DNA of 64,000 nt, taken from positions 780 through 64,779 of the forward strand of contig JBDRFE010000060.1 in assembly GCA_043819075.1 (NCBI GenBank), given 5' to 3'. Positions within the stretch are counted from its first letter, which is position 1; each line of letters starts with the position of its first letter. The translations under genes and the position numbers were made by a program. Source of the DNA: an archaeon. GTDB lineage: Archaea > Iainarchaeota > Iainarchaeia > Iainarchaeales > 1-14-0-10-31-34. Shown here in pieces: positions 1 to 64,000 of the stretch. The notes beneath the pieces are model-generated. The model saw only the letters and a program-made list of their open reading frames with translations. It ran no database searches and had not been told where the DNA came from.

Positions 1-6
1 ACAAAA

Positions 7-483
7 TTGTTTTCTGACAGAGGTGTTAAATTAGACAGGACTTACCAGTTGAACACTGGCGGCAACGCTGATTTTTTGAACATGCTTGAAAGAAAAAGGC
101 TGAAAAGCAAAAAAATTTCCAAGACAGAGTCAGTGCAGTCCCAGTTGCCTCAGAGAATGGATGCAGACAATATTCATATTGGGCCATCAGATTATGTTCC
201 TTGGCAGAAAGACAATAAAGTTTGTTTTATCAGAATGGAAGGAAGAAAGTTTGGAGACGTTCCATTGGAATTAGAACTGCGTTTAAGCGTTCAGGATTCC
301 CCGAATTCTGCTGGCATTACAATTGATGCCTTGCGTGCAATCAAGGTTGCAAAAGACAGAAACATTGGAGGAGAATTAACTTCTTGTTCGTCTTATTTTA
401 TGAAGCATCCATTGCATCAGTTCCCTGATTCTGTTGCAAAAACAATGGTTGAAGAATTTATTAAAGGTGAAAGGGAAAGATGA
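7..483 (+). CDS. myo-inositol-1-phosphate synthase, C-terminal part (5' end outside window)
   Basis: C-terminal MIPS-like sequence including SYFMKHP motif; ORF open to window start. Confidence 0.6.
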
Positions 484-1073
484 TTTCTGAGAACAGGGAA
501 AGATTCAAGAGCATTTCAATCCAGACAGGATTGTTGTTTGGAAAGCTTCCTTTGACTCCAAACCAGTGGACTTTGTTTTCTTTGGTTCCGGCTTTAATTT
601 GTTTTTATTTTTTATTGAAACAAGATTTTGTTTTTGCAGCAGTTTTTTTTGGTTTAGCGGCTTTTGTTGATGTAATTGACGGCGCTGTGGCCAGAGTGCA
701 GGGAAAAACAACTAAAAAAGGCGCTTATCTGGACACAATAACTGACAGATATGTTGAATTAATTGTTTTTCTTGGATTGTTTTTTGTTTCCCTTCCTGTT
801 TTTTATTTTTCTTCTCAGTTATGGATTTTTTTGTGTTTGTTTGGCGGCTTAATGACAACTTATTCTAAGGCTGCTGCAAAAGAAAAACTGTTTTTGGAAT
901 CAGAGTTAAAAGGCGGGTTAATGGAGCGTCCTGAAAGGCTGTTGTTGTTGTTTTTTATTCTTGTGGCAGGAATTTTTTCTTTAAAGCTTTCACTGTATCT
1001 AATTGTGTTGTTTGCTGTTCTTTCAAATTTAACTGCTTTTCAGAGAATCTTAAAGGCTTTTTCTCTGGCTTAA
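480..1073 (+). CDS. CDP-alcohol phosphatidyltransferase (archaetidylinositol-phosphate synthase-like), membrane
   Basis: D-x2-DG-x2-AR...G-x3-D-x3-D motif ([18 protein letters not shown]); multiple TM segments; 4-nt overlap with MIPS gene. Confidence 0.7.
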
Positions 1074-2327
1074 CTAAATTGTCGGGTCAGCAACTTTTCC
1101 GATAAATAAAATGCTGCCGGTTAAATTTTCCTGTATTAAGAAAATAAACGGGTGGTCTGCCCTGAATTCAGTGAAATCAGGCATTGCTGAAGTTGCGCCC
1201 ATTACTACTGCGGTTGCTGCTGCAGCTTCTGTCCCTTCTTCGTCTACTTTAACAAAAGCTTTGTGGATTACCTGGCTGATAAACAGGTTTTCTGTTGTTT
1301 TAGTTGAATCAAACATTCCAGTGAAATCTGCGTTGTTTTCAGAAAAAGCAGTCGGCATTCCCATTTCAGCCAGTTTTTCGTTTAAAGAGTATTCTGTTTC
1401 AAAAGTGAATTTTGGGAAATAAACATATACATCTTTTTTGTGCATTAATTTCTTCCATTCATCCAGTTTTTCCGGTGAAAGCATTGATTCAGTTTTCTGC
1501 AAGCTGTTTTTTGGAAGCAATACAATCATTGATATTTCTTTTCCTTTGTACGGCATTTCTATTATCTGCAGCTCTTCTGTTTCCCCGTAATTGAATTCTT
1601 CTTCTCCTTTTTTTAAGCTCATCATGTCTGCCTGCACTGTTGTTGTTTCATTTACTTTAAAGTCTTCTTTTTTTGTTTTTGTCTTGTCAAACTTTGTTTC
1701 CCAGTCTCCTTTAAAATAAATTGCATTAGTTAAAACCATTCTGGTTAATGAGTCAATTGAGCCTTGTGGAATCAAGTTTTTTATTTTGTTGTTTGTTTTT
1801 TCTTCAACCCATGAATTAATTGTTTTTCTTGATTCCTCTGTTTTGTTCACAAAATCCATGTTAGTGAATTCAGCTGAATAATATTTTTTTGTTGTGTCAA
1901 CATAGCTTTCAAGGAATGGGTAATCTTTTTGCGCCCATAAAGCGTTTGCGGTTGAAAGCTCGAATTCAGTGTTTTCTTTGTTCAATGAATTAAAGATTTT
2001 TGCAAAAGAGCTTCTTCTGTCCAAATTGTTTTCCTGAAAGTGAAGGACTGATTTCATTTCTTCTGCTGTCTGGCCTTTTGCCCCTTCAAAAGTCATTGCC
2101 AAAGCAGAGGAAATGCTCCAGGGAGAAAAAAACAAATTTTTTCCTTCGGTGTTTAATTCTGAATACATTTCTATTGCAAACTGGTTGTTTCCTTTTACTG
2201 TTTCTTTTATTCCGGGTTCTGTTGCCTGAGAGTCATCCAGTGATTCAGGTTTTGGCACTGGAGGCTGAATACAGCCTGCTAAAACAATGATTATGATTGT
2301 TAATCCGATTAAAATTTTTTTGTTCAC
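1074..2327 (-). CDS. serpin (serine protease inhibitor) lipoprotein
   Basis: Serpin core motifs (NAIYFKGDWETKF; hinge EEGTEAAAATAV; C-terminal HPFIFLI); N-terminal signal with LAGC lipobox. Confidence 0.8.
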   Translation of the reverse strand: MNKKILIGLTIIIIVLAGCIQPPVPKPESLDDSQATEPGIKETVKGNNQFAIEMYSELNTEGKNLFFSPWSISSALAMTFEGAKGQTAEEMKSVLHFQENNLDRRSSFAKIFNSLNKENTEFELSTANALWAQKDYPFLESYVDTTKKYYSAEFTNMDFVNKTEESRKTINSWVEEKTNNKIKNLIPQGSIDSLTRMVLTNAIYFKGDWETKFDKTKTKKEDFKVNETTTVQADMMSLKKGEEEFNYGETEELQIIEMPYKGKEISMIVLLPKNSLQKTESMLSPEKLDEWKKLMHKKDVYVYFPKFTFETEYSLNEKLAEMGMPTAFSENNADFTGMFDSTKTTENLFISQVIHKAFVKVDEEGTEAAAATAVVMGATSAMPDFTEFRADHPFIFLIQENLTGSILFIGKVADPTI

Positions 2328-2383
2328 GATAAACTATCGTGCTTTAGTTTATTTAAGTTTTCCTTTAAGATTAGCTTTTTGCC

Positions 2384-3073
2384 TTATTTTTTTTCGCATA
2401 AGACAAGCAAATGTTCTTTCTGGAACGGCTCTAAAAAAACAGCTTGCTTTACAATGAATTCTTTTTCAAGTTTTTGTTTTTCTTCCATTAAAATCTGTTT
2501 AGAGTTTTTCTGTGAAATGCTTCTTGCCTTGATTGAAATCATTGCTTTTCTTCCTTTTTTTAAAAAAATTCTTGCATTGTTGAGGAAAATGTCTGTCTGG
2601 TTTTTTTGCGAGATATCCTGGAACAAAAAATCAAATTCAATTTCCTTTAATTCTTTTGAAGTTTCTTCAGTATTATTTGCGTCAACCAAATATGGAATTA
2701 AGTTTTTTCTTTCCTCGCTTAATTCAACTAATTTATTCATTACTCTTGCACTGATATCAATTCCAATAATCAATCCTTTTTCCCCTATTATATCAGAGAT
2801 ATGCGAAATAGTTGTTCCTTCTGCTGCGCCAAGATAAAGGATTTTCATTTCTTTTTTTATCGGAGAAGGAACCCCTTTTTTTATTCCTGCGCCAAGCTTT
2901 GATCTAAACGGATTCCATTCCCTTAACTCTTTTCCTTTAAATGAAATCAGTTTTTCTCCGTAAACTTTTTTTCCTTTTACCGCGTTTTCAGTGAAAATTT
3001 TTCTTCCATCAGAGTAAATTCCGTCAAATACCTGGTTTAAGTTCATGCAATCAGTTCCTGTTAAGTTCTTCAA
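2384..3073 (-). CDS. flpA: fibrillarin rRNA/tRNA 2'-O-methyltransferase
   Basis: Fibrillarin SAM-MTase motifs (KILYLGAAEGTT); overlaps Nop5 gene as in archaeal operons. Confidence 0.9.
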   Translation of the reverse strand: MKNLTGTDCMNLNQVFDGIYSDGRKIFTENAVKGKKVYGEKLISFKGKELREWNPFRSKLGAGIKKGVPSPIKKEMKILYLGAAEGTTISHISDIIGEKGLIIGIDISARVMNKLVELSEERKNLIPYLVDANNTEETSKELKEIEFDFLFQDISQKNQTDIFLNNARIFLKKGRKAMISIKARSISQKNSKQILMEEKQKLEKEFIVKQAVFLEPFQKEHLLVLCEKK

Positions 3074-3860
3074 TTCTTTTATTTAATTCTGTTTTCATTT
3101 CATCTGTTTCTTTTGAATCTTTTTTTCCAAAAAAATCTTTTCTTGCTGTAATGCTTAGTTTTCCTGACAAAGTTCTTGCAAATTTTCCCTGATTGTTTCT
3201 CTTGACTTTTTTCAGCATTGGGTGCCCGAAAATAAAACCGTATTTTGGCGGTTTTGCACCTGATTTAATGTGATTAAATAATGCTTTTTCTGCTCCAAGC
3301 AATTGAATTGTAGAAGAAGGCATTAAAGCAAGTTTTTTTACCGAGCCTGCTTTGGCTAGCATTCTTGCCCCAATTAATGGTTCAGCTAATTCAGTGAAGT
3401 TTGGCAGAATGATTTTCATTTCTTTTTCAATGAATTTAGTTAACTCGTTTCTTTGTTTTTTTAATTCAATTCCTTTTAATGCCAAAGACTTTATCTGGCT
3501 TAAAGTTTCTTCTTCTAATTCAGAGCCCATTGAAGTCTTTGCTTTTTCGGCTATTTCTTTTGCTTTTTCTTTGTTGTCGTATGCTTCTAAAATATTTTTT
3601 TCAGAAAAATTTTTCCTGTTTCCCAGCAAAACCAGCTGCAAAAAAATTTCGTTGTCTTCTACTATTGAATTGAGTTCAGGGAAATGCATTCCAAACCATT
3701 CTCTGGTGTTCTCTGAAATCAGGTTAGCCATTTTATCCAGTTCATCTATTAATAAAACGGCTTTGATTATGTGAACGTCTTTTCCTGTAAAAGCTTTTGA
3801 AACCCTTTCTTTTGTTTTTCTTGTAAGCCTTTGCTTTAAGCTTTCATTTATTTCAGCCAT
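3051..3860 (-). CDS. nop5: Nop5 (Nop56/58) box C/D RNP protein, short form without N-terminal domain
   Basis: Coiled-coil plus Nop domain (GARMLAKAGSVKKLALMPSSTIQLLGAEKALF); only 269 aa. Confidence 0.8.
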   Translation of the reverse strand: MAEINESLKQRLTRKTKERVSKAFTGKDVHIIKAVLLIDELDKMANLISENTREWFGMHFPELNSIVEDNEIFLQLVLLGNRKNFSEKNILEAYDNKEKAKEIAEKAKTSMGSELEEETLSQIKSLALKGIELKKQRNELTKFIEKEMKIILPNFTELAEPLIGARMLAKAGSVKKLALMPSSTIQLLGAEKALFNHIKSGAKPPKYGFIFGHPMLKKVKRNNQGKFARTLSGKLSITARKDFFGKKDSKETDEMKTELNKRIEELNRN

Positions 3861-3915
3861 AATATAAGCTTTTTATCGCAAATTATTTATAAAGAATCCT
3901 AAGTTAATTGATATC

Positions 3916-5412
3916 ATGGCTTTAAAGAAATCAGAGGTTTTAATGGATTTGGCTTTAAGGAGAAGCATTTTTTTTCCTTCAGCCGAAATTTACGGCGACT
4001 CATTCAGCGGTTTCTGGGATTACGGGTTTTATGGCACAGCAATTAAAAACAAAATCATTGAAGCCTGGAGAAAAGACTTGGTTGAAAAAGAAGGTTTTAT
4101 TGAATTAGACGGCGCACAAATTCTGCCTGAAAAAGTTTTTCTTGCTTCAGGGCACTTAAACAATTTCAACGACCCTTTAATCCAATGCGAGAAATGCCAT
4201 TCACTTCACCGCGCTGACTCTTTGCTTGGAAAAGAATTTGAGTTAACTGAGGGAACACCAACTGAAAGATTTGATGAATTAATTTCACAACACAAAATCA
4301 AGTGCCCTTCCTGTAAAGGAAATTTAGGCAAAACAAAAAAATTTAATTTAATGATGGGCTTGGATATTGGTGCAACAGGCAAACTAAAAGGCTTTTTAAG
4401 GCCTGAAACCTGCCAGAACATTTTTTTGAATTTTTCTAGGATTTATAAGACTATGCGAAAAAACCTTGCATTCGGCATTGCACAGACAGGAAAATGCTTT
4501 AGAAATGAAATTGCTCCAAGAAACTCTATTTTAAGAATCAGAGAAATAAGCCAGATGGAAATAGAAGTATTTTTTAATCCGGACAAAATTAATGAAGTAG
4601 AAAACTTTTCTTTGATAGAGGATTTTCCTGTAAGAGTTTTGCTTGACAAAAAAAAGTCAGTTGAAGAAATCAAGGCAAAAGATTTGGTTGTAAAAAAAAT
4701 TGTTTCCGGAAAGCTTGCAGCCTATTATCTTTCCAGAGTCCAGCAGTTTTTTGAGGGATTAGGCATTCCAAGAGAAAAATTAAGGTTTAGGGAAGTAAGC
4801 CAAGAAGAAAGAGCGTTTTATGCTTTAGAGGGCTGGGATTTTGAGGTTGAAACTTCTCTTGGATGGATTGAGTTAGTGGCAAACAATTATCGTTCAGACT
4901 ATGACTTAAAAAATCATTCACTTACTTCTGGAGCAAACCTGAAAGTAAAAGAAGAAGACAAAGAATTTTTTCCTCATGTCTGGGAAATTTCTGCCGGGGT
5001 TGACCGAACATTGTTTGTTTTGCTTGAATTAGCTTTAAGAGAAGAAACAAAGAAAGGCGAAAACAGATTGTTTTTGTCTCTTTCTCCTAAGATTGCGCCT
5101 TTTACTGCCGGAGTGTTTCCTTTGGTTAACAAAGACGGATTAGATGTAAAAGCTAAACAGATTTTTGATGACTTGTTAGAGCATAAGATTGCTGTTTTTT
5201 TTGATTCAAAGGGTTCTATTGGCAAAAGGTATGCCAGGATTGACGAGATTGGTGTTTCTTTTGCTTTGACAATTGACTTTGATTCTTTGAAAGATGATTC
5301 TGTTACTATCAGGGAAAGGGATTCAACTGAACAGAAAAGAATTGCAGTTAAATCTCTTCCTGAAACCCTTTGGAAGCTTTCCACAGGCAAAACGACGTTC
5401 ACGCAGATTTAA
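3916..5412 (+). CDS. glyS: glycyl-tRNA synthetase (archaeal/eukaryal type)
   Basis: Class II GlyRS N-terminus (YGDSFSGFWDYGFYG) and overall length. Confidence 0.85.
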   Translation: MALKKSEVLMDLALRRSIFFPSAEIYGDSFSGFWDYGFYGTAIKNKIIEAWRKDLVEKEGFIELDGAQILPEKVFLASGHLNNFNDPLIQCEKCHSLHRADSLLGKEFELTEGTPTERFDELISQHKIKCPSCKGNLGKTKKFNLMMGLDIGATGKLKGFLRPETCQNIFLNFSRIYKTMRKNLAFGIAQTGKCFRNEIAPRNSILRIREISQMEIEVFFNPDKINEVENFSLIEDFPVRVLLDKKKSVEEIKAKDLVVKKIVSGKLAAYYLSRVQQFFEGLGIPREKLRFREVSQEERAFYALEGWDFEVETSLGWIELVANNYRSDYDLKNHSLTSGANLKVKEEDKEFFPHVWEISAGVDRTLFVLLELALREETKKGENRLFLSLSPKIAPFTAGVFPLVNKDGLDVKAKQIFDDLLEHKIAVFFDSKGSIGKRYARIDEIGVSFALTIDFDSLKDDSVTIRERDSTEQKRIAVKSLPETLWKLSTGKTTFTQI

Positions 5413-5493
5413 TTATTTCCTTGCACTATTTTTTTACATCACTATTGAGCAAAGCGAAATAGTGCACTGGTGTAAACTGACAGCGGCAGTTTT

Positions 5494-5569
5494 GCCGCCG
5501 TAGCATAGCTTGGTTTTATGCAGCGGTTTCGTAAACCGCAGATCGTGGGTTCAAATCCCATCGGCGGCT
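5494..5569 (+). tRNA. tRNA-Thr (anticodon CGT)
   Basis: Cloverleaf folds by hand: acceptor GCCGCCG/CGGCGGC, anticodon stem GCGGT/ACCGC, loop TTCGTAA, T-arm GTGGG-TTCAAAT-CCCAT. Confidence 0.8.
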
Positions 5570-5634
5570 ATCAGTCTTTTTCACTGGCAATGCGGTTTCC
5601 ACCAAAATAAAAACCATTAAAACGAAATATTTCA

Positions 5635-6657
5635 ATGCGTTATAATCGAATCGGGTTTTTTTCTGCAGAAGACAGGACCTTGTTTTTTGAAATTGGGAAA
5701 CAAGTGCTCTACTGTGATTCTTGGAAACAATTCTGTGCGAAAGTAGGTATTCAAAAATCGATGGCTGAATACTATCGTAATGGTAAACTTTTATTGCCGG
5801 AATGGCTATTTCTTAATTTGTCAGAAAAATTTTCTTCCGAAAAAAGAGCTTTTTTTAAATCAAAAATTTTTTTGAAACCGCCCAATTGGGGTGAGAGTAT
5901 TGGCGGTAGAAAAACATCAGCCTCCCATCCAGAATTTATTGTAGCTGCGCGTGCGTCTGCAAGGGAAAAGTTTTCGCGTCTTCCAAGGAACTGTTTTGAT
6001 TTAAATCAAGAACTGTCTTGTGAGTTGTGTGAATTTGTTGGCGCTTTTATGGGGGATGGCCACACAGGTTTATATGGCAGCCATACAATAGTCGGGTTTA
6101 CTGGGCATGCCAAACTTGATGATGATTATTATTATAGAACCATTATTCCAGCAGTAAAGAAATTGTTCCACATTGAAACTTGTTATGTCTGGAAAAAAGA
6201 AAACATAATGCGTGTTACTTTTCATTCAAAAAGACTCGTTGAATTGTTGATTAAACGATTTGGTTTTCCTACTGGAGTCAAATTTGATAAGATTCTGATT
6301 CCGGAAGAAATTTTGCATTCTTCAAACGAACACATTGCGGCAGTATTGCGCGGACTTTTTGATACTGATGGATGCGTTTTCTTTGATAAGAGAAAAATCT
6401 ACCGTAATCCCTATATGAGATTTAATCTGACAATGTATAATCCCCAAATTCTGGATCAGGTAGTTCAGGCACTTGCCAAAATAGGTATTCATGCTTCCAG
6501 AGCTAATTCCAAAAGAAGCATTCAAATCACCAACAGCCAGAATATTGAAGGTTTTCTCAGGTCTGTTGGGTTTTCAAACACAAGGCACATAAGCAAAGTT
6601 CTGCAGGCATATCCTGACTTTAACTCTTTTAACCCCGGAACAAGATTGACTTCGTAA
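5635..6657 (+). CDS. free-standing LAGLIDADG homing endonuclease with N-terminal HTH
   Basis: Two LAGLIDADG motifs (FVGAFMGDGHT and LRGLFDTDGCV); not embedded in an intein or rRNA. Confidence 0.75.
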   Translation: MRYNRIGFFSAEDRTLFFEIGKQVLYCDSWKQFCAKVGIQKSMAEYYRNGKLLLPEWLFLNLSEKFSSEKRAFFKSKIFLKPPNWGESIGGRKTSASHPEFIVAARASAREKFSRLPRNCFDLNQELSCELCEFVGAFMGDGHTGLYGSHTIVGFTGHAKLDDDYYYRTIIPAVKKLFHIETCYVWKKENIMRVTFHSKRLVELLIKRFGFPTGVKFDKILIPEEILHSSNEHIAAVLRGLFDTDGCVFFDKRKIYRNPYMRFNLTMYNPQILDQVVQALAKIGIHASRANSKRSIQITNSQNIEGFLRSVGFSNTRHISKVLQAYPDFNSFNPGTRLTS

Positions 6658-6693
6658 AGCGAAGGTCGGGGGTGCGATTCCCTCCAAGGGCTT
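6648..6693 (+). other. tRNA 3'-half-like fragment (anticodon-loop 3' part through acceptor 3' strand)
   Basis: TTCGTAAA-GCGAA-GGTC-GGGGG-TGCGATT-CCCTC-CAAGGGC-T parallels tRNA-Thr positions 32-73; oligo-T follows; no matching 5' half (GCCCTTG) nearby. Confidence 0.5.
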
Positions 6694-6759
6694 TTCTTAA
6701 AAAAGTAAAGCTCCGTTGAAACCGAAAACATGAAATACGGGTTTAAACTTATTTAAACC

Positions 6760-7872
6760 ATGAAACAATTAATTCTGATTGTATTAATTGGATTAATTTT
6801 ACTGGTTATTGGTTGCACTGCTGAAAATCAAGATACGAATTCAAATGATATTAAATTTCAGCCAAAAACAGATGTTAACTATGCAGAACTTTCAATGAAT
6901 CCTAAAGACGTTAATTTTGCTTATGTGTTAAGAGGGGAGCATTGGAAACTAACTTCGCAGTTTTATGGTGGGCTCAACGATTACTTACAAAGCCAGCCAA
7001 GAAGCATTACACTACTTAAAGGAGAAGAAATTACTGACGTCAATTTTGTTGAAAAGTTTATTGATGAACTCAATCAAAAAATTTATTTAAAATCATTAGT
7101 TGATTATATAAAACAAATTGAAGTTTCTGATGCTGATAAAGTTAGAATAGTTGTAAGTTTGGTTCAAAACATTCCTTACGATTATAATGCTTATTATAGA
7201 ATTGAAAATGATGAAAACAACATTGAAAAATACCCTTACCAAGTTTTATATTTGAATACAGGTGTTTGTGGCGAAAAATCAAGGCTGTTAATTTATTTTT
7301 TAAGAGAGTTAGGTTATGGAACCGCATATATTAATTTTGAAAAAGAAAATCATGCTGTTACAGGAATTAAATGTCCTATAAAATATAGTTACAAAGACTC
7401 TGGTTATTGTTTTATTGAAAGCACTGCCCCTACAATAATCACTTATTCTGAAGGAGAATACCTTAATGCAGGAAAACTTTCAAGCACGCCAAAAATAATT
7501 GTCAGTAGTGAAGGAATGTCTTTTGATTCTGTTTCAGAAGAATTTAATGATGCTTTACGCTATAAAGAGTTAATAAAAGACCATTTAGGAAACAATTATT
7601 CTGATTGGCTTTCTTTAATGTCAAAATATGGTTTAGAGAAGTCTTCCTGTTTTGACGGTTCTGTTTTATGTAATGGTGAGTGCTGGACTGCTTGTTTGCC
7701 GCAGCAAATATTCAATTGTGATGCTAAAACAGGTGCAACCTGCAAATGGGATGCAAAAAATTGTCCAACAGGAATGACAGCATGTAATAATGAATGTTAC
7801 CCAAACTGTACCGAAGGAACATTTGAATGCGCTCAGCAAGGCGTAGTTTGTCACATTGTCAAATACAGATAA
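6760..7872 (+). CDS. secreted lipoprotein with transglutaminase-like cysteine-protease core and Cys-rich C-terminus
   Basis: Signal peptide plus IGC lipobox; GVCGEKSRLLIYFLRELG (Cys) and NHAVTG (His); about 14 C-terminal Cys. Confidence 0.45.
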   Translation: MKQLILIVLIGLILLVIGCTAENQDTNSNDIKFQPKTDVNYAELSMNPKDVNFAYVLRGEHWKLTSQFYGGLNDYLQSQPRSITLLKGEEITDVNFVEKFIDELNQKIYLKSLVDYIKQIEVSDADKVRIVVSLVQNIPYDYNAYYRIENDENNIEKYPYQVLYLNTGVCGEKSRLLIYFLRELGYGTAYINFEKENHAVTGIKCPIKYSYKDSGYCFIESTAPTIITYSEGEYLNAGKLSSTPKIIVSSEGMSFDSVSEEFNDALRYKELIKDHLGNNYSDWLSLMSKYGLEKSSCFDGSVLCNGECWTACLPQQIFNCDAKTGATCKWDAKNCPTGMTACNNECYPNCTEGTFECAQQGVVCHIVKYR

Positions 7873-8025
7873 CTAATAGAATAATAAGGTCTCATTCTGT
7901 TAGCACTAAATTTTCTTTTTCATTACTTTTGCTTTAACTTTGTTTTAGCCAGCACTAAAGCGAAAACATGTTTTTTTCCAGTTCATTTAAATCTTTTTTG
8001 CTCTTTTTCTTGTTTTCTGATTTAA

Positions 8026-8226
8026 ATGAACTGCGCTGAATGTGGTAACACTGCAACAAAACTGAATTCAAAAGGAATTCCTGTTTGTTCAAGGCACTTA
8101 AAAACTTCGGTTAAGTTTCCTGAATGCCCTAACTGCAAGCTGGAAATGGTTTTAAGGAAAGGAAAATTCGGTGCATTCTGGGGCTGCAAAGCTTTTCCGA
8201 TGTGCGATGGAATAAGAAAAATCTAA
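8026..8226 (+). CDS. small zinc-ribbon protein (topoisomerase-type C4 finger)
   Basis: CxxC...CxxC and CPNC...GCKAFPMC pattern. Confidence 0.45.
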   Translation: MNCAECGNTATKLNSKGIPVCSRHLKTSVKFPECPNCKLEMVLRKGKFGAFWGCKAFPMCDGIRKI

Positions 8227-8370
8227 GTTTTTTTGATTAATTTTTTTTTGAGAAAGCTTGTGTTTGCGAAGCAAACCGTTTTTGATCAAACTTTTTCTGA
8301 AAAAGTTTGTGTGCGGAATAAGGAAAATCTGAGCATTGATTTTTTAAGTTTTGCCGGCTTTTATTTTTCT

Positions 8371-9072
8371 ATGAAGTTTGCTGCATTTGATGTTGACGGA
8401 ACCTTAGTTGAATTAGCTATTCCAACGCATTTCATTAGATGGCTTGAAAAAAAAAACAAATTTCCGGAAAAAGTTTTAGAAGAAATCCATGAAACAATCA
8501 GAAAACACGAGAACGGGGAAATTTCATGGGAGCAAAGAGGAAAAGAAGTGTTAAATGCATGGGCTAAAGGCTTTAAAGGAACTCAAAAAAAAGAATTACA
8601 GGAACTTTCAGCAGAGTTCGTGAAAGACTACGACAAAATTTTTTTAGGTTCAGTTGAAACCATGAATTACCTGAAAAAAGAAGGCTATTATCTGATAGCA
8701 GTTTCTCGCGCGTTCGAAGAAATCCTTGAAGCATTAAAAATAAAGCTGCCCTTTGATTTTATTATTGGAACAAAACTTGAAGCAAAAAAAGGAGTTTACA
8801 CCGGAAAAGTCTTAAACGAGTTATGGCATCTTAAAATAAAAAAAACTGTTTTGCTTGAATTAATAAAAGAAAAAAACCTTGATTTAAAGGATTCATTTGC
8901 TTTCGGCGACACAGAACAGGATTCTTTTATGATGGAATTAGCTGAAAACCCTGTTCCGGTTCAGCCGTCAAAAAAATTAAGGAAAGTTGCAGAAAAAAAC
9001 GGCTGGAAGTGTTTTGAAAAAATAAACGACTTTTTTTCAGAGCTGGAAGCAAAAGGCATTCAAGGGCTTTAA
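8371..9072 (+). CDS. HAD-superfamily hydrolase (phosphoserine-phosphatase-like)
   Basis: HAD motif I FDVDGTL immediately after the ATG at 8371; the upstream in-frame extension from 8233 is unlikely. Confidence 0.7.
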   Translation: MKFAAFDVDGTLVELAIPTHFIRWLEKKNKFPEKVLEEIHETIRKHENGEISWEQRGKEVLNAWAKGFKGTQKKELQELSAEFVKDYDKIFLGSVETMNYLKKEGYYLIAVSRAFEEILEALKIKLPFDFIIGTKLEAKKGVYTGKVLNELWHLKIKKTVLLELIKEKNLDLKDSFAFGDTEQDSFMMELAENPVPVQPSKKLRKVAEKNGWKCFEKINDFFSELEAKGIQGL

Positions 9073-9080
9073 AACAAAAA

Positions 9081-9551
9081 TTGAAAACAATTAAATATTC
9101 TTTCATTCATTTTGTATTCAGTGGTTTAATGGAATTATCTGATGACAAAATGGATGACTTTTTGTTCAAGGGATTAGTCATTGTATTAATTGTAGTTATC
9201 GGTCTGCTGTTAATTAATTCTTTTCTGAATTTGAAGCCGGAAACTTTTACCCAAGTGTACCTGATTCCTGACAAAATCGTGAATTCTGCTTCAGTTAACG
9301 AAAAAATCCCAGTAGAGTTTGAAATAGATAACAGGGAAGGCAAAACAACTGAATACTCTTACAAAATTTCTTTTGAAGGAAAAACTCTGGCAGAAAAAAC
9401 TGTTTCAGTGGAAAACAATGCAAGAAAAAGAATTACAGAAGAAATTTCTTTTTCAGAAACCTTTGAAGAAAAATCAAAGGTTTTGGTTGAAGTCACAAAA
9501 CCCGGCACGGAAGAACCATACTCTGTTTGGTTCTGGTTAGAAGTTAAATAA
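9081..9551 (+). CDS. hypothetical membrane-anchored protein
   Basis: ORF with one TM segment; no recognisable family. Confidence 0.3.
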   Translation: MKTIKYSFIHFVFSGLMELSDDKMDDFLFKGLVIVLIVVIGLLLINSFLNLKPETFTQVYLIPDKIVNSASVNEKIPVEFEIDNREGKTTEYSYKISFEGKTLAEKTVSVENNARKRITEEISFSETFEEKSKVLVEVTKPGTEEPYSVWFWLEVK

Positions 9552-9558
9552 AATTAGT

Positions 9559-10647
9559 TTATTTTTTCTTTTTTTTTCTTTTCGGTTTCTCTAGCGCTTC
9601 GTTAAGCATTGTTCTTGCTTTCTTATAGCCTAATTCTCTTTCAAGGTCTGAAATTCTTTTGTTTCTGTCGTCAACGATTTTCTCGAATTGTTCAAGCAGT
9701 TTGCTTTTTTCTTTGAGTGAATCTTTTTCTAAAGCCATTTTTTCCCTTAACTCTGATTCAATTTCTTTTCTTGCAAGAATCTTTGATTCATTTAATTTAA
9801 GCAGTTCTTTTGAGTACTGGCTTCTCAGTGAAAGCGAATCAGACTCTATTTCCATTAACATCTGTTTTGCGTTATCTCTTTCAATTTTAAGCATTGAAAT
9901 TAATTCATTTCCTTTTGAGCTTAATTCAACAGCCAAGTTTTCTAGAACCTTGCTTTTAAGCCTTAATGCATTGAACTCTGAGTTAATTGAATCCATTTTT
10001 TTCCTGAAGTCCTCAAAATTTTTTTCAATTAATTCTGCTTCAGTTTCAATTTTTCTTGCACTTTCATTGAATTCTTTTTCTGTTTCAGCAATGCTTTTGT
10101 CGCCTAAAGAAACTGAAAGATTTTTTTCCCTTAATTTCTCGTATTTTTCTTTTAATTCACTTAATTCTTTTTCTTTTGACTGAAGCAGGGATAAAATGTT
10201 TTTTGCAGTGGCTTTTTCCTGTTCTGGTGTGATTCTTTCTCTTATTGCATGCAAGTGAACGCGTTCAACTGCAAACCTTGTTTTTAACAGCAAAGACATT
10301 ATTTTTTCTGAAACAAAAGCATATAATTCCGGGACTTCAGTGTGGTCTTTTAAATCAAAAGGCATTTCTTTTTTTGCTTCTTCTAATGCAACATTTCTTC
10401 TTAATGCAGTTAAAGTCTTGTTGTAAGCTGAAATTAAAGGCGTTAAATCAGGCGAGTCAACTGATGGCTCTGATTCAATTCTTTTATGCAGTTCTTCAAT
10501 TATTTCAGTTAATTCCTCTAATCTTGCAATGCTTTTGTTTAATGCATGCACAAAACTTTTTCTTGTATATTGTTTCCATTCACTGGAAGTAATGTCTTCG
10601 TGCAGTTCATTTAGCTTGTAAAGCAGGCTGTCAAGCATTTTTTCCAT
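9559..10647 (-). CDS. coiled-coil protein with Lys-rich tail
   Basis: Long heptad-like E/K/L-rich sequence, C-terminal KKKKK. Confidence 0.4.
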   Translation of the reverse strand: MEKMLDSLLYKLNELHEDITSSEWKQYTRKSFVHALNKSIARLEELTEIIEELHKRIESEPSVDSPDLTPLISAYNKTLTALRRNVALEEAKKEMPFDLKDHTEVPELYAFVSEKIMSLLLKTRFAVERVHLHAIRERITPEQEKATAKNILSLLQSKEKELSELKEKYEKLREKNLSVSLGDKSIAETEKEFNESARKIETEAELIEKNFEDFRKKMDSINSEFNALRLKSKVLENLAVELSSKGNELISMLKIERDNAKQMLMEIESDSLSLRSQYSKELLKLNESKILARKEIESELREKMALEKDSLKEKSKLLEQFEKIVDDRNKRISDLERELGYKKARTMLNEALEKPKRKKKKK

Positions 10648-10709
10648 GTTATCTGTTATTTATTGGATGCTTCTGATTTATATTTTTATTTGATTTTTAC
10701 TATCTATTA

Positions 10710-11696
10710 ATGGTTAAGATAAAGCATTCTAAAGGAATTTTGTTTGAAGACGTGTTAATTGACCCGTCAGCTGTTTCATCAAAAAAGAATAACTTCATTA
10801 TAACTCATGCGCATTCAGATCACGCTAAAGTATCAAAGTCAAAGGAAAAAACTTTTTTTATGACTTCTGAAACAAAGGCGTTGCTTGAGTCAAGGAATTC
10901 AAAAGCATTTAATTCAGCTGAAATTCCTTTCAAAAAAAAGTTTGTAATTGAAGGAAACGATTTTTGTTTTTTCAGTTCAGGGCATATTCTTGGAAGCTCT
11001 CAGATTCAGGTGAATTCAGGGGAAACAGTTTTTACTTCTGATTTCAAGTTACAGGATTCTGTTTTGTTTAAGGGAGCTGAAGTGCTTGAAGCTGAAACCC
11101 TTGTAATTGAATCAACTTTCGGCCTGCCGGAATACGTTTTTCCTGAAAGAAAAAAAGTTTACTCTGAAATAGAATCCTGGGGAAAAAAAGAATTAAAAGA
11201 AAACAACCTGCTTCTTTTCGGGGGATACAGCATCGGCAAGGCACAGGAATTAACCAAAATTTCAAACGAGTTTTTGGATGAAATTCCTTTAGTGCATGAA
11301 AGTGTTTTTGCTTCAAACAAGGTTTACAAAGAAAAAGGGGTTTCGCTTGGAAAATTTGAATTGCTTGACCATAACTTAAAGGAATTTAATTTATTGATTC
11401 TGCCGCCGCATTTAATTAATCCTGATTTGGTTAAGGCTTTAGAGATTTCTTCCGGAAGAAAAGTTGTTCCTGCTTTTTTTTCCGGGTGGAATTCTTTTCG
11501 TAATGCAAAAAGCTTTCCTTTGTCTGACCACGCTGACTTCAGCCAGCTGTTAAAGTACATTGAATTATCTGGTGCAAAAAATGTTTTGACTCATCATGGT
11601 TTTGCAGGAGAGTTTGCTTCTGCTGTCAGGAGAAAACTGGGCGTTAATGCAAGGCCGTTGGATGAAAAAGGCCAGAGCAGTCTGCTGGATTTCTGA
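10710..11696 (+). CDS. MBL-fold beta-CASP family nuclease
   Basis: HAHSDH motif, SDHAD motif and C-terminal HHG. Confidence 0.55.
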   Translation: MVKIKHSKGILFEDVLIDPSAVSSKKNNFIITHAHSDHAKVSKSKEKTFFMTSETKALLESRNSKAFNSAEIPFKKKFVIEGNDFCFFSSGHILGSSQIQVNSGETVFTSDFKLQDSVLFKGAEVLEAETLVIESTFGLPEYVFPERKKVYSEIESWGKKELKENNLLLFGGYSIGKAQELTKISNEFLDEIPLVHESVFASNKVYKEKGVSLGKFELLDHNLKEFNLLILPPHLINPDLVKALEISSGRKVVPAFFSGWNSFRNAKSFPLSDHADFSQLLKYIELSGAKNVLTHHGFAGEFASAVRRKLGVNARPLDEKGQSSLLDF

Positions 11697-11768
11697 TAAA
11701 AAAACTGTTTTTTTAAGCAAATAATTAAGTATTCTTTTGCTGTAATCATTATTGTTTTGGTGCATTAA

Positions 11769-12944
11769 ATGATTGACTCAAACCTGTTGTTGTTTTTTGT
11801 CGTAATTCTTGTAGCTTTTGTTTTCGGGGAAATTTTTTACAGGTTTAACCTTCCAAGGTCAATAGGCCAGATTCTTGCCGGATTAGTTTTGGGTCTGCCT
11901 TTTTACAGCGGTTTTTTTTCTTTGGAAAACAATCCAATGATTTTGCTTTTGTCAGAGCTTGGAATAATTTTTTTGTTAATTTTGACTGGTTTGGAGATTG
12001 ACCTGAAAAGAATAAGGGAGTGCTCAAAGGATGTCTTGCTGATTGCAGTTTTTTCTGTTTTGATTCCGTTTGTTTTGGGTTTTGTTTTTGTTTTTGTTGT
12101 CTGGAAGTCACTTATTTTTGCTTTTATTGTGGGTGCTGCTTTGTCTGTTACTTCTGAGGCAACCAAGTCAATTGTTTTAATGCAAAAAAACGTTTTGCAG
12201 ACAAAACTTGGGGAAACAATGGTGCTGGCAGGAGCAGTTGATGACATTTTTGAACTGCTGTTTTTGTCTGTATTGCTTGTTTTTGTAGGAGAAAATTCAG
12301 GCCAGAACCTTGTTTTTTTTCCTTTTGAAGTAATAGGCTTTTTTGTTGCAGTGTTTATTGCCTTAAAGCTTCTTCCAAGGATTATTGGCTTGTTCAAGCA
12401 GGACAGTGATGACGGTTATTTTACCCTGGCTTTGCTTGTTGCATTAGGGCTTGCTTTCCTTTCCAGCATGCTTTCTTTGGGAACAATTATCGGGGCATTA
12501 ATTGCAGGGCTTTTATTGCAGAAGGCAATTAAGTCAGAGCAGACAGAGCATGCAATAGAAAATCATTTAAGAGTGCTCACTTTTGCATTAGTCATTCCTT
12601 TTTTTCATTTGCACATTGGCCTGATGTTTGATGCAGGAAGCATTGTATTGTATCCTTTTGTTATGCTGGCTATATTGTTTATTGCTTTTGCAGGAAAAAT
12701 GGCTGGTGCATTGATTGTAAAACCTTTTTCTTCCCTTGAATTAAAGCAGTTAATGCTTGTTGGCTGGGGAATGAATTCAAGGGGTTTTATGGAATTAGTA
12801 ATGCTTGCAGTTGTAATGAAGCAGGCAATTGGTTTCCCTGTTGAACTTTATTCTGCAATTGTTTTCATGACAATTGTCACTACAATTGCTTTTCCCCTGG
12901 CATTGAATTATTACCTGAAAAAATATCCTTATATAATGCATTAA
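11769..12944 (+). CDS. cation:proton antiporter (CPA/KefB-like)
   Basis: About 11 TM helices, Na+/H+ exchanger-like composition. Confidence 0.65.
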   Translation: MIDSNLLLFFVVILVAFVFGEIFYRFNLPRSIGQILAGLVLGLPFYSGFFSLENNPMILLLSELGIIFLLILTGLEIDLKRIRECSKDVLLIAVFSVLIPFVLGFVFVFVVWKSLIFAFIVGAALSVTSEATKSIVLMQKNVLQTKLGETMVLAGAVDDIFELLFLSVLLVFVGENSGQNLVFFPFEVIGFFVAVFIALKLLPRIIGLFKQDSDDGYFTLALLVALGLAFLSSMLSLGTIIGALIAGLLLQKAIKSEQTEHAIENHLRVLTFALVIPFFHLHIGLMFDAGSIVLYPFVMLAILFIAFAGKMAGALIVKPFSSLELKQLMLVGWGMNSRGFMELVMLAVVMKQAIGFPVELYSAIVFMTIVTTIAFPLALNYYLKKYPYIMH

Positions 12945-12962
12945 CTGCGTTTAATAATTTTT

Positions 12963-13679
12963 TTGCAGTTCATTTTTTTTGTGAAGCCAGAAAAATTGTT
13001 TGAAAAACTTTTGAATGTTTACGGAAAGCAGTTTTGGTGGCCTGTAACAGATGAAAGGAAAATAAAACCTGAATACAAGAAAAGAAAAACTCTTTCGGAA
13101 AAACAAAAACTTGAAACCTGTTTTGGCGCAATTTTAGCGCAGAACACTTCGTGGAAGAACGTGGAAAAAGCGGTAATTCAGCTGAATAAAAAAAACTTAA
13201 TTGACGCAGAAAAAATCCTGAAAATAAAAAAAGAAAAGCTTGCCGGAACAATTAAATCCGCAGGATACTTTAACCAGAAAGCAGTTTACCTGAAAGAATT
13301 CTGTTTGCATTTAAAAAAATACGATTATTCGCTTGCTTATTTTTTTTCTTCAGGCAATCTCAGAGCACAACTTTTATCAATCAAGGGAATCGGCAAAGAA
13401 ACCGCTGACTCAATTCTGCTTTATTCAGCTGGAAAGCCTTTTTTTGTAGTTGATGCTTACACTAAAAGAATTATTTCAAGGCTTGAAGGAACAAAAGAAA
13501 AATCTTATGAAGAACTGCAGAATTACTTTTACATTAATCTGAAAAAAGATTCGTTTTTGTTCAATGAATTTCATGCCTTGTTTGTAGAGCATGCAAAAAA
13601 TTTCTGCAGGAAAAAGCCTTTATGCAAAAACTGTTTTCTAAAGAAAGAATGTGTTTTTGGAAAAAGCAATTCATTTTAA
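12963..13679 (+). CDS. nth: endonuclease III-like DNA glycosylase (HhH-GPD, 4Fe-4S)
   Basis: HhH motif IKGIGKETADSIL; C-terminal C-x6-C-x2-C-x5-C cluster. Confidence 0.7.
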   Translation: MQFIFFVKPEKLFEKLLNVYGKQFWWPVTDERKIKPEYKKRKTLSEKQKLETCFGAILAQNTSWKNVEKAVIQLNKKNLIDAEKILKIKKEKLAGTIKSAGYFNQKAVYLKEFCLHLKKYDYSLAYFFSSGNLRAQLLSIKGIGKETADSILLYSAGKPFFVVDAYTKRIISRLEGTKEKSYEELQNYFYINLKKDSFLFNEFHALFVEHAKNFCRKKPLCKNCFLKKECVFGKSNSF

Positions 13680-13718
13680 ATTTAAAACTTCATATAATTA
13701 GAAGAGTAAAGTGGTTTT

Positions 13719-15101
13719 ATGCAGAGAACTCATTATTGCGGGGAATTAAGGGAAACAGATGAAGGCAAAAAAGTTGTCTTAGAAGGCTGGATTCATTCAA
13801 TTCGACAGCAGAAAAAGTTTGCTTTCGTTGATTTAAGGGACAGGACCGGCTTCACCCAGGTTTTTGTTTCAAAAAAAGAAAAAAAAACAGAAGACCTTGT
13901 GGATTCTTTTGGAAACGAATTTGTTTTAAGGGTTAAAGGTACAGTAAAAAAAAGGCCTGACCCAAACCCAAAAATTGCAACAGGAAAAATAGAGGTTACA
14001 GCAGAAGAAATAGAAATTTTAAATGCTTCAAATCCAGTTCCTTTTAGCATAGAAGAAGAAGTAAAAGCAAACGAAGACACTCGGTTAAAATACAGGTACT
14101 TGGATTTGAGAAGAGAAAAAATGTATTCAAATCTTTTGTTAAGGCATAAAGTAATCAAATCCATCAGGGATTTTTTTGATTCAAAAGGGTTTCTTGAAAT
14201 TGAAACTCCAATTTTATCCAAAAGCACTCCAGAGGGAGCAAGAGACTACCTTGTTCCAAGCAGGAAAAACAAGGGAAGCTTTTTTGCTTTGCCTCAGAGC
14301 CCACAATTGTATAAACAACTGTTAATGGTTTCAGGCATTGACAAGTATTTTCAGATAGCAAAATGCTTCCGAGATGAAGATTTAAGGGGAGACAGGCAGC
14401 CAGAATTTACGCAATTGGATTTGGAAATGAGTTTTGTTGAAGAAGAAGATGTTTTTGTCTTGCTTGAAAAAATGATGCAATTTGTTTTTGAAAATGCATT
14501 AAACGAAAAAATTTCCATTCCTTTTCCTAGAATGACTTACGCTGAATCAATGAAAAAATACAAAACAGACAAGCCTGATACAAGAACTGAAACCGGCTTA
14601 AAGAATTCTTTTTTGTGGGTAACAGATTTTCCTTTGTTTGAATTAAATGAAGAAAAAGAAATTGTGCCATGCCATCATCCTTTCACCCAATTCAATAAAG
14701 ACGATGAAAAACTTTTTGATTCAAAGAACAAAAAAGATTTGCTGTCAATTCGAAGCCGTTCCTATGATTTAGTGTTAAACGGAACAGAATTAGGAAGCGG
14801 GTCAATCAGGGTTCATGACAGGAAAACCCAGCAAAAAATATTTGATTTTCTTGGAATAAACGAAAAGCAGGCAAAAGAAAAATTCGGTTTTTTATTGGAA
14901 GCATTCCAGTTTGGCGCTCCGCCTCACGGAGGCTTTGCAATTGGGTTGGACAGGCTGATAATGATTTTAACTGAAAGCCCTTCAATCAGGGAAGTGATTG
15001 CTTTCCCGAAAAACAAGAACTGTAATGCTTTGCTTGAGAATGCGCCAGGCGAAATCTCAAAAAAACAGCTGGATGAATTAAGCCTGCAGCTGAAAAAATA
15101 A
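13719..15101 (+). CDS. aspS: aspartyl-tRNA synthetase (archaeal type)
   Basis: N-terminal OB fold plus class II motifs (FRDEDLRGDRQPEFTQLD; GAPPHGGFAIGLDRL). Confidence 0.9.
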   Translation: MQRTHYCGELRETDEGKKVVLEGWIHSIRQQKKFAFVDLRDRTGFTQVFVSKKEKKTEDLVDSFGNEFVLRVKGTVKKRPDPNPKIATGKIEVTAEEIEILNASNPVPFSIEEEVKANEDTRLKYRYLDLRREKMYSNLLLRHKVIKSIRDFFDSKGFLEIETPILSKSTPEGARDYLVPSRKNKGSFFALPQSPQLYKQLLMVSGIDKYFQIAKCFRDEDLRGDRQPEFTQLDLEMSFVEEEDVFVLLEKMMQFVFENALNEKISIPFPRMTYAESMKKYKTDKPDTRTETGLKNSFLWVTDFPLFELNEEKEIVPCHHPFTQFNKDDEKLFDSKNKKDLLSIRSRSYDLVLNGTELGSGSIRVHDRKTQQKIFDFLGINEKQAKEKFGFLLEAFQFGAPPHGGFAIGLDRLIMILTESPSIREVIAFPKNKNCNALLENAPGEISKKQLDELSLQLKK

Positions 15102-15151
15102 AAAAAAAGAATCAGAAAAAAATTCATGTTTTAAGGCAAAGGATTAAAGCA

Positions 15152-15589
15152 TTAGTTTATTTCCTCTAATACAATCATTGTGGTTGTCTTGTCGATTCCT
15201 TCAATATTCCTTAATTCTTTTGTAATGAATTTGTTTAGCTGCTGGACATTTTTTGTTCTCACTTTAATCAGCAAATCAAATTCTCCTGTAATTATGTCAA
15301 CTGTTTCAACAAAGCCTAAATGCAGTATTTTTTTTGCGATTTCCTGCTGTGAAACACTGTGCTTTACATTATAGTTGACTAATGCAAGAATGTAAGCGCA
15401 CAAGCTGAAGCCAAGCTTAGAGTAATCAATTTCAACAGAATAATTTTTTATTATTCCTTCTTTCTGCATTTTTTTTATTCTGTTGTGTGCGGTTGTTAAA
15501 GGAATCCCTGCTTTTTTTGCTATTTCCCTTAAGGAAAGCCTGCTGTTTTTCTTCAGAAACTCGAGAATTTGTTCACTTTTATCCTGCAT
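15152..15589 (-). CDS. Lrp/AsnC family transcriptional regulator
   Basis: N-terminal HTH (SLREIAKKAGIPLTTAHNRIKKM) plus RAM domain. Confidence 0.85.
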   Translation of the reverse strand: MQDKSEQILEFLKKNSRLSLREIAKKAGIPLTTAHNRIKKMQKEGIIKNYSVEIDYSKLGFSLCAYILALVNYNVKHSVSQQEIAKKILHLGFVETVDIITGEFDLLIKVRTKNVQQLNKFITKELRNIEGIDKTTTMIVLEEIN

Positions 15590-15703
15590 AATGGAAAATT
15601 ATTCCAAAAAGCATTTAAATTATTGTATTTTTTTGTATTTTTTCCCCTTTTTTCTGGATTTTATTTAAATACTTCTTCTGATGCGTTTATTTCAGGTGAT
15701 GCA

Positions 15704-16621
15704 ATGCATGAAACAATAAAGCATTTAATGAAGCCTGAATTAAGGCAGATAATGAAAATACAGTCAGCTGCATTAAAATCAGTTGATTCTTTTTTGTATT
15801 CAATGGGGCTGCTTCATTTAATGCCTGTGGTTCTTTCCCCTGTGACTGATCCTTTAAGCCATTCAGTTTATGATTCTTCAGTTGATTATTTAGGGCAGAA
15901 ACTTCAGCTGACTAAAAGCATGATTTTGCACAAGCAGTTAGCTTTAATGGCTGACTCTGTTCCTGGAATCTATATTGTTTCGCCTAACGTCAGACTTGAA
16001 TTCAGTGACAAGGCTTTAACCGGAAGGCATTTGATTGAGTTCTCTCAGGTTGACATTGAATTGTCTGGTGCTAGTTCAAGGCAGTTCATGGATTTTACAG
16101 AAGAATTATTTGCTTATGTTTTTTCTTTTGTAAAACAGGAATGCAGCAAAGAATTAAGCGAGCTTGGAAGAGATATTCCGCTTTCAGCAAAGCCTTTCAA
16201 AGTGTTTGATTCAGTTAAGCTCTTGGATAAATTCGGCGAAGACTTTGAGCAAATTGTTTCAGAAAAAGAAAAACAGCCTTTTTGGATAACAGATTATTAT
16301 AGGGAATTCTATGACAGGCAGGACAAAAAAACAGGAAAGCACTTTAACTATGATTTAGTGTATCCTGAAGGCTTTGGAGAAGCGCTTTCAGGCGGGGAAA
16401 GAGAATTTGAGTTTGATGTAATCAAAAAGAAATTGGCTGAAAGAAAAACAGAGTTTTCTTCTCTTGCCCCTTATCTTGAAATAGCTGAAAAAGGGCTTCT
16501 TAAGCCGACTGCAGGAGGGGGCTTTGGGGTTGAAAGGCTTGTAAGATTTCTTTCAGGAAAACAGCATATCAGGGATGTTACCTTGTTTCCAAGAATTCCG
16601 GGGGAAAAAATCGTTATCTGA
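15704..16621 (+). CDS. AsnA-like aspartate-ammonia ligase / class II aaRS catalytic-core paralog
   Basis: Class II core motifs (GGGFGVERLVRFL) without an anticodon-binding domain; start taken at ATG 15704, since the longer ORF begins inside Lrp. Confidence 0.5.
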   Translation: MHETIKHLMKPELRQIMKIQSAALKSVDSFLYSMGLLHLMPVVLSPVTDPLSHSVYDSSVDYLGQKLQLTKSMILHKQLALMADSVPGIYIVSPNVRLEFSDKALTGRHLIEFSQVDIELSGASSRQFMDFTEELFAYVFSFVKQECSKELSELGRDIPLSAKPFKVFDSVKLLDKFGEDFEQIVSEKEKQPFWITDYYREFYDRQDKKTGKHFNYDLVYPEGFGEALSGGEREFEFDVIKKKLAERKTEFSSLAPYLEIAEKGLLKPTAGGGFGVERLVRFLSGKQHIRDVTLFPRIPGEKIVI

Positions 16622-16673
16622 TTTTTCAATTCCTTTAAATTTTTTTCTTTGCAGGAATTAATGAAGTGATGCA

Positions 16674-17963
16674 ATGAAAGGCTTTATTTCAATTAAAGAA
16701 GCGTTTGAAAAAAAAGGCGAAGTTTCTGTCAGAGGCTGGATTAAACGAAAAAGGGAATTAAAGGACAAAGTATTTGTTTTGCTGAGAGACCCTTCAGGCG
16801 AAATCCAGTGTGTGATTGAACCTGAAAAAATTGGCAAAAAAGAGGCAGAAAAATTAAGTGCTTCTGGAATAGAGGCTTCAGTTGAATTGTCTGGTCTATT
16901 AAAAGAGGATTCAAGGGCTCCGAATGGATTTGAGTTAATTGTTCAGGAAGCAAAATTAGTTGGGGAAAGCATTAATTTTCCGATTCAAAAAGACTTAAGC
17001 GAAGAATTTCTGCTGGATGTAAGGCATTTGTGGATTAGAAGCACTAAAATGCAGGCAATAATGAAAATCCGTTCTACTGTATTGTATGCTGTAAGGGAAT
17101 TTTACAAAAAAGAAGGCTATTTTGAATGCAGTCCAGCAATTATTACCCCAAACGCTTGTGAAGGCGGAACAACATTGTTTCCTTTTGATTATTTTGGGGA
17201 AAAAAGGTTTTTGTCGCAGAGCGGGCAGATGTATCTTGAAGTATTAATTTTTTCTTTGGGAAAAGTTTTTGGCTTAACTCCTTCTTTTCGGGCAGAAAAA
17301 TCCAAGACTGCAAGGCATTTAACTGAATACTGGCATTTGGAAGGCGAATGCGCGTGGATGACAATGGAAGACCAAATGCATGAAATAGAAAAAATGGTTT
17401 CATTCATTTGCAACAAGGTTGCAGTAGAAAACCCGGAAGAATTAAAGGCATTGGGAAGAGACCCTGAAGACATGAAAGCAATCAGAGCGCCTTTTGCAAG
17501 AATTTCTTATGACGAGGCATTAGATGTTTTGTCTCAAAAATACAAAAATAAAATTCCGTGGGGGTCTGACTTAAGCATTAAAGAAGAAAAAGTTTTATCT
17601 GAAGACGAAAAAATTCCTTTCTTTATTTTTGGCTATCCTACTGCAATAAAAGCTTTTTATGCAAAAGAAATGCCTGACCCAAAAAAATGCTTTAGCTTTG
17701 ATTTAATTGGCCCAGAAGGTTATGGAGAATTATGCACCGGAGGCCAAAGAGAAGACTTAAACTCTAATATGCTGAAAAAATTAAAGAAAGAAAAAATTCC
17801 TTTGAAAAACTATGAATGGTATCTTGATTTAAGAAAATATGGAAGCGTTCCTCATTCAGGTTTTGGAATTGGTATTGAAAGATTGCTTAGATGGATTTGC
17901 AAGCTGGATTCAATCAAGGATACAATTCCTTTTCCAAGAACAATAAACAGAAGCTATCCTTAA
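16674..17963 (+). CDS. asnS: asparaginyl-tRNA synthetase
   Basis: AsnRS-type N-terminal OB fold and class II motifs (GSVPHSGFGIGIERLL). Confidence 0.85.
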   Translation: MKGFISIKEAFEKKGEVSVRGWIKRKRELKDKVFVLLRDPSGEIQCVIEPEKIGKKEAEKLSASGIEASVELSGLLKEDSRAPNGFELIVQEAKLVGESINFPIQKDLSEEFLLDVRHLWIRSTKMQAIMKIRSTVLYAVREFYKKEGYFECSPAIITPNACEGGTTLFPFDYFGEKRFLSQSGQMYLEVLIFSLGKVFGLTPSFRAEKSKTARHLTEYWHLEGECAWMTMEDQMHEIEKMVSFICNKVAVENPEELKALGRDPEDMKAIRAPFARISYDEALDVLSQKYKNKIPWGSDLSIKEEKVLSEDEKIPFFIFGYPTAIKAFYAKEMPDPKKCFSFDLIGPEGYGELCTGGQREDLNSNMLKKLKKEKIPLKNYEWYLDLRKYGSVPHSGFGIGIERLLRWICKLDSIKDTIPFPRTINRSYP

Positions 17964-18511
17964 TCTTCTCTTCCAGAAAGATGCCGCATGTTTTGCTGGA
18001 TTTTGCTGATTTCTTTAACTCTTCTTTGTTTTGCTCTGTCATTTCCTCTAGTTTTCATGTCTTCGTTGATTCCGCTTCCAACTGTTTTGGTCAGTATTTT
18101 CTTGAGTTTTTCCATTTCAGGTTTTTTTATTGCCCCGGAATAATACTTGTAAATCAAATCAAATAATTCCCTGTACTTGGCAGGGTTTTTCATTAAATAC
18201 TTTCTTATCCCGGAAGACTTTAACAAATAAGATGGAAAAACCCCTTGCTGGAGTTCATACATTATTCTCTGCAATTCCATTTGGTTTTTTGGTTTCAGGC
18301 GCATTCCAGAAACATTTACTTCTTCCATGTGTTTCAGCATTACAGCCATTTCTGCTTCTCTTTCCATTGCCTGCTGGTATCTTCCTTCTAGTTCAGCTTT
18401 TTTTCTCTGAATTTCCCCTGTAATTTTTTTTCTTATAGCTCCTGCAAATAATCCTCCAACAGTCTGTTTTTTTGCATGGCGTTCAGGCATTCTTGTTTTT
18501 CGCGCTGGCAT
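17960..18511 (-). CDS. hypothetical basic protein
   Basis: ORF only; 4-nt overlap with asnS stop. Confidence 0.3.
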   Translation of the reverse strand: MPARKTRMPERHAKKQTVGGLFAGAIRKKITGEIQRKKAELEGRYQQAMEREAEMAVMLKHMEEVNVSGMRLKPKNQMELQRIMYELQQGVFPSYLLKSSGIRKYLMKNPAKYRELFDLIYKYYSGAIKKPEMEKLKKILTKTVGSGINEDMKTRGNDRAKQRRVKEISKIQQNMRHLSGRED

Positions 18512-18645
18512 GAAATAATTTTTTGCCTGAAAAGCATTTTAAGATAACTGTTTCTGCAAAAAACTTTTTTTTTCATAAAATTTATGAAAAAACACTTTTT
18601 TTTTGCAAGAGCTTAAAAAAAGTTTCCTTCTAGTTTGTATTAATT

Positions 18646-19530
18646 ATGTTTCTTGAAGAGCATTTGGATGGAATTGACGACGGAATAAAAAGCATTATAC
18701 TTAATGTTGCCGAAAAATCAAAGGAAATCCAGAAAGCATTTTTTTCCCACAACAAATTAGCTGGCTCGAAAAACATTTACAATGAACATCAGCTGGAAAT
18801 AGATAAGTGGGCTGATGCTTTAATCCTTAATGCAATGGAAGAATCAAAGATAGTAAGGAATCTTGTCTCTGAAGAACAGTCTGAAATAATTGAAATAGTT
18901 AAGTCTGAAGGAGAATTTGGGGTAGTAGTTGACCCCTTAGATGGAATAAGCTGTGTTAAATCAAACCTTGCAGTTGGAACTATTCTTGGAATATTCAATG
19001 AAGGCAATGTAATGGAAAAAGGAAAAAAAATGGATGCAGCAATGTATGTTTTGTATGGCCCTTTAACCAGTTTAGTTTACACTGCAAAAAACGGAGTCCA
19101 TGAATTTGTTTTAGGCCCAAAAAACAAGTTTGAGTTAAAGGCTGAAGACATTAAGATTCCAAACGGAACAATTTATTCGCCTTCAGGCTTTAGAAGCGAG
19201 TGGAGCAGAAAATATTCTGGTTTCATTGAAGAACTTGAAAAACAAAAGTATAAATTAAGGTTAAGCGGTTCTTTTACTGCAGACTTCCAGCAAATCCTTT
19301 CTTTTGGAGGAATTTTTTGTTATCCTTCAACTAAATCAATGCCTGAAGGAAAACTAAGATTATTATTTGAATGCAATCCAATTGCTTTTATTGCAAAAAA
19401 TGCCGGAGGAGATTCTTCTGACGGAAAGCAATGCATTCTGGAAATAAAGCCTGAAAAAATTTCACAGAGAACCCCGATTTTTGTCGGCGGAAAAAAAGAA
19501 GTTGAATTAGCAGAAAAAATGTTAAGGTGA
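18646..19530 (+). CDS. fbp: fructose-1,6-bisphosphatase class I / IMPase family
   Basis: VVDPLDGISCVKSNLAVGTILGIF matches FBPase-I DPLDGSSN...VGTIFSI. Confidence 0.7.
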   Translation: MFLEEHLDGIDDGIKSIILNVAEKSKEIQKAFFSHNKLAGSKNIYNEHQLEIDKWADALILNAMEESKIVRNLVSEEQSEIIEIVKSEGEFGVVVDPLDGISCVKSNLAVGTILGIFNEGNVMEKGKKMDAAMYVLYGPLTSLVYTAKNGVHEFVLGPKNKFELKAEDIKIPNGTIYSPSGFRSEWSRKYSGFIEELEKQKYKLRLSGSFTADFQQILSFGGIFCYPSTKSMPEGKLRLLFECNPIAFIAKNAGGDSSDGKQCILEIKPEKISQRTPIFVGGKKEVELAEKMLR

Positions 19531-19534
19531 TTAA

Positions 19535-20716
19535 ATGAAAAAATTCAGCCCTTTGCCGGGAAACAAATTGTTTGATGCATTAAAAAACGAGAAAACAATT
19601 ATTATGGCATGCAACACCAGAATTACGATAGGCATTTTAAAAGGGATTTTCAGGGCGGCAAAAGAGCTTGATGCAGCAGTAATGTTTGAGTTAGCTAAAT
19701 CAGAGTCAGATTTAAGCGGAGGATACACCGGATTAAAGCCAAAAGATTTTGCCGCAATAGCAAGAGATGCTGCAGCAGAAATCGGCTTTGATGTCTGGGC
19801 ACTGCATGCAGACCATTTAATAATAAAAAAAGGCTCTGAAGAAGAAGTTAATGCAATGAAGGCATTAATTGAAGCACAGGTTAAGGCAGGCTTTACTTCT
19901 TTTGCCTTGGATGCATCTTTTTTGTTTGACTTTAACGGAAAAACAGTTGAAGAAGAACTCAGAAAAAACATTGAAATTACTGCAGAACTCGCTAAATTTA
20001 TTGAAGAAAAAATGAACGGAACTGAATTCGGATTAGAAGTTGAAGTAGGCGAAATAGGGAAGAAAAACGAGCACGGAATGGTTTTAACTACACCAGAAGA
20101 AGCAGTTGTTTTCATCAGGGAACTAAATAAGCGCGGTGTCTTTCCTAATGTAATTGGAATAGCAAACGGTTCAACTCACGGAAACATTTATGATGAAAAA
20201 GGAAAACGCATTGAACAAATTTCAATTGACATTAATCGGACAATTGAAGTAGGCAGGGCATTAAAAGACCAGGGATTTAATGCAAGGATTGCCCAGCACG
20301 GAATAACAGGAACTCCAAGAGAATTAATTAAAGAAAAATTTCCTGCAGACTTTGTTTTGAAAGGAAACGTAGGCACTTTATGGCAGGATATTTTTTATGA
20401 AATACTTAAAGTAAACAAGCCTGAATTGTATAAAGAAATAACTGAATGGGTTTTGAATTCTTTTAAGGAAGAGGCAGGAAAAAAAGGAATTAAAAGCGAG
20501 GAAGAACTTTTAGGCAAATACATTAAGTTTGCTGTCGGGGCAAGAAACGAGAAAGGAAAATTTCTTTTCTTTGACAAAATTTATTCTTTGGACAAAAACA
20601 CTGAAAAAACTCTTGAAGCAAGAGCTTTTTCCGAGGCAGCAATGTTTTTTGATGCATTCCATGCAATTGGTTCAGCCCAAAAAGTGAGAGAGCATTTAAA
20701 GAGAATAAGCTCTTAG
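19535..20716 (+). CDS. class II (metal-dependent) ketose-bisphosphate aldolase family protein
   Basis: TIM-barrel-like aldolase pattern (ALHADHL); directly downstream of fbp. Confidence 0.45.
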   Translation: MKKFSPLPGNKLFDALKNEKTIIMACNTRITIGILKGIFRAAKELDAAVMFELAKSESDLSGGYTGLKPKDFAAIARDAAAEIGFDVWALHADHLIIKKGSEEEVNAMKALIEAQVKAGFTSFALDASFLFDFNGKTVEEELRKNIEITAELAKFIEEKMNGTEFGLEVEVGEIGKKNEHGMVLTTPEEAVVFIRELNKRGVFPNVIGIANGSTHGNIYDEKGKRIEQISIDINRTIEVGRALKDQGFNARIAQHGITGTPRELIKEKFPADFVLKGNVGTLWQDIFYEILKVNKPELYKEITEWVLNSFKEEAGKKGIKSEEELLGKYIKFAVGARNEKGKFLFFDKIYSLDKNTEKTLEARAFSEAAMFFDAFHAIGSAQKVREHLKRISS

Positions 20717-20757
20717 TTCTAGTATTGTATTACTCTGCAACTATTGTACCAAAAAGC

Positions 20758-20765
20758 CTTTATAA
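20758..20765 (+). promoter_or_regulatory. TATA-like box (TTTATAAA) upstream of structured element copy A
   Basis: Consensus-like archaeal TATA about 30 nt ahead of the GGAGGAAA hairpin. Confidence 0.3.
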
Positions 20766-20861
20766 AGCCGGAAATACTATTACTTCAGTAAAAACATTTA
20801 ATCTTCCTTCACCCCGGAGGAAATTTCACCTCACGAAATTTTTCCTCCCTCCTTTTTTTTT

Positions 20862-20962
20862 CGCGATTTCAACCGCTCACTCGGTTGACGCGTGTGCAGA
20901 GCGTAAAGCTCTGCTAGCATGGCTTTATGCCGTGCCTCGTGCTCAAACGGCGAAACGTTTGA
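20862..20962 (+). ncRNA. GC-rich twin-hairpin structured element, copy A (stand-alone candidate sRNA)
   Basis: GCAGAGC-GTAAA-GCTCTGC TA GCATGGC-TTTAT-GCCGTGC, then CAAACG-GCGAAA-CGTTTG; oligo-T runs at 20969-20985. Confidence 0.45.
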
Positions 20963-21009
20963 AAAGCTGTTTTTTAAGTTTTTTGCTTTAACTTTAATTA
21001 GGTGATGCT

Positions 21010-21399
21010 TTGTTTAAGAAAACTTTTTTTTTGACTGCTTTAATTGCTTTAATTCCTTTGGCTTTTGCTGAAGCCGCTTCTCATCCATGGGATTTTTTAA
21101 GGTCGATTTCTTCTATGGCTTATTCTTTTGATTCAGCTACAAGAGTTCTTGTATTTGTTTTTGCCTTGGCTTTATGCTTTATTGCATTGAAAGCTTATCT
21201 GAAAAACAAATCCAGAAGGCTTTTGTTAATCAGCGGAGCATTTTTTTTGTTTGCAGTTAAATGGTTTCTTAAAATCCTTGACTTGTTTTTGAGCCCAGGA
21301 AGCTTTCTTCCTGATGCATCTGAAAACGTCTTTGAGTTATTTATTTTATTGTTTTTGTTTATTGCCTTGTTTTTTAAGCCAAAACAAAAAGGGGTTTAA
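21010..21399 (+). CDS. small membrane protein
   Basis: Signal/TM segments. Confidence 0.3.
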   Translation: MFKKTFFLTALIALIPLAFAEAASHPWDFLRSISSMAYSFDSATRVLVFVFALALCFIALKAYLKNKSRRLLLISGAFFLFAVKWFLKILDLFLSPGSFLPDASENVFELFILLFLFIALFFKPKQKGV

Positions 21400-21405
21400 T
21401 GCATT

Positions 21406-21930
21406 ATGCAGGACTCTGATGCCCTGAACCTTGATTCAAGGAAAAAAATTTATGAGTTAATTGAAGAAAACCCAGGGCTTCATTTCAGGGAAATAGAACG
21501 AAGAACTGGACTTGCTGTCGGCAGCTTGCAGTACCATCTGGAGTTCCTGCAGAAAAGCCATTTAATTAAGTCTTTCAGGCAGGGAAAATTTTTAAGGTAT
21601 TATACTTCAAAAGAATCTGTTGTAGAAGAAAAAGCCGCAATGTCTTTTTTGAGGAAGCCAAGTTCAAGGAAAATAATTATTTTTTTGCTGAACAAAAAAA
21701 AAGCAAACAATTTAGTGATTTCAAAAAAAATTGGATTGTCTCCTTCAACTACTTCATGGCATTTAGAGCAATTGGTTAAAGAAAGCGTTTTAGGCAAAGA
21801 AAAAAGAGGAAGGGAAAGCCTTTTTTTTGTGGTTAACCCAAATGAAGTTGCTTCTTTGTTAGTTGAACACAAAAAGTCTTTTGTTGATGAATTAGTTGAT
21901 AACTTTGTTGAAGTCTGGACAGAAATTTAG
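21406..21930 (+). CDS. tandem winged-helix transcriptional regulator
   Basis: Two wHTH-like segments (REIERRTGLAVGSLQYHLEFL; ISKKIGLSPSTTSWHLEQL). Confidence 0.5.
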   Translation: MQDSDALNLDSRKKIYELIEENPGLHFREIERRTGLAVGSLQYHLEFLQKSHLIKSFRQGKFLRYYTSKESVVEEKAAMSFLRKPSSRKIIIFLLNKKKANNLVISKKIGLSPSTTSWHLEQLVKESVLGKEKRGRESLFFVVNPNEVASLLVEHKKSFVDELVDNFVEVWTEI

Positions 21931-22050
21931 TTACTCTAATACTTCTGATTCAGCGTCTTGTATTTCTTCTGCTTCTTCTCCACAGCACTGTTCTGCTTCA
22001 GCCTGTGAATCATATTCGTTGTTGCAGCCCACACAAACAAATTTTTTCAT
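21931..22050 (-). CDS. 39-aa Cys-containing acidic peptide (MKKFVCVGCNNEYDSQAEAEQCCGEE...)
   Basis: Short ORF below the track cutoff; CxxC...CC. Confidence 0.2.
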   Translation of the reverse strand: MKKFVCVGCNNEYDSQAEAEQCCGEEAEEIQDAESEVLE

Positions 22051-22113
22051 AAAGCCAACCCCCTAAAGCTTTCTGAATAATCTATTTCTTTGCAATAGTT
22101 TTTTTAAAGGCTT

Positions 22114-23040
22114 TTAACTGATTTGAGTGCCTGTTTTTCCTTTTAATGCAGGAACAAGCCTGTCAAGAGAAGTTATTACTGCTTTTTTTCCGCCTGATTC
22201 AATGAATTTAATGCAGGACTCGATTTTTGGCTTCATAGAGCCTTTGCCGAACTCATTTTTTTCAAGCAATTCCTTTAACTCTTTTACTTTTATTTTTCTT
22301 ATTTTTTGCTGGTTTTTTTTGTTGTAGTTCAGGTAAACGAATTCAACGTCAGTTAAAATAATCATTTCTTTTATTCCAAGAGAAACAGCAAGCAATGTTG
22401 ATGCCTTGTCTTTGTCTATTACTGCTTCAATGCCATTCCATTTTTTTCCTTTTTTTGTTACCGGAATTCCTCCTCCCCCACAGCAGACAACAATGCTTCC
22501 TTTTTTCATTAACTCTTTTATTGCTTTTATTTGCAAAATTTTTTTTGGCTCAGGTGAAGCAACAACTTTTCTGTACCCTCTTCCGGAGTCTTCAATGAAA
22601 TCCTTTATTTTTAGTTCAGAAATTTTTTCTTTTGAATAAAACGGCCCAATCGGCTTTGACGGATTCCTAAAAGCAGGGTCTTTTTTGTTTACCTCTATTT
22701 CTGTTACAACAGTTAAAATTTCTTTTTCCGGCAAAAAATTTCTTAAAGATTTCTGGATTAAATAGCCTATCTGTCCTTGAGTCATTGCGTCTTCGACATC
22801 TAAAGGCATTTTTGGGATTTTTGTTTCACAGCTCATCTGGATTTCAAGGTTTCCTACTTGTGGTCCGTTCCCATGCGTTAAAACAACTGTATAATCCTTT
22901 CTGATTAATTCAGCTATTTTTTTTGTTGTTGCATCAACGTTTTTTATTTGTTCTTCAACTTTTCCTTTCTGCCCTTCTTTTATTAAAGCGTTTCCGCCTA
23001 ATGCAACCAGAATTGTTTTCATGAGAAAAGTATTATTCAA
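22114..23040 (-). CDS. arcC: carbamate kinase
   Basis: ILVALGGNAL N-terminus and CCGGGGIPV motif. Confidence 0.85.
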   Translation of the reverse strand: MNNTFLMKTILVALGGNALIKEGQKGKVEEQIKNVDATTKKIAELIRKDYTVVLTHGNGPQVGNLEIQMSCETKIPKMPLDVEDAMTQGQIGYLIQKSLRNFLPEKEILTVVTEIEVNKKDPAFRNPSKPIGPFYSKEKISELKIKDFIEDSGRGYRKVVASPEPKKILQIKAIKELMKKGSIVVCCGGGGIPVTKKGKKWNGIEAVIDKDKASTLLAVSLGIKEMIILTDVEFVYLNYNKKNQQKIRKIKVKELKELLEKNEFGKGSMKPKIESCIKFIESGGKKAVITSLDRLVPALKGKTGTQIS

Positions 23041-23078
23041 GCTTAACTTTTTTATTCTGAACTGCTGTTCTTATTTAA

Positions 23079-24443
23079 ATGACCCAAAAAACAAGGCTTT
23101 TGATTGCAGTTTTTGCTGTAATAATTTTTCTTTTAACATTGTTTATTCCATTGCAGTTAGAGCCATTGCAGAGAGTTGTTTTAGCTGTTTTATTTCTTGC
23201 AATGATTTTATGGTTTTCTGAGTTAGTGCCATTGCATATCACTGCATTTATTGCAGCGTTTTTATTAATTGTTGTCGGAGGCTTTTTTGACAAAACAGTT
23301 TTTACTCCAAAAACAGTTTTTGCCCCTTTTTTTGACCCAATAATAATGCTTTTGCTTGGAGGCTTTGTTCTGGCTTTAGGACTTCAAAAGCATGGCTTGG
23401 ATAAATTAATTTCTTTTGTTTTATTGGAAAAAGTCGGCAGCAAGCCAAAAAAATTTTTATTAGGTTTAATGTGCTTAACAGCATTTTTTTCTTTTTGGAT
23501 GTCAAACACTGCTTCAACTGCAATAATGCTGCCAATTGCAATAGTTGTATTGAATTCAAATAAATTAAAGCCATTGGAATCAAATTTTGGAAAATCTTTG
23601 GTGTTAGGAATTGCTTTTGCTGCAACAATTGGCGGCATTGGAACAGTTATTGGTTCTCCGCCAAATGCAATGGCTTTAAGCTATCTGAATGCAGAAGGAA
23701 TTTCTTTTGGCTTTTCAGACTGGCTGTTATTTGGATTGCCTTTAACATTAATTTTGCTGCCGATTGCATGGTTTGTTTTAATAAAATTTTTTCAGCCGGA
23801 AATTCATGTAATTAAATCAGATTTTTCTTTTTCTCCTTTAACTAAAAACCAAAAACTTGTTTTATTGATTTTTGGGGTAACAGTTTTTTTCTGGCTGACA
23901 ACAGGCTTTCATGGAATGGAAACCTCTGTTGTGGCATTGATTCCAGTAATCTTATTGTATGCTTTTGGCTTGCTTGACACAAAAGACATTAACAAAATAA
24001 GCTGGAGTGCATTAATTTTGTTTGGAGGAGGATTAACTTTAGGCAGTGCAATTCAGGCTGTTGGGTTAGATGAATTGTTTGCCTCTTTTTTGTTCACTTT
24101 TTTGTCTAACCAGCCTGTCCTGCTTGTTTTGGCTGCTTTAGCTGTTTTTGCAGTAATTTTTACTTTGGTTGCAAGCAATACTGCTGCAGCAGCAATCAGC
24201 ATTCCTTTAGTGATTCCTTTGGCTAAAGGATTAGGCATTCCGGTTGAAACAGCTGTAATAGTTATTGCAATAGGAGTTTCACTGGATTTTATTGTGCCAA
24301 TCGGCACTCCGCCAAGCACTATAGCTTATTCTTCTGGTTATATCCGAACTTCTGACATGGCTAAACCAGGAATAATTATTGCTTTAATTGGAATTGCATT
24401 GCTTACCTTGCTGGCGTTTTTCTTATGGCCGTTTCTGGTTTAA
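23079..24443 (+). CDS. DASS/SLC13-family anion:Na+ symporter
   Basis: Two SNT(A)/SPPN hairpin motifs (MSNTASTAIMLPIA; GSPPNAMA); about 12 TM segments. Confidence 0.7.
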   Translation: MTQKTRLLIAVFAVIIFLLTLFIPLQLEPLQRVVLAVLFLAMILWFSELVPLHITAFIAAFLLIVVGGFFDKTVFTPKTVFAPFFDPIIMLLLGGFVLALGLQKHGLDKLISFVLLEKVGSKPKKFLLGLMCLTAFFSFWMSNTASTAIMLPIAIVVLNSNKLKPLESNFGKSLVLGIAFAATIGGIGTVIGSPPNAMALSYLNAEGISFGFSDWLLFGLPLTLILLPIAWFVLIKFFQPEIHVIKSDFSFSPLTKNQKLVLLIFGVTVFFWLTTGFHGMETSVVALIPVILLYAFGLLDTKDINKISWSALILFGGGLTLGSAIQAVGLDELFASFLFTFLSNQPVLLVLAALAVFAVIFTLVASNTAAAAISIPLVIPLAKGLGIPVETAVIVIAIGVSLDFIVPIGTPPSTIAYSSGYIRTSDMAKPGIIIALIGIALLTLLAFFLWPFLV

Positions 24444-24493
24444 CTGACTGTTATTTTAATTTTTTTCTTTCATTAATTCTTTTTGGTGGTTTA

Positions 24494-25000
24494 ATGAGAG
24501 TTGTGTTTGTTATTGCAAAAAACGGTTTTCGTGACGAAGAACTGTTTCACACAAAAGAAGAACTGGAAAAAGAAAAAATTGAAACAGTGATTGCTTCAAC
24601 AGAAAAAGGCTTGTGTCAAGGAAAACTTGGCGGAACAATTGAAGCAGAATTATCAATAGAAGAAATCAGTGTAGAAGAATTTGATGCAATAATTTTTGTT
24701 GGGGGTTCTGGAGCAAAAGAGTATTTTGAAGATGAAATTGCGTTAAATCTTGCAAGAGAATTTAATAAAAAAACAAAGCTTGTTGCTGCAATCTGCATTG
24801 CCCCGTCAATTCTTGCTAACGCTGGCTTGCTGGAAGGAAAAACCGTTACAGCTTTTGCAAGCGAAAAAGAAAACTTAACAGAACAAGGAGCTTTTTTTTC
24901 AGGCGAACCAGTTGAAGTTTCAGGAAACATTGTTACAGCCAATGGCCCGAAAGCCGCAAGAGATTTTGGAAAAAAAATAGCTGAACTGTTGAATGAATAA
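24494..25000 (+). CDS. DJ-1/PfpI family protein
   Basis: AAICIAPSILANAGLL nucleophile-elbow region; start at ATG 24494. Confidence 0.7.
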   Translation: MRVVFVIAKNGFRDEELFHTKEELEKEKIETVIASTEKGLCQGKLGGTIEAELSIEEISVEEFDAIIFVGGSGAKEYFEDEIALNLAREFNKKTKLVAAICIAPSILANAGLLEGKTVTAFASEKENLTEQGAFFSGEPVEVSGNIVTANGPKAARDFGKKIAELLNE

Positions 25001-25016
25001 AAAAAATTTTCAATGA

Positions 25017-25427
25017 TTACTCGCCGATTATTTTAACTAAAACCCTTTTTTTTCTTTGACCGTCAAATTCAGCGTAATAAATTTGTTCCCATGTTCCTAA
25101 ATCAAGTTTTCCGTTTGATACTGCAACAGTTGTTTCCCTTCCCATTATTGTTCGCATTAAATGAGCGTACGCATTATCTTCGCCTGTAAGGTTATGCCTG
25201 TAATCTTTGTCCGGCACTAATTTTTTCAGCCATTCCTTGTAGTCCTCTATTAAGCCTGTTTCAGCGTCATTAATGTACACAGAAGAAGTAATATGCATTG
25301 GATTCACTAAAACAATTCCTTCTTTTATTCTGCTTTTTTTTACAGCTTCTTCTACTTGTTGTGTGATGTTAATGAATTCAATCCTGTTTTTTGTATTAAA
25401 AAACAGGTATTCTGTAAATGTTTTCAT
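25017..25427 (-). CDS. YjbQ/UPF0047 family protein
   Basis: Family-like length and composition. Confidence 0.5.
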
Positions 25428-25431
25428 AAAA

Positions 25432-25503
25432 TGGGAAAGGGGAGAATCGGACTCCCGACCTTTCGATTATCAGTCGAACGCTCTGCCACTAAGCCACTCT
25501 CCC
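25432..25503 (-). tRNA. tRNA-Ile (anticodon GAT)
   Basis: Acceptor GGGAGAG/CTTTCCC (one G.U), anticodon stem TTCGA/TCGAA, loop CTGATAA, T-arm GGGAG-TCCGATT-CTCCC. Confidence 0.7.
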
Positions 25504-25759
25504 AACACCTTTTCCAAAAGGTGCAACTTAAACCAAAAAGGTTTAAGTGCACAACAAAATAAAAATTTTGTTGCTGTAACAAAATGCACGGCATTCGCTT
25601 TTTGCTCAGCCGGGCTGTAATGGCCAAAAAAACCAAAACAAGTAGTAATTATTTCTTTAAGTAAATAATTAAAGCTTTTGTGGAAGAATCCGTGAATCAC
25701 TTCTGTAAAACATTAAGATGTTTCGTTGCTAAAATAATTTAAATGCTGTGGTTAAGAAG

Positions 25760-25935
25760 AGGTTGTACTAGCACGGGTTTATCCCATGCACAGTCACATC
25801 CGAGCGAAATCGCGAATAGCCCAGAAGAGATCCCAACAACAGTTTCGGCTGTTGGGTACGAGGCACGACGTGAAGTCGTGCTAGCACAGCTTTATGCTGT
25901 GCACTGGTGTCAAGCTGACAGCGGCAGTTGTGAAA
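25760..25935. ncRNA. GC-rich twin-hairpin structured element, copy B (on the 3' flank of tRNA-Gln)
   Basis: GCACGGG-TTTAT-CCCATGC ... CAACAG-TTTCGG-CTGTTG ... GCACGAC-GTGAA-GTCGTGC TA GCACAGC-TTTAT-GCTGTGC, then the ACTGGTGTCAAGCTGACAGCGGCAG motif. Confidence 0.45.
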
Positions 25936-26008
25936 TAGCCCCGAGGAGATTCGAACTCCTGTCAACGGGTTCAAAGCCCGTCATCCTTGGCCACTAGACT
26001 ACGGGGCT
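25936..26008 (-). tRNA. tRNA-Gln (anticodon TTG)
   Basis: Acceptor AGCCCCG/CGGGGCT, anticodon stem ACGGG/CCCGT, loop CTTTGAA, T-arm AGGAG-TTCGAAT-CTCCT. Confidence 0.8.
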
Positions 26009-26364
26009 GACAAGGATATAACTAATAAAAAAAACAATTAAATATTAATGAGCTATTGAATAAAATGAAATAACTCGATATATTTGCACACCAACTGAGC
26101 GAGACGGTTGTTGAACAGCTGTTTTTAAGCTTTTTCTATTATCATCTTTTTTTTTGTTCATTTTTTTTGTTTTATTTTCTTTTTTTTGTGTTTTCCATTA
26201 AAAAAAACTGTTCGGAATACCAACTTTTTTTACTGAAACGGTTTGCTTATGAATGGCTCAAACTTTTTAAATAGAACAGGTGTTTGTATTAATGCCTTTT
26301 GTTAGTTAAAAAAAATGCCTTTTGTTAGCTAAAAAAAGACAAGGAATCGGTTAGGGGTGATTAA

Positions 26365-26736
26365 GTGAGTTTAATTTCATTGACTTTTGGCAACAAAAAA
26401 AATAGTTTCTCTGTTTCTTCTGCAATCCAGATTGTAAGGCCTGCTGACTGCCTTGTATCAAAGGCTGGCATTGAAAATACTGTTAGAGTGGTTAAATCAT
26501 GCTTTTTTTTCAAGCAAAAAGAACCGTATATTGTTGCAAACATTGTTTCAGGAATTGTATCAGAGAAAATGTGCGGGACAGTGAATGGAAGAAATTTTGA
26601 AATAGTTGAACTGGAATCAAAATACGGTGACGCTGGAATAGCAAAAAAAGGAATGACTATTGGCTTGATGGTTAAAGGACTTGAAAACGAAGTCATTGAA
26701 TCAGGTTCAACAATTTCTTTTGAAGAAAAAAAATAA
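26365..26736 (+). CDS. hypothetical small protein (beta-barrel-like)
   Basis: Plus-strand ORF preferred over the antisense 26361..26741 ORF on composition. Confidence 0.3.
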   Translation: MSLISLTFGNKKNSFSVSSAIQIVRPADCLVSKAGIENTVRVVKSCFFFKQKEPYIVANIVSGIVSEKMCGTVNGRNFEIVELESKYGDAGIAKKGMTIGLMVKGLENEVIESGSTISFEEKK

Positions 26737-26741
26737 TTCAT

Positions 26742-28469
26742 TCATTTTTTTCTTGTTAATAACAGAACACTAAATAAAACCACTAAAACGAATGCAGGGT
26801 TTATTTCTGGTGCTTCGACTGATGGAATGGTTGTTGGCCCTAATTCGATTATTTTGTATCCTGAGTTGTTTGTTTTGTTTTGTTCTGGGATTTGTTCTTC
26901 TGGAATGTAGTATGGTTCTCCGTCGTCCCAGTATGCGCTGTTTGGGTTTGTTGGGTTAACATAGTATTCTGGTGAGGATTCGACTTCATTGCTTACAACT
27001 AAAAATTCTATTTTGTAGTTGTTTCTTTCAAAAAAATCATAACTGCTTAAATCAATGTTTAAGTCGTATTCTTCAAAGTCAGGTGAATTAAAGGTTAAAT
27101 AGAATGGGCTTGGGCCGTATATTGCTTGGTGTGTTGTTGCGTCGCTTATTATGATGAATGCTTTTGCGTTCACTGGTTGTGAAATAAAGTAATTTACTTT
27201 TGCTTTAACCCTTATTTTTCCGTTGACTGCGAATCTTCCAGCTGGTTCAACTGGAATTAATTCAAAGTTTGAGATAGAGAAAACGTCTGCTGTGATTGGT
27301 TTAATGCTGATTTCAATTGAGTCTCTTGTTGTGTTTGTGTCTGTGGTTACTGTAAAAGAAATGTTGTGGTCTCCGATGCTTAAGCCTGAGTATGAAAGGT
27401 TTTCGTCTGTTGGATTCCAGCCTGTGTCTTTGTTTGAATCCCATTGAACTGTATAAGCGCTTGAGCTTGAAATGTTTGATTTAAAGTTGATTGTTGTTCC
27501 GACAAAAAAATTGTTTCCGTCAAACGGAGTTAAAATTGATGCATTCAAAAATGTTTCTGGTTCTGCCGGAGGAGGCTCTGTTATTGTAATGTTTCGGGAA
27601 TTTGAGTTGCTTCCATAAAGGCTTCCGACAACGCTTGTTGAAGTTGGTGCATCATCTGGCCTTACAAAAATACAGTAGTTTCCTGCAGGAATTGATGGAA
27701 TAGTCCAGTTATATGTTTTTGCGCCAGCTGTTTGGTATGCTGTTGAATAAAAGTTTGTTCCTGCACCAAGAGTGCAGTTGCTTTGAGGGGCATAATATAA
27801 TTGGGAGCGGATGTTGTCATTGTTTGCATCGCTTGTGTTCCATGCAATTGTAAGTTGTTGTCCTTGTTCTCTTGATGTTCCGTTTGAGGGAGCAGTTAAT
27901 GTTGCAATTGGCGGAAAATTCATCAAAAAACTTTTTCCTGTGCTTAGATACTTTGTTGTTGGATTAATGTTTGTGCCTGTCACAACCATTCTCAGCCTGT
28001 AAATTGTATCTGGAGAGCCAGTATAAGTGTTAATCATCCAAGCAGGGTAATATCCTGAACCCCAAGTCCATGTAGCACCGGTTGCAAGGCTTGCTATAGT
28101 GTATGCTTCTGTGCCTCCTGGATAAGTTGAAAACATTTTATATCCTGTTAGAGGAACACTAGTAATATTTAGGTTTTGGTAGTTAGAGCAATTTATTCCC
28201 TGGCAGTATTGCAGTCTTGCTGTCAGGTTAAGGCATGGGCCAGTATTGCACACTAGGTTAAGGGCGATGTAAGGATATGGATTGTAATCTCTAAGAAGAG
28301 TTGTTGTTGGAGAACGCCAGGTTAGTGTAACTGTTGCATAACTGTCTCCATCTATTATGTCTCCAGTGTCTTCTCCAGAGTCAAGTGGGTCTCCTTCAGC
28401 TGCATTAACTGAACTAAACAAAAGCATGAAAAAAATAGCCAATAAAAATAATTGTGTTTTTTTGTTCAT
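26742..28469 (-). CDS. large cell-surface glycoprotein with C-terminal TM anchor
   Basis: Signal peptide, many N-x-S/T sequons, C-terminal hydrophobic stretch followed by RKK. Confidence 0.5.
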   Translation of the reverse strand: MNKKTQLFLLAIFFMLLFSSVNAAEGDPLDSGEDTGDIIDGDSYATVTLTWRSPTTTLLRDYNPYPYIALNLVCNTGPCLNLTARLQYCQGINCSNYQNLNITSVPLTGYKMFSTYPGGTEAYTIASLATGATWTWGSGYYPAWMINTYTGSPDTIYRLRMVVTGTNINPTTKYLSTGKSFLMNFPPIATLTAPSNGTSREQGQQLTIAWNTSDANNDNIRSQLYYAPQSNCTLGAGTNFYSTAYQTAGAKTYNWTIPSIPAGNYCIFVRPDDAPTSTSVVGSLYGSNSNSRNITITEPPPAEPETFLNASILTPFDGNNFFVGTTINFKSNISSSSAYTVQWDSNKDTGWNPTDENLSYSGLSIGDHNISFTVTTDTNTTRDSIEISIKPITADVFSISNFELIPVEPAGRFAVNGKIRVKAKVNYFISQPVNAKAFIIISDATTHQAIYGPSPFYLTFNSPDFEEYDLNIDLSSYDFFERNNYKIEFLVVSNEVESSPEYYVNPTNPNSAYWDDGEPYYIPEEQIPEQNKTNNSGYKIIELGPTTIPSVEAPEINPAFVLVVLFSVLLLTRKK

Positions 28470-28580
28470 TCAGTATTTAGATGGTTTTTCTTGTATTTAT
28501 TTATTGCTTTTTGCAGTTTAATGCATTGCTTTAAAATATTGTTTTGTTTTTTGTTTTAATGTGGTTTTAAAGGCGATTGA

Positions 28581-28772
28581 ATGGGTTTAACTGATATGTT
28601 TAAGAAAAAAGAAGAAGAAAAACAGGAACCAAAAGAAGCTGTTCCAGAAGGAAAATACAATCAGGCTTGCGCTTTATGCGGAGCAGAAGGAACAGAAAAA
28701 AAGTGGGCTGGACAGTACTGGCACAAAAAATGCATGAGAAAATCTCGGAAGATGGCTCGTGGAATGTTTTAA
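28581..28772 (+). CDS. small Cys-containing protein
   Basis: ORF with CALC...KKC. Confidence 0.25.
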   Translation: MGLTDMFKKKEEEKQEPKEAVPEGKYNQACALCGAEGTEKKWAGQYWHKKCMRKSRKMARGMF

Positions 28773-28838
28773 GAATTAATTAACACTGGCAGTCTACTGT
28801 CTCAAAGCTTTTTTATACGCTAAAAACAAAATCTTATT

Positions 28839-30011
28839 GTGAATAAAGTAATTGTTGACCAGAAAAAGTTTCTTTCAATGTTCTCCAAAAAAGATAGAAA
28901 AAATTCAAGAAAGTATTTTAAAGCAGTTAATTTATTTAATAAAATTAAAAACAAATCTGAAATTGCAGAAATTATCGAACAACCAGGAAGAACTGTAAAT
29001 AATTGGTTAAATAAAGAAAAAACTCCTTCTGCCATAAGGGCCATTAATCAGTTAAAGGCAAATAATCTTCTCCCTTTAATAAATGATGAAACTTCAGACT
29101 CTTTTAATTTGTTTGTTGACGTTTTTGCTTTTGTTTTTGGTGATGGTTCAATAAAAAAAGATTTTTCAGGAATTGATTTGTTTGGGCAGGAAAAAGATTT
29201 GATTTTATTAAAAGATAAACTTGACAGAGTTTTTAGTTTTAATAGTAAAATAACTTTAAGTCAAACGCCTGGAAAAATAACAAAGAAAAATAACGGTGTT
29301 GCTTATACAAAGATTGTTAATGGATCTTGTTATAGATTAAGCATTAATTCCGTACAACTTTCCAAACTTTTGTATTTAGCAGGTGCGCCAAAGGGAGACA
29401 AAGTTGCTCAAAAAGTTTTAATTCCCTTTTGGCTTATGAGTTCTTCAAAAGAAACAAAAATGAGATTTTTAAGTGTTTTATTTGGAAACGAATTACAATG
29501 CCCTCAACTCAGAGCAAAAAATGCTTTTACGTCTTCACAATTCGGTTTGCATAAAATTGAAAGCAAGAAAAAGGAGTTGAAAACTTTCCTTGATCAGATA
29601 AAAATATTGCTTAATGAATTTGGAATTTCAACTTCTTCCATAGCTTTTGAAAAATGTAGGACAATAAGAAAAGACGGCAATCTTTCAATGAAACTTTATT
29701 TTCATATTGATTCTCATAGCCCAAATGTCTTGCGTTTGTTTAAAGAAATTCCATTTAAATACGCAGAAGAAAAACAAGAGAGATTTAGAACTGCTGTTAA
29801 GAAATTCTTAAAAAAATCTAGTTATTTGAATAATGAATGGATTTTATATGAAAAAGTAATGAAAATGCATTCTGAAGGTTTGGGAAGAAGAAAAATATTT
29901 AAAAAACTTGAATTGCCTAAAAAATATTTTTATAAAATAAATTCGTGGATTCATTATGGGCACAAACCATTGTATTTTGATGAAAAAAAGCATTTCTTTT
30001 TTACTTGTTAA
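28839..30011 (+). CDS. HTH-LAGLIDADG homing-endonuclease paralog (second motif degenerate)
   Basis: FVDVFAFVFGDGSI (motif 1) and MRFLSVLFGNE (motif 2, E for D); N-terminal HTH; GTG start, possibly ATG at 28878. Confidence 0.6.
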   Translation: MNKVIVDQKKFLSMFSKKDRKNSRKYFKAVNLFNKIKNKSEIAEIIEQPGRTVNNWLNKEKTPSAIRAINQLKANNLLPLINDETSDSFNLFVDVFAFVFGDGSIKKDFSGIDLFGQEKDLILLKDKLDRVFSFNSKITLSQTPGKITKKNNGVAYTKIVNGSCYRLSINSVQLSKLLYLAGAPKGDKVAQKVLIPFWLMSSSKETKMRFLSVLFGNELQCPQLRAKNAFTSSQFGLHKIESKKKELKTFLDQIKILLNEFGISTSSIAFEKCRTIRKDGNLSMKLYFHIDSHSPNVLRLFKEIPFKYAEEKQERFRTAVKKFLKKSSYLNNEWILYEKVMKMHSEGLGRRKIFKKLELPKKYFYKINSWIHYGHKPLYFDEKKHFFFTC

Positions 30012-30044
30012 AAATTTGAAAAGGCGCAAAAGGAATGTTTTAGT

Positions 30045-31082
30045 TCAGAATTTGTGTTCTTCTAGCTTAATTCCTTTTCCTTTAATTGTTTCGCCCAAGA
30101 TTACTGCCTGGGTATTAAACTTGTTTTTGAGTTCTGAAACAATTTTCTCTGAATCTTTTTCTGAAACAACTAACACCAATCCAATCCCCATATTGAATGC
30201 CCTGAACATTTCTTTTTCTTCAACGTTTCCTTTTTCTTTTAAAAACCTGAAAATGAACTGAACCTTAATTCTTTTAATGAAAATTTTTGCTCCAATTCCT
30301 TCTGGAAAAATTCTCGGAAGATTGTCAATCAGCCCTCCGCCGGTAATGTGTGCAATTCCTTTTAATTCAAATTTTTCTTTTAAGTAATTGACTTCATTTA
30401 AATAACTTTTATGTATTTTCAGCAGTTCTTTTCCTAAAGTAGAGTTTGTTTCAACAAAGTGCTCGTTTAAGCTTAACTGTTTTTCCTGAATTATTTTTCT
30501 TGCAAGAGAGTAACCGTTTGTATGCAATCCGTTTGAAGGCAGTCCAATCAATACATCGTTTTCTTTTATTTTTTTGCCTGTAATTAATTTGTTTTTTTCT
30601 GCCACCCCAATAATTGTTCCTGCGACGTCTACCTCGTTTTCCTTGTATGTTCCAGGCATTTCAGCGGTTTCCCCTGCAATTAATGCAATTTTTTGTTGTT
30701 TGCAGGCAATGCTCATTCCTTCAACTATTTTTTCAATTATTTCTGGTTCAAGTTTTGCTGAAGCAATATAGTCAAGGAATGCAATTGGTTCCGCGCCATG
30801 GCATAAAATGTCGTTAACTGAATGGTTCACTAAATCCTGGCCGATTGTAGTCCATTCATTTAATTGTTTTGCAATCATTATTTTTGTGCCGACTCCGTCA
30901 ATGCTTGCAAGCAATACAGGGTTATTCATTTTCTTTATTTTTTTTAAGTCAATTGCCCCTGCAAACAGCCCTGCGTCAAGCATTACGCTTTCATTGAATG
31001 TTGCTTTAACATGTTTTTTTATTCTTGCAACAGCCTGGTTTCCTTTGTCAATGTTTACTCCTGCATCAGAATAATTTGTCAT
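30045..31082 (-). CDS. purM: phosphoribosylformylglycinamidine cyclo-ligase (AIR synthetase)
   Basis: ASIDGVGTKIMIA and DILCHGAEPIAFLDY motifs; start at ATG 31082. Confidence 0.85.
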   Translation of the reverse strand: MTNYSDAGVNIDKGNQAVARIKKHVKATFNESVMLDAGLFAGAIDLKKIKKMNNPVLLASIDGVGTKIMIAKQLNEWTTIGQDLVNHSVNDILCHGAEPIAFLDYIASAKLEPEIIEKIVEGMSIACKQQKIALIAGETAEMPGTYKENEVDVAGTIIGVAEKNKLITGKKIKENDVLIGLPSNGLHTNGYSLARKIIQEKQLSLNEHFVETNSTLGKELLKIHKSYLNEVNYLKEKFELKGIAHITGGGLIDNLPRIFPEGIGAKIFIKRIKVQFIFRFLKEKGNVEEKEMFRAFNMGIGLVLVVSEKDSEKIVSELKNKFNTQAVILGETIKGKGIKLEEHKF

Positions 31083-31090
31083 TTTTTCAC

Positions 31091-31762
31091 TCAAAGAATT
31101 TTTGTTTCGGTTTTTGTCCCGATAATTACGGTGCAAGGCCTTGTAAAAACGCCGTTTGCTTTTACTCCAATAATTGAATCAAGTTGTTTTTCAAGTTTTT
31201 TTGCGTTCTCTATTGGAGTATGCAATTGCATTGAAATAATATAGTTTTTGTTTTCTGTTTCCAAGGGCATGCATTTGTTTGAAACCTGGACTATTTCTGC
31301 TTCAAATGAATCGCTTAAATGCTTTAATATCTTGAAAGTCATTGCAGGCTCGACTTCAATTAAAATTTCTCCGGTTAATTGCTTTAATAATTTGCTTTCA
31401 TCAGCTATTACAATAAATTTTTCTGCTTTGTAGTCAATTTTTTTTTCTTTCAGGAAAGCATACATTGAATTTCCTTTTAGGAGTTCTTTTTTCCTGTTAA
31501 TCTGGTCTGCGCCGTCAACTGCAATGTCTATTCTGTCAACTGAATCAAATCCTGCTACTTTCAATCCTGAGTCAATTGCAAGGCCGGCTGTTTTGTTTGA
31601 AGTTGCAACACAGATTAAATTCATGTTTTCTTTTTTGTTTTTTTCTGCAAGCTTTTTTACAAAAATTTCTGCGGTGCTGCCGCTTCCCAATCCTATTATC
31701 ATTCCTTTTTCAATTAATTCAACTGCTTTTATTGCAGCGTTTTCCTTCATTTTTTCTTTCAT
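31091..31762 (-). CDS. rpiA: ribose-5-phosphate isomerase A
   Basis: IIGLGSGSTA and DGADQI motifs. Confidence 0.8.
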   Translation of the reverse strand: MKEKMKENAAIKAVELIEKGMIIGLGSGSTAEIFVKKLAEKNKKENMNLICVATSNKTAGLAIDSGLKVAGFDSVDRIDIAVDGADQINRKKELLKGNSMYAFLKEKKIDYKAEKFIVIADESKLLKQLTGEILIEVEPAMTFKILKHLSDSFEAEIVQVSNKCMPLETENKNYIISMQLHTPIENAKKLEKQLDSIIGVKANGVFTRPCTVIIGTKTETKIL

Positions 31763-31799
31763 TTAAACCACATCTGATTATTTTGTGTGTGCAAAGATT

Positions 31800-32711
31800 T
31801 TAATTTGGTTCCAGTGCAAGCAATCCTGCTCCAATCATGCCTGCTTTTTCCCTGAATCTTGCTTTAAGCACTTTAGTGTTTTTTGCCGGTTTCAGGGCTC
31901 TTTTCTTCATTTCTTTTACTGCTTCATTAAAAATAATTTTTGAGTTGCTTAATCCTCCTCCTAAAATTATTGCATCAGGGTTAAACGAGTTTGCAATGTT
32001 TGCTAAGCCGATTCCTAAAAGCATTCCTGTTTCTTTTAGTACTGAAATAGCAAGCTTGTCTTTTTTTTGTGCGGCTTCATCAATTTTTTTCGGCGTTAAA
32101 GGCCACATTTTTTTCAGGATTGAAGGACATGCCTCCATTTTTCTTTCTGTGAGCCTCATTAAAGCTTTTATTCCGGCGTATTCTTCCAGGCAGCCTGTGT
32201 TGCCGCACTGGCATTTTGGCCCGAAAAAGTTTATTGTAGTGTGGCCTATTTCGGTTAAATTATTTTTTCCTGAAAAAATTTTTTTATTGATTATTATTCC
32301 AGAGCCTATTCCTGTCCCGGCTGTTAAGCCTACTATAACACTGAATTTTTTCCCTGCTCCGATTTTTGCTTCAGCTAAAGCCATTAATTTTGCGTCATTC
32401 TGTAAAACAATTTTTTTCCTGATTTTTTTTTTTAGTGCTTCCACTATTTTTGTGTTATTCATTTTCGGTATGTTCGGGCTTTCAATTATTATGCCTTTTT
32501 TTTCGTCAACGCTTCCTGCAAAGCCTATTCCAATGGATTTGATTTCTTTTGAGTCAAGTTTTGAAATAATTCTTTCAATAGAAGAAATAATGCTGTTTTT
32601 TCCGGAAGAAGGGTTTGTTTCAATGTTTATTTGCTTGAATATTTTTCCTTTGCTGTCAACAATTCCTGCTTTAATTTGTGTTCCGCCGACATCAATGCCT
32701 ATTGCTTTCAT
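31800..32711 (-). CDS. ROK-family sugar kinase (glucokinase-like)
   Basis: IGIDVGGT N-terminus; zinc motif CQCGNTGCLE. Confidence 0.75.
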   Translation of the reverse strand: MKAIGIDVGGTQIKAGIVDSKGKIFKQINIETNPSSGKNSIISSIERIISKLDSKEIKSIGIGFAGSVDEKKGIIIESPNIPKMNNTKIVEALKKKIRKKIVLQNDAKLMALAEAKIGAGKKFSVIVGLTAGTGIGSGIIINKKIFSGKNNLTEIGHTTINFFGPKCQCGNTGCLEEYAGIKALMRLTERKMEACPSILKKMWPLTPKKIDEAAQKKDKLAISVLKETGMLLGIGLANIANSFNPDAIILGGGLSNSKIIFNEAVKEMKKRALKPAKNTKVLKARFREKAGMIGAGLLALEPN

Positions 32712-33691
32712 TTCAATACCTTTTTTAGTTTTGTTATTACCGGCACAGGAGATGGATTAACTTTGTTTAATATTGCAAGGTAGTATGAAGTGAAATCCCC
32801 TGAATAAATCAGGTAAAACAGCTGGCAGAAAAGGCTTTTTCCTTTTGAGGTGAGTTCAATGGTTTTGTTTTTTCCCGAAAAAACTTTTTTTGTGAATTCA
32901 ATTCTTTTATTCATCTGGGTGCTTTCATTTCTTGTTTTCAGGAAAACAAAGATTCCTTTGCTGTAATCCATGTTTATTTCGTTGTGATTCATTTCAGGCA
33001 AAACGTTTGCATGGCAGAAGGCTTTTGAGTTCTCGTTGATTTGTGTCATCCACCTTAGAGAGGAAACTTCAACTGATTTAGCTGAATAAACAAAAACTGT
33101 TTTCCTGAACATTTTTTTTGCTGTTTCAAGAGCGGTTTTTTTTATTCCTGTTTTTTCTTTTTCTGCTAATGCAATGAATTCTTTTATTTCTTTTTCTTTT
33201 GATTTTATCAGGCCCAGTTTCTGGAATGCAAAAATTAGCGGGATAACTAAAAAAGCTGTGGCTGCTCTTGGAGGGTATCCTTCAGGAATTTTGATGAAAT
33301 GACTGCATGTTTTCTTGAATTGTTTTCCAGAACTTATTCCAAGAATAAATGCTTTTTTTTGTTTTGCTTTTTTTGCCCCTGTAAGGGTTTCTTCTGTTGT
33401 TCCTGAATAGCTTATTGCAATAAACAGTGTTTTTTCTGAAACAAATTTAGGTATTTCATAGCCGTTGCTCGTCTGAATCGGGATTTTTAATTCGTTTTCA
33501 AGCAGGTTGGCAAGTATTTTTCCTGTTATTCCTGAGCCGCCCATTCCCTGCACCACAATGTTTGCAAATTCTTTTTTTTCAAGGCGGATTTTTTTCCCTA
33601 TTTCCATTGCTTCTTTTATCTGTTCAGGAAAGTTTTCAAGGAGTGAAAAATAATTTTCTGAATCAATTTTTTTCATTTCATTTAATTCCAT
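32708..33691 (-). CDS. bifunctional phosphoglucose/phosphomannose isomerase (SIS domain)
   Basis: VVQGMGGSGITG SIS motif; about 330 aa as in archaeal PGI/PMI. Confidence 0.75.
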   Translation of the reverse strand: MELNEMKKIDSENYFSLLENFPEQIKEAMEIGKKIRLEKKEFANIVVQGMGGSGITGKILANLLENELKIPIQTSNGYEIPKFVSEKTLFIAISYSGTTEETLTGAKKAKQKKAFILGISSGKQFKKTCSHFIKIPEGYPPRAATAFLVIPLIFAFQKLGLIKSKEKEIKEFIALAEKEKTGIKKTALETAKKMFRKTVFVYSAKSVEVSSLRWMTQINENSKAFCHANVLPEMNHNEINMDYSKGIFVFLKTRNESTQMNKRIEFTKKVFSGKNKTIELTSKGKSLFCQLFYLIYSGDFTSYYLAILNKVNPSPVPVITKLKKVLK

Positions 33692-33713
33692 TCTTTCACC
33701 TATTTAATTCTTT

Positions 33714-35606
33714 TTATTCTATTCCCTTCTTTTTGAGTTCTTCTTTCAGGATCCTGCTTATTTCTTTTCCTGAAATTCTGCCTTTCAGCTGAATCATTGC
33801 GTTTCCCATTAAGGCAGAGAAAACGTTTGCTCCCGGGGTATTAATTATTGCAGTGTTTTTTGCAATTATTTCTTTTATTGTTTTCCTTGTTTTTTCTTCT
33901 GAAAGCCTTTCTTCTTGCAGTTCATTTATTATTTTTTCCAATGGAAGCTCTTTTTCTTTTGCCCAAAAGTCAAGGGCCTTGAGTTTGTTGTCTTCAAGGA
34001 GTTTTCCTTCTTTAGCTGAAAAAAGAACTGATTCAATCATTTCATCTGAAATGTTTTCTGTTTGTGTTCCCTGTCTTTTTAATGTTGTGATTCCTTCAAG
34101 CAATAAAACTGCTGTTGCTGTTGCGTTAAATCCTTTTTCAACTAATTGCTCAAAAAATCTTGCGTGATTGTTTAACTTCATTTTTTCTGCAAGCTGTTCT
34201 GAGATTTTGTATTTGTTGATGTATTTTATTTTTCTTTGCTCTGGAGTCAGCGGCAGGCTTTGCTTTAGTTCATCTAATTGTTTTCTGCTGATTTTTTTTA
34301 TTGGAATGTCTGTTTCAGGGTACATTCTTGACGCGCCAGGCAATGGCCTTGAATATTCAGTGTTACCGTCTTCCAAGGCGTTTCTTGTTTCTTCTGGAAC
34401 GCCTTCAAGTGCTGTAATGCATCTGTCAATTACAGTGTTTAATGCCTGCTGTGATTTTTTTTCTTCAGCTGAAACCAATACAAAAGAATCTTGTTCTCCG
34501 GCTTGGAGTTTTTCTTTTGTTTTTTTGACTTCTTCTTCACTGATTCCGTATTTTGGAAGTTCGTCTGAATGAAAAATTCCTTTTAATCCTGTTATTGCAT
34601 TAACATAGTTTGCCAGTTCTGTGCCGAATCTTCTTCCTTCCTGAAGTTCTTTTCCAATTAATGAAGCGAACTTTGGTATTTTTATGCCAAAAACTTTTTT
34701 TCCTTTAATTGTATTGCAGTCAGTGTTTTCAAACACTTCAGCCAAATCAACCGCCTTGTTCTTATACATAATTAATTCTTGTTTTTCACAGCCTCTTGTT
34801 TTCAATTCCTGTTTTAATTCAATTAATCCTAACTGCCTTTCTGTTTCTCTTTCAACAAACAAGCCTATTTTTTCCAGCTCTTGCACTCCTTTTATTTCAA
34901 TTCTTGCCCCTTTTTCTATTGAAATATTTATGTCCTGCCTTATTGTTCCTAAGCCTCTTTTTGTTTTCCCTGTTCTTCTCAATAACTCCCCTATTTTTAG
35001 CGCGGTTTCTTTTGCTTCTTCTGGTGAAAAAATTTCTGGTTTTGTTGTTAATTCAATTAACGGAATTCCCAGCCTGTCTAAAGAGTAAATTATTTCTTTT
35101 TCTTTTTTTTCAATTAGTTTTGCTGAATCCTCTTCTAATGCAATTGTTTCAATTCCTATTTCTTTTTTTTCCAGTTTTATTTTTCCGCCTAATGCAATCA
35201 TTGCTGTTCTCTGGAAGCCTGCTGTATTGCTTCCGTCTATTACTGTTTTTCTCATTACATGAATTTCGTCCACTGCATTTGATTCAGCCATTAAAGCAAT
35301 TTCTAAAACCGTTTTTAATGCGTTTTCATCCATTTCTTTTGGCGGCTCTTCGTCTGCTTCAATTAAGCAGTTTGATTCATTAAAGTATTTGTATGAGTAA
35401 ACGAATTTTCTTTTGAATATTTCTATTGAAGCAGGGTCAAATTTTCCGAGCTCTGATGCAACAGGCCTTAATTTTCTTTTGAATTCACTGTCTTCTTTTT
35501 TTTCCTGTATTATTGAAGGGCACCTGCAGAACAGCTTTCCAGTGTCTAACTGCTGGTGTATTTCTAATCCAACTTTCAGTCCAACTGCCTTAAAATCGTG
35601 TTTCAT
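33714..35606 (-). CDS. gatE: Glu-tRNA(Gln) amidotransferase subunit E
   Basis: GLEIHQQLDTGKLFCRCPS N-terminus; about 630 aa. Confidence 0.9.
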   Translation of the reverse strand: MKHDFKAVGLKVGLEIHQQLDTGKLFCRCPSIIQEKKEDSEFKRKLRPVASELGKFDPASIEIFKRKFVYSYKYFNESNCLIEADEEPPKEMDENALKTVLEIALMAESNAVDEIHVMRKTVIDGSNTAGFQRTAMIALGGKIKLEKKEIGIETIALEEDSAKLIEKKEKEIIYSLDRLGIPLIELTTKPEIFSPEEAKETALKIGELLRRTGKTKRGLGTIRQDINISIEKGARIEIKGVQELEKIGLFVERETERQLGLIELKQELKTRGCEKQELIMYKNKAVDLAEVFENTDCNTIKGKKVFGIKIPKFASLIGKELQEGRRFGTELANYVNAITGLKGIFHSDELPKYGISEEEVKKTKEKLQAGEQDSFVLVSAEEKKSQQALNTVIDRCITALEGVPEETRNALEDGNTEYSRPLPGASRMYPETDIPIKKISRKQLDELKQSLPLTPEQRKIKYINKYKISEQLAEKMKLNNHARFFEQLVEKGFNATATAVLLLEGITTLKRQGTQTENISDEMIESVLFSAKEGKLLEDNKLKALDFWAKEKELPLEKIINELQEERLSEEKTRKTIKEIIAKNTAIINTPGANVFSALMGNAMIQLKGRISGKEISRILKEELKKKGIE

Positions 35607-35672
35607 GCAAAAACCTTTAATAAAAGAATAAATAAATACTTTAAAGAGTATTTGGTTTTATTGGATGATTGC

Positions 35673-36737
35673 ATGGCTAAACTGATTAAAACGCCTTTAA
35701 GCAAGCCTGGCTTGTCTCCCGGAACACTTGTTTTCACCGGAAAAAAGAAAACAGAACAAGTTAAAATCCAGTTAATGGATTACAGTGAAACAAAGTTTGA
35801 GGAAAGAGAATTAAAGAATGTAGAGGAAATTTTTCCTTTCAGAAACACTCCGACTGTTACCTGGATTAATGTAATCGGAATTCATGACACAGAAGTAATT
35901 GAAAAAATCGGAAAGCATTTTGAATCACATCCCTTGATTTTAGAGGACATTCTTAACACAGAGCAGAGGCCCAAGCTGGAAGACTTTGAATCTTATTTGT
36001 TTTTAGTCCTTAAAATGATTTTTTATAACGGCAAAAACAGCGAGATGACAATAGAGCAGGTTAGCCTTATTTTAGGCCAAACTTTTGTTATTTCTTTTCA
36101 GGAAAAAGAAGGAGATGTATTTGATGTTGTAAGGGACAGGATAAGGAATTCCAAGGGAAAAATAAGGAAAATGGGGCCTGATTACCTTGCATATGCTTTG
36201 GTTGACGCTGTAGTTGACAGTTATTTTCTTATTCTTGAAAGAATCGGCGAGCAGATTGAATTATTGGAAGAAAAAGTAATGGTTAATCCTTCTAGAAAAG
36301 AATTAAACACAATTTACAGGCTCAAGCATGACCTGATTTTTTTGAGAAAATCTGTCTGGCCTTTAAGGGAAGTAATTAACAGCATGCAGAGAGGGGAATC
36401 CAAGTTAATCAAGAAAACAACTTCATTGTTTTTAAGAGATGTTTATGACCACACAATTCAAGTAATTGATACAGTTGAAACTGACAGGGACATGGTTTCA
36501 GGTTTGCTGGAAATTTATCTTTCAAGCATCAGCAACCGCATGAACGAGGTAATGAAAGTTTTAACTGTTATTGCAACAATTTTTATTCCATTGACTTTTA
36601 TTGTAGGAGTTTATGGAATGAATTTTAAGTTCATGCCTGAACTTGAAATGCAATGGGCTTATCCTTTGTTGTGGGTTTTAATGCTTTCAATTGCATTGCT
36701 TATGTTCTTTTTTTTCAGAAAAAAAGGCTGGGTTTAA
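35673..36737 (+). CDS. corA: CorA Mg2+/Co2+ transporter
   Basis: YGMNF (GMN) motif plus two C-terminal TM helices; the GTG start at 35598 lies inside gatE and is rejected. Confidence 0.8.
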   Translation: MAKLIKTPLSKPGLSPGTLVFTGKKKTEQVKIQLMDYSETKFEERELKNVEEIFPFRNTPTVTWINVIGIHDTEVIEKIGKHFESHPLILEDILNTEQRPKLEDFESYLFLVLKMIFYNGKNSEMTIEQVSLILGQTFVISFQEKEGDVFDVVRDRIRNSKGKIRKMGPDYLAYALVDAVVDSYFLILERIGEQIELLEEKVMVNPSRKELNTIYRLKHDLIFLRKSVWPLREVINSMQRGESKLIKKTTSLFLRDVYDHTIQVIDTVETDRDMVSGLLEIYLSSISNRMNEVMKVLTVIATIFIPLTFIVGVYGMNFKFMPELEMQWAYPLLWVLMLSIALLMFFFFRKKGWV

Positions 36738-36744
36738 TTTTTTT

Positions 36745-37800
36745 TTATTTCTGCAGGTAAACTGTATGGGTTGGGAATGGAATTCCAATCTTATTCTTGT
36801 TTAATGCATTATAGATTTCTTTTGTTAACTGCCTTTCAGTTGGCCAAACTTCAGTGTAGTCATCGCACCAGAATTTTGCGCTGAAATTTAGCGAGAAATC
36901 CGCCATTAAAAGAAAGTCAACTGCTGGTTCCCTGTCTTTGTGTTTTGAAACTTTTTCATTTTTTTTCATTGCATCTAATACAACTTTTTGCACTTTTTCT
37001 ATGTCGCTTCCATACACTACGCTGAATTTTATTTCTCCCCTGCCAAAAGAATTTGGTTGGGCGTAATTAATTATTTTGCTGTTAGCCATTTTGGAGTTTG
37101 GAATAATTATTATTTCATTTGAGTAAGTCCTTATTCTCGTGCTTCTTATGTCTATTTCATTTACTATTCCTACTTCACCTGATTCAAGCTTTATTTTGTC
37201 GCCTATTTTGATTGACTTGTCTAAAATCAGGGAAATTCCGCCAAAAACATTTGAAACTGTTTCTTGTGCGGCAAAAGCTAATGCTAATCCTCCTATTCCA
37301 AGCCCTGCCAGCAAAGCAGTTACATCAAATCCCACTGAATCTAAAACCATTATTGTTGCAATAATTGCAATTATTGCTTTGCTTGCTTTTGAAATCAATG
37401 GAATCATCTGGTCGTCAAAAGAAGATTTTGTTTTTTGTGCTAAAGGGATGAGCAGTTTGTCTCTGATTGCATTAACAAACCTTAACGCAGTCCATGCAAG
37501 GACAACAATTACTGCAACTTTCAGCAGTGCATTGATTATTCCGTCGCCTATTTTCAGGAACTGGAATGCAATAAACACTCCGACTAAAATAATTATTGCA
37601 ACAACTGGTTCTTCTATTATGTCAATTAAAATGTCATCCAAGTCTGTTTTTGTTTTTGCTGTAATTTTTCTTCCGACTGTCTTGAACAAATAGTAAACTA
37701 TTTTTCCGATGAAGAATGCGCCGATAATTATCCCTAATGCAATCAGGATATTCAATAAACTTATTTCAAAAAAAGTCCATCCTAAAAATTCATAAGCCAT
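36745..37800 (-). CDS. MscS-family mechanosensitive channel
   Basis: N-terminal TM helices plus MscS beta-domain-like region. Confidence 0.7.
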   Translation of the reverse strand: MAYEFLGWTFFEISLLNILIALGIIIGAFFIGKIVYYLFKTVGRKITAKTKTDLDDILIDIIEEPVVAIIILVGVFIAFQFLKIGDGIINALLKVAVIVVLAWTALRFVNAIRDKLLIPLAQKTKSSFDDQMIPLISKASKAIIAIIATIMVLDSVGFDVTALLAGLGIGGLALAFAAQETVSNVFGGISLILDKSIKIGDKIKLESGEVGIVNEIDIRSTRIRTYSNEIIIIPNSKMANSKIINYAQPNSFGRGEIKFSVVYGSDIEKVQKVVLDAMKKNEKVSKHKDREPAVDFLLMADFSLNFSAKFWCDDYTEVWPTERQLTKEIYNALNKNKIGIPFPTHTVYLQK

Positions 37801-37892
37801 TTTTTTTTACCTTTTATTATAAATTATTTGGTTACCTTTAAATAGTTTTCTTTCGCTATTTTCTCGTAATAACTTTCTTGGAGGGAATATTA

Positions 37893-38573
37893 ATGAAAAA
37901 ATTTTTGATTTTAGTTGTTTTGATTTCTGTGGTCATTTATTTTGCCGGATGCACTCAAGAAACAAAAGACGAAGAGCCAGGGGCAGCAGATAACAAGGAA
38001 ACAAAAGATGAAAAAAAGGATGAATTAGACAAAGGAGAAATAGAAGTATTCAATTGCGGCGAAGATTCTGATTGCTTTGACGAAAAGCTTAAAGCATGCG
38101 AGCCTGCAACATTTGAAGCAGGTTTTGGCCCGGAAGCCATGTTTTTGTTCACAGTTAAAGGATTTGAAGGAGAAAACTGTCTGATAAATACTTTGGTAAC
38201 AGTAAATCCTGACCAAAAATTTCAGGGCACTTTCTATGACTGTCTGGTTCCGAAAGAATCACTTGGCTATAAAGAATACAGTGATTGGGTTGCATTAAAT
38301 TTGATGGATTCCTGTACTGGCACATTTATTGATACAATGAATCATACAATGAATTGCCCTACAACCAGCATGGTTCCAGGGATTGCAGTGACAAGAAATG
38401 ATGTAACAGTTAAAGTAACTGAAATTGGCTCCAATGATGAAATTACTGTTGAAGTTTATGGAGTAACAGAAACAATTGCTCATTTAGAAACAAAAACAGT
38501 TAACGGAGTAAAAATAAAGAACATTGCAATAGAAAATGGAATGGCAGAAATGGAAATAAACTGTGGCAATTAG
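37893..38573 (+). CDS. Cys-rich secreted lipoprotein
   Basis: Signal peptide plus AGC lipobox; GGAGGGA RBS-like upstream. Confidence 0.4.
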   Translation: MKKFLILVVLISVVIYFAGCTQETKDEEPGAADNKETKDEKKDELDKGEIEVFNCGEDSDCFDEKLKACEPATFEAGFGPEAMFLFTVKGFEGENCLINTLVTVNPDQKFQGTFYDCLVPKESLGYKEYSDWVALNLMDSCTGTFIDTMNHTMNCPTTSMVPGIAVTRNDVTVKVTEIGSNDEITVEVYGVTETIAHLETKTVNGVKIKNIAIENGMAEMEINCGN

Positions 38574-38648
38574 TTTAACTAAAACCACTGCTTTAATGCA
38601 GTGGTTCGATTTCTTTTTTTTTGGTTTTTAAAGATTAACTAAACTTTT

Positions 38649-39116
38649 TCATCCGACGTTTATCTGCACTTTCTTGCTTACGTCAAAACTTTTTTCTATG
38701 TCTAATTTTGCCTCCACAAACCACTGGATTCTGGATGAACTTCCGGATAAAAACTGAATTGTTTTAATTGCTGTTCCTGCTGCTCCTTCAGGCAAACTTC
38801 CTCCTGCTTCAAGAATTCCAGCAGGAATTGCTATTTCAAAAGGATATTCCCCTTGAGTGTATTCTTTTTCTCCATCCAAAGGCATTTCAAATCTGTGCAC
38901 AAAAACTTTTTTCGTTTTTTTTGTATTGTCTCTTGTTGAGCCAAAAGACACCGAGCTGCTTGAAGTTGTTTTTTCCCCTGCAAACAATACCCTTAATTCT
39001 TTTGCTTTAGTCGGCTTGTTCATTTTCACTGAAACTTTTCCTTTAATTGTTTCCCCTTGCTTGAAATTATATTTTTCTAAAACCAGTTCAATTTTTCCTT
39101 TTCCAAAACCAAACAT
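38649..39116 (-). CDS. Spo0M-like (arrestin-N-fold) protein
   Basis: Resemblance to the Spo0M family N-terminus (KIELVLEKYNFKQGETIKGKVSV). Confidence 0.35.
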   Translation of the reverse strand: MFGFGKGKIELVLEKYNFKQGETIKGKVSVKMNKPTKAKELRVLFAGEKTTSSSSVSFGSTRDNTKKTKKVFVHRFEMPLDGEKEYTQGEYPFEIAIPAGILEAGGSLPEGAAGTAIKTIQFLSGSSSRIQWFVEAKLDIEKSFDVSKKVQINVG

Positions 39117-39152
39117 AAAATCAACTCCTTCAAATTAATGTTTTTTTTCTAT

Positions 39153-39710
39153 TTAAAGCTTGCTTTTGCTGAACACCATATTTTTTTCCTTTAACCCTGT
39201 TTTTTTCTTGTGTTCCAAAAAAATGTGAAGATAATTTTTTGTAATCCGGTTTTCTTCTTTTAACCCAAGCATTTTTTCTGTTTCCATAATGCCTTTTTCT
39301 GTTCCCTCTAATTCAAGAAAAAACCCAAGAAAAGGAAGTTCGTCCAAAAGGATTTCTGTTCTGTTGAATTCAAAGTACTCTCTTTTTTTTTCGTAAACAA
39401 AGACTGGAAGAAAGTTCATTGATTCAAGAAGCCTTTTAGTCCTGTTAAAATCTTTTACAATTAGTTCAGTTTCATTTCTTTCCTTGAATTTGCTTTTTTT
39501 TGCAGGAGCCTTGAAAGTTAAAGTGTTTTTTGAGTCTTTTCTCAGCCTTAAAAGAAAATCTTTTTTTTTCAGTTCCCCTTCAGTTGAATCAAATACAAGA
39601 TTAAATTCTTTTTCTTTTTTTTGGAACACAGCAGACTTTTTGAGCTTTAACTTGATTTTCCTGAGTGCAGCATTATTTTTTATTTTGTGTTTTACTTCTG
39701 TTTCAATCAT
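39153..39710 (-). CDS. CYTH-domain (triphosphate tunnel metalloenzyme / CyaB-like) protein
   Basis: N-terminal IETEVK and C-terminal ELPFLGFFLELE CYTH signatures. Confidence 0.5.
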   Translation of the reverse strand: MIETEVKHKIKNNAALRKIKLKLKKSAVFQKKEKEFNLVFDSTEGELKKKDFLLRLRKDSKNTLTFKAPAKKSKFKERNETELIVKDFNRTKRLLESMNFLPVFVYEKKREYFEFNRTEILLDELPFLGFFLELEGTEKGIMETEKMLGLKEENRITKNYLHIFLEHKKKTGLKEKNMVFSKSKL

Positions 39711-39722
39711 TTAAACCATAAA

Positions 39723-40094
39723 TCATTTGCTGAAAAAAGACTTTATTTTTTCAAGAAGTGTTTTTTCTTTGTGCTCGTTTTTGTCTGCTTCAAATAAAAT
39801 TCTTTGCTCTAAGATGAATGAATCAAACGGATGATTATGTATAAGTTTGGCTATTTGGTGTTTTTTGTGTTCATCGTATTCTATTTCACTTAACAATGCC
39901 AGTGCTTTCATTGAGCTTTGCATTGGAGTTGTCCCTGTTTCGTGTAAGAGGGCTGAAATTTCTATTACTTCTGTGTCTGTTTGCATTCCTGTGCTTAGCC
40001 TTAAAGCGTTTTCCCTTACGGTGTATGCGTGCAAAATTTTTTTTGGCTCAAAGTTTTCTTTTATATGCTGTTCTACTTTTGTCACAAAACCCAT
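39723..40094 (-). CDS. small HD-domain-like protein
   Basis: H...LLHE pattern; short; weak. Confidence 0.25.
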   Translation of the reverse strand: MGFVTKVEQHIKENFEPKKILHAYTVRENALRLSTGMQTDTEVIEISALLHETGTTPMQSSMKALALLSEIEYDEHKKHQIAKLIHNHPFDSFILEQRILFEADKNEHKEKTLLEKIKSFFSK

Positions 40095-40103
40095 TTTTTC
40101 ACC

Positions 40104-41453
40104 TCACATTGTGTTAAAGCCCCTTAAATCGCTTCTTTCAGTTATTTCTCCTCTCAAGTTTTCTGCAATTAATTTTTTTGTTTCTTCCATTGAATAATTG
40201 CCTAACAGCCATGCCAGTTTAATGAAAGCTGTTTCTGGGGTCATGTCTTCTGCCGGAATGACTCCTGCATTAAGCAAGTCTTTTCCTGTTGAATAAACAT
40301 TTAAGTCTGTTCTTCCGTAGAATGCCTGTGAAGCCATTACAACAACAGCTTTTTCTGTTAATTTTTTTATTGCTTCAAGGTTTTTTTTGTTTTCTTCCGT
40401 GTTTCCTTTGCTTCCGATTGGTGCATGGCCTAATCCTGTTCCCTCTAAAACAATTCCTTTGAATCCTTCTCTTTCATAAAACTCTATTTCTTTTGAATGA
40501 ATGTTTGGATGCAGTTTAATTAAAGCAGTTTTTTCTTCCATTTTTTCTTTTAAAATTAAATTTGTTTTCTCTTTTTTTCTTTCATAGTTTTCTTTCAAGT
40601 AAGTTATTTTTTTTGACTCAAAATTAATTCTTGCTATTGCAATATCATTTATTGGCTTAAATGCGTCTCTTCTGCTTGAATGCATTTTCCTGCTTTTTGT
40701 TCCTGAAAGAATTACGCAGTTGTCGTCTGAAGAGCTTTCATGCATGCATAATCCGACTCCGACAAAATCTGTTCTTGCAATGAATTCTGCTGCACAAATT
40801 AAGTTCATTGCTGCATCAGATGAACCTCGGTCAGAGCTTCTCTGCGAACCGACTAGAATAACAGGAATATTAAGGTTTTCCAGCATGAATGATAGCGCGG
40901 CTGAAGTGTAATGCATTGTGTCTGTTCCATGCCCTATGATTATTCCTTTTAATTCTTTTTTTTCTTTTATTTCTTTTTCTATTTCTTCTGCTATTTTTTT
41001 GTAGTTCCTGAAATTCATGTCTTCTGAAAACATTTCCATTATGTTTTTTGTTTCAATGTTTGCGGTTTCCATTAATTCAGGAATATTGGTTATCAGTTTT
41101 TCCTGTTCCATTGCCGGAGAAACCGCCCCAGTCCTGTAATCGATTCTTGAAGCAATTGTTCCCCCTGTATTTAGGATTGAAATCAAGGGAAGCGAGCCAT
41201 TTTTAATGAATTTTTTTTCTTCTCCGCTTTTTTGTTCTGTTTTTTCTGTTTCTTTTGCTGCTGAAAGCCTTTCAATTTTTTTTATTCTTTCTGTTCCTAC
41301 TCCGATATTGTATCCTGACTTTAATTTTATTGTCATGTTTTTTTCATTTTGCGAGGGAAGCATTATTCCTGAGTATTCTTCGTTTTCAGTGAAAACCCTT
41401 ATTTCATCCATTTCCCTTACTGAAAACTTTTCTTTTAACTCTTTTAAACCCAT
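40104..41453 (-). CDS. gatD: Glu-tRNA(Gln) amidotransferase subunit D
   Basis: Asparaginase-like domain (LISILNTGGTIAS) with GatD-type N-terminus. Confidence 0.85.
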   Translation of the reverse strand: MGLKELKEKFSVREMDEIRVFTENEEYSGIMLPSQNEKNMTIKLKSGYNIGVGTERIKKIERLSAAKETEKTEQKSGEEKKFIKNGSLPLISILNTGGTIASRIDYRTGAVSPAMEQEKLITNIPELMETANIETKNIMEMFSEDMNFRNYKKIAEEIEKEIKEKKELKGIIIGHGTDTMHYTSAALSFMLENLNIPVILVGSQRSSDRGSSDAAMNLICAAEFIARTDFVGVGLCMHESSSDDNCVILSGTKSRKMHSSRRDAFKPINDIAIARINFESKKITYLKENYERKKEKTNLILKEKMEEKTALIKLHPNIHSKEIEFYEREGFKGIVLEGTGLGHAPIGSKGNTEENKKNLEAIKKLTEKAVVVMASQAFYGRTDLNVYSTGKDLLNAGVIPAEDMTPETAFIKLAWLLGNYSMEETKKLIAENLRGEITERSDLRGFNTM

Positions 41454-41503
41454 TCAAATCACTTTAATTGTAATACAATAAAGTATTTAAAGTATTTAAG
41501 AAG

Positions 41504-42367
41504 TTACTTTTTCCTGAATTCCTGCAGAACGCTTTCCCTGAGTTTTTCCGCGATAAACCTGTCCTTAAAGAAAGTGAACTTGATTTTTGTTTTTGTTGTA
41601 ACCAGTTTCTGCAAATCTTTTGAATCAGTCTTGAAATCCCTGTACTTGGAAAAAAAAGCATTGAGTTTCCTGAGAATGTCTTTTGGGTATTCAACTTCAA
41701 TTATTAAGTCCCCCAAAACCGATAAGTCTTTTTCTGCTTGAGGAGACTTGTTTTCTTTAATAATGTATTTTCCTTCTGGGAATATTTGTTTGTAGCTTCT
41801 AACTGCCAATTGGTTTAAAGGAAAATCTTTGGTAAAAACCATAAATTCCTTTCCGCCTATTTTTTTCAGTTCTTTGTGGACTTTTGTTTCGCTTGCAAAA
41901 TTAAGCAGGAACCACCAGCCAAAAGGGGACTGCCCGGTTAAAATCTTTTTTTCCTCTTTTTCAATGTTATTTATCCACTCATACATTAAGTCAGCCCAAA
42001 AATTGTCTAATTCATATAAATCGGAAAAAAAGAATGAATTCTTTTTTTTATAATCTGCATTGAACCCTTTTCTCGTTCCCACTTTTGAGACATTCCTTGA
42101 AGTCAATGCATCAAAAAACTTTTTTGACTCAGAAATCCATTTCTTGTCCAGAAAAAAGCTTTTTCCCTCTTTTTTGATTATGCCTTCTTCTTCAAGGGAA
42201 TCAACTGCTTTTTTTACTGCCTGAAAAGAAACATCCACTGAAAATTCTTCTTTCAGCCTTTTCTTTATTTCAATTAACTGCAGGGGAAACTCTCTGCTAA
42301 GCAGTAGGACAGACAGTTCTTTTACTCCTTTCTTTTTAAGATTTGAAGGATTGAAAAACTTGCTCAT
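41504..42367 (-). CDS. hypothetical protein with N-terminal winged-helix domain
   Basis: wHTH-like N-terminus; remainder unassigned. Confidence 0.3.
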   Translation of the reverse strand: MSKFFNPSNLKKKGVKELSVLLLSREFPLQLIEIKKRLKEEFSVDVSFQAVKKAVDSLEEEGIIKKEGKSFFLDKKWISESKKFFDALTSRNVSKVGTRKGFNADYKKKNSFFFSDLYELDNFWADLMYEWINNIEKEEKKILTGQSPFGWWFLLNFASETKVHKELKKIGGKEFMVFTKDFPLNQLAVRSYKQIFPEGKYIIKENKSPQAEKDLSVLGDLIIEVEYPKDILRKLNAFFSKYRDFKTDSKDLQKLVTTKTKIKFTFFKDRFIAEKLRESVLQEFRKK

Positions 42368-42459
42368 CTGACATAACCAGGATAAACTATTTATTAAACC
42401 TTTTGGTTTAATTGGTTTTGAACTTTGGTTATATTAATTCATGAAAAGAATACTTTCTT

Positions 42460-43962
42460 ATGTATATAAAAAACTTTGATTCGCTGAAAAAGTATTCCTG
42501 GGTTTGGTTCTGGAGTGGCAACTGGCCTTTGTTTGACTGCTCTTCTGCTGAAGAAGGAAAAGAATTCAAAAAAGTTTTTTTAAAACTTACAGGAACTGTC
42601 CCGACTCTTTCTGCCCTTTTATTTAAAGGGCATAACCTTACGAAATATCAGGCAGAAGAACATTATTCAAGGCTTAGAAAAGTTTTTTTTAAAAATTATG
42701 ACAACAACCCTGCTTATGCTTCACAAATTTTTAATACATTTGATTCTGAGATAAAAGGCAAGAAAAAATTGATTGAACAAATTTCTGGAGAAAATTTTTC
42801 ACTCAAATCTAATGCTGAATTAATTGAATTGTTTGCCTTGGCAAAAAAAGCTTTGGGTTTTGTTCTTGCAATGGATTTCTGGTGCTGGTATACAGAGTAT
42901 TTTTTTACTCCAAGGCTTGAAAAACTTGTTTCTGAAAGGCTTTCAGACAAGAATATGGTTTCAGATGGTTTGATTAAAATTACAACTCCTTTTTTGCCTT
43001 CAAAAACTTTAGAGGAAGAAGAAAGTTTAGTTGAACTGGCTAAGATGGTTTTGCAGGAAAAAATAAATATCGAAAGCTTTAATGAAATTGATTTGCCTGA
43101 ATTTAATGAAAAACTGAACAATCATTTAGAAAAATTCTGCTGGATTCCTGTTTTAGTAAATAATGAACCTTTAACAAAAAAAGATGTTTTGAATGAAATA
43201 AAAAACAAGTCAAAAGAAGACTTGTCTAAATACAAGGGAATGAATTCAAAGCTTGAAAAAACTAAGGCTGATTTTTATTCAACTCTGACTAATCTTGAAC
43301 TTAATGCAACTGAATCAAGGTTTGTAAATGAAATGAATAAAACTGCTTTTTACAGGGCTGAATCAAATTTTCTTTTAAGTTATTTTTCCTTCAAGCTTAT
43401 TCCTTTTTACTCTGAAATGGCTGAAAGAATTGGCTTAACTTACGGGGAACTGAAAAATTTCACTGACGAAGAAGTTGAAAGATTCCTTAAATATAATTCA
43501 AAAGCAGACAGGCAGACATTAAATGAAAGAACTGCATTCTGTTATGTGCTGGAAGAAGAAAAATATTTTCTTGAATCAGGAGAAAATGCATTGAAAATAA
43601 AGTCAATAATTGAAGGAACTCCTTCAGATTCTTCTGGAGAAAAATTTTTTTCTGGAATGAGCGCTTCCTCTGGAACAGTTTTTGGGAAAGCAGTGGTTTT
43701 AAGTGATTCAAGCGAGATTTCAAGAATAGAAAAAGGAGACATTCTTGTTGCTCCTGCGACAAGCGTTGATTTTGTTCCTGCAATGAAAAAGGCTTCTGCA
43801 ATAATAACAGAGTTCGGCGGAATAACTTCTCATGCAGCCATTGTTTCAAGGGAGTTAGGCATTCCGTGCATTGTCGGGGTAAAAAACATCACTAAACTTC
43901 TTAAAGATGGGGACAAAATAAAGGTTGATGCTTTTAAGGGATTAATTGAAAAAGTTGATTGA
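42460..43962 (+). CDS. PEP-utilizing-enzyme mobile (swivel phosphohistidine) domain protein with uncharacterized N-terminal domain
   Basis: C-terminal GGITSHAAIVSRELGIPCIVG; N-terminal ~380 aa unlike the PPDK/PEPS ATP-grasp region. Confidence 0.55.
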   Translation: MYIKNFDSLKKYSWVWFWSGNWPLFDCSSAEEGKEFKKVFLKLTGTVPTLSALLFKGHNLTKYQAEEHYSRLRKVFFKNYDNNPAYASQIFNTFDSEIKGKKKLIEQISGENFSLKSNAELIELFALAKKALGFVLAMDFWCWYTEYFFTPRLEKLVSERLSDKNMVSDGLIKITTPFLPSKTLEEEESLVELAKMVLQEKINIESFNEIDLPEFNEKLNNHLEKFCWIPVLVNNEPLTKKDVLNEIKNKSKEDLSKYKGMNSKLEKTKADFYSTLTNLELNATESRFVNEMNKTAFYRAESNFLLSYFSFKLIPFYSEMAERIGLTYGELKNFTDEEVERFLKYNSKADRQTLNERTAFCYVLEEEKYFLESGENALKIKSIIEGTPSDSSGEKFFSGMSASSGTVFGKAVVLSDSSEISRIEKGDILVAPATSVDFVPAMKKASAIITEFGGITSHAAIVSRELGIPCIVGVKNITKLLKDGDKIKVDAFKGLIEKVD

Positions 43963-44310
43963 ATGCCACAAAAATTAATGAAAGGAAAAACATTAAGGGT
44001 TACCCTTGATTCAGATGACTTAAAACATTTGGAGTTTGAAAAAAGAGAAGACATTATTAATAAATGGATTAACTGGGAAATAGATGACATTAAACTCAAG
44101 GCAGAAATGAATTCTTACATTGGTTTGTGCCTGTTAAGCGTTTTAGGCGGCTTTTTTGTTTTTAACTGGTTTTTTTTGTTCTTGATTTTCTTTTTTCCTA
44201 AAGTGCTGAATATGCAGTTTGTTTACGGCGACTCAAGCTCTGACAAAAAAAGATGGAAGAAAAAAGTTGTCACAAGAATTGACGGCTTTGACATTGCAAA
44301 GGGCGGTTGA
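43963..44310 (+). CDS. small membrane protein, paralog 1
   Basis: Start abuts the preceding stop; one or two TM segments; KKVVTRIDGFDIAKG tail. Confidence 0.4.
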   Translation: MPQKLMKGKTLRVTLDSDDLKHLEFEKREDIINKWINWEIDDIKLKAEMNSYIGLCLLSVLGGFFVFNWFFLFLIFFFPKVLNMQFVYGDSSSDKKRWKKKVVTRIDGFDIAKGG

Positions 44311-44697
44311 ATGTTTAAACTAGTTAAAGGAAAACAGATTTTGTTTGATGTTGAAACAGACAAGTCTGACATAAAATTCAGGGAAGAAATCGGAAGAACT
44401 TACTTAAACATGAAAATAGATGAAGGAAAAACACTTGGAATCTTTTACTTTAATTTTGTTCTTTTGTTGCTGAACATGGTTTTTGCAGTTTTTGTATCAA
44501 ATATTTTTGTTATTGGAATACTTCTTTCCCTTTACTCCAGTTACCAGTCACACGAAAACTATTTAAGTGCATGGTCTAAAAGAAACAAGTTTGGAAGAAA
44601 AAAAGTAATAAGGATTGACATAGAAAAAAGGCCTGCAATAATTGACAAAGGGCCTCAGGTGCCATGGATTAAAGCAGACAAGACAGTAAAATTTTAA
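44311..44697 (+). CDS. small membrane protein, paralog 2
   Basis: Start abuts the preceding stop; same architecture (KKVIRIDIEKRPAIIDKG). Confidence 0.4.
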   Translation: MFKLVKGKQILFDVETDKSDIKFREEIGRTYLNMKIDEGKTLGIFYFNFVLLLLNMVFAVFVSNIFVIGILLSLYSSYQSHENYLSAWSKRNKFGRKKVIRIDIEKRPAIIDKGPQVPWIKADKTVKF

Positions 44698-45440
44698 TCT
44701 TTTAATTCAAATACAATCCTGTCCCTGTCTTTTCCTTTGTTTTCCCTTCCAGTTATTTTAATAAAGCCGATTTCTTTTGTGTTTTTTACGTGTGTTCCCC
44801 CGCAAGGGCATTTATCAATGCCGGGAATTTCTATTACACGGATTTCTTGTATTGTTTCAGGCAGCCTTGAAAATAAAACACGCCTCTTTTCATCCACTTC
44901 ACTTAAAACAGTTTCTCTTTCCTTAAAATAAATTTCAACTGGCAGTTCTTTTTCAACTATTTCATTGAATTTGTCTTCAAATCCTTTCAGGTTTTCTTCA
45001 GTAAATTTTACTGGAAAAAAATCCATTCTGCTTTTTTCAAAGCCAATCTGGTTGCCTACAGTTGAAGCCCCTAATTCATCTAAAATCAAGGCTGAAAGCA
45101 AATGCTGGGCTGAATGCATTCTCATAAACTTGTAACGCAGTTCCCAGTTCAAAACCAGTTTAACTTCAGTGCCTTTTTCCGGTGTTTCGCCTTCAATTAA
45201 ATGAATTATTTTTCCGTCTTTTTTTTTCACTTCTTTTACTTCAGCTTCTTTTCCCTGCCATTCAATTTTTCCTTTATCCGAGGGCTGGCCGCCTGATTCA
45301 GCATAAAAAATTGTTTTATCCAGTTCAACCCATTTTTCTTCTTTGCTTGAATCAATTACTTTTGCCTGAGCTTCTTTCAGATAAGAATCCCTTAAATAAA
45401 GCTGTTCTGAGTGCATTAAAGAAAGAAAAAGGGAAATCAA
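44694..45440 (-). CDS. alaX: AlaX-M type aminoacyl-tRNA(Ala) trans-editing protein
   Basis: TIFYAESGGQPSDKG, HSAQHLL (HxxxH) and CPCGGTH (CxxxH) zinc motifs. Confidence 0.75.
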   Translation of the reverse strand: MISLFLSLMHSEQLYLRDSYLKEAQAKVIDSSKEEKWVELDKTIFYAESGGQPSDKGKIEWQGKEAEVKEVKKKDGKIIHLIEGETPEKGTEVKLVLNWELRYKFMRMHSAQHLLSALILDELGASTVGNQIGFEKSRMDFFPVKFTEENLKGFEDKFNEIVEKELPVEIYFKERETVLSEVDEKRRVLFSRLPETIQEIRVIEIPGIDKCPCGGTHVKNTKEIGFIKITGRENKGKDRDRIVFELKD

Positions 45441-45476
45441 TTAATATTTAATCTTTTTTGATAAAATTTTAGTTTA

Positions 45477-46178
45477 ATGAAGATTGCAAGCTTGTTTTCT
45501 GGCGGAAAGGATTCCTGTTATTCAGTGAACTGGGCGTTTGAAGAAAAACATGAAGTAAAAGTATTGATTTCACTTGTTTCAGAAAACCAGTTTAGTTTCA
45601 TGTTTCACACCCCGAACATTAAGTTAACTTCTTTTCAGGGAATTGCAGCAGAAATTCCTGTAATGCACAAAGAAACCGCTGGAGTGGCAGAAGAAGAGAT
45701 TGAAGACTTAAAGAATGCTTTAATTAAAGCCAAAGAAAATTTTGGCATTCAAGGCATTACTACTGGAGCATTAGCTTCTTCTTACCAAAAAAAAAGAATT
45801 GAATCAGTTTGCTCTGAGCTAGAGCTTGAATGCTTTTCTCCTTTATGGCAGAAAAACCAGTCAGATTATGTGAAAGAATTAATTGAAAAAAAATTTGAAG
45901 TAATAATTGCTGCTGTTGCAGCCAAAGGCTTGGACAAGAACTGGCTTGGCAGGAAATTAGACAAAAAAACTTTAAAGGATTTAATGCAATTGGATAAAAC
46001 TTTTGGCTTGAATGTTGCAGGAGAAGGCGGGGAATACGAAACTTTTGTCTTGAACGCGCCTTTCTTTAAGCAAAAGCTTCAGGTAACTTCTTCTGAAAAG
46101 CACTGGGATAAAACAACAGGATATCTTGAAATAAAAGAAATTCAATTGGTAAAAAATAAACTTTTTCCAAAAGTTTAA
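45477..46178 (+). CDS. dph6: diphthine-ammonia ligase (MJ0570-family PP-loop ATPase)
   Basis: SGGKDS PP-loop and EGGEYETFVLNAPFF. Confidence 0.7.
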   Translation: MKIASLFSGGKDSCYSVNWAFEEKHEVKVLISLVSENQFSFMFHTPNIKLTSFQGIAAEIPVMHKETAGVAEEEIEDLKNALIKAKENFGIQGITTGALASSYQKKRIESVCSELELECFSPLWQKNQSDYVKELIEKKFEVIIAAVAAKGLDKNWLGRKLDKKTLKDLMQLDKTFGLNVAGEGGEYETFVLNAPFFKQKLQVTSSEKHWDKTTGYLEIKEIQLVKNKLFPKV

Positions 46179-46200
46179 TCAAAAACAGTCCTTCGGACAA

Positions 46201-46845
46201 TTATTTTTTCACTTTATTCCAGTCGTCTAAAAACTTTTGTATTCCTTTGTCTGTCAAAGGATGCTTTATCATTAAATCCAGCACACTGAAAGGAATTGTT
46301 GCAATGTCTGCCCCTGCTTTCGCTGATTCAATTACATGAATTGGGTTGCGAATGCTTGCTGAAATCAGTTTTGATTTAATTGAATGTTTTTTGAATATTT
46401 CTGCTGAATCTTTTATTACCTGCATTCCGTCATTGCCTGCGTCATCTAATCTGCCGACAAAAACGCTTACATAAGTGGCGCCGGCTTTTGCTGCAAGCAA
46501 TGCCTGGCTGGCAGAAAAAACCAATGTGCAGTTTGTCTTGATTCCTTTTTTTGTTAAAGTTTTAATTGCTTTTAATCCTTCTTCGCTCATTGCAACTTTT
46601 ATTACAATGTTTTTGTGGATTATGCTGTATTCAATGCCTTGTTTTATTATTCCTTCAGCTTTTTCGTCTGTTGTTTCAACACTAATCGGTCCGTCAACTA
46701 TTGAAACAATTTCTTTTATGATTTCTTTAAACGGTTTATTTTCTTTTGCTATTAAAGAAGGGTTTGTTGTTACTCCGTCAACTATTCCTAAAGCATAATA
46801 CTTTTTTATTTCCTGTGTGTTTGCTGTGTCAATAAAAATCTGCAT
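46201..46845 (-). CDS. transaldolase / fructose-6-phosphate aldolase (short type)
   Basis: [10 protein letters not shown]...[10 protein letters not shown]-terminus. Confidence 0.8.
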
Positions 46846-46924
46846 TTTTTCACCTTTTAATATATCTTTGGTGCAACTAATTTTTAATTGTTTTTTTTTG
46901 GTTGTATACAGGCTAATATTTATT

Positions 46925-47070
46925 CAGCTCGACTGAACGAAGTGAATAACCGCTTCCGTGCGGTTGTGACGGCGCACGGCGTGAAGCCGTGCTAGCGCAA
47001 CTTTATGTTGTGCACCGTTGCTCACGGACGGAACCGTGACGTGGCAGCCGAGCGAAATCGGCTAACTGCA
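46925..47070 (+). ncRNA. GC-rich twin-hairpin structured element, copy C (stand-alone, oligo-T at 47081-47093)
   Basis: TTCAG-CTCGA-CTGAA; GCACGGC-GTGAA-GCCGTGC TA GCGCAAC-TTTAT-GTTGTGC; CACGG-ACGGAA-CCGTG; GCCGA-GCGAAA-TCGGC. Confidence 0.5.
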
Positions 47071-48044
47071 GTTTGTTCCTCTGCTTTTTTCTGTTGTGAA
47101 ATCTTTTGTCCCTAACTCAAAATTTTTTTGCTGAAAAACTTTTTTCCAAGCCTGCTTGCATTCAAATGCATATAAGCAATCAGAACAATAATGCCTTATA
47201 GTGCATTCAGTTATTGTTGTAGGAGAAACTGTTGTGTCATCAATAATTATTTCTTTTTTTGTGCTGTCAATCCTGCAGTCGTAAGCAGGCGTGCCTAAAA
47301 CATTTACTGTGAATTCCTGTTCAATGAAACCAAAATCCAGTCCAGTAATTTTTGCTTTAACAAAGTATTCTCCGGGAGAATCAAATTCAATTTCTGTTTC
47401 AAGTGTTTTTGTTTCTTTTGGTTCAATTCTTGTCCTTGTGCTAACAGCTTTTTTTATTTGCTCTTGTTTTATTGTTCCGTTGTCGTTGAATGCAATTGCT
47501 GCAACAGCTTCAATTACTGCAAAGCTTTCAGTTGTATTCCCTTTGTTGGTTACTTCAGCTGAAATTCTTAGTTTATCTGAATCAAAATAAAAGTTGTTGT
47601 TGTAGTTTAACCCATCTGATTGCACTTGCGCCGGAACACCTCCAACGTAAATGTCGCAGAAATAGGTTCCTTTCACGTTCTCGCATCTGGTGCTTGTTAT
47701 TGGATTAATTGTTTTGTTGAATTTAATGAAATCTTTTGTCCATTCACTTCTTGAATCGCATTTCTCGTTTTCTGCACAGCAAAATTCATATGAATTGCAT
47801 TCAAATTCTATTACAGTATTATTTGATTCAAAATCCTGTTTTGACAGTGAAATTCCTTTTTCAAGCTTTAAATCGTATTCAGAGTTATAAATTCCTAAAT
47901 TTTTTTTTTTGAGAGCTCTATTTGCCCGTTTAATTTTTCTACAATGCCTTGTTTGGGGAATGCAGCGGGAAAAAAAATGTTTGAAATAAAAAAAAACAAA
48001 TACAATAGTACAATAAAGCTTACAACTATTTTGAATGGATTCAT
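47062..48044 (-). pseudogene. secreted Cys-rich protein gene split by an A11 tract (signal-peptide ORF 47900-48044 plus body 47062-47900)
   Basis: ATG at 48044 encodes a hydrophobic signal peptide and stops just after T11 (plus 47900-47910); the body frame runs from the tract with no ATG; A12 would fuse them. Confidence 0.45.
47900..47910. repeat. T11/A11 homopolymer at frameshift site
   Basis: Counted directly. Confidence 0.8.
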
Positions 48045-48286
48045 TTTCTTCTCCTTGTAATTCCTGCTTCTTTTCTGTAAACTGAAAGCAATAGTTTTCT
48101 TAAAATATAGCCTATTCCCAAGGTAATCAAAATTAATACAAGGACTTCAGCGTAATCTCCTGTCTTGAAATAGTAGTCCCTGAATTCGCCTAAGTATTCC
48201 CCGAAAAAAACCATTCCATATGCAACTAAAACAAATCCTGTCAAAAACACTGCTGTCCGAAGCAAAAAGAAAACTGTTTTGTTCAT
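48041..48286 (-). CDS. small two-TM membrane protein
   Basis: ORF with 4-nt overlap onto the downstream signal-peptide ORF. Confidence 0.35.
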   Translation of the reverse strand: MNKTVFFLLRTAVFLTGFVLVAYGMVFFGEYLGEFRDYYFKTGDYAEVLVLILITLGIGYILRKLLLSVYRKEAGITRRRK

Positions 48287-48333
48287 TCAAATCTATTAGC
48301 TCTTTGCATTTAATAATTTTAATGTTTTTTGCT

Positions 48334-50187
48334 TTACTGCGTGTTTTCTTCTGTTTTTTTCCCCTGCAGTTCAAACATTCTGGTTATTTCTTTTTCTGTT
48401 GTTGCTTCTTCCGGTTTTTTGTCTGAACGCATTGAAATCATTCTCGGAAACCTTAAAGCCAGCCCTTTTCCGTCTTTAAACCCTGCCAAGTGAATCGGGC
48501 TTCTAGTTATTTCGTCTGCCCTGATTTCAATTACATATTTTGGTTCAGTCCAGTAATCTGGTTCAAGAGATGATTCAACTCTTGCAGGCTTTTTTTTTGA
48601 AGAAATTTTTTTAAGGATTTTTTCTAACTCGCTTAAATTTTTTTCTGTCAAGCCTGTCCCGATTTTTGCAATGCTTTTAAAGCAGTCATCTTTTTCAGAG
48701 TAAATTCCTGTTAATAGCGCGCCTAACCCGAATTCAGTTCTTTTTCCTTTTCCTTTATAGTAACCTATTATTACTCCGTCAATTGAGTCATTTAATTCCA
48801 TTTTATAGCTTCTTTTTAATTTAATCCAGGCAAACTTTCTTGCTCCTGCAATGTATTTTGCGTTCAAGTCTTTTGCAATAATCCCTTCTAATCCTTTTGA
48901 AATGCTGTCATCAAAGAATTCATCCAGTTTTTTGCTTGAATCTGTTTCAATGCTTTTGGTTAATTCAATTATTTTTCCTTTGCCAATCATTTCCTTTAAT
49001 TTTTTTCTTCTTTCAGTTAAAGGCTTTTCCATTAAATTTTCTTCTTCTAAAAGCATTATATCAAACACAAAAAGTTTTAACGGGAATTCTTTTGTTTTTT
49101 CGTTTATTCCGTATTTTCTTTTTCTCTGGATTGTCAGCTGGAATGAAAGGAATTCTTCTGTTAATTCATTGAATGCAATTGCTTCGCCTTCAAAAATCGT
49201 TTTCTCTGCTTTAACCTGTTCTTTTATTGCTTTCACTATATCAGGAAACATTTCACTCATGTTCTCTGACTGCCTTGAATAAATCCATACATTGTTTTTG
49301 TTTTTATGGCACTGTAATCTGAAGCCGTCATATTTTGCTTCTACAATGCATTTTCCCAGTTTTTCTATTATTTCTTGAGAAGAATTAAGCCTTTCAGCTA
49401 AAGTCGGCCTGATAGGAATTCCTGCTTCAATTTTAATTTCTTTTAATCCATTTAATCCTTTTTCTTTGAGTATTTCAGCTATTGCCCCTAAATCAGAATA
49501 AATATTATATTTTTCCTCTATTTTCTGCCTTAACCTTAATTTAATTCTTCTTTCAAGTTCTTCTTTCCGGTTTTTTTCTTTTATTTTTTTTTCATTCATT
49601 TCAGCTTCAATTTTTTGCATTAATTTTTTGTCCTGCATTCCTTCTTCCAGAAAGTTTGCTGCAAGCGCATCCATTATTGTGGGGTCTCCTATGCCTAACC
49701 TTAAGTTTTCTAACGGAATTCTTGCAATAAATTTTGCTTCTTTTCCTGTAGCGGAATTAAATAGTTCTGCCATTAATTTTAGTTTTGATTCTTTTGAGCC
49801 GGTTCCCTCTGTTTTTGAAATCTTTATTAAGTTGTCAAAAACTTTTTCTACAGTTAATTCGCTTGAAAACAATGCTGACTGTTTTTTTTGTTCAGCAAAT
49901 TCTTCTGCCACCAACCCTAAATCCCCTTTTTCCCTGAACTTTTTTTCTATTTCTTTTTTTGTAAAGCCAGTTGTTTTTGCAATGGCTTCAATCACCATTT
50001 TTTCTCCTAATCCTGACTCAATTTTTTCGTAATTAGCGCCTAACCTGCCCTGGCATAAGAAAACAATTTTTTTGATGTCTTTTTTGCCTGCTTTCTCAAA
50101 TAATTCTGCTAAAACTGAAGTCATTTCCAGCCTTGAAGAAATGCCTTCAATTCTGTCAAAATATGAGCTTAATTCCCTGAAATTCAT
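48334..50187 (-). CDS. lig: ATP-dependent DNA ligase
   Basis: KYDGFR adenylation motif; start at MNFRELSSYFD (50187) as in archaeal ligases. Confidence 0.85.
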   Translation of the reverse strand: MNFRELSSYFDRIEGISSRLEMTSVLAELFEKAGKKDIKKIVFLCQGRLGANYEKIESGLGEKMVIEAIAKTTGFTKKEIEKKFREKGDLGLVAEEFAEQKKQSALFSSELTVEKVFDNLIKISKTEGTGSKESKLKLMAELFNSATGKEAKFIARIPLENLRLGIGDPTIMDALAANFLEEGMQDKKLMQKIEAEMNEKKIKEKNRKEELERRIKLRLRQKIEEKYNIYSDLGAIAEILKEKGLNGLKEIKIEAGIPIRPTLAERLNSSQEIIEKLGKCIVEAKYDGFRLQCHKNKNNVWIYSRQSENMSEMFPDIVKAIKEQVKAEKTIFEGEAIAFNELTEEFLSFQLTIQRKRKYGINEKTKEFPLKLFVFDIMLLEEENLMEKPLTERRKKLKEMIGKGKIIELTKSIETDSSKKLDEFFDDSISKGLEGIIAKDLNAKYIAGARKFAWIKLKRSYKMELNDSIDGVIIGYYKGKGKRTEFGLGALLTGIYSEKDDCFKSIAKIGTGLTEKNLSELEKILKKISSKKKPARVESSLEPDYWTEPKYVIEIRADEITRSPIHLAGFKDGKGLALRFPRMISMRSDKKPEEATTEKEITRMFELQGKKTEENTQ

Positions 50188-50258
50188 TATAGAATTAGTC
50201 TTCTGAAATTTAAATGCTTTTAGTTTAAAAACATTATTTAACCATTTTATTATGTTTT

Positions 50259-50459
50259 GGGACCGTGGTGTAGCCTGGTCTAGCATTGCGGCTTTGGGCC
50301 ACAACTGTTTCGTCAGTTGAGTGCGATGCACGACTTTCGCGGTTTAGCCCGCGAGAGACTATGCACTACTTTCAGTAGAGCTAGCTTGCTTCGCTTTATT
50401 CTGATAAAATAATTGATGCAAATAAGCCGTTGACCCCGGTTCAAATCCGGGCGGTCTCA
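50259..50459 (+). tRNA. tRNA-Pro (anticodon TGG) with 126-nt intron after position 37 (50299..50424)
   Basis: Exon 1 GGGACCG..GCGGC-TTTGGG; exon 2 A-GCCGT-TGAC-CCCGG-TTCAAAT-CCGGG-CGGTCTC-A; acceptor and anticodon stems pair across the intron. Confidence 0.7.
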
Positions 50460-50668
50460 TAACATTTTTCTTAAATTAATCTCGCATTTGCTTTCTTCTT
50501 CTCTGCCTTCTTTCGTCACTTGTTTTTGTATTCTGTTTTTCTTGTTTCAAGAACTTTTTTTGTTTTAATGCTTTGTTTGCAGTCCTTTCCTTTGATTCTT
50601 TTGAACGCGAAAACATTCCTGAATTCATGTTATACTATTGTTTTATGATATTAATTAGCTTTTGTTTT

Positions 50669-51274
50669 TCACTGTACTTCAACTGATTCTATGAGCCAGT
50701 CGTCTCCGTCCTTGTTTTCAAAGACAACCGGATAAGCTTTTGATTCAAGGCCTGTTACTTCAACTGTTCCCTTGTAATTGCACATGCATGCAAACCTTTC
50801 TTCCGGCGGAGCTGTTGTGGGGCCGAAATCAAATTTTGTGTCATCAACTGCTTCTCCTTCGGCTACAATAACAAACCCGTCCAAGTCAATGTATGTTTCA
50901 AATGAAAGCGTTGATGCCTCGCAGAACATTAAGCCATAATATTCTATTTTAAGAGAGTTTTTGCCTGGCACAACATTAATGGATTTCATTTGCTCTTCTG
51001 TCGGGTTTCTTTCATCCGGAATGAATTCATTGTTTTTTATTTCACCTAAACAGCCTGTTGACTTAAAAGAATAATTTAATTCAGTGATTGTTTCTGATGG
51101 CTGGCCGACATACCATGCAGGATCTGGCTCGAATTCGTTTACATCATTAAAAAGTGTTTCCTCATAGTCTGCAGGAAGCTCTGGCTTTTCTAAAGGAAAC
51201 TGTGAAATCAGTACAACCCCGATAAAAATAATCGCAAAAGCAATCGCAGCGTAATGTTTTTTGTTTAACTGCAT
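50669..51274 (-). CDS. secreted hypothetical protein
   Basis: Signal peptide; no family assigned. Confidence 0.35.
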   Translation of the reverse strand: MQLNKKHYAAIAFAIIFIGVVLISQFPLEKPELPADYEETLFNDVNEFEPDPAWYVGQPSETITELNYSFKSTGCLGEIKNNEFIPDERNPTEEQMKSINVVPGKNSLKIEYYGLMFCEASTLSFETYIDLDGFVIVAEGEAVDDTKFDFGPTTAPPEERFACMCNYKGTVEVTGLESKAYPVVFENKDGDDWLIESVEVQ

Positions 51275-51370
51275 AATACAATAACGCTTAACCTTTATTT
51301 AAAACTTTATTTTTTCATTTAAATCAGGATTCCTGCAGTAAAGTATAAAAATTCTGGTTCCCTTGTTTTA

Positions 51371-51931
51371 TTGCATATGATAAGCAATTTAATCCAGTCA
51401 ACTGAAAAAATCAGGTCTGCGTTTGAAAGAAATGATTTGGTTAAGTTAAGGCAGTTAAGCAACAGCTTAATAGAGGAAGCTGCCCTGAAATCAGATAAAG
51501 TTCTGGCACAGCTTTCGCTGATTTCTTATTCACTGCAGAAAATCCTGTCAAAACCGCATATAATTGAGGCAGGGAAATGGGGGAAAATAAAATCAACAAT
51601 CATTTTTTCCCTGAATAAGGCTTCCCTTTATTTAAAGAAAAAAAATTTTGATGAATTCAGGAAAGAACTGGATAATCTTTCTGCAAAAGTTTTTGAAGTT
51701 GATTCCTCTATGGGGAATTATATTGCAAACGTTTATGAGAAAGCAAGAGTAAAACAGGCTTCAAGGGCTTATGCTTTGGGGTTAAGCTTGAGGCAGGCAG
51801 TAAGCCTGACTGATGCAAACGAAAAAGACCTTTTAAGTTATATTGGCGGGACAAAAATCCATGACAGGGAAAAAAACATTAAAAGCCTGAAAGAAAGAAA
51901 AAAATTATTGGACGGGATTTTCTTTGAATGA
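51371..51931 (+). CDS. hypothetical protein
   Basis: ORF; 8-nt overlap with the next gene. Confidence 0.3.
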   Translation: MHMISNLIQSTEKIRSAFERNDLVKLRQLSNSLIEEAALKSDKVLAQLSLISYSLQKILSKPHIIEAGKWGKIKSTIIFSLNKASLYLKKKNFDEFRKELDNLSAKVFEVDSSMGNYIANVYEKARVKQASRAYALGLSLRQAVSLTDANEKDLLSYIGGTKIHDREKNIKSLKERKKLLDGIFFE

Positions 51932-52619
51932 ACTTGTTTTTGATTCAAGTTCAATTATTTCGATTTCACAGAACTGTTTAATGAATGTTTTGGAAAACCT
52001 TTCAAAAAAAACAAAAAGCAGATTTTTGATTCCAAAAAGCGTTGAATTTGAGTCAGTTACAAAGCCTTTGTCAATTAACAGGTTTGAATTAAATGCTTTG
52101 AGAATAAAAAAAGCAGTTGATTCAGGCTGGCTTGGCCTTGAAGAAGAAATTGATTCAACGCAGATACTTGAATTGTCTAACAACATTTTTTTTGCAGAAA
52201 ACCACCCGATTAAAATAATCCATCAGGGTGAAGCAGAAACAATTGCATTATACAAAAAAACAAATGCTTTTGCAATGGTAATTGATGAAAGGACTACTAG
52301 AATGCTTTTAGAGGAGCCTGAAAACCTTGCAAAAAAGCTGAGATTTAATTACAGGAAAAAAATTAAAGTGAACAAAAAAAATTTAAGGGATTTTTTTTCT
52401 GTTGCAGGAAAAATAAAGATTGTGAGGTCAGCAGAGTTAATTGCAAAAGCTTTTGAGTTAGGGTGTTTTGAAGGGGAACTTGAGTCATCTTTGAAGGCGC
52501 TTGAAGCAGCATTATATGCATTAAAGTTTAATGGTTGTGCGATTTCACTGGACGAAATAAGGGATTATGTTGGTGTGGTGAATGAAAATAATTCAGGCAG
52601 AAAAAAAGCATTTCAGTGA
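51924..52619 (+). CDS. PIN-like domain protein
   Basis: Acidic triad candidates in PIN-like spacing (FDSSSII; GEAETIAL; VIDERT). Confidence 0.35.
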   Translation: MNELVFDSSSIISISQNCLMNVLENLSKKTKSRFLIPKSVEFESVTKPLSINRFELNALRIKKAVDSGWLGLEEEIDSTQILELSNNIFFAENHPIKIIHQGEAETIALYKKTNAFAMVIDERTTRMLLEEPENLAKKLRFNYRKKIKVNKKNLRDFFSVAGKIKIVRSAELIAKAFELGCFEGELESSLKALEAALYALKFNGCAISLDEIRDYVGVVNENNSGRKKAFQ

Positions 52620-53034
52620 AATAAATTCTTTAATTGAAGATGAATTCCCTTACACAAAGAAAACGATTCCTGAAATAAGCCTGAGGGAAAGGCAGGGAAG
52701 CAGTATTTTTGTTGCAGAAGAAAAAAAAGTTTTTATGGGTTTTATTGAATTCAAGTTAAAAGGCTTTGAGGCAAGCCTTTTGGGTATTGCGGTAAAAAAA
52801 GAGTTCAGGAAAAAAAGCATTGGAAAAAAATTATTTGATTTTTTTATTGAATACTGCAAAAAAAACAGTGTGAAAAAAATTTCCCTGCTTGTAAAAAAAG
52901 AAAACCTTCATGCAAAAACCATTTATAAGTCAAGAGGCTTTGCTGAAGCAGGAGAACTTGAAAAAAAAATAGATGGTTTTGTTATTAACAGAATGCAGTT
53001 AACCTTGGATGAAGGCTCTGCCGGAGTAAATTAA
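52582..53034 (+). CDS. GNAT family N-acetyltransferase
   Basis: Acetyl-CoA-binding motif region (LGIAVKKEFRKKSIGKKL). Confidence 0.7.
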   Translation: MKIIQAEKKHFSEINSLIEDEFPYTKKTIPEISLRERQGSSIFVAEEKKVFMGFIEFKLKGFEASLLGIAVKKEFRKKSIGKKLFDFFIEYCKKNSVKKISLLVKKENLHAKTIYKSRGFAEAGELEKKIDGFVINRMQLTLDEGSAGVN

Positions 53035-54126
53035 CTGTAAATAATTTCAATTACCGGCTCAATTATTTTTTTCGGGTGGCCTTCAAGCTCTAATGCTTCA
53101 ATTATTTCTTCTTTAGTGTATTTTTTCACTGCAACATCCAGTGACGAAACAAGCTTTTTCACTTTGTTTTTTTCTTCTTTTGTCAGGCCGTTAAAAACGC
53201 TTTCATCAACTTGTTTTGCCCCCATTTTTTTTGCTAGGCCTTTGGTGAAAAAACCCGTAATGTTTTTCAGCTGTCCTGCCACGCTCTGGTTTTCTTCTAC
53301 GCTTTTCTCTTTTTGCGGCATTGCTTTAATGTTAACAGGAATTATTTTTTCCAGTTCTTTCATTCTTTCTTCCGGTGCCAGATAAATTTTTTGTTCCGGG
53401 GTTTCTGTTTCAAATGATTCTATTACCTGGAACATGGATTTTTTTTCTTTGGGTTTTTCGCTTTCAGTTGCCTTTGTTTTTTCTTTCAGAGGTTTTTCCA
53501 GGACAAACTCTTTCAGCATTTCGCTTTCAATGTCTTTTTTTTTTTTCAGGCAGCGGAGTTTTTATTATTTTTTCAGCTGACTTTTTTTCAAGGATTATTT
53601 TTTCTGAAACCCCTTTTTCAAAAAGTTTTTTTTCAGGAGCACTGATTTCATTTATTTTTTTGTAGCCTGAAGCATGTTCTTTTAATTCTTCCAGAATCTG
53701 TTTTTTTTGTTCTGTTTCTTTTTCTTCATGGTGCAGGGGCTTTTCCTCTAATTTAATGTTCAGTGAACTGATTTTGTTTTCTTTTTTTTGTTGTTCTGTT
53801 TTGTGCCAGTGCCCTTCCCTGAAAGGAATCTTTTTGTCTTCGATTAGTTCAGGCTGTATTTCTTTTTTTTCCTCTTTTTTATTCCATAAATGCTCTGATT
53901 CTTTTTCTTTTATTATTAAGCCGTCAATGTCTTCTTTTTCAAGGTCTTTTCCTTTTATACTGGAGACTTCTTCCCTGAGCTTGTTCATTAAAATTTTTTG
54001 TTTATTGTTTTTTTCTTCTTTCACAACAGGTTTTTTCTGCTGCTTTATTTTTTCTGCTTCTTCTTTTCTTTCTTTTAAGTCTTTTTTTGATTTGACTAAA
54101 GCATTTATTTCTTCTATTGACGGCAT
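53031..54126 (-). pseudogene. Lys/Glu-rich low-complexity protein gene split by an A12 tract (ORFs 53527..54126 and 53031..53519)
   Basis: The upstream ORF ends PEKKKRH* across T12 (plus 53535-53546); A11 would read through into MLKEFVLEK... Confidence 0.35.
53535..53546. repeat. T12/A12 homopolymer at frameshift site
   Basis: Counted directly. Confidence 0.8.
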
Positions 54127-54173
54127 TCAATCACACTAATAATAAATACTGCCATATATAAAAGTTTGTCAGT

Positions 54174-55637
54174 TTAATACGATTTTGCGATATAAACGAT
54201 TTTTTCTGCTTTTTTTCCGCAGGCAATGCAGTTTCCTTTTGGATTTTCTTTTTCTCCAAGCCTTGTCCCTCTAATGCTTGCATTCAATTCTTTTTCAATT
54301 TTTTCTGCGCAAGAATAGCCTTCCATTGACACTGAACAGAACCCTGTTTTGATTATTTTGCCTTTCTCTAATTCTTTTTTTGCTTTTTCAATTGAGTCAG
54401 CTGAAACAATTGCTTCACTGAACTCTTTTTCAGCTTTTAACTGAAGTTCTTTCAGCTGTTTTTCGCCTTCTTTTAAAATCAAAGAGCTTATTCTTGCAAG
54501 GTTTTCTTTTGTTTTTTTTCCTGAATGCCTTGCAAAAACTGTTGCTTTTTTTTCAGTTAACTCTTTTTCCCCTAATTCAATGCGGAATGGAACTCCTTTC
54601 ATTTCCCAGAAATAAAATTTTTCTCCGATTGTTTTGTCAGTTAAATCAGCTTCAGCCCTTAATTTTTTTTCAGTTAATTCTTTTCTTATTTTTTCTGTTT
54701 CTTTTAATATTTTTTCCTTGTTTTTGTCGTTATAAATCGGCACAATCACTGCTTGCAACGGTGCCGCAGTGAATGGAAGCACTAATCCTTTGTTGTCGCC
54801 GTGAACTGAAATCATTGCGGCAAAAATCCTGCTTACTGCCGGGCCATAGCATGTTGTCCAGCAGTAATTTTCTTTTCCTTTTTCGTCAGTGAATTTTACA
54901 TTAAATGCTTTTGTAAAATTTTGCGATATAACATGAGTTGAAGGCAGCTGCAGTATTTTTCCGTCTGGCATTAAAGTGTCTGCTGCAAAAGTTGATTCTG
55001 CTCCCGGAAACTTGTCCCATTGCGGTCTCTCAAAAAAAATAAACGGAATCCCTAATTTTTCCAGCAGCACTTCTTTTGTTGTCTGCATGTCTTCTTCTGC
55101 CTGCAAAAAAGCGTTTTCTCTTGAATCAAATGCATTATGTGTTTCAATCCAGTAAAATTCCCTGCTTCTGATGAAAGGCTTTGTTGCTTTTGTTTCATGC
55201 CTGAAAACCTGTGCTCTTTGATATGTTTTGAATGGAAGGTCTTTGTATGACCTAATCCATAAAGAAAACATCTGGTAGAAAGCTGTTTCTGATGTCGGCC
55301 TTAAAGCAAGTTTTTCCTCTAATTTTTCTCCTGCACCAGTTTCTGTTACCCAAAACACTTCTGGTGCAAAGCCTTTTACATGCTCTTTTTCCATTAAAAA
55401 ATTTTTTTCCGGGATTACAACAGGATACCAGTATGGTTTGTGGCCTTTTAATTGAAGTGTTTCTTCAAAAAAGTCATACATTTTTTCCATTGCAATAACA
55501 GACCATGGCTGGAAAATCAGAAAGCCTTTTACATTATATCTTAAGTCCCCTAATTCAGCTTTTTTTACTATTTCAGAGTACCATTCAGAGAAATTGTTTT
55601 TTTTGTCAAAGTCAAATGTGACTTTTTCTTTTGCCAT
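54174..55637 (-). CDS. proS: prolyl-tRNA synthetase (archaeal/eukaryal type)
   Basis: Class II ProRS core with C-terminal zinc-binding extension; about 487 aa. Confidence 0.85.
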   Translation of the reverse strand: MAKEKVTFDFDKKNNFSEWYSEIVKKAELGDLRYNVKGFLIFQPWSVIAMEKMYDFFEETLQLKGHKPYWYPVVIPEKNFLMEKEHVKGFAPEVFWVTETGAGEKLEEKLALRPTSETAFYQMFSLWIRSYKDLPFKTYQRAQVFRHETKATKPFIRSREFYWIETHNAFDSRENAFLQAEEDMQTTKEVLLEKLGIPFIFFERPQWDKFPGAESTFAADTLMPDGKILQLPSTHVISQNFTKAFNVKFTDEKGKENYCWTTCYGPAVSRIFAAMISVHGDNKGLVLPFTAAPLQAVIVPIYNDKNKEKILKETEKIRKELTEKKLRAEADLTDKTIGEKFYFWEMKGVPFRIELGEKELTEKKATVFARHSGKKTKENLARISSLILKEGEKQLKELQLKAEKEFSEAIVSADSIEKAKKELEKGKIIKTGFCSVSMEGYSCAEKIEKELNASIRGTRLGEKENPKGNCIACGKKAEKIVYIAKSY

Positions 55638-55673
55638 AGGAAAAAACTTCTTTCAATCTCTTTAAAACCTTTT

Positions 55674-56045
55674 TTACAGCCTTCTCAGTCTTCTGAAAAA
55701 CTTTCTTATCTCATGTTTTCTTATTACAGGCTTGACTGGTTTTCCGCCTATTGTTCCTGTTTTGGTTGTCTTGTCAATTTTTCCGCCGACATAAGTTTCC
55801 TGTATTTCCATTATTCTTGGCTTGCCTTCCATTGAACTGTCCTGTGCATTTATTGTTCTGCTGACAGGGTTTCCTTTTGAATCCCATTCAGTGACTTCAT
55901 GGCGTGTTCCGATATAATTTCCTGTTTTTTTTGTTTTTCTCCTGAACTTATCCTGTTCAGGGCTTTTTCCTACAATATGGTTTGTTTGTCCAAGCGACTG
56001 TTTTGCTTTCTTCATTTCTTCTGGCGTTAATTTTCTTACAGGCAT
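55674..56045 (-). CDS. hypothetical basic protein
   Basis: Start at ATG 56045; the longer track ORF extends into the GC-rich element and is unlikely. Confidence 0.3.
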   Translation of the reverse strand: MPVRKLTPEEMKKAKQSLGQTNHIVGKSPEQDKFRRKTKKTGNYIGTRHEVTEWDSKGNPVSRTINAQDSSMEGKPRIMEIQETYVGGKIDKTTKTGTIGGKPVKPVIRKHEIRKFFRRLRRL

Positions 56046-56140
56046 TTTAATCAATAAAAATACTGAACCAGAATTAATAAGGCTTTCTTTAAACTGCCGT
56101 TCGCCGATTCTGCTCGGTGGCAATGAGGTACAACACAAGG

Positions 56141-56283
56141 TCTTGTTAGCACGGTTTTATGCCGCAACCGTCACGCTCGGTTGGTGTGCGCGCACGGGAT
56201 AAACCCGTGCTAGCGCAACTTTATGTTGCGCACCGTTACACTCGCACGGAAGCGAGTCGGTGCTCGCGGGCGAAACCGCGAAA
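56141..56283. ncRNA. GC-rich twin-hairpin structured element, copy D (abuts the tRNA-Pro(GGG) 3' end)
   Basis: ACGGTT-TTATGCCGC-AACCGT; GCACGGG-ATAAA-CCCGTGC TA GCGCAAC-TTTAT-GTTGCGC; CTCGC-ACGGAA-GCGAG; CGCGG-GCGAAA-CCGCG. Confidence 0.5.
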
Positions 56284-56357
56284 TGGGACCGCCGAGATTT
56301 GAACTCGAGTTACAAGCTCCCCGAGCTTGAGTGATAACCAGACTACACTACGGCCCC
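56284..56357 (-). tRNA. tRNA-Pro (anticodon GGG)
   Basis: Acceptor GGGGCCG/CGGTCCC (one G.U), anticodon stem CAAGC/GCTTG, loop TCGGGGA, T-arm TCGAG-TTCAAAT-CTCGG. Confidence 0.75.
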
Positions 56358-56363
56358 TTAATC

Positions 56364-57479
56364 TTAAATTAATTTAAAGTAGAATTCCTCTAATTTTAAT
56401 GCCCGTTTTTCCCTTGAATTCTCTTCAGCTTTTTTAACTGCATTAACTGAAAGCCTGTTATACAATGTTTTGTCTGAAAAAAGTTTTTTTATTTTTTCTG
56501 CTGCTTCTCTGGCATTAAACGGTTCAAACAAGAAACCATTAACCTCCTCTTTTATTGTTTCTGGTATAGCCATTTTGTTTGCTCCAATGCAGGGCATTCC
56601 TGTCGCCATTGCCTCTGCAATTGTCAATCCTTGTGTTTCCATTGTTGCTGCAGTTATAAAAACATTTGATTCAGCGACTTTTTCAGCTAATTCTTTTCCT
56701 TTTAATGCTCCTGTAAAAAAAACCCTTTTTTCAAGGTTTTTTTCTTTTGCTTTTTCCTTTAATTTTTCTAATGCAGGGCCTGAGCCGATTATTGAAAGCA
56801 AAGCAGTTTCTTCAAGCAGTTCCAGTGTGTCAATCAGCACTTCAATGTTTTTTTCAAATGAAATTCTTCCGAAGTAAACCAGTTTTTTTTGTTTTAAGTC
56901 TTTATTGCATTTCACTGAATTAAATAATTTAAAGTTTATTCCGTTTGGCAAAACTTTCACGTTTTTTATTCCGTTTTCTTCTAATTCTTTTTTTATTTTT
57001 TCTGTTGGCGTGGTAGTTAAATCACATTTGTTGTAAAACAGTTTTGAATAAAACCAGACTCCTTTTTTTGCTATCTGTGATTCTTTTAGGAAGGGAATTG
57101 GCAGGTACATCATGAAGTCAGGCAGGTAAGTGTGGTATGTCCCGATTTTTTTTTTCTTTAATTTTTTTGCTAAATTTAATCCAATCCAGCCCACTGAAAA
57201 AGGCGTGTGGCAGTGAATTATATCTGGATTGAATTCTTTTAGTTTTTTTTCTGCTTCAAGTGAAATAATTGAACTAATCCTGTATTCTTTGTATGTTGGC
57301 AGTGAAATGCTTGGAATCCAGAAAACATCAAATTTTGTTTTTACTTCTTCCCTTGTTTTTGGCGCAAAAACCATTATTTTGTGGCCTTTTTTTTCTAATT
57401 CTTCTGCAAAATTGTCTATGGAAATGACTACTCCGTTTATCTGCGGCCAGTAACTGTCAGAAAAAAAAGCTATTCTCAT
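56364..57479 (-). CDS. GT4-family glycosyltransferase
   Basis: GT-B fold with RIAFFSDSYWPQINGV N-terminus. Confidence 0.75.
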   Translation of the reverse strand: MRIAFFSDSYWPQINGVVISIDNFAEELEKKGHKIMVFAPKTREEVKTKFDVFWIPSISLPTYKEYRISSIISLEAEKKLKEFNPDIIHCHTPFSVGWIGLNLAKKLKKKKIGTYHTYLPDFMMYLPIPFLKESQIAKKGVWFYSKLFYNKCDLTTTPTEKIKKELEENGIKNVKVLPNGINFKLFNSVKCNKDLKQKKLVYFGRISFEKNIEVLIDTLELLEETALLSIIGSGPALEKLKEKAKEKNLEKRVFFTGALKGKELAEKVAESNVFITAATMETQGLTIAEAMATGMPCIGANKMAIPETIKEEVNGFLFEPFNAREAAEKIKKLFSDKTLYNRLSVNAVKKAEENSREKRALKLEEFYFKLI

Positions 57480-57522
57480 GTTATCAGATAAATTGTTCTT
57501 GGTTTAAGTTCTTTAATTCTTT

Positions 57523-58227
57523 CTATCGAATGTTTTCGTATTTTCTGCTTGCCTTGTTGAAGAAATAAAAGTTTACTGCGTTCTTTAAGTGAAAGAAAAT
57601 AAAATAAAAGTAGCCCCATGCCTTTACTCTTCTTGCTGAAACCTCTACAATGCTTTTTTTGTTGTATTTTATTTTGCCAATTTTTTTAAGGTGCCTGAAT
57701 AAATCCAGGTCTTCGCAGGTTACATAGCTTGAATCAAAGCCGTTTATTTTCCTGAAGGATTCTTTTCTTACTGCAATGTTTGAGCCAATCGGGTTATGCA
57801 TTCCGATTGCGGCCATTAAACTCATGAACAACGGCATTACTGTGCTGCTAATTTTTTTCTCTGATGAGCTTACATCAGAAAAAAACACGCTTCCGTACTG
57901 GCCTATTACTTCTGGGTTTTTTTCAAAAAAATTAACGTTTTCCTGCACCCAGTTTTCTGCTACAATTGCATCAGCGTCTGTGAATAAAAAGTATTTTCCT
58001 TCAGCAATTTTTGCTCCTGCGTTTCTTTCAGCTGCAATTCTTCTTATTTTTTCTTTTATTGTTTTTGCTCCAAGGCTTTTTGCTATTTCAACTGTTTTGT
58101 CTTCACTGTTTCCGTCTGCTACAATTACTTCAAAGCTTCCTGAAAACTTTTGTTTTTGGATTGATTTAACGCAGTCGCCAATCCTTTTCTCTTCGTTTAA
58201 AGTGCAGACGATTACTGAGATATCCAT
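57523..58227 (-). CDS. GT2-family glycosyltransferase (dolichyl-phosphate glycosyltransferase-like)
   Basis: ISVIVCTLNEE...DADAIV motifs. Confidence 0.75.
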   Translation of the reverse strand: MDISVIVCTLNEEKRIGDCVKSIQKQKFSGSFEVIVADGNSEDKTVEIAKSLGAKTIKEKIRRIAAERNAGAKIAEGKYFLFTDADAIVAENWVQENVNFFEKNPEVIGQYGSVFFSDVSSSEKKISSTVMPLFMSLMAAIGMHNPIGSNIAVRKESFRKINGFDSSYVTCEDLDLFRHLKKIGKIKYNKKSIVEVSARRVKAWGYFYFIFFHLKNAVNFYFFNKASRKYENIR

Positions 58228-58334
58228 GAATAACCGATAAAAGAAAGCTTTTGAAAAATAAAAGGTTTTTGGAGGGAATACAGTTTCTGGCGGTTAAACC
58301 AACAAATTTTAATTAGTTTAACATAATTTATTAT

Positions 58335-58826
58335 TTGATGAATAAAGAGCAGTTTGTCGAAGGAAAGCTTGAAGGATGTGAAAAAGAATTTTGTTCACAA
58401 TCCTGTTGTGATGACGATAAAGTTGAAGAATGGACAAACGAGTATTTTGCTTTTCATGAAAGAATGAAAGAGCATTTGCTTTCTGCTGGAATTAAAATTC
58501 ATTTTGCCGGAGACAGAGTAAGATTCACTAATTGTTCTGATGGCAGGGAATGCAAGTTTTTAAAGTATTCTTTAAACAAAGATATTGATCCAAGGCCAAT
58601 TGACTGCAAAATATTTCCTTTTACAGTTGACTGGGAATCAATTGATTTTAATAAAAAAATAGCAAAACTGGATTATTGGGACAAAAGCTGCCCTTTAGTG
58701 AAAAGCAACAACATTCCAAAAGAGTTCCTGAAAGAAGTTGAAGGCATAATAAAAAGAGATTTTGCAGTTCTGTTTTATGGGGCAAGATTTGAAGTTAAGT
58801 TTCCTGCAGACTTAAACAAAAAATAA
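58335..58826 (+). CDS. Cys-rich hypothetical protein
   Basis: C-x4-C-x3-CC plus further Cys residues. Confidence 0.3.
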   Translation: MMNKEQFVEGKLEGCEKEFCSQSCCDDDKVEEWTNEYFAFHERMKEHLLSAGIKIHFAGDRVRFTNCSDGRECKFLKYSLNKDIDPRPIDCKIFPFTVDWESIDFNKKIAKLDYWDKSCPLVKSNNIPKEFLKEVEGIIKRDFAVLFYGARFEVKFPADLNKK

Positions 58827-58840
58827 AAGAAATAAAACTT

Positions 58841-58962
58841 TTTCAGCTCGGCTGAGCAGAGCGAATGCCAAACCAGTTTCGGCTGGTTGCAGCGACGCAC
58901 AGCTTTTAGCTGTGCTAGCACGACCTTGTGTCGTGCGTTTGATACAACTTTGGAAAGTTGTT
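58841..58962. ncRNA. GC-rich twin-hairpin structured element, copy E (abuts the tRNA-Trp 3' end; hairpin order swapped)
   Basis: TCAGC-TCG-GCTGA; CCAG-TTTCGG-CTGG; GCACAGC-TTTTA-GCTGTGC TA GCACGAC-CTTGT-GTCGTGC; CAACTTT-GGA-AAGTTG. Confidence 0.45.
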
Positions 58963-59090
58963 TGGGGACACTGGGAGTCGAACCCAGATTTCATGGTTGC
59001 TGCCTTTTTTAGAAAATTTTGTTTTTGATAAAACTTTTTTCTAAAAAGTTTTGTCTGGAGCCAAGCGGGATGCCATTACCCCATGTCCCC
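58963..59090 (-). tRNA. tRNA-Trp (anticodon CCA) with ~55-nt AT-rich intron in the anticodon loop
   Basis: Exon 1 GGGGACA..CTTGG-CTCCAG; exon 2 A-CCATG-AAAT-CTGGG-TTCGACT-CCCAG-TGTCCCC-A; one U.U mismatch in the anticodon stem. Confidence 0.6.
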
Positions 59091-59190
59091 TGTGGATAAG
59101 ATTTTAATGGCGAGATGTTTTTATTTATTGTGGAGCAATGCAAAAGATTATATTTGATGTTATTCTATTTATTTAGTTAAAGGGATTTAA

Positions 59191-60465
59191 ATGAAGAAGT
59201 TTTTGGCTTTATTGTTTTTGGTGTTTTTGGTTAGTTCAGTGAATGCTTTGTCTTCTGCTGAAGTAACAAATTTTTTTAAATCTGAATCGCATTACCTTGA
59301 ATCAAACCAGTCTTTTAGTGAAACCCCTTATTTCATTAAATCTGATGCCAAAAATTACTGGGTTGTTGTCTTGATTTCTGACAGGACGCCAACCGGTTTT
59401 ATTGCGGTTTTTTCTGATGAAAAAAAGGTTGTTGATTCTGCTGCAGTTAACAGAAAGCTGTTCAGGACAGCTTATGTTCTTTTTTCGGTTAATTCTTATA
59501 AGACAAGCTCTAACTGGATTTTTTCTAATTCAAATAAAGGCAAATTTAATACTCTGTCAAAAATTATTTCATCTGATGTGCCGTTTAAATTGAATTCAAT
59601 CAAGCAGGGTTCAACTGATTCTTTTGTCAGAAACAAAGTTGATTTAATGAATTCAATGCTTGAGTTAATGTCTGTTAAATCAAATGAAGTGGAGCAGGCT
59701 TTTGATGAAGCAATTTCTTTGGAGTTATCTTTTACTACCAGCCCTGATGCTTCTGATACTGATAAATTAAAGCAGAAATACGAGGAAGTTTTTTCTTTGC
59801 TGCAGGAATTCCAGGACCTGAAACTGGATTATTCTTTGAATGCAATTGAATTAAAGAAACTGATTTCTGATTCAAATGCCAGTACTTCAGAAAAACAGCA
59901 GTTTTTGGCTCTTGCAACCGAACCCCAGCAGCTGGCTTCAATTGACTCTATTTTTTCTTTGTCTGATGATGCTTCACAGAGAATTGAAGAAGTTTATTCT
60001 TCTGTTAATTCTTATGTAAGTTTTTGGGTTGATGATGTTTCTTTGATGGCTGAAAGGAATTCAGCTTTCAATGAAATTTATTCAGAGGACAAGGATTTTT
60101 ATTCAAAGACAAAAAACAATTTTTATGCCCTGAATGAAGCGTATTCTTTTATTGTGAAAGAAGAAAATGACCCTTATTGGAAAGAACAGTCAAGGCTTTC
60201 TTCGCTGAAAAAAAATTTTTCTGAGGCAACAAAAGCTTTTGAACAAAAAAATTATTCCAGAAGCATTTCTTTTTCAGTTAAAGCAAAAAGCGATGCAATT
60301 GCAGTTATTTTTGCAGGCTTCAGTGAGCAGTCAACTTTTTTTGTTGATCCTGGGACAATAATCATTGCCTTGGCTGTATTGCTTGTTTTGCTTATTTTGT
60401 TCAATAACAGGAAAAAGTTTTTCAAGCCCAAAGCGGAAACTGAAATAACTGAATTCAAGTTTTAG
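59191..60465 (+). CDS. secreted protein with C-terminal TM anchor
   Basis: Signal peptide and C-terminal hydrophobic segment followed by a basic tail. Confidence 0.4.
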   Translation: MKKFLALLFLVFLVSSVNALSSAEVTNFFKSESHYLESNQSFSETPYFIKSDAKNYWVVVLISDRTPTGFIAVFSDEKKVVDSAAVNRKLFRTAYVLFSVNSYKTSSNWIFSNSNKGKFNTLSKIISSDVPFKLNSIKQGSTDSFVRNKVDLMNSMLELMSVKSNEVEQAFDEAISLELSFTTSPDASDTDKLKQKYEEVFSLLQEFQDLKLDYSLNAIELKKLISDSNASTSEKQQFLALATEPQQLASIDSIFSLSDDASQRIEEVYSSVNSYVSFWVDDVSLMAERNSAFNEIYSEDKDFYSKTKNNFYALNEAYSFIVKEENDPYWKEQSRLSSLKKNFSEATKAFEQKNYSRSISFSVKAKSDAIAVIFAGFSEQSTFFVDPGTIIIALAVLLVLLILFNNRKKFFKPKAETEITEFKF

Positions 60466-61600
60466 GAATAAACTTCCATTAAGTCCCCGTCTTTTAGCTT
60501 AAAGTCTAATGAAACTTTTTGCCCGGGAAAAGAGCCTGAACCCCATACTTTAACATATTTTAAGCTCTGGGCAAAATCCTTGTGCACTATTCCTGCAACT
60601 TCTTTTACTGTTATTCCTTTTGGCAGCACTAACGGCTCGTTAAGGTTTTCTTTTTGCCCTGGCTTTCTTGTATAAACAAGTATTTTGTCTAACAGCAAGA
60701 AAATCTGTTTTTTTATTTCTTCAGTGTTTTTTTCATTGAATGCAATTGAATTGACTTTTTTTCCGTTCAAGTCTTTGAGTTCAATTTCTTTTCCTGTTCC
60801 CTTGGTTGTTACTGCAAAAACTTTTTTGTACACTATTCTGTTGTCAAGTACTTCGGATATTTTTTTTAAGTCAGCTTTTTCGTTTATTATTACATTGCAG
60901 TTCTGTAATGCCATGCTTTTAAGGAAAGAAATTAATGTTTCTTCTTCAACATCCAAAAACTTTTTTCCTGCAATATTTATTCCAGGAAACTTTGAGGGAA
61001 AAATTTCAATTAACGGCTTTTTCTGGTTTAATTTGATGTTCACTTCATTTGTTTCTTTTAAGAGAATGTTCAGTTGTTCTTGTGCTTTTTCTTCTTCTAA
61101 TATAATGGCCACTGCGTCTGCATTCCTTATCACTGAAAGAATTTGCACTCCGTTTGCTTTTCCTTTTGATGACCCTTCAATTAATGCTGGAACTTCAACT
61201 AACTGCACCATTGCCCCTTTATAGTTCATTGTGGCTATTTCAGGTTTTGTTGTGGTGAATTCATAGTTTCCTACTGCAAGCAATGCATTTGTTATTGTGT
61301 TAATTAAAGTGCTTTTCCCTGAGTTTGGAAGCCCGATTACTGCTATCTGGCCGACTCCTTCTTTTTTTACGTTGATTGAGTACCCTGAACCGCTTTTTGC
61401 CTGTGTTTTTTGTTTTTCCATTTTTTTTTTTTGAGCAAGGCAATTTTTTTTGTTATTTCTGCCCTGAGTTTTTCTGCTCCCTTGTGTTTTGGCGCAGCAG
61501 ACTTCATTTCCTGTAATGCGGCTAATTTTTCTAACTCTGTTTTTGCTTCATGGAATTTTTTTTCTGCTATAGCATAATTGTAGTCGGCATTTGAAGGCAT
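60462..61600 (-). CDS. DRG-family GTPase with TGS domain, interrupted by a frameshift at an A12 tract (ORFs 61367..61600 and 60462..61421)
   Basis: N-terminal ORF resembles the DRG basic N-terminus; downstream ORF has GLPNSGKSTLIN P-loop and a TGS domain; A13 would restore one frame (...LLKKKKMEKQKTQAKSGSGYS...). Confidence 0.65.
61421..61432. repeat. T12/A12 homopolymer at frameshift site
   Basis: Counted directly. Confidence 0.8.
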
Positions 61601-61651
61601 TATAATCCAGAATAAAATTTGATTGAAAATATTTAAAATAACAACAAAGGG

Positions 61652-62275
61652 TTATTTCCATGCCTTAAAGACTATTAGTTCCTCAAAAAAAATCTTTTTC
61701 CTTTTTTCCACAGCATATTTTAATGCGTTTTCTTCCAGTTTTTTTTCTGTTTTTTTTATTTTGTTCAAGTCTGACTGCAAAAAAAAGCATTTTCCGTTTT
61801 CAGTTAAATGATTTTTTATTTCAGGAATAAATTTGTCAATTATTTCTCTTCCTTTTTTTCCGCCGTCAACTGCCTTGTCAATCCAGCCGCTTTCACTGGC
61901 TTTTCCTTCAACGTAAGGCGGGTTAAAGTAAATAAAATCAAACTTTTCTTTTATGTTTGAAAACAAATTGCTTTCAATGACTGTAATTTCCAGTTTGTTT
62001 TCTATTGCGTTTTTTTCTGTTAAACTTAATGCCACAGGATTAATGTCAGCGCAGTACACTATTGCTTTTTGTTTTGCCGCAATTAATCCAAGAAATCCTG
62101 TTCCGCAGCCTAAGTCAAGCGCTTTTGCTTTAGGAAAAACTTTAATGCATTCAGCTAACAGTTCAGAGTCTTCTCTTGGAAAATAAACTTTTTTATCTGA
62201 GAAAAGCTTTATCCCGTGCAATTCAATTGCTTTTGTTTCATTCATAAAAAAAATTAGTTTGCTGTGTCCTTGCAC
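61652..62275 (-). CDS. HemK/Mtq2-like N5-glutamine (release factor) methyltransferase
   Basis: DLGCGTG SAM motif and NPPY motif. Confidence 0.7.
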   Translation of the reverse strand: MQGHSKLIFFMNETKAIELHGIKLFSDKKVYFPREDSELLAECIKVFPKAKALDLGCGTGFLGLIAAKQKAIVYCADINPVALSLTEKNAIENKLEITVIESNLFSNIKEKFDFIYFNPPYVEGKASESGWIDKAVDGGKKGREIIDKFIPEIKNHLTENGKCFFLQSDLNKIKKTEKKLEENALKYAVEKRKKIFFEELIVFKAWK

Positions 62276-63471
62276 GAATTAAGTTCTGGATGCAGTTCGC
62301 ATATTAAGTCATTTATTTTTTGTATTTGTTCGTTTCCCTGGATAATGTATTTGCAGTCAACTACTAATGAGGGTGCAAAATTTACCCCTAAATCTTTTGC
62401 CTGCTGTGTTTCTTGGTTGATTTTTTCAAGGGGCTCTTGTGTGTTCACGCATTCACTGAAAGCTTTTGTATCAGGAATCTGTGTTACAAGGGCTCCTGCA
62501 TTAATTACTTCTGGCAGGGAGTTGTCTATTGCATTGCTTTCAAGCCCGAAAACATCCGGAAAGCTTTTTTCAAACAAGTATTTATTGAATTCAAAGAATC
62601 TTCCTTGTTTTGCCGCGCATTCAGCTGCAATTGCTGCGTTCAAAGAGTTTTTGTGGACAATATAATTTTTGTACCTGAAAATCATTTCTCCTGCAAACTT
62701 TTCTCTTGCTTTTTTTGTTGCATCAAAAACTATTGCACATCCAAGGCACTGGTAGTCAGAGAATTCTTCGACAAAAACTTTTCCTTGTTCTGCATTACAG
62801 CTTTCAGGTTTTTCCAAAAACATTATGTTGTGTGGCAGTGAATCAAGATATGATTCAGGCACAATAAAATAACCTTTTTTTTGAGTGAAAGCTTTTTTGA
62901 TTAAGTTTTCCTGTAAAGGGTATTTTTCGAGGCTTGCTGCATTCACTAAAGCGCTTGGAATTACTGTTAAGCCAAATTCATCAATATAATGCTTGTTTTC
63001 TTCTTTTGACAAGTCAATTGATTCAACTGAAAAATTAATGTCTTTTGCCTTAAAGTTTGCAATAATAGAGTTTTCTTTTGAGCAAAAACTGCATTCACTT
63101 GAATAAAAGTTTTTTATTTCAACTAAAGCCGGTTCTTCAAAGCTTCCTTGTTTTGGTGTGTTTTCAAAAAAAACTTTGTTTAATGCAAGCCCTGCAAAAA
63201 TGATGAAGATTACTGCAAGCACTGCAATAATCCAGGGAAAAGATTTCTTTTCTTTTGCTTTTATTTCTTCTTTTTCAGGTTCTTCGAGATGCAGTTTATC
63301 CCAGTTTTCTTCTTCTGTGCTTGAATCAATTTTTTCTTGGATTTCTTCTCTGGTTTCAAATTCTTTTAAATCTCCAATGCTTTCTTCCTGTTCTTTTTTT
63401 ATTTCAGGTTTTTCTATTGTTTTTTTTCCTTTATCTGAAGGTTTTTTTTCTTTCATGTTTTCCCTTAACAA
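62254..63471 (-). CDS. membrane-anchored protein with two DsbA/thioredoxin-like domains
   Basis: Acidic N-terminus, one TM helix, CSFC and CLGC CxxC motifs in thioredoxin-like contexts. Confidence 0.55.
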   Translation of the reverse strand: MLRENMKEKKPSDKGKKTIEKPEIKKEQEESIGDLKEFETREEIQEKIDSSTEEENWDKLHLEEPEKEEIKAKEKKSFPWIIAVLAVIFIIFAGLALNKVFFENTPKQGSFEEPALVEIKNFYSSECSFCSKENSIIANFKAKDINFSVESIDLSKEENKHYIDEFGLTVIPSALVNAASLEKYPLQENLIKKAFTQKKGYFIVPESYLDSLPHNIMFLEKPESCNAEQGKVFVEEFSDYQCLGCAIVFDATKKAREKFAGEMIFRYKNYIVHKNSLNAAIAAECAAKQGRFFEFNKYLFEKSFPDVFGLESNAIDNSLPEVINAGALVTQIPDTKAFSECVNTQEPLEKINQETQQAKDLGVNFAPSLVVDCKYIIQGNEQIQKINDLICELHPELNSCKDTAN

Positions 63472-63521
63472 ACTTCTCTTGGTTTGTTTTTTAAATTTAA
63501 CGAGTTTGTTAGTTTATCTGC

Positions 63522-64000
63522 ATGTTTGTTGATGTTCACTGCCATCTGGAAATGTTCAGGGATTTAAGGAAAATTGTTTCTGAAAGCGTTTCACAGGGAA
63601 CAAAAACAATTGTTTCTGCTTCTGTTGACATGAATTCAATGAAATCAAACCTTAAAATTTCAGGAAAGTTTTCTGAAGTTGAATGCTGTTTGGGTGTTCA
63701 TCCGGTTAACCTGCTTTCAATGAAAGAAAAAGAATTAAGTGAATCAATTTCTTTCCTGAAAAAAAACATTTCTTCCTGTAAAGCTGTTGGTGAAATAGGA
63801 GTAGATTTCAAGTACGCTGATTCAGCTGAAAAAAAAGAAAAGCAGTTCAAGGTTTACAGGGAACAGCTTTTAATCGCGGAAGAAAATTCCATGCCTGTTG
63901 TAGTTCATTCCCGTTTTGCTGAAAAAAAGTCCCTTGAAATTCTTTCAGATTTTAACGGAAAAGTTTTATTGCACTGGTTTGACGGAAGCACTGAATCTTT
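63522..64000 (+). CDS. TatD-family metal-dependent hydrolase (3' end outside window)
   Basis: MFVDVHCHL N-terminus, VGEIGVDF, VVVHSR motifs; open to window end. Confidence 0.7.
   Translation, partial: MFVDVHCHLEMFRDLRKIVSESVSQGTKTIVSASVDMNSMKSNLKISGKFSEVECCLGVHPVNLLSMKEKELSESISFLKKNISSCKAVGEIGVDFKYADSAEKKEKQFKVYREQLLIAEENSMPVVVHSRFAEKKSLEILSDFNGKVLLHWFDGSTES

Follow-up and report, generated by a model that had tools for sequence, protein, structure and literature searches.

This locus raises the question of how an endonuclease gene came to lie between an intact tRNA-Thr gene and the 3' portion of another, and what keeps threonine decoding in place where a tRNA gene has been broken. A sequence-only reading of the window (the whole 64-kb stretch of archaeal DNA analysed) had taken the order of intact tRNA, cargo and partial tRNA 3' repeat for the classic footprint of site-specific integration into a tRNA gene, had named a split tRNA half-gene and a decayed intron-homing event as alternatives, and had proposed a comparison with related genomes lacking the insert.

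All features of the locus are on the + strand. The intact tRNA-Thr(CGU) gene (CGT in the ARAGORN call) was located by ARAGORN at positions 5494-5569, with the 3' end given by the sequence-only reading, and scored 62.6 bits against the Rfam tRNA model; its acceptor strands are GCCGCCG/CGGCGGC, and its T loop is canonical (TTCAAAT). It is preceded by its own copy of an upstream flank of native type (flank copy 1, 5413-5493), homologous to the flank of the tRNA in endonuclease-free relatives and similar to that of L171 (loci other than the window carry L numbers). This flank ends just 5' of the tRNA in a hairpin (AAACTG at 5474-5479 and CAGTTT at 5487-5492) that covaries among relatives (CAACTTTT/AAAAGTTG in L165, CACCTTTT/AAAAGGTG in L167 and CAACTG/CAGTTG in L001). 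The spacer that follows (5570-5634) is conserved in L001 and holds a TATA-like box, AAAATAAAAA (5604-5613), located 21 nt upstream of the endonuclease ATG, and is probably the promoter of the endonuclease gene. The first part of the spacer may derive from a second flank copy, the sole sign of which is a 13-nt match (p about 0.01) to the spacer of L169, itself a copy of the native flank. The free-standing gene for a LAGLIDADG homing endonuclease of 340 aa extends over 5635-6657, and its last codons and stop fall within the relic 3' portion of a resident tRNA-Thr(CGU) gene (6650-6692, approximately tRNA positions 31/32 to 73), delimited by nhmmer and by alignment to L165. The oligo-T that ends the native tRNA gene was read directly at 6692-6695, and the GGGCTTT junction between tRNA 3' end and oligo-T is common to the window and its relatives; the oligo-T now closes the endonuclease transcription unit and is a probable terminator. 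Relative to empty sites, the insert amounts to about 1.16 kb, made up of tRNA, spacer and endonuclease ORF.

The relic comprises the anticodon loop, the 3' strand of the anticodon stem, the variable loop, the T arm (GGGGG/TGCGATT/CCCTC), the acceptor strand CAAGGGC (6685-6691) and the discriminator (T), followed by TTTT, so that the T arm, acceptor 3' strand and oligo-T described earlier were all recovered. The stop codon of the ORF, TAA (6655-6657), is at the same time the TAA of the relic's anticodon loop and lies inside the octamer TTCGTAAA (6651-6658), as had been claimed; the repeat of this octamer in the intact tRNA is real, the first copy being at 5528-5535 and not at 5527-5534. In truncated mode, cmscan aligned the relic to positions 32-71 of the tRNA model (18.5 bits, E=0.049 in a 69-nt search), and nhmmer with a tRNA-Thr profile aligned 6650-6692 to profile positions 31-73 (31.2 bits; E=1.7e-7 in a search space of about 0.87 Mb), which places the similarity above chance. 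A search with Rfam at E<=10 over 5300-6900 misses the relic, which is reported only if the search begins at the relic itself, by truncated matching. The relic is thus a genuine tRNA-Thr remnant with an acceptor strand (CAAGGGC) that does not match that of the intact tRNA (CGGCGGC). It is 69% identical to the 3' part of the window's own intact tRNA, as against 91% identity to the last 45 nt of the intact native tRNA of L165, including the unusual T loop TGCGATT, and it is therefore the remainder of the resident tRNA gene; by this alignment, the first 27-31 nt or so (the front third) of that gene is replaced by the endonuclease gene. Two apparent signs of decay were rejected: the odd T loop (G55) also occurs, as the native one, in endonuclease-free relatives (L165), and the extra 45 nt in the relic of L001 corresponds to a native intron of about 35 nt that it retains and that is also seen in L166/L167.

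Comparison with relatives lacking the insert could be carried out at the homologous site. Close relatives (GlyRS 83-85% identical) have one ordinary tRNA-Thr(CGU) and no endonuclease gene there: the order is GlyRS, flank and single tRNA-Thr(CGU) in L165 and L166/L167 (GlyRS 83%), in both of which a Zn-ribbon gene directly follows the tRNA, as well as in L168 (77%), and L171 (84%) likewise has a single tRNA. Single-copy loci of either tRNA type occur among the relatives. Between the same flanks, the endonuclease gene is present in the window and in L001, and absent from L165, L166/L167, L168, L170 and L171. The endonuclease of L001 is 84% identical to that of the window, but its ORF is disrupted (a shorter called product, two tblastn segments, and frameshifts read from the sequence). 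The native tRNA of L170 is truncated, leaving a relic from about position 54, and no endonuclease gene is found with it; L169 has an intact tRNA, a native 3' relic from about position 44 and a different LAGLIDADG+HTH ORF of 529 aa on the opposite strand, the presence of which led us to reject L169 as a locus with a lost endonuclease gene. The window (ORF intact), L001 (disrupted), L170 (no endonuclease gene) and L169 (different ORF) can be read as a life-cycle series at one locus.

These comparisons also bear on whether the 3' piece could still be functional, either as the 3' half of a split tRNA or as the 3' exon of a giant intron, 6650-6692 being transcribed and joined to a 5' half from elsewhere. 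DPANN archaea are known for split tRNAs (Nanoarchaeum equitans), the organism has intron-bearing tRNAs, and the T arm and acceptor strand of the relic are intact, with no difference between window and L001. However, the piece has as its orthologue a stretch of an ordinary contiguous gene, and it is progressively shorter in L169 and L170. A matching 5' half beginning with GCCCTTG, for which a search had been suggested, is absent from the + strand of the 64-kb window (all 8 matches being on the minus strand), and nhmmer with the tRNA-Thr profile found no 5' fragment of the broken tRNA in the window. Furthermore, the anticodon-stem 5' strand beside the relic no longer pairs with the 3' strand, and the relic hairpin (CTTCG-TAAAG-CGAAG) is no more stable than shuffled sequences (z=0.23). 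We consider a functional half-gene extremely improbable.

The intact tRNA is 97% identical to the tRNA of L001, but its identity to the congeneric tRNA-Thr(CGU) alleles nowhere exceeds 72% (range 59-72%), the differences extending over its whole length. This whole-length divergence, together with the flank of its own, identifies it as a separate gene unit and not as a reconstituted gene; it is the working copy, divergent from the native allele of the genus. As in intronless homing of the Seg/Mob type, the endonuclease gene adjoins a variant of its presumed target gene that differs from the endonuclease-free allele. Integration by an integrase leaves another footprint, namely a chimeric intact tRNA, whose 5' part is native while its 3' part came with the element, and a near-identical att core common to both 3' copies. 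Archaeal elements do integrate in this way and leave tRNA fragments (PMC3293823), and the layout of intact tRNA, cargo and partial 3' copy would fit a small element that recombined into the tRNA-Thr 3' half, duplicated its att core and later lost its integrase. Against this, the two 3' copies are 69% identical, the relic resembles the native gene and not the intact tRNA, and the 5' half of the intact tRNA is not native, so that the expected chimera is not seen. The insert of only about 1.16 kb consists of the tRNA, the spacer and the LAGLIDADG ORF, in agreement with the earlier statement that the cargo is a homing endonuclease with no integrase, and between about 5494 and 6649 no tyrosine or serine recombinase gene was found. 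The same layout recurs in the close homologues examined, with no recombinase among their called neighbouring genes. The identification as an integration footprint was accordingly abandoned, and we give it a probability close to nil.

The protein has the features of a monomeric, double-motif LAGLIDADG homing endonuclease, in line with the double-motif ORF first described. It matches Pfam LAGLIDADG_3 (3.4e-10) and contains two motifs, GAFMGDG (D141) and LFDTDG (D245), the aspartates of which are invariant in 13 homologues. An AF2 model (pLDDT 86) has the pseudo-dimeric alpha-beta-beta-alpha-beta-beta-alpha fold, and Foldseek matched it to the TliVMA intein endonuclease domain, I-AniI, I-Tsp061I and I-DmoI at 1e-9 to 1e-7. 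With both catalytic Asp residues invariant and a confidently modelled fold, the enzyme looks catalytically competent; DNA cleavage is inferred. For the N-terminal helical domain (residues 1-118, pLDDT 88), an HTH-like nature is plausible but weakly supported: the model gave weak but consistent matches to lambda-repressor/XRE HTH structures (E 0.2-2), and the remote homologues P0017 and P0018 carry HTH_3/HTH_19, whereas sequence searches of PDB, Pfam and NCBIfam returned no significant match, so that the N-terminal HTH proposed earlier is retained in this weaker form.

Another possibility is that a bulge-helix-bulge intron of tRNA-Thr(CGU) formerly housed the endonuclease gene and that the 5' exon was later lost or rebuilt. 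Relatives of this tRNA-Thr(CGU) do carry a canonical intron, and a few distant members of the endonuclease family (L064, L117, L035) lie between the 5' and 3' parts of one tRNA; for L064 the ARAGORN call of a tRNA-Leu with a 761-nt intron is not credible as called, the anticodon arm being unclear, though a 10-bp helix brackets the ORF. In the window, however, there is no 5' exon, the relic takes in the anticodon, and its start at about positions 27-32 lies upstream of the canonical intron site at 37/38. In L001 the native intron is found inside the relic, downstream of the ORF, and the ORF was therefore not in that intron. The ORF also has its own start and promoter-like box, and a domain search found no intein splicing domains in it. 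Intron homing, decayed or otherwise, is accordingly a very unlikely origin of this locus.

The association with tRNA genes extends to the endonuclease family as a whole, which is found mostly in small-genome (DPANN) archaea, with some members in CPR bacteria. A tRNA or tRNA fragment lies within 400 nt at 121 of 165 family loci, and the side on which the neighbouring tRNA lies correlates with its isotype, Thr-CGU being upstream of the ORF and Thr-GGU, Arg-CCU, Ser-CGA and Ala-GGC downstream. The layout of intact tRNA, endonuclease gene and 3' relic recurs at 11 loci (L002, L006, L012, L013, L015, L017, L022, L024, L027, L091 and L093), in several of which the ORF stop again falls inside the relic's anticodon loop. 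In L017, L027, L098 and L074 the endonuclease gene and an intact tRNA are nested together between acceptor-matched halves of a broken tRNA, with only 4 nt between 5' fragment and intact tRNA in L017 and a similar arrangement in L098 and L074. At L027, ARAGORN called a tRNA-Asn with a 1128-nt intron, which is not credible as called, given a disrupted D arm and a complete tRNA-Thr within the 'intron'. The endonuclease gene adjoins tRNA-Thr(CGU) down to 42% protein identity; a position retained over such distances could reflect long vertical residence or domestication rather than active homing.

Whether the intact tRNA travelled with the endonuclease gene is a separate matter. In L170 and L169 the order is flank copy 1, intact tRNA, flank copy 2 and truncated native tRNA, with the window's ORF absent from between them, so that a tandem duplication of flank and tRNA existed at this locus independently of the window's endonuclease gene. 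The view of the intact tRNA as necessarily imported cargo was dropped on account of this duplicated native flank. Tandem tRNA-Thr(CGU) units, each with its flank, could thus have pre-existed, the redundant one decaying and the endonuclease gene landing or persisting there, with the intact tRNA neither cargo nor party to the mobility; the native-type, L171-like flank before the window's intact tRNA agrees with this. Yet a full second tRNA gene, which the sequence-only reading had named as refuting evidence, was seen in none of the relatives: L170 and L169 have the second flank copy with a truncated second tRNA, so that this check had an intermediate outcome, and otherwise there are single-copy loci of either type. 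The intact tRNA of the window and L001 is moreover an outlier to every congeneric allele (59-72%), and in other lineages (L017, L098 and L074) the broken gene encloses the intact tRNA, which lacks a separate flank; this does not resemble a long-standing tandem pair. In either case, the neighbour would be co-converted during homing from an occupied donor. We regard a pre-existing tandem pair as unlikely on balance, albeit a live competitor, and the second tRNA unit may either have arrived with the endonuclease gene or have already been present as a tandem duplicate.

The best reading, to which we assign a probability of roughly 0.7, is that of a free-standing homing endonuclease directed at tRNA-Thr genes and mobile together with a spare tRNA. 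It is directly supported by the anatomy of the locus, the orthology of the relic, presence and absence in close relatives, the states of decay and the family-wide link to tRNA genes. According to this reading, the endonuclease gene with its promoter-like spacer sits inside a formerly normal tRNA-Thr(CGU) gene, having replaced approximately its first 27-31 nt and part of its upstream flank. The old gene survives from anticodon loop to 3' end as a non-functional relic, from which the ORF takes its stop codon and probably also its oligo-T terminator. The intact, divergent tRNA-Thr(CGU) unit immediately upstream would maintain decoding. The enzyme would cut native-type tRNA-Thr(CGU) genes between D loop and anticodon stem, and repair from an occupied chromosome would copy the endonuclease gene together with the neighbouring divergent tRNA by co-conversion. 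That tRNA is presumed to resist cutting, and the pair would thus behave as a cassette of spare tRNA and endonuclease. More tentatively, and with rather more doubt than confidence, the family might be a LAGLIDADG lineage specialised on tRNA genes that spreads into them as cassettes of an endonuclease gene and a whole replacement tRNA (of the same isoacceptor in the window), the host keeping its decoding and the resident gene being broken into 5' and 3' pieces.

Homing endonucleases usually spare the host because their genes are concealed in introns or inteins. In the present case the gene has been placed straight into a tRNA gene, which is thereby destroyed, and the divergent neighbouring tRNA seems to make up for the loss. 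The same design across many DPANN lineages and several tRNA isotypes offers a testable mechanism for the replacement and fragmentation of tRNA genes in tiny genomes, and perhaps also for tRNA splitting, which bears on the debate over the origin of split and intron-bearing archaeal tRNAs. If the cassette reading is true, the family would be a recurrent, protein-driven source of tRNA fragments, of allele replacement and possibly of long-intron or split tRNA genes in small-genome archaea. The family also offers a set of natural meganucleases, the predicted targets of which are highly conserved. In annotation, a tRNA half beside a LAGLIDADG ORF in a DPANN genome should be taken for a relic and not for a split tRNA gene.

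Literature searches found no description of this arrangement in archaea. Parallels exist among other known systems. SegB of phages T4/T6 recognises a sequence in tRNA genes and cuts them, carries neighbouring tRNA genes along and can amplify tRNA+segB segments in tandem, and its homologues are statistically associated with tRNA genes (PMC2330249; PMC13096335). Both are free-standing endonuclease genes among tRNA genes, SegB spreading its own gene and neighbouring tRNAs by co-conversion. In contrast to the window enzyme, a LAGLIDADG protein with an HTH-like N-terminal domain from a family of cellular genomes of DPANN archaea (and some CPR bacteria), SegB is a GIY-YIG enzyme of phages. The tRNAs next to members of the window enzyme's family belong to a recurring set of isotypes, each typically found on one side of the ORF, and the window ORF has physically taken over part of a tRNA gene and terminates within the anticodon loop of that gene. 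At archaeal integrating elements (pNOB8/SSV-type; Caldiarchaeum), an intact tRNA and a tRNA fragment likewise flank a short mobile insert at a population-polymorphic tRNA-Thr locus, the Caldiarchaeum tRNA-Thr(GGU) case consisting of a fragment and a 1.8-kb recombinase insert (PMC3293823); there, however, a recombinase and an att-type repeat are present, whereas the insert in the window has no recombinase and its repeat is not an att core. The closest structural and sequence matches, I-DmoI, I-Tsp061I, PI-PfuI and the TliVMA intein domain, share the core fold and catalytic motifs with the window enzyme. For these archaeal enzymes of rRNA introns and inteins, splicing of the intron or intein gives protection, whereas the window enzyme is free-standing and leaves the interrupted gene broken, a cost that appears to be covered by the second tRNA copy.

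An intact tRNA-Thr(CGU) gene (5494-5569; ARAGORN and Rfam concordant) is followed, after a spacer of 65 nt, by an ORF of 340 aa (5635-6657) with a Pfam LAGLIDADG_3 match, the TAA stop codon of which (6655-6657) lies within TTCGTAAA; downstream of this come, in order, a T arm, the acceptor strand CAAGGGC and the discriminator T, with TTTT after it. This order of tRNA, LAGLIDADG ORF and tRNA 3' piece, first described in the sequence-only reading, was confirmed by ARAGORN, Rfam, Pfam and a tRNA-Thr profile, and all coordinates agreed but one, the first octamer being at 5528-5535 (off by one). The acidic residues of both LAGLIDADG motifs, D141 and D245, were invariant in an alignment of 13 homologues, and the catalytic apparatus of the enzyme is conserved. 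An AlphaFold model of the protein (pLDDT 86) matched the structures of I-DmoI, I-Tsp061I, I-AniI and the endonuclease domain of an archaeal VMA intein, and PI-PfuI was also recovered by a sequence profile. Residues 1 to ~118 are predicted to form a separate helical domain, for which a family search returned no matches and a structure search pointed weakly but consistently to lambda-repressor/XRE HTH domains. A shortened protein, which lacks the N-terminal ~115 residues (MENR..FD.NQPL), is encoded in the Iainarchaeum loci L012, L016 and L009 by ORFs beginning 4-7 nt past a native-type tRNA-Thr(CGU), and may represent a deletion of the DNA-binding domain that disables targeting.

With a profile made from 42 tRNA-Thr genes at related loci, 6650-6692 was matched to profile positions 31-73 (31.2 bits, E=1.7e-7, ~0.87 Mb searched), and the Rfam tRNA model gave 18.5 bits with truncated matching allowed; the 3' piece thus exceeds chance. 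It was 91% identical to the last 45 nt of the native tRNA (GCCCTTG...TTCGTAAAGTGGAGGTTGGGGGTGCGATTCCCTCCAAGGGCT) of L165, an endonuclease-free relative, as against only 69% for the equivalent stretch of the intact tRNA next to it. A canonical intron of ~35 nt in the tRNA-Thr(CGU) of other such relatives, L166/L167, is also held by the 3' piece of L001, the closest endonuclease-bearing relative (84% identical protein). Since both the L165 identity and the L001 intron match the native gene, the 3' piece was identified as a leftover of the tRNA-Thr(CGU) gene once resident there. Its unusual T loop (TGCGATT) is a native feature, not decay. Relative to a single-unit locus, 5494 to ~6649 (intact tRNA, spacer and ORF, ~1.16 kb) stands where the first ~27-31 nt of the resident gene were. 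The relic was judged non-functional because it showed no sign of selected structure and because the native remnant is shorter still in other lineages. T loops of the form TGCGATT or TGCAA.., in which G replaces the almost universal U at 55, occur in native tRNA-Thr genes of several DPANN lineages (L165 6583-6654, window 6673-6679, and the tRNA-Thr genes of loci L013, L022, L024, L087 and L120), a hint that T-loop structure or modification is out of the ordinary in these organisms.

Gene neighbours place the organism among DPANN archaea, in the Iainarchaeum (Diapherotrites) group. The gene upstream encodes glycyl-tRNA synthetase (GlyRS), through which close relatives were found and their loci then read. 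In L165, L166/L167 and L168 (GlyRS 83%, 83% and 77% identical to that of the window, respectively), GlyRS is followed by one tRNA-Thr(CGU) gene without an endonuclease gene. A shared Zn-ribbon gene comes directly after the tRNA in L165 and L166/L167, which also have in common the sequence upstream of the tRNA (the flank), ending in a hairpin; L168 does not share this flank. L171 carries one GCCGGAG-type gene. L170 (GlyRS 85%), from which the endonuclease gene is absent, has the flank, an intact GCCGGAG-type tRNA, a second, clearly homologous flank copy and a native tRNA cut to its last 21 nt. In L169, another ORF (6498-8084, minus strand; 529 aa, LAGLIDADG_3 with a C-terminal Cro/C1 HTH; 27% identical to the window protein over 112 aa) lies between GlyRS and tRNA-Thr(CGU); after this intact tRNA the flank appears a second time, with the native tRNA beyond it present from ~position 44. 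As this is a different LAGLIDADG ORF, the locus is a hot spot for such genes. Five locus forms were thus seen: a native gene alone, a gene of the second type alone, a tandem whose native copy is truncated, a tandem accompanied by another LAGLIDADG ORF and, in the window and L001, a tandem whose native copy the ORF has overwritten.

Other inserts and introns were also observed. A second insertion of ~1.29 kb (6696-7987) sits exactly where the relic 3' end (GGGCTTT) would otherwise adjoin the downstream flank of native type (TTTAAATC... at 7988). Its one ORF (6760-7872, 370 aa) begins with a hydrophobic segment, ends in a Cys-rich tail and matches the transglutaminase core weakly; the insertion is absent from L001 and L165, and is therefore independent of the endonuclease insertion. 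In L001 (~5695-5760) and L170 (~5040-5100), the flank holds a two-hairpin insert of ~52 nt (GAGGGATTTATCCCTC and AAACCTTTGCTTGCAAAGGTTT) bounded by the 7-bp direct repeat AGCGAAG, a structure resembling a miniature transposable element and its target-site duplication; the window has the empty site, with a single AGCGAA (~5450-5458). The intron of another tRNA (58963-59090, minus strand) contains AAAACTTTTTAGAAAAAAGTTTTATCAAAAA, nearly the same as the tRNA-Thr(CGU) intron AAACTTTTTGGAAAAGTTTTATCAAAAA of L166/L167, L171 and L001, which points to one short hairpin intron family in different tRNA genes and, from sequence, suggests intron mobility. At 50258-50460 (plus strand), ARAGORN in intron mode called a tRNA-Pro(UGG) whose intron would be 126 nt long, for which Rfam gave no report at the gathering threshold.

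Beyond this locus, 164 loci encoding relatives of the window protein were fetched, and a tRNA or tRNA fragment was present within 400 nt in 121 of 165 loci (window included), a count omitting type-II tRNAs, seen by ARAGORN beside CPR-bacterial members. The isotype of the adjoining tRNA goes with its side of the ORF, as judged by comparing loci: most of the closest homologues have tRNA-Thr(CGU) 12-90 nt upstream, and in others a Thr(GGU), Arg(CCU), Ser(CGA) or Ala(GGC) tRNA begins 0-50 nt downstream. The order intact tRNA, ORF and 3' relic recurs in L002, L006, L012, L013, L015, L017, L022, L024, L027, L091 and L093, often with the anticodon-loop TAA of the relic as ORF stop. In the Thr(GGU) group, the ORF comes after a 5' fragment of 15-16 nt (GCCTCTGTAGCTCAG) and a TATA-like box, and continues into an intact tRNA. 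In L017, L027, L098 and L074 (Arg-CCU), ORF and intact tRNA together are flanked by 5' and 3' fragments whose acceptor strands pair perfectly, so the pair sits inside a broken tRNA gene. In the distant family members L064 (3008-3862), L117 and L035/L105, the ORF separates the 5' part of a single tRNA from its 3' part, the two having acceptor strands that match, and a 10-bp helix (GCGCAGAAGC/GCTTCTGCGC) brackets the ORF of L064; these are possibly true long introns.

The window's intact tRNA has 59-72% identity to every congeneric allele and diverges from the native allele end to end, and is therefore no reconstituted chimera; the sequence directly upstream of it is native-type. The intact tRNA may have arrived together with the endonuclease gene or may already have been at the locus. 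The nested L017, L027, L098 and L074 cases favour a cassette carrying its own tRNA. The second flank copies in L170 and L169 complicate a plain cargo reading; a 13-nt match is the only hint that the spacer of the window and L001 derives from a second flank. Whichever its origin, the intact tRNA would be copied along with the endonuclease gene whenever an occupied donor served as repair template.

The locus is a homing-endonuclease insertion in which one tRNA-Thr(CGU) copy was destroyed beside an intact one. A homing-endonuclease gene in a tRNA locus thus stood from the sequence-only reading, while its integrase footprint did not, there being neither a recombinase nor an att repeat and the intact tRNA being no chimera; a split tRNA and an intron remnant were likewise rejected. 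The ORF interrupts a tRNA gene, is present in some congeners and absent from others, and decays, as in L001 (5935-6900), where homopolymer runs carry two frameshifts (one through an extra T close to the start, the other near codon 310) that could be true decay or assembly error. The enzyme would cut native tRNA-Thr(CGU) genes between D loop and anticodon stem, a placement based on the clustering of junctions there (5' fragments end at tRNA positions 16-24, 3' fragments begin at 24-38). Homologous repair would then copy the ORF and the neighbouring divergent tRNA, the latter probably spared from cutting by its different sequence through the cut region, and the relic's oligo-T may act as a terminator.

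A literature search turned up no account of such an arrangement from archaea. Among systems known to work, the nearest analogue is SegB of phages, a GIY-YIG endonuclease that is likewise free-standing. SegB recognises sequence within tRNA genes, drives the inheritance of adjoining tRNA genes and amplifies segments made up of tRNA+segB, and a statistical link ties it to tRNA genes (PMC2330249; PMC13096335). In structure, the nearest relatives are the LAGLIDADG enzymes of archaeal introns and inteins, which, unlike that of the window, are spliced out. Recombinase-driven tRNA disruption in Caldiarchaeum (PMC3293823) has a similar layout, but the locus here lacks a recombinase and an att repeat. 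A tRNA-intron study of CPR bacteria reported few endonuclease genes, from other families (PMC13011429). The single locus is an ordinary selfish-element scar; the family's habit of keeping a spare tRNA beside it and leaving pieces of tRNA genes behind, a variation on a known theme, is worth biochemical follow-up.

Follow-up and report, generated by a model that had tools for sequence, protein, structure and literature searches.

A modular, dyad-symmetric hairpin repeat family frequent at tRNA genes in Iainarchaeia

Introduction

A 64,000-nt stretch of DNA from an Iainarchaeota archaeon (assembly GCA_043819075.1, JBDRFE010000060.1, positions 780 to 64,779 of the forward strand), referred to here as the window, has a GC content of 34% and carries five short GC-rich loci, copies A to E, in which two hairpins stand side by side on stems that differ from copy to copy. 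These loci raise the question of whether such pairing marks a new RNA gene, as a first-pass annotation of the window had proposed, or a repeated DNA element that keeps its structure for other reasons.

Results

The five loci rank among the main non-tRNA GC-rich islands of the window, as annotated in the first pass, and all of them (5/5) hold two perfect 7-bp hairpins with 5-nt loops and a TA junction; ACGGAA-loop and GCGAAA-loop hairpins were also confirmed downstream (Table 1). The stem and loop sequences had been listed correctly, except that the order in copy E was reversed: on the plus strand the GCACAGC/TTTTA hairpin comes first and the GCACGAC/CTTGT hairpin second. Under a strict definition, the window contains 19 hairpins vs 0.26 in block shuffles, and the copies have RNA folding z-scores of -4 to -5, with equally good folding for both strands. 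The loci are genuine copies of a single repeat family that keeps its pairing despite differing stems. A comparison with Rfam gave no match even at E<=1, in agreement with the earlier failure to place them among CRISPR, C/D, H/ACA, SRP or RNase P RNA. Three features had escaped the annotation, namely the tRNA adjacency of copies B, D and E, the degenerate copies and the loop partners.

Table 1. Copies, modules and fragments of the repeat in the window (covariance-model scores in bits on the plus and minus strands)
Feature	Position	Strand	Score +	Score -	Remarks
Copy A	20862..20969	.	76.3	69.4	stand-alone
A, truncated module	20862-20870				cgcgatttc
A, hairpin	20871-20886				aaccg-ctcact-cggtt
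A, twin hairpins	20896-20914 and 20917-20935				TA between; linker next
A, hairpin	20944-20961				caaacg-GCGAAA-cgtttg; tail aaaagctg after
Copy B	25726..25935	.	73.6	72.0	3' trailer of minus-strand tRNA-Gln (25936-26008)
B, decayed unit	25726-25818				degenerate copy; 23 bits
B, hairpin	25837-25854				TTTCGG loop
B, twin hairpins	25863-25881 and 25884-25902				
B, end module	25903-25929				actggtgtcaagctgacagcggcagtt
Copy C	46925..47065	.	98.4	91.7	stand-alone, 141 nt
C, terminal motif	46925-46935				CAGCTCGACTG
C, hairpin	46948-46965				TTCCGT loop
C, twin hairpins	46974-46992 and 46995-47013				
C, hairpin	47022-47039				ACGGAA loop
C, hairpin	47046-47063				GCGAAA loop
Copy D	56093..56283	.	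65.3	82.7	3' trailer of minus-strand tRNA-Pro(GGG) (56284-56357)
D, outer module	56093-56127				CAG..CTG-like
D, decayed twin	56128-56165				
D, hairpin	56166-56182				aaccg-tcacgct-cggtt
D, intact twin	56192-56210 and 56213-56231				
D, hairpin	56240-56257				ACGGAA loop
D, hairpin	56264-56281				GCGAAA loop
Copy E	58845..58962	.	72.9	74.2	3' trailer of minus-strand intron-containing tRNA (58963-59090)
E, terminal motif	58845-58870				CAGCTCGGCTG plus agcagagcgaatgcc
E, hairpin	58871-58888				TTTCGG loop
E, twin hairpins	58897-58915 and 58918-58936				
E, AT-rich hairpin	58944-58961				
Degenerate intron copy	50297..50420	+			126-nt intron of tRNA-Pro(UGG) (50258-50460); 38.9 and 36.3 bits on the two strands
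Intron copy, hairpin	50302-50319				TTTCGT loop; also hairpin cgcgg-tttagc-ccgcg
Intron copy, model match	50334-50416				degenerate copy
Intron copy, decayed twin	50363-50385				around GCTAGC
tRNA-Thr 5' leader	5440..5493	+			tRNA 5494-5569; copy B end module cactggtgtaaactgacagcggcagtt
tRNA-Ile 5' leader	25505..25625	-			tRNA 25431-25504; outer module CAGCCCGGCTGAGCAAAAAGCGAATGCC first, then AT-rich hairpins
Isolated module fragment	26086..26125	.			gcacaccaactgagcgagacggttg; reverse complement of copy D module

A complete unit comprises about four hairpins arranged with dyad symmetry, reading [TTYCGN loop]-8 nt-[ATAAA]-TA-[TTTAT]-8 nt-[NCGRAA loop]. In each half-unit of ~50 nt, an 8-nt linker connects a 7-bp hairpin, whose loop is of the TTTAT type, to a 5-7-bp hairpin with an NCGRAA loop, and two such halves meet head to head at a GC-TA-GC junction. 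An outer CAGCNNGRCTG motif in inverted orientation often caps the array; element L015 has the inverted terminal motifs CAGCCGGACTG ... CAGACCGGCTG, and the termini are missing from many copies. Among 37 non-redundant elements, TTYCGN-loop hairpins occur solely on the left (-26) and NCGRAA-loop hairpins solely on the right (+48), and each of the GNRA-like loops on the plus strand is matched by a complementary TTYCGN loop across the unit. Covariance model R1 finds each copy on either strand, at scores that hardly differ. Arrays range from ~100 to >350 nt with highly variable module composition, and loops and linkers are better conserved than stems. By inspection, G.U pairing between linkers is possible in several sense-strand copies, at a level that is not statistically significant.

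The compensatory stem changes described in the first pass were borne out by a covariation check of 21 twin hairpins, in which 99.3% of cells are paired and 9 of the 14 pairs change on both sides, a pairing score reached by 0 of 500 shuffles; structures shifted by 1-3 columns are just 15-45% paired, and in the four-hairpin unit 20 of the 26 pairs show compensatory changes. The pattern used to scan sequence collections placed no constraint on inner stem positions, and these are complementary in all true matches. The free stem positions comprise 343 Watson-Crick pairs, 3 G.T and 4 A.C, so that G.U amounts to ~1% in element stems vs 7.8% in the tRNA stems of the same loci (27 G.U among 348 pairs; Fisher p = 8e-5). 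Additionally, only 21 stems account for 74 perfect hairpins, with the top 9 stems making up 81% and being common to several genomes, and stem and loop combinations reappear in both orientations. Between the window and two other MAGs, linker and hairpin modules of 24-25 nt match at 100% identity, and further loci match at 96-98%.

A scan of 596 Gb of genomes with the twin-hairpin pattern recovered 16 loci, all confined to five Iainarchaeia ('Diapherotrites'-type) MAGs, and metagenomes added 30 further loci, 4 of which resemble chance matches. The single viral match was rejected as chance, lying in a coding region with non-complementary inner stem positions. This repeat family has not been described before and belongs to a small group of DPANN archaea.

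Three copies, B, D and E, adjoin the 3' ends of minus-strand tRNA genes (copy D at a gap of 2 nt) and fill the trailers of these genes, and relatives of the element occupy tRNA 5' leaders, 3' trailers and introns as well as the region upstream of RNase P RNA. Overall, 17 of the 37 elements lie inside or <=60 nt from a tRNA or RNase P gene vs 2.1% of sequence expected, and for the window alone, where 3 of the 5 copies are at tRNAs, p = 9e-5. The commonest gap between element and gene, 24-27 nt, equals one hairpin module; orientation relative to the tRNA is mixed, and introns of different tRNAs have sequences in common. No T-run separates the tRNAs from the trailer copies, which are therefore transcribed. 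Where the element occupies a leader, its TTTAT loop is placed ~34 nt before the tRNA. None of the 14 stand-alone copies is in a divergent spacer, all being downstream of at least one gene, and the neighbouring genes are ordinary housekeeping genes. Copy C and the L003 element start where the upstream gene ends, at its stop codon, and gene 47062-47676 takes its TAG stop codon (minus strand, 47062-47064) from copy C itself. Two observations on location speak against a selfish reading. The element in the folD-glyA spacer keeps its position in two genomes that share 78% protein identity in GlyA, and hairpin feet 0-3 nt from mature tRNA ends in several tRNAs and species, including the hairpin caaacg-GCGAAA-cgttt that occurs at Val, Ser and Glu tRNAs of four species, each time ending at -1, could reflect a processing role.

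Comparison of orthologous sites revealed gain and loss. Copy C is a clean 141-nt insertion with empty orthologous sites in L001 and L002, and the site of copy A, which is enclosed by a T tract (T9 at 20853-20861, T6 at 20970-20975), is unoccupied in three relatives (L050, L051, L052). In the tRNA-Pro and tRNA-Trp-type trailers, L001 has decayed element sequence and L002 no element; the trailer orthologous to copy D keeps a remnant and that orthologous to copy E a decayed copy (33 bits) in L001, and no strict hairpins occur in L001 and L002 (21 kb each). Within copy B, the decayed-unit hairpin at 25771-25789 has a C.A mismatch on the plus strand and G.U on the minus strand. Modules also recur out of context: 28 nt of copy A (20870-20897) recur without a change in a tRNA-Asn intron of a different species (L008), where the adjoining stem is entirely different; the tRNA-Thr leader module, abutting the tRNA 5' end, is 93.5% identical over 31 nt to 25899-25929; and the isolated fragment is 92% identical over 25 nt to 56165-56189 of copy D. 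Copy E begins with the same outer module as the tRNA-Ile leader, and the orthologous leader in L050 opens with CAGTCCGGCT. No target-site duplication was visible at the two filled-vs-empty sites (copies A and C), and no mobilising enzyme or transposase was found among the flanking genes; a tblastn search of 459 kb with an IS608 TnpA sequence, a weak test, gave no match.

Discussion

The first-pass annotation took the paired substitutions to indicate selection on RNA secondary structure, not just DNA repetition. This inference fails because the unit is dyad-symmetric with equal scores on both strands, because G.U is nearly missing in comparison with tRNA stems of the same loci, because copies A and C were inserted at sites whose orthologues are empty, and because the orthologous tRNA trailers of relatives hold decayed copies or none. 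Moreover, the stems are a small set of stem and loop cassettes reused across genomes, so that much of the apparent covariation is cassette exchange.

The element behaves as repeated DNA: it is present at some orthologous sites and missing from others, its copies swap whole stem and loop cassettes and flanking modules, copies free of constraint decay through uncompensated substitutions, and survivors sit where harm is small, in removed parts of stable-RNA transcripts and in spacers downstream of at least one gene. Lying mainly in discarded parts of tRNA transcripts, strand-symmetric and prone to come and go, it resembles selfish palindromic DNA more than a new functional RNA gene. We therefore lean towards reading the loci as a non-coding palindromic repeat, modular and restricted to this lineage, that is akin in type to REP/BIME elements or mitochondrial GC clusters and is tolerated where it is taken out by RNA processing. 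As part of a tRNA unit it would be transcribed as a passenger and then cut away by RNase P, RNase Z or splicing endonuclease. Perfect pairing on both strands may mean that propagation involves recognition of a folded single strand, be it ssDNA, a cruciform or RNA of either orientation, or might arise from template switching that copies one arm from the other, and the cross-species conservation of loops and linkers could reflect recognition by a putative conserved factor. The identity of 24-25-nt modules between MAGs requires strong constraint and, to that extent, counts against a selfish repeat, as do the failure to find a mobilising enzyme or a target-site duplication and, at a level short of significance, the G.U pairing of linkers.

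Functional RNA modules are an unlikely alternative that nevertheless deserves weight. Arrays made within pre-tRNA transcripts or from their own promoters would be released by RNase P, RNase Z or splicing endonuclease as compact multi-hairpin RNAs, possibly circular when derived from introns, and would act either in trans, e.g., to bind proteins as a scaffold or decoy, or in cis, where they would help the neighbouring tRNA to be processed or to fold, with dyad symmetry providing the same RNA architecture in either DNA orientation. The hairpins abutting mature tRNA ends, the transcribed trailer copies, the strong pairing statistics with loops and linkers outdoing stems in conservation, the folD-glyA element, and the plus-strand T-runs that follow stand-alone copies A and C, whose G.U pairs are on that strand, fit such RNAs, whereas equal scores on both strands, mixed orientation, depleted G.U, the wide variation in modules and array length and the missing Rfam match do not; furthermore, orthologous tRNAs in relatives manage with lost or decayed copies, and copy A lies directly after a T9 terminator, leaving no room for a promoter. 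It is improbable that palindromic repeats were co-opted as orientation-independent 3'-end structures that shield upstream RNAs from 3' exonucleases or curb read-through in a compact genome. Bacterial REP elements have been reported in such roles, symmetry would serve both directions, and the stand-alone copies do lie downstream of genes, with copy C and the L003 element beginning at a stop codon, but leader and intron copies cannot be 3'-end structures, archaeal termination depends on oligo-T and the T-runs beside A and E are independent of the hairpins, and a simple stability element would need no conservation of loops and linkers. We give very little credence to double-stranded DNA sites, in which a dimeric protein, e.g., a regulator of stable-RNA genes, would bind the symmetric duplex unit, or outward-facing TTTAT loops would be weak TATA boxes. 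The two-fold symmetry of the conserved positions is perfect, and the spacing of the TTTAT loop in leaders is close to that of TATA boxes in element-free tRNA genes of the window (about -36, own reading); yet duplex binding needs no complementarity of arms that are complementary in 99% of cells, the tRNA-side TTTAT loop is missing in 2 of the 6 leader copies, leader copies (e.g., in L009) have separate AT-rich TATA-like boxes upstream of them, and trailer and intron copies would fire antisense transcription into the tRNA.

The selfish palindromic repeat that we favour has several known counterparts. REP/BIME (REPIN) elements are short imperfect extragenic palindromes in inverted pairs with defined linkers, mobilised by RAYT transposases, in which the hairpin is kept while sequence varies and target-site duplication is not expected. 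The present elements share with them the inverted pairs and defined linkers, the extragenic and often transcribed location, the multiple copies and the lineage specificity, but are archaeal, GC-rich in an AT-rich genome and built of at least four hairpins per unit, cluster at tRNA leaders, trailers and introns, and are devoid of a GTAG-type 5' tetranucleotide; in a weak test, the sampled DNA yielded no RAYT or Y1 transposase. The first-pass annotation had itself raised a MITE-like selfish repeat, and insertion polymorphism and inverted terminal motifs agree with this in small, non-coding, multi-copy elements, whereas the missing target-site duplication and the many copies necessarily transcribed in pre-tRNAs do not; unlike MITEs, with their deleted transposon interior, the elements have no related full-length IS that was found, often lack termini and have an interior that is a mosaic of exchangeable hairpin cassettes.

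Mitochondrial GC clusters (yeast GC42, Neurospora PstI palindromes, Allomyces double-hairpin elements) are likewise GC-rich palindromic hairpins of AT-rich, reduced genomes with presence/absence polymorphism. Going by the reference list of a citing paper, Yin et al. 1981 reportedly dealt with GC-rich palindromes flanking tRNA genes in Neurospora and Paquin et al. 2000 with double-hairpin elements in Allomyces. The present elements differ in lying on a cellular archaeal chromosome, with another consensus and a strictly dyad-symmetric four-hairpin architecture, in conserving loops and not stems, whereas changes in GC42 concentrate in loops, and in the lack of an AG-type target duplication at the two filled-vs-empty sites. 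Integron attC sites conserve folded single-strand DNA structure, not sequence, and paired changes can therefore arise without RNA function; the present elements resemble attC in this respect, but not in its use of one strand, its asymmetry, its place beside gene cassettes or its IntI integrase. Finally, C/D box sRNAs occur in archaeal tRNA introns or fused to tRNAs, and the present elements are similarly extra RNA in tRNA transcription units that is removed by tRNA processing enzymes; unlike these sRNAs, they have neither C/D or H/ACA boxes nor an Rfam match, and their modules turn up in both orientations, in leaders and trailers as well as far from any tRNA.

Architecture of the repeat unit

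The elements of the window are a lineage-restricted, modular, dyad-symmetric hairpin repeat that has been inserted and lost at orthologous sites, has exchanged cassettes and is enriched in the parts of stable RNAs that are removed. At all five loci (copies A to E) the twin hairpin reported in the first-pass annotation, consisting of two 7-bp stems with 5-nt loops joined by TA, was recovered with the stems and loops listed there, and these loci, along with the tRNAs, are the main GC-rich islands of a window whose GC content is ~34%. The arrangement it gave holds for copies A to D; its sole error concerns copy E, where the order of the two hairpins is reversed on the plus strand. Strictly defined hairpins numbered 19 in the window, compared with 0.26 in block shuffles.

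The unit exceeds the twin hairpin and shows dyad symmetry, running from a hairpin with a TTYCGN loop through an 8-nt linker to a 7-bp hairpin with the loop ATAAA or a variant, the TA joint, a 7-bp hairpin with the loop TTTAT or a variant, a second 8-nt linker and a hairpin with an NCGRAA loop. Among 37 elements, TTYCGN hairpins were found on the left side only, starting at -26, and NCGRAA hairpins on the right side only, at +48, while the right-linker types are, by inspection, reverse complements of the left linkers; this makes the unit an inverted dimer of ~50-nt half-units, which also occur singly or decayed (e.g., 25768-25817). Inverted CAGCNNGRCTG motifs cap the outer ends of some arrays (C and E in the window, L014 and L015 among the loci of other genomes) and are absent from many copies. 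R1, a covariance model built from the four-hairpin alignment, matched every copy on both strands with near-equal scores (98.4/91.7 bits for C, 73.6/72.0 for B and 74.2/72.9 for E), and folding was equally good on either strand. In one tRNA-Val(GAC) trailer the array is unusually long, exceeding 350 nt and comprising at least eight hairpin modules, among them repeated gtgctatctaaagatagcac hairpins that are absent from the window.

Pairing and cassette exchange

Paired changes in the stems, on which the first-pass annotation had based its claim of selected secondary structure, were borne out by a covariation test on 21 twin hairpins (window copies together with those of other genomes): the share of paired cells was 99.3%, 9 of 14 pairs changed on both sides, and the observed pairing statistics were matched by none of 500 shuffles, with pairing falling to 15-45% when the structures were slid out of register. 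For eleven longer units, RNAalifold predicted four hairpins with compensatory changes at 20 of 26 pairs. Free stem positions comprised 343 Watson-Crick pairs, 3 G.T and 4 A.C (wobble ~1%), and G.U pairs were rarer in the elements than in tRNA stems of the same loci (27/348, or 7.8%; p = 8e-5); wobble pairs in the tRNA-linked copies, with 3 sense and 2 antisense cases, are uninformative for strand assignment. Loop-loop (kissing) pairing of ATAAA with TTTAT was ruled out since left and right loops do not covary, the combinations found including GTGAA/TTTAT, ATAAA/TGAAA and ACAAG/TTTAT. A closing helix between the two linkers, giving a three-way junction, was not predicted by RNAalifold; it could form in some copies, and the centroid structure of copy C is compatible with it.

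The 74 perfect hairpins draw on 21 stems, the top nine of which make up 81% and recur across genomes, and certain combinations of stem and loop recur in both orientations (e.g., GCACGAC with CTTGT/ACAAG). Copy A shares 28 identical nt with the tRNA-Asn intron of another species, and the next stem is wholly different. Given these recurring cassettes and this mosaic, the apparent compensation is at least partly an exchange of whole cassettes, and covariation tests can mistake palindromic elements for novel ncRNAs.

Gain and loss at orthologous sites

In two relatives, L001 and L002, the spacers orthologous to that of copy C (46925-47065) are empty, and against them C stands out as a clean insertion of 141 nt. 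It replaced the end of the upstream gene 47062-47676 (minus strand) and gave it its TAG stop codon, the protein ending in ...TNCS* as opposed to ...TNCTE* in L001 and ...TNCK* in L002; the elements can thus change gene ends. Copy A was inserted into a T tract at a site that is empty in three relatives. No target-site duplication was seen at the filled versus empty sites of C and A, the boundary of A being ambiguous in its T tract. The trailers orthologous to those of tRNA-Pro(GGG) and of the Trp-type tRNA, occupied in the window by D and E, hold decayed copies in L001 and none in L002, and D itself has a decayed twin next to an intact one. The tRNA-Gln/Ile region of a further relative (L050), orthologous to the region of B, contains no GC-rich copy. 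At all compared sites orthologous to the five window elements, the element was absent, decayed or newly inserted.

Distribution and association with tRNA genes

A pattern constrained at just the closing pairs, the TA and a single TTTAT loop was run against 596 Gb of sequence, each species being represented by one genome; it returned 16 loci, all within five metagenome-assembled genomes (MAGs) of the Iainarchaeia/Diapherotrites type, and a metagenome scan returned 30 further loci. A viral origin was rejected: the lone match on a viral contig was a chance one, non-complementary and within a coding region. The window codes for proteins of archaeal type (GatE, bearing a GAD domain; an ATP-dependent DNA ligase; class II aminoacyl-tRNA synthetases), and the closest relatives of its ProRS, at ~80% identity, are in some cases labeled Candidatus Diapherotrites (DPANN archaea). 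An organellar origin, or sequence homology to the mitochondrial hairpin repeats, was rejected on the grounds that GatE and the archaeal DNA ligase mark the host as an archaeal chromosome and that the consensus occurs only in Iainarchaeia MAGs.

What the earlier description of the loci lacked was their tRNA context. Copies B, D and E start 0-3 nt past the 3' ends of minus-strand tRNAs, namely tRNA-Gln, tRNA-Pro(GGG) and the intron-containing tRNA, respectively, so that three of the five window elements adjoin a tRNA (p = 9e-5). Overall, 17 of 37 non-redundant elements lie inside or within 60 nt of a tRNA or RNase P gene, where 2.1% would be expected, and the usual gap is 24-27 nt, exactly one hairpin module. 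Further module pieces were found in the leaders of tRNA-Thr and tRNA-Ile and in the intron of tRNA-Pro(UGG), so modules occur beside or inside every one of the six tRNA genes of the window. None of the 14 stand-alone copies is in a divergent spacer (p ~0.02); each is downstream of one or more genes, and the genes flanking them are housekeeping genes. No split or permuted tRNA halves were seen beside A and C.

Coordinates and loci of tRNA genes, hairpin elements and neighboring features (L numbers, loci in other genomes or metagenomes)
Feature	Location	Strand	Remarks
tRNA-Thr	window 5494-5569	+	
tRNA-Ile	window 25431-25504	-	
tRNA-Gln	window 25936-26008	-	
tRNA-Pro(UGG)	window 50258-50460	+	126-nt intron
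tRNA-Pro(GGG)	window 56284-56357	-	
Intron-containing tRNA	window 58963-59090	-	Rfam match; missed by ARAGORN without intron settings
Twin hairpins in tRNA 5' leaders	L007, L010, L014, L009		Val (L007), Ser (L010), Glu (L014)
Twin hairpins in tRNA 3' trailers	L006, L016, L031-L033		Leu (L006), Pro (L016)
Twin hairpins in tRNA introns	L008, L011, L017		Asn (L008), Thr (L011)
Twin hairpins upstream of RNase P RNA	L004		51 nt upstream
Long tRNA-Val(GAC) trailer array	L005 665-1044; also L047		
tRNA-Asn(GUU) with element in intron	L050 6929-7096		94-nt intron
Gaps orthologous to this tRNA-Asn	window 16621-16674; L051 169-221		52 nt
AT-rich module family	window 58995-59050, 25505-25580; L009 7840-7930; L015 6760-6870; L050 16390-16700		
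Small transcription unit	window 20745-20861; L050 11180-11320; L051 4215-4360; L052 4225-4370		
ORF overlapping copy D	window 55674-56138	-	154 aa, TTG start; overlap 56093-56138

With intron settings, ARAGORN called the intron-containing tRNA Gly(CCC) and its L001 orthologue Trp(CCA); the anticodon loop, CTCCAGA, would fit Trp. Such calls are unreliable in this clade because the introns are long, and several of the tRNAs described here were detected only under intron-tolerant settings, the elements lengthening tRNA introns and leaders enough for tRNA finders to miss genes. In L050, a whole tRNA-Asn(GUU) gene, its intron carrying an element, lies between two class II synthetase genes, and the orthologous gaps in the window and in L051 are without a tRNA gene. 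A second, AT-rich family of hairpin modules (e.g., AAAACTTTTTnnnAAAAAGTTTT and CCTTTTTAGAAAAAAGG) is common to introns of different tRNAs and to tRNA-Ile leaders; it extends across genomes, which means that pre-tRNAs of this clade carry no fewer than two repeat families in the segments that are discarded.

Repeated DNA or functional RNA

The inability to match the elements to CRISPR, C/D, H/ACA, SRP or RNase P RNA was upheld and extends to ribozymes and riboswitches: no Rfam 15 family overlapped them even at E<=1, and matches at the gathering score were limited to tRNAs and the single RNase P RNA at L004. A CRISPR array was likewise rejected, the hairpins being inverted rather than direct, 2 nt apart and without spacers.

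The hairpins and the kept pairing on which the elements had been read as an RNA gene are real, and that reading is supported in part; an RNA function is at most putative, several of the results favoring palindromic DNA repeats instead. Neither a better strand nor G.U pairing as in the RNAs of the host, both expected of a strand-specific ncRNA, was found, and a conventional RNA of this kind is disfavored because of the strand symmetry, the scarce wobble pairs, the cassettes, the gain and loss and the stand-alone placement. Copies of the repeat would persist where processing by RNase P, RNase Z or the splicing endonuclease cuts them out, and their propagation would yield no target-site duplication. 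The perfect pairing on both strands would reflect one of two things, either that a folded single strand is recognized as the repeat propagates or that template switching copies one arm from the other. The elements could nevertheless have a functional RNA role. In its favor, 24-25-nt modules of the window recur at 100% identity in two other MAGs and at 96-98% in further loci, though window proteins are only 60-80% identical to those of relatives. The element in the folD-glyA spacer is kept in two genomes whose GlyA is 78% identical, with the same loops and with different stems and flanking modules. Hairpin feet fall within 0-3 nt of mature tRNA ends, in four different tRNAs the same GCGAAA hairpin reaches to position -1, and transcription must cover the copies in leaders, trailers and introns, since promoters lie upstream and no T-run separates the tRNAs from the trailer copies. 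Taken together, these points therefore argue that something sequence-specific recognizes the loops and linkers. Their very strong conservation across species points to a putative recognizing factor, which is worth finding and for which a mobilizing enzyme acting on folded DNA and an RNA-binding or RNA-processing factor are the candidates.

We consider it rather doubtful, if worth stating, that the modules constitute a novel type of orientation-independent element tied to tRNA biology, in the form of either a structure-specific mobile element or functional multi-hairpin RNAs. In the mobile form, a putative enzyme could insert the element at the feet of folded hairpins and spread it via tRNA leaders, trailers and introns, and such insertion would account for its lying 0-3 nt from tRNA ends and from other modules. 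In the RNA form, biogenesis via RNase P, RNase Z and the splicing endonuclease could yield RNAs that accumulate in stable, perhaps circular form with a lineage-specific protein bound to them.

Comparison with known palindromic families

Palindromic repeat families are well known from bacteria (REP/BIME) and from fungal mitochondria (GC clusters, and PstI palindromes beside tRNA genes), and the archaeal elements have their closest analogues in these two groups, bacterial REP/BIME and fungal mitochondrial GC-rich palindromes. Like REP/BIME, the archaeal elements are extragenic and consist of imperfect 20-40-nt palindromes, paired in inverted orientation by fixed linkers, but their hairpin feet are without the GTAG-like 5' tetranucleotide. 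A tblastn search of 459 kb of incomplete genomes with an IS608 TnpA sequence, a weak test for a RAYT gene, gave no match to a Y1 transposase, and no transposase or cognate IS was found beside the copies, the flanking genes being housekeeping ones. The elements resemble MITEs in being short, non-coding and multi-copy and in showing insertion polymorphism; the inverted CAGCNNGRCTG at the ends of some arrays recalls terminal inverted repeats but is missing from many, and with neither a target-site duplication nor a cognate IS found the likeness to MITEs is only partial.

With mitochondrial GC clusters and double-hairpin elements the archaeal family shares the character of GC-rich mobile hairpins in an AT-rich genome, some of them flanking tRNA genes. 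It differs from the fungal mitochondrial palindromes in its archaeal host, its consensus and its strictly symmetric four-hairpin unit, in conserving loops rather than stems, and in occupying tRNA leaders, trailers and introns. Yeast mitochondria contain mobile hairpin GC clusters that have merged and been shuffled (PMC4478555), and, as cited in that paper, GC-rich palindromes flank mitochondrial tRNA genes in Neurospora (Yin et al., 1981) and double-hairpin elements occur in Allomyces (Paquin et al., 2000). In the literature on Diapherotrites/Forterrea transposons, archaeal tRNA leader/trailer repeats and tRNA-intron MITEs, we found no earlier description of the elements, nor any such palindromic family in DPANN archaea or in tRNA leaders, trailers or introns. 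If confirmed, this would be a case of convergence, in which AT-rich reduced genomes repeatedly gain hairpin repeats high in GC, and these find shelter in the segments of tRNA transcripts that are discarded.

Neighboring features

The outer modules of copy D are overlapped by an ORF that has no Pfam match; the assigned start is probably too far upstream, or else the ORF is spurious. In four genomes, the FBA gene is separated from the next gene by a small conserved transcription unit, which has a BRE/TATA-like box (aaaaagcctttataaa) followed by ~75 nt that end in a hairpin (GGAGGAAATTT...AAATTTTTCCTCC) and a T-run, directly behind which copy A sits in the window. This unit has no Rfam match; it may represent a small RNA that has escaped annotation, or else a regulatory leader.

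What the first reader, a model, noticed from the sequence alone, without database searches (positions are those of the whole stretch)
28839..30011. Second free-standing HTH-LAGLIDADG paralog with a degenerate catalytic motif
This 390-aa protein has the same architecture as the 5635-6657 protein. An N-terminal HTH (SEIAEIIEQPGRTVNNWL vs KQFCAKVGIQKSMAEYYRNGK) is followed by two LAGLIDADG-type helices. The second motif reads LSVLFGNE, with an acidic Asp replaced by Glu, and the gene starts at GTG. Two free-standing copies in 64 kb, outside inteins and rRNA introns, suggest either an active homing-endonuclease family or domestication as a DNA-binding regulator (cf. maturase or regulator-like LAGLIDADG proteins).
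Basis: partly seen in the sequence, partly recalled or inferred. Interest (0 to 1): 0.55.

Follow-up and report, generated by a model that had tools for sequence, protein, structure and literature searches.

The report
Archaeal homing-endonuclease cassette in gene tail
The 390-aa gene is a catalytically intact LAGLIDADG homing endonuclease with DNA-binding helix-turn-helix domains at both ends, carried on a 1.27-kb optional cassette that sits inside the 3' end of a small conserved zinc-protein gene of Iainarchaeia (DPANN archaea) and supplies a replacement tail for that gene, an arrangement so far described mainly in fungal mitochondria.

Summary
The ORF (28839-30011, GTG start, 390 aa) is real. 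It has a confident LAGLIDADG fold (AF2 pLDDT 93; Foldseek matches to I-Tsp061I, PI-SceI, I-AniI). HTH domains flank the core at both ends.

The "degenerate" second motif is not degenerate. D102 and E218 are invariant in orthologs, and Glu is the norm across the wider clade. The active enzyme I-DmoI uses the same Asp/Glu pair.

The gene is not a close paralog of 5635-6657 (BLAST E=0.39; profile-profile E=5.6e-4).

The gene is not merely intergenic. It always lies directly downstream of a 63-aa CCHC zinc-protein gene ("Zn63", 28581-28772). The flank 30012-30043 is a displaced copy of Zn63's last codons (KGAKGMF*). The cassette (28740-30011) therefore sits 33 nt before the original Zn63 stop and brings its own replacement tail and promoter.

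Of 53 independent Zn63 loci, 6 carry the gene intact, 2 carry internally deleted copies and 45 are empty. Some empty loci belong to close relatives with otherwise identical synteny.

Best reading: a mobile or recently mobile free-standing homing-endonuclease cassette that targets Zn63, like mitochondrial "mORF" elements. It is not a domesticated regulator. The second LAGLIDADG gene has the same anatomy at tRNA-Thr(CGT).

The parts
28581..28772 (+). Zn63: a 63-aa conserved CCHC (C30, C33, H48, C51) lysine-rich zinc-protein gene. It is the host/target gene. In this genome it is a hybrid of native body (to codon R53) plus cassette-borne tail.
   Evidence: ORF. 331 homologs in Diapherotrites/Iainarchaeum MAGs. 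Alignment A5 with its invariant columns. Directly upstream of the endonuclease gene in 19 of 19 loci that have upstream sequence.
28740..28772 (+). Replacement Zn63 tail carried by the cassette (KSRKMARGMF*). It is recoded relative to the tails of empty-site relatives (KARKSAKGMF*, KARKGAKGMM*).
   Evidence: It matches empty-site tails at 16-18 of 27 nt, whereas the displaced remnant matches them at 21 of 27.
28773..28838 (+). Cassette spacer with a conserved promoter-like element: GGCAGT...GTCTCAAAGCTTTTTTATA. The TATA-like box lies at 28811-28817, about 25 nt before the GTG, which implies a leaderless mRNA.
   Evidence: Conserved among occupied loci (window, L001, L008, L020, L027, L030, L069) and absent from the empty site L025. 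The promoter role is inferred from archaeal TATA spacing and was not tested.
28839..30011 (+). HTH-LAGLIDADG-HTH homing endonuclease gene, 390 aa, GTG start.
28887..29060 (+). N-terminal helical/HTH domain (residues 17-74).
   Evidence: AF2 helices 17-33, 39-46, 50-57, 64-74. HTH_SB, HTH_23 and HTH_7 hits in orthologs.
29097..29747 (+). Double LAGLIDADG core (residues 87-303). Motif 1 is VFAFVFGDG (29121-29147, catalytic D102). Motif 2 is LSVLFGNEL (29469-29495, catalytic E218).
   Evidence: NCBIfam RtcB_rel_intein endonuclease region, E=5.6e-28.
29766..29993 (+). C-terminal HTH domain (residues 310-385; GLGRRKIFKKLELPKKYFYKINSWIHYGHKPLYF).
   Evidence: AF2 helices 310-326, 328-345, 350-357, 362-372. 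Strongly conserved block. Weak match to the gamma-delta resolvase HTH. HTH_23 hits at the equivalent place in intein-borne relatives.
30012..30043 (+). Displaced native 3' end of Zn63 (reads KGAKGMF* from 30020). A non-functional remnant that ends 1 nt before the purM stop, exactly as the live Zn63 tail does at the empty site L025.
   Evidence: (p=0.001).
30045..31136 (-). purM (AIR synthase), the convergent downstream host gene. It marks the right boundary and is not part of the element.

Best explanation
The ORF encodes a monomeric, two-motif LAGLIDADG homing endonuclease with accessory helix-turn-helix domains at both ends. It belongs to a clade that Pfam's LAGLIDADG models miss for this protein and that otherwise occurs mostly as the nuclease module of archaeal inteins.

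In Iainarchaeia it is carried on a self-contained cassette of about 1.27 kb (window 28740-30011). The cassette holds a replacement tail for the host gene, a promoter spacer and the endonuclease ORF. It is inserted after the invariant Arg53 codon of a small conserved zinc-protein gene (Zn63), 33 nt before that gene's original stop. The native tail is pushed downstream as a remnant (30012-30043).

Proposed mechanism (inferred). The enzyme recognises the conserved 3' coding sequence of an unoccupied Zn63 allele, with the HTH domains extending the contact. It cuts with the D102/E218 metal site. Recombinational repair from an occupied allele then copies the cassette in. The recoded replacement tail keeps Zn63 functional and splits or alters the recognition site, so occupied alleles are immune. 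The cassette is later lost by deletion, which gives the observed mix of intact, decayed and empty sites.

Shown here: the fold, conservation of the catalytic residues, the exact-site presence/absence/decay polymorphism and the tail duplication. Inferred: cleavage activity, target identity and current mobility.
For: Fold and active site.
- AF2 pLDDT 93. Foldseek to LAGLIDADG enzymes at probability 1.00.
- D102 and E218 invariant in orthologs.
- Across 148 clade members: Asp in 141 of 143 at motif 1, Glu 126 plus Asp 17 of 144 at motif 2, and K188, K207, K239 conserved.

Relation to intein nucleases.
- NCBIfam RtcB intein model, E=5.6e-28.
- 1331 profile hits, many of them inside inteins of Hef-type helicases, RtcB, ribosomal protein S12 and Pus10.

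Fixed site.
- Zn63 lies directly upstream in 19 of 19 loci.

Optional gene.
- Zn63-first sampling of 53 loci gave 6 intact, 2 internally deleted and 45 empty.
- L024 and L025 have the same synteny and 70-76% identical neighbouring genes, but lack the gene.

Decay intermediates.
- L020/L032 lack residues 26-245. L030 keeps only the promoter, the GTG and the last roughly 41 codons. L016 is frameshifted.

Displaced tail.
- The motif [KR][KG]M[FILVM]* occurs within 45 nt after the stop in 6 of 14 loci, against 0.0013 expected per locus. L046 carries AAKKGAKKMI*.
- The remnant is closer to relatives' live tails than to its own genome's tail.
- The junction is the same, after R53, in deeply diverged lineages.

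Precedent.
- Fungal mitochondrial mORF elements have an inserted C-terminus, an endonuclease ORF and a displaced native C*-terminus (PMC3630166; PMC6279837).

Second case in the window.
- tRNA-Thr(CGT), then the LAGLIDADG gene, then a displaced tRNA 3' half.
Against: Endonuclease pairwise identity tracks host GatE identity (r=0.73), and no pair looks like a recent cross-lineage transfer. Transmission therefore appears largely vertical, or confined to close kin.

The protein is as conserved as GatE and more conserved than PGI. That is unusual for a purely selfish gene and leaves room for a host benefit.

No cleavage assay was possible and no target site was demonstrated.

The pattern of candidate 'immunity' substitutions is not clean. 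W47F was seen only in occupied alleles, and K50R was enriched in them. However, some empty alleles (L029, L044, L065) carry cassette-type variants, and the observations are not phylogenetically independent.

Remnants are undetectable in roughly half of the occupied loci.
Confidence: 0.72

Rival explanations
1. Domesticated host protein. An ex-homing endonuclease now serves the cell as a sequence-specific DNA-binding regulator (WhiA-like) or as a programmed nuclease (HO-like), possibly working with the adjacent Zn63 protein.
For: The protein is highly conserved: 43-78% identity across lineages, comparable to GatE and above PGI. It co-diverges with host genes. It has its own conserved promoter. 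It carries two HTH domains, as WhiA carries one (PMC3384342).
Against: It is absent from 45 of 53 Zn63 loci, including close relatives with identical synteny. Internally deleted and frameshifted copies exist. The catalytic Asp/Glu pair is retained, unlike in WhiA. The duplicated host-gene tail marks an insertion event, not an operon partner.
Confidence: 0.13
2. Immobile relic. A single ancient insertion into Zn63 is now only being inherited vertically and lost by deletion, with the endonuclease no longer homing.
For: Endonuclease and GatE identities are congruent. Many sites are empty or decayed.
Against: Intact ORFs of 380-430 codons with invariant catalytic residues persist across lineages down to 43% identity. 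This requires purifying selection on the protein. The short non-coding remnants still match lineage-specific live tails: KGMF, RKMI and KGMI types each sit in their own clade, and one remnant is 29/33 nt identical to a tail from another species. An ancient neutral remnant should have decayed beyond recognition.
Confidence: 0.12
3. Intein remnant. The ORF is what is left of an intein that once interrupted a flanking host protein.
For: The closest relatives outside the family are intein nuclease modules. In L001 the remnant tail happens to be in frame with the ORF.
Against: There are no Hint/Intein_splicing blocks: no Pfam hit at E<=1, and the NCBIfam match covers only model positions 217-491, the nuclease part. 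The gene has its own start codon and promoter and a stop codon before the remnant. The remnant is out of frame in the window. Zn63 has its own stop 66 nt upstream.
Confidence: 0.02

Closest known systems
Mobile ORF (mORF) elements of fungal mitochondria (Allomyces macrogynus atp6; Glomus atp6/atp9/cox2/nad3; Endoconidiophora cob/atp6)
   Same: The anatomy is the same: host gene body, then an inserted replacement C-terminus in phase, then an endonuclease ORF, then the displaced native C*-terminus. In both cases the native remnant is more similar to relatives' genes than the inserted tail is (PMC3630166, PMC6279837).
   Different: The host here is the chromosome of a DPANN archaeon, not an organelle. 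The duplicated tail is only about 33 nt. The ORF is not fused to the host gene and has its own promoter and GTG start. The endonuclease is an HTH-flanked, intein-type LAGLIDADG. No sign of recent interspecific transfer was found.
Intein-encoded LAGLIDADG endonucleases (PI-SceI, TliVMA intein; inteins in archaeal RtcB, Hef-type helicase, ribosomal protein S12, Pus10)
   Same: The nuclease core is the same by structure and by sequence profile. Some Hef-type helicase inteins contain the whole HTH-LAGLIDADG-HTH module (profile positions 2-376).
   Different: There is no Hint splicing domain. The gene is not in frame within a host protein. It is expressed as a separate gene.
Archaeal intron-encoded LAGLIDADG enzymes (I-Tsp061I, I-DmoI)
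   Same: I-Tsp061I is the best structural match. I-DmoI has the same monomeric two-motif design and the same Asp/Glu catalytic pair (D20/E117, PMC3384342).
   Different: Those enzymes are about 190-200 aa, lack HTH domains and sit in rRNA introns. This one is 390 aa with two extra DNA-binding domains and sits in a protein-gene tail.
WhiA/DUF199 (bacterial LAGLIDADG-derived regulator)
   Same: A LAGLIDADG scaffold tethered to a C-terminal HTH domain.
   Different: [quoted passage not shown] This protein keeps them and is present at only about 11% of host loci.
Free-standing phage homing endonucleases (T4 seg/mob, F-CphI): 'intronless homing'
   Same: A stand-alone endonuclease gene sits next to a conserved target gene, shows presence/absence polymorphism between related genomes, and is inferred to spread by co-conversion of flanking sequence (from my own knowledge of that literature; F-CphI is cited in PMC6279837 and PMC6083498).
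   Different: Those enzymes are GIY-YIG, HNH or EndoVII types that sit between genes without duplicating a gene end.

Membership tests
LAGLIDADG homing endonucleases (monomeric, two-motif) | [quoted passage not shown] | tested here: met
   AF2 pLDDT 93, pTM 0.88, with helices 87-100 and 204-218 each followed by beta hairpins. Foldseek probability 1.00 to I-Tsp061I (E=5e-6), TliVMA intein, PI-SceI and I-AniI.
LAGLIDADG homing endonucleases (monomeric, two-motif) | Acidic residue at the C-terminal end of each LAGLIDADG helix (metal binding) | tested here: met
   D102 and E218 are invariant in 24 orthologs. Across 148 representatives: Asp in 141 of 143, and Glu 126 plus Asp 17 of 144. I-DmoI uses D20/E117.
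LAGLIDADG homing endonucleases (monomeric, two-motif) | Match to curated sequence models (Pfam LAGLIDADG_1 / LAGLIDADG_3) | tested here: not met
   No Pfam hit at E<=1 for the window protein. Only 1 of 24 orthologs hits LAGLIDADG_3, at 8.6e-4. Homology is seen only through the NCBIfam intein model (5.6e-28) and a profile-profile match to a LAGLIDADG_3 family (E=5.6e-4).
LAGLIDADG homing endonucleases (monomeric, two-motif) | Site-specific double-strand cleavage of a long target | not testable with these tools
   Needs a biochemical assay. The candidate substrate is the empty-site Zn63 3' end.
LAGLIDADG homing endonucleases (monomeric, two-motif) | Homing signature: the same insertion site occupied, empty or decayed among related genomes | tested here: met
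   6 intact, 2 decayed and 45 empty among 53 Zn63 loci. Empty sites in close relatives L024 and L025. Deletion derivatives L020 and L030.
Mitochondrial-type mORF element (endonuclease ORF with C-terminal duplication of the host gene) | Inserted replacement C-terminus in phase with the host gene, followed by the endonuclease ORF | tested here: met
   Zn63 is intact, with tail KSRKMARGMF* encoded at 28740-28772, followed by the spacer and the ORF.
Mitochondrial-type mORF element (endonuclease ORF with C-terminal duplication of the host gene) | Displaced native C-terminus downstream of the ORF, more similar to relatives' native tails than the inserted tail is | tested here: met
   The remnant at 30012-30043 matches empty-site tails at 21 of 27 nt, against 16 of 27 for its own live tail. 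For L001 the figures are 24/27 and 29/33 against 15/27. Motif enrichment is 6 of 14 loci against 0.0013 expected per locus.
Mitochondrial-type mORF element (endonuclease ORF with C-terminal duplication of the host gene) | Demonstrated mobility or horizontal origin of the inserted tail | tested here: inconclusive
   The inserted tails of the window and L001 are divergent from empty-site tails. However, endonuclease identity co-varies with GatE identity (r=0.73) and no clear transfer event is visible.
Intein (Hint domain) or intein remnant | N- and C-terminal splicing blocks, in frame within a host protein | tested here: not met
   No Intein_splicing hit. The match to the intein model covers only the nuclease part, positions 217-491. 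The gene has separate start and stop codons, and the remnant is out of frame.
WhiA-like domesticated LAGLIDADG regulator | Loss of catalytic residues and uniform presence in the host clade | tested here: not met
   The catalytic residues are invariant. The gene is present at about 11% of host loci.

The most novel reading that the evidence does not exclude
Iainarchaeial (DPANN) chromosomes may host an active class of LAGLIDADG 'gene-tail replacement' homing cassettes. Each would cut the 3' part of a conserved gene and insert itself together with a recoded substitute 3' part. In this one 64-kb window the same anatomy appears at a protein gene (Zn63) and at tRNA-Thr(CGT). In the tRNA case the duplication starts in the anticodon loop. 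If active, such cassettes would be a direct, testable route to displaced tRNA halves, and therefore possibly to split or rearranged tRNA genes of the kind known in Nanoarchaeota. They would also be a source of long-site, HTH-extended meganucleases.
Probability: 0.2. Interest if true: 0.72.

Novelty: new variant of a known kind. Interest (0 to 1): 0.52.

Why it matters
It extends to an archaeal chromosome a mode of selfish-gene insertion that is documented for fungal mitochondria: an endonuclease ORF that brings a replacement gene end and displaces the native one. My literature searches found no archaeal or bacterial chromosomal description, although they covered only the held open-access library.

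It also defines a sizeable LAGLIDADG clade that Pfam does not recognise for this protein (1331 representatives). The clade has HTH domains on both sides of the nuclease core and is shared between inteins and free-standing genes. This bears on how inteins acquire or shed their nucleases, and on meganuclease engineering, because the recognition sites should be longer.

Practically, it warns annotators that conserved 'hypothetical proteins' next to small genes or tRNAs in DPANN MAGs can be mobile cassettes. It also warns that the 3' ends of the host genes may be chimeric.

Tried and rejected
- **Domestication, my working hypothesis early on.** Searches showed perfect synteny and conservation comparable to GatE. 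I rejected it as the main reading once Zn63-first sampling showed empty sites in close relatives, and decay intermediates turned up.
- **Intein remnant.** Rejected: no Hint blocks, and the gene has its own start and stop codons.
- **PDB sequence searches.** Single sequence and profile searches gave nothing significant. Only the fold comparison worked.
- **Taxonomy of distant free-standing relatives.** The listing of cluster members returned no names.
- **Horizontal transfer test.** Comparing endonuclease and GatE pairwise identity found no clear outliers. dN/dS was not attempted because synonymous sites are saturated at 70% protein identity.
- **'Immunity' substitutions in occupied Zn63 alleles.** W47F and K50R are suggestive, but the result is confounded by phylogeny and by some empty alleles that carry cassette-type variants.
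- **Rfam.** At gathering threshold it found only tRNAs in the window and nothing in the flanks.
Full report
**1. The observation**

The ORF at 28839-30011 (+ strand, GTG start, 390 aa) exists exactly as described. The quoted peptides are present: VFAFVFGDG is encoded at 29121-29147 and LSVLFGNEL at 29469-29495.

Pfam gives no hit for this protein even at E<=1. NCBIfam aligns residues 67-353 of the target to positions 217-491 of the 'intein-containing RtcB' model, which is the nuclease part, with E=5.6e-28.

An AlphaFold2 model built on 24 orthologs is confident (mean pLDDT 93, pTM 0.88). It shows three parts:
- an N-terminal helical/HTH domain (residues ~17-74);
- a C-terminal helical/HTH domain (310-385).

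Foldseek against the PDB returns LAGLIDADG enzymes as the only significant matches: I-Tsp061I at 5e-6, the TliVMA intein, PI-SceI and I-AniI, all at probability 1.00. Half of the orthologs hit transposase- or resolvase-type HTH models.

**2. The 'degenerate motif' and 'paralog' claims**

In 24 orthologs (33-73% identity) D102 in motif 1 and N217-E218 in motif 2 are invariant.

I aligned the 148 best representatives of an exhaustive profile search to the family model. Motif 1 has Asp in 141 of 143. Motif 2 has Glu in 126 and Asp in 17 of 144. K188, K207 and K239 are also conserved. The well-studied active enzyme I-DmoI uses exactly this Asp/Glu pair, D20/E117 (PMC3384342). Glu is therefore the normal state for this clade and not a sign of degeneration.

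The two LAGLIDADG proteins of the window are only remote relatives. BLASTP gives E=0.39. Profile-profile comparison gives E=5.6e-4 at 30% probability over the core. An AF2 model of the second protein (pLDDT 87) has a similar N-terminal HTH plus double core but no C-terminal HTH domain.

**3. Wider family**

The family profile finds 1331 cluster representatives at E<=1e-3 and 150 at E<=1e-30. Many are embedded in inteins of Hef-type helicases, RtcB, ribosomal protein S12 and Pus10. In several helicase inteins the match spans the whole HTH-LAGLIDADG-HTH module. More distant free-standing members of 370-390 aa lie at unrelated loci in other archaea. The module therefore moves between intein and stand-alone contexts.

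**4. Genomic context: first impression**

The 31 close orthologs all come from Diapherotrites/Iainarchaeum MAGs. In every locus with upstream sequence (19 of 19) the gene is preceded on the same strand by a 60-71-aa protein. This protein carries the invariant pattern C-x2-C-x14-H-x2-C. I call it 'Zn63' (window 28581-28772). GatE lies a few kb downstream.

Endonuclease identity to the window copy (43-78%) is similar to that of GatE (47-70%) and higher than that of PGI (37-39% in distant loci). Pairwise endonuclease and GatE identities correlate (Pearson r=0.73). On these data alone I first favoured a vertically inherited, domesticated gene.

**5. Genomic context: the turn**

Zn63 has about ten times more homolog clusters (331) than the endonuclease (31). 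All three Zn63 loci that I looked up independently of the endonuclease were empty. L024 and L025 have the same gene order as the window (Na/H exchanger, surface protein, Zn63, purM, rpiA, ROK, PGI, GatE), and their neighbouring proteins are 70-78% identical to the window's. In both, the Zn63 stop abuts purM with no endonuclease gene. L026 is the empty counterpart of L005.

A Zn63-first scan of metagenome contigs gave 53 distinct loci with at least 600 nt of downstream sequence:

| State of the site | Loci |
|---|---|
| Intact endonuclease gene | 6 |
| Internally deleted copy | 2 |
| Empty | 45 |

A profile HMM search of all ORFs in these loci finds nothing in the empty ones.

The decayed copies are informative.
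- L020/L032 retain codons 1-25 and 246-383.
- L030 retains the promoter spacer, the GTG and about the last 41 codons.
- L016 is frameshifted.
- L024 seems to keep a scrap of the spacer.

Occupied, decaying and empty versions of one exact site in related genomes are the classic signature of a homing-endonuclease gene.

**6. The flanks interrupt a host gene**

Immediately after the endonuclease stop the window reads ...AAAGGCGCAAAAGGAATGTTTTAG. This translates as KGAKGMF* (30020-30043) and ends 1 nt before the purM stop. At the empty site L025 the live Zn63 tail...AAAGGAGCTAAAGGAATGATGTAA (KGAKGMM*), ends 1 nt before the purM stop in exactly the same way.

L001 has NARKSAKGMF* directly after its endonuclease stop, 29 of 33 nt identical to the live tail of L024. 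L002, L009, L017, L019 and L046 carry GRKMI*, ARKMV*, GKGML*, GKGMI* and AAKKGAKKMI* respectively. Each is of the tail type of its own clade.

The motif [KR][KG]M[FILVM]* occurs within 45 nt after the stop in 6 of 14 distinct loci. The background expectation is 0.0013 per locus. Nucleotide-level tests give p<=0.003 in four loci.

The remnant is more similar to the live tails of empty-site relatives (21/27 for the window, 24/27 for L001) than to the live tail of its own genome (16/27 and 15/27). The live tails of the window and L001 (KSRKMARGMF*, KSKRMAKGMM*) diverge from the empty-site type KARK[SG]AKGM[FM]*.

The element is therefore window 28740-30011: replacement tail, a 66-nt spacer and the ORF. 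It is inserted after the invariant R53 codon, 33 nt before the original stop, and the native tail is displaced to 30012-30043. The junction is the same in deeply diverged lineages (window clade and L046 clade).

The spacer carries a conserved GGCAGT...GTCTCAAAGC(G/T)TTTTTATA element. Its TATA-like box lies about 25 nt before the GTG. By archaeal promoter geometry this implies a leaderless transcript. That is an inference and was not tested.

**7. Mechanism**

The best-supported explanation is a free-standing LAGLIDADG homing-endonuclease cassette that targets the conserved 3' coding region of Zn63. The cassette carries a recoded tail that keeps the host gene functional while splitting or altering the recognition site.

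Cleavage, the identity of the target and present-day mobility are all inferred. Three things argue for continuing selection on the nuclease and for turnover, rather than one ancient inert insertion:
- the intact ORFs;
- the invariant catalytic residues;
- the freshness of the short non-coding remnants.

Two things argue against frequent long-range transfer and leave some room for a host benefit:
- the endonuclease co-diverges with host genes;
- its conservation is unusually high.

Candidate 'immunity' substitutions in occupied alleles (W47F only in occupied alleles; K50R enriched) are suggestive but confounded.

**8. Comparison with what is known**

The anatomy matches the 'mobile ORF' elements of fungal mitochondria. 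Those consist of an inserted C-terminus, an endonuclease ORF and a displaced native C*-terminus, with the native remnant closer to relatives' genes. Examples are Allomyces atp6, Glomus atp6/atp9/cox2/nad3 (PMC3630166) and Endoconidiophora cob/atp6 (PMC6279837).

The differences are:
- an archaeal chromosome rather than an organelle;
- a very short duplication;
- a separately expressed ORF;
- an intein-type, HTH-flanked nuclease.

It is not an intein remnant, because it lacks Hint blocks and has its own start and stop codons. It is not WhiA-like, because the catalytic residues are kept and the gene is optional. Literature searches found no description of this arrangement in archaea. They covered only the held open-access library.

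**9. Second case in the same window**

The other LAGLIDADG gene (5635-6657) is preceded by an intact tRNA-Thr(CGT) at 5494-5569. It is followed by a 78%-identical copy of the tRNA's 3' half, from the anticodon loop to the T arm, at 6651-6682 against 5528-5559. This copy overlaps the gene's stop codon.

Its 54%-identical ortholog in L097 has the same layout. Both free-standing LAGLIDADG genes in this window therefore use the same 'replace the 3' part' strategy, which strengthens the interpretation.

**10. Verdict**

The feature is real. The feature is a new variant of a known kind: a LAGLIDADG homing cassette of mitochondrial mORF type in a DPANN archaeal chromosome, carrying a nuclease clade that Pfam does not recognise for this protein. 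Interest is moderate.

Noticed in passing
window 5494-6682: The second LAGLIDADG gene (5635-6657) has the same cassette anatomy at a tRNA. An intact tRNA-Thr(CGT) lies at 5494-5569 upstream. A displaced copy of the tRNA 3' half, 78% identical, lies at 6651-6682 (against 5528-5559), starts in the anticodon loop and overlaps the ORF stop. The remnant's acceptor-stem 3' strand (CAAGGGC) differs from that of the live tRNA (CGGCGGC). The ortholog in L097 (54% identity) shows the same layout.
   Followed up: partly
window 28581-28772 and alignment A5: Zn63 is an uncharacterised, very conserved 60-70-aa protein. It has an MGL.D start, a Lys/Glu-rich linker, the block GKY.E.CALCG..GTEKKW.GQYWHKKC.R and a basic tail. 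It has 331 homolog clusters in Diapherotrites/Iainarchaeum (one labelled Micrarchaeota) and no Pfam family. Its function is unknown. It is probably a zinc-knuckle nucleic-acid-binding protein.
   Followed up: partly
proteins P0032, P0086, P0096: Archaeal ribosomal protein S12 genes, and Pus10, RtcB and Hef-type helicase genes, carry inteins whose nuclease module belongs to this same HTH-LAGLIDADG-HTH clade. An intein in ribosomal protein S12 is an unusual host.
   Followed up: no
L021 6001-7161; L022 6001-7167: Distant free-standing members of the family (30-36% identity) sit at quite different loci in other archaea. One lies between amidohydrolase and AdoHcy hydrolase genes. Another lies between prefoldin and ribosomal protein L37ae genes. 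Whether they also displace a host-gene end was not examined.
   Followed up: no
window 58963-59090 (- strand): Rfam reports a tRNA match spanning 128 nt (47.4 bits), much longer than a normal tRNA. This suggests an intron-containing tRNA gene.
   Followed up: no
L003 3701-4720; L004 347-1432: A Cas12f1-like/TnpB (TNB domain) gene lies about 1.3 kb upstream of the Zn63-endonuclease pair in one Iainarchaeum lineage. It is another mobile-element gene in the same neighbourhood.
   Followed up: no
window 26742-28469 (- strand): A 575-aa predicted secreted or surface protein, with a signal peptide and a C-terminal membrane anchor, is rich in Asn/Thr/Ser. It lies directly upstream of Zn63 and evolves much faster (52-61% identity) than its neighbours (70-78%) in close relatives.
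   Followed up: no
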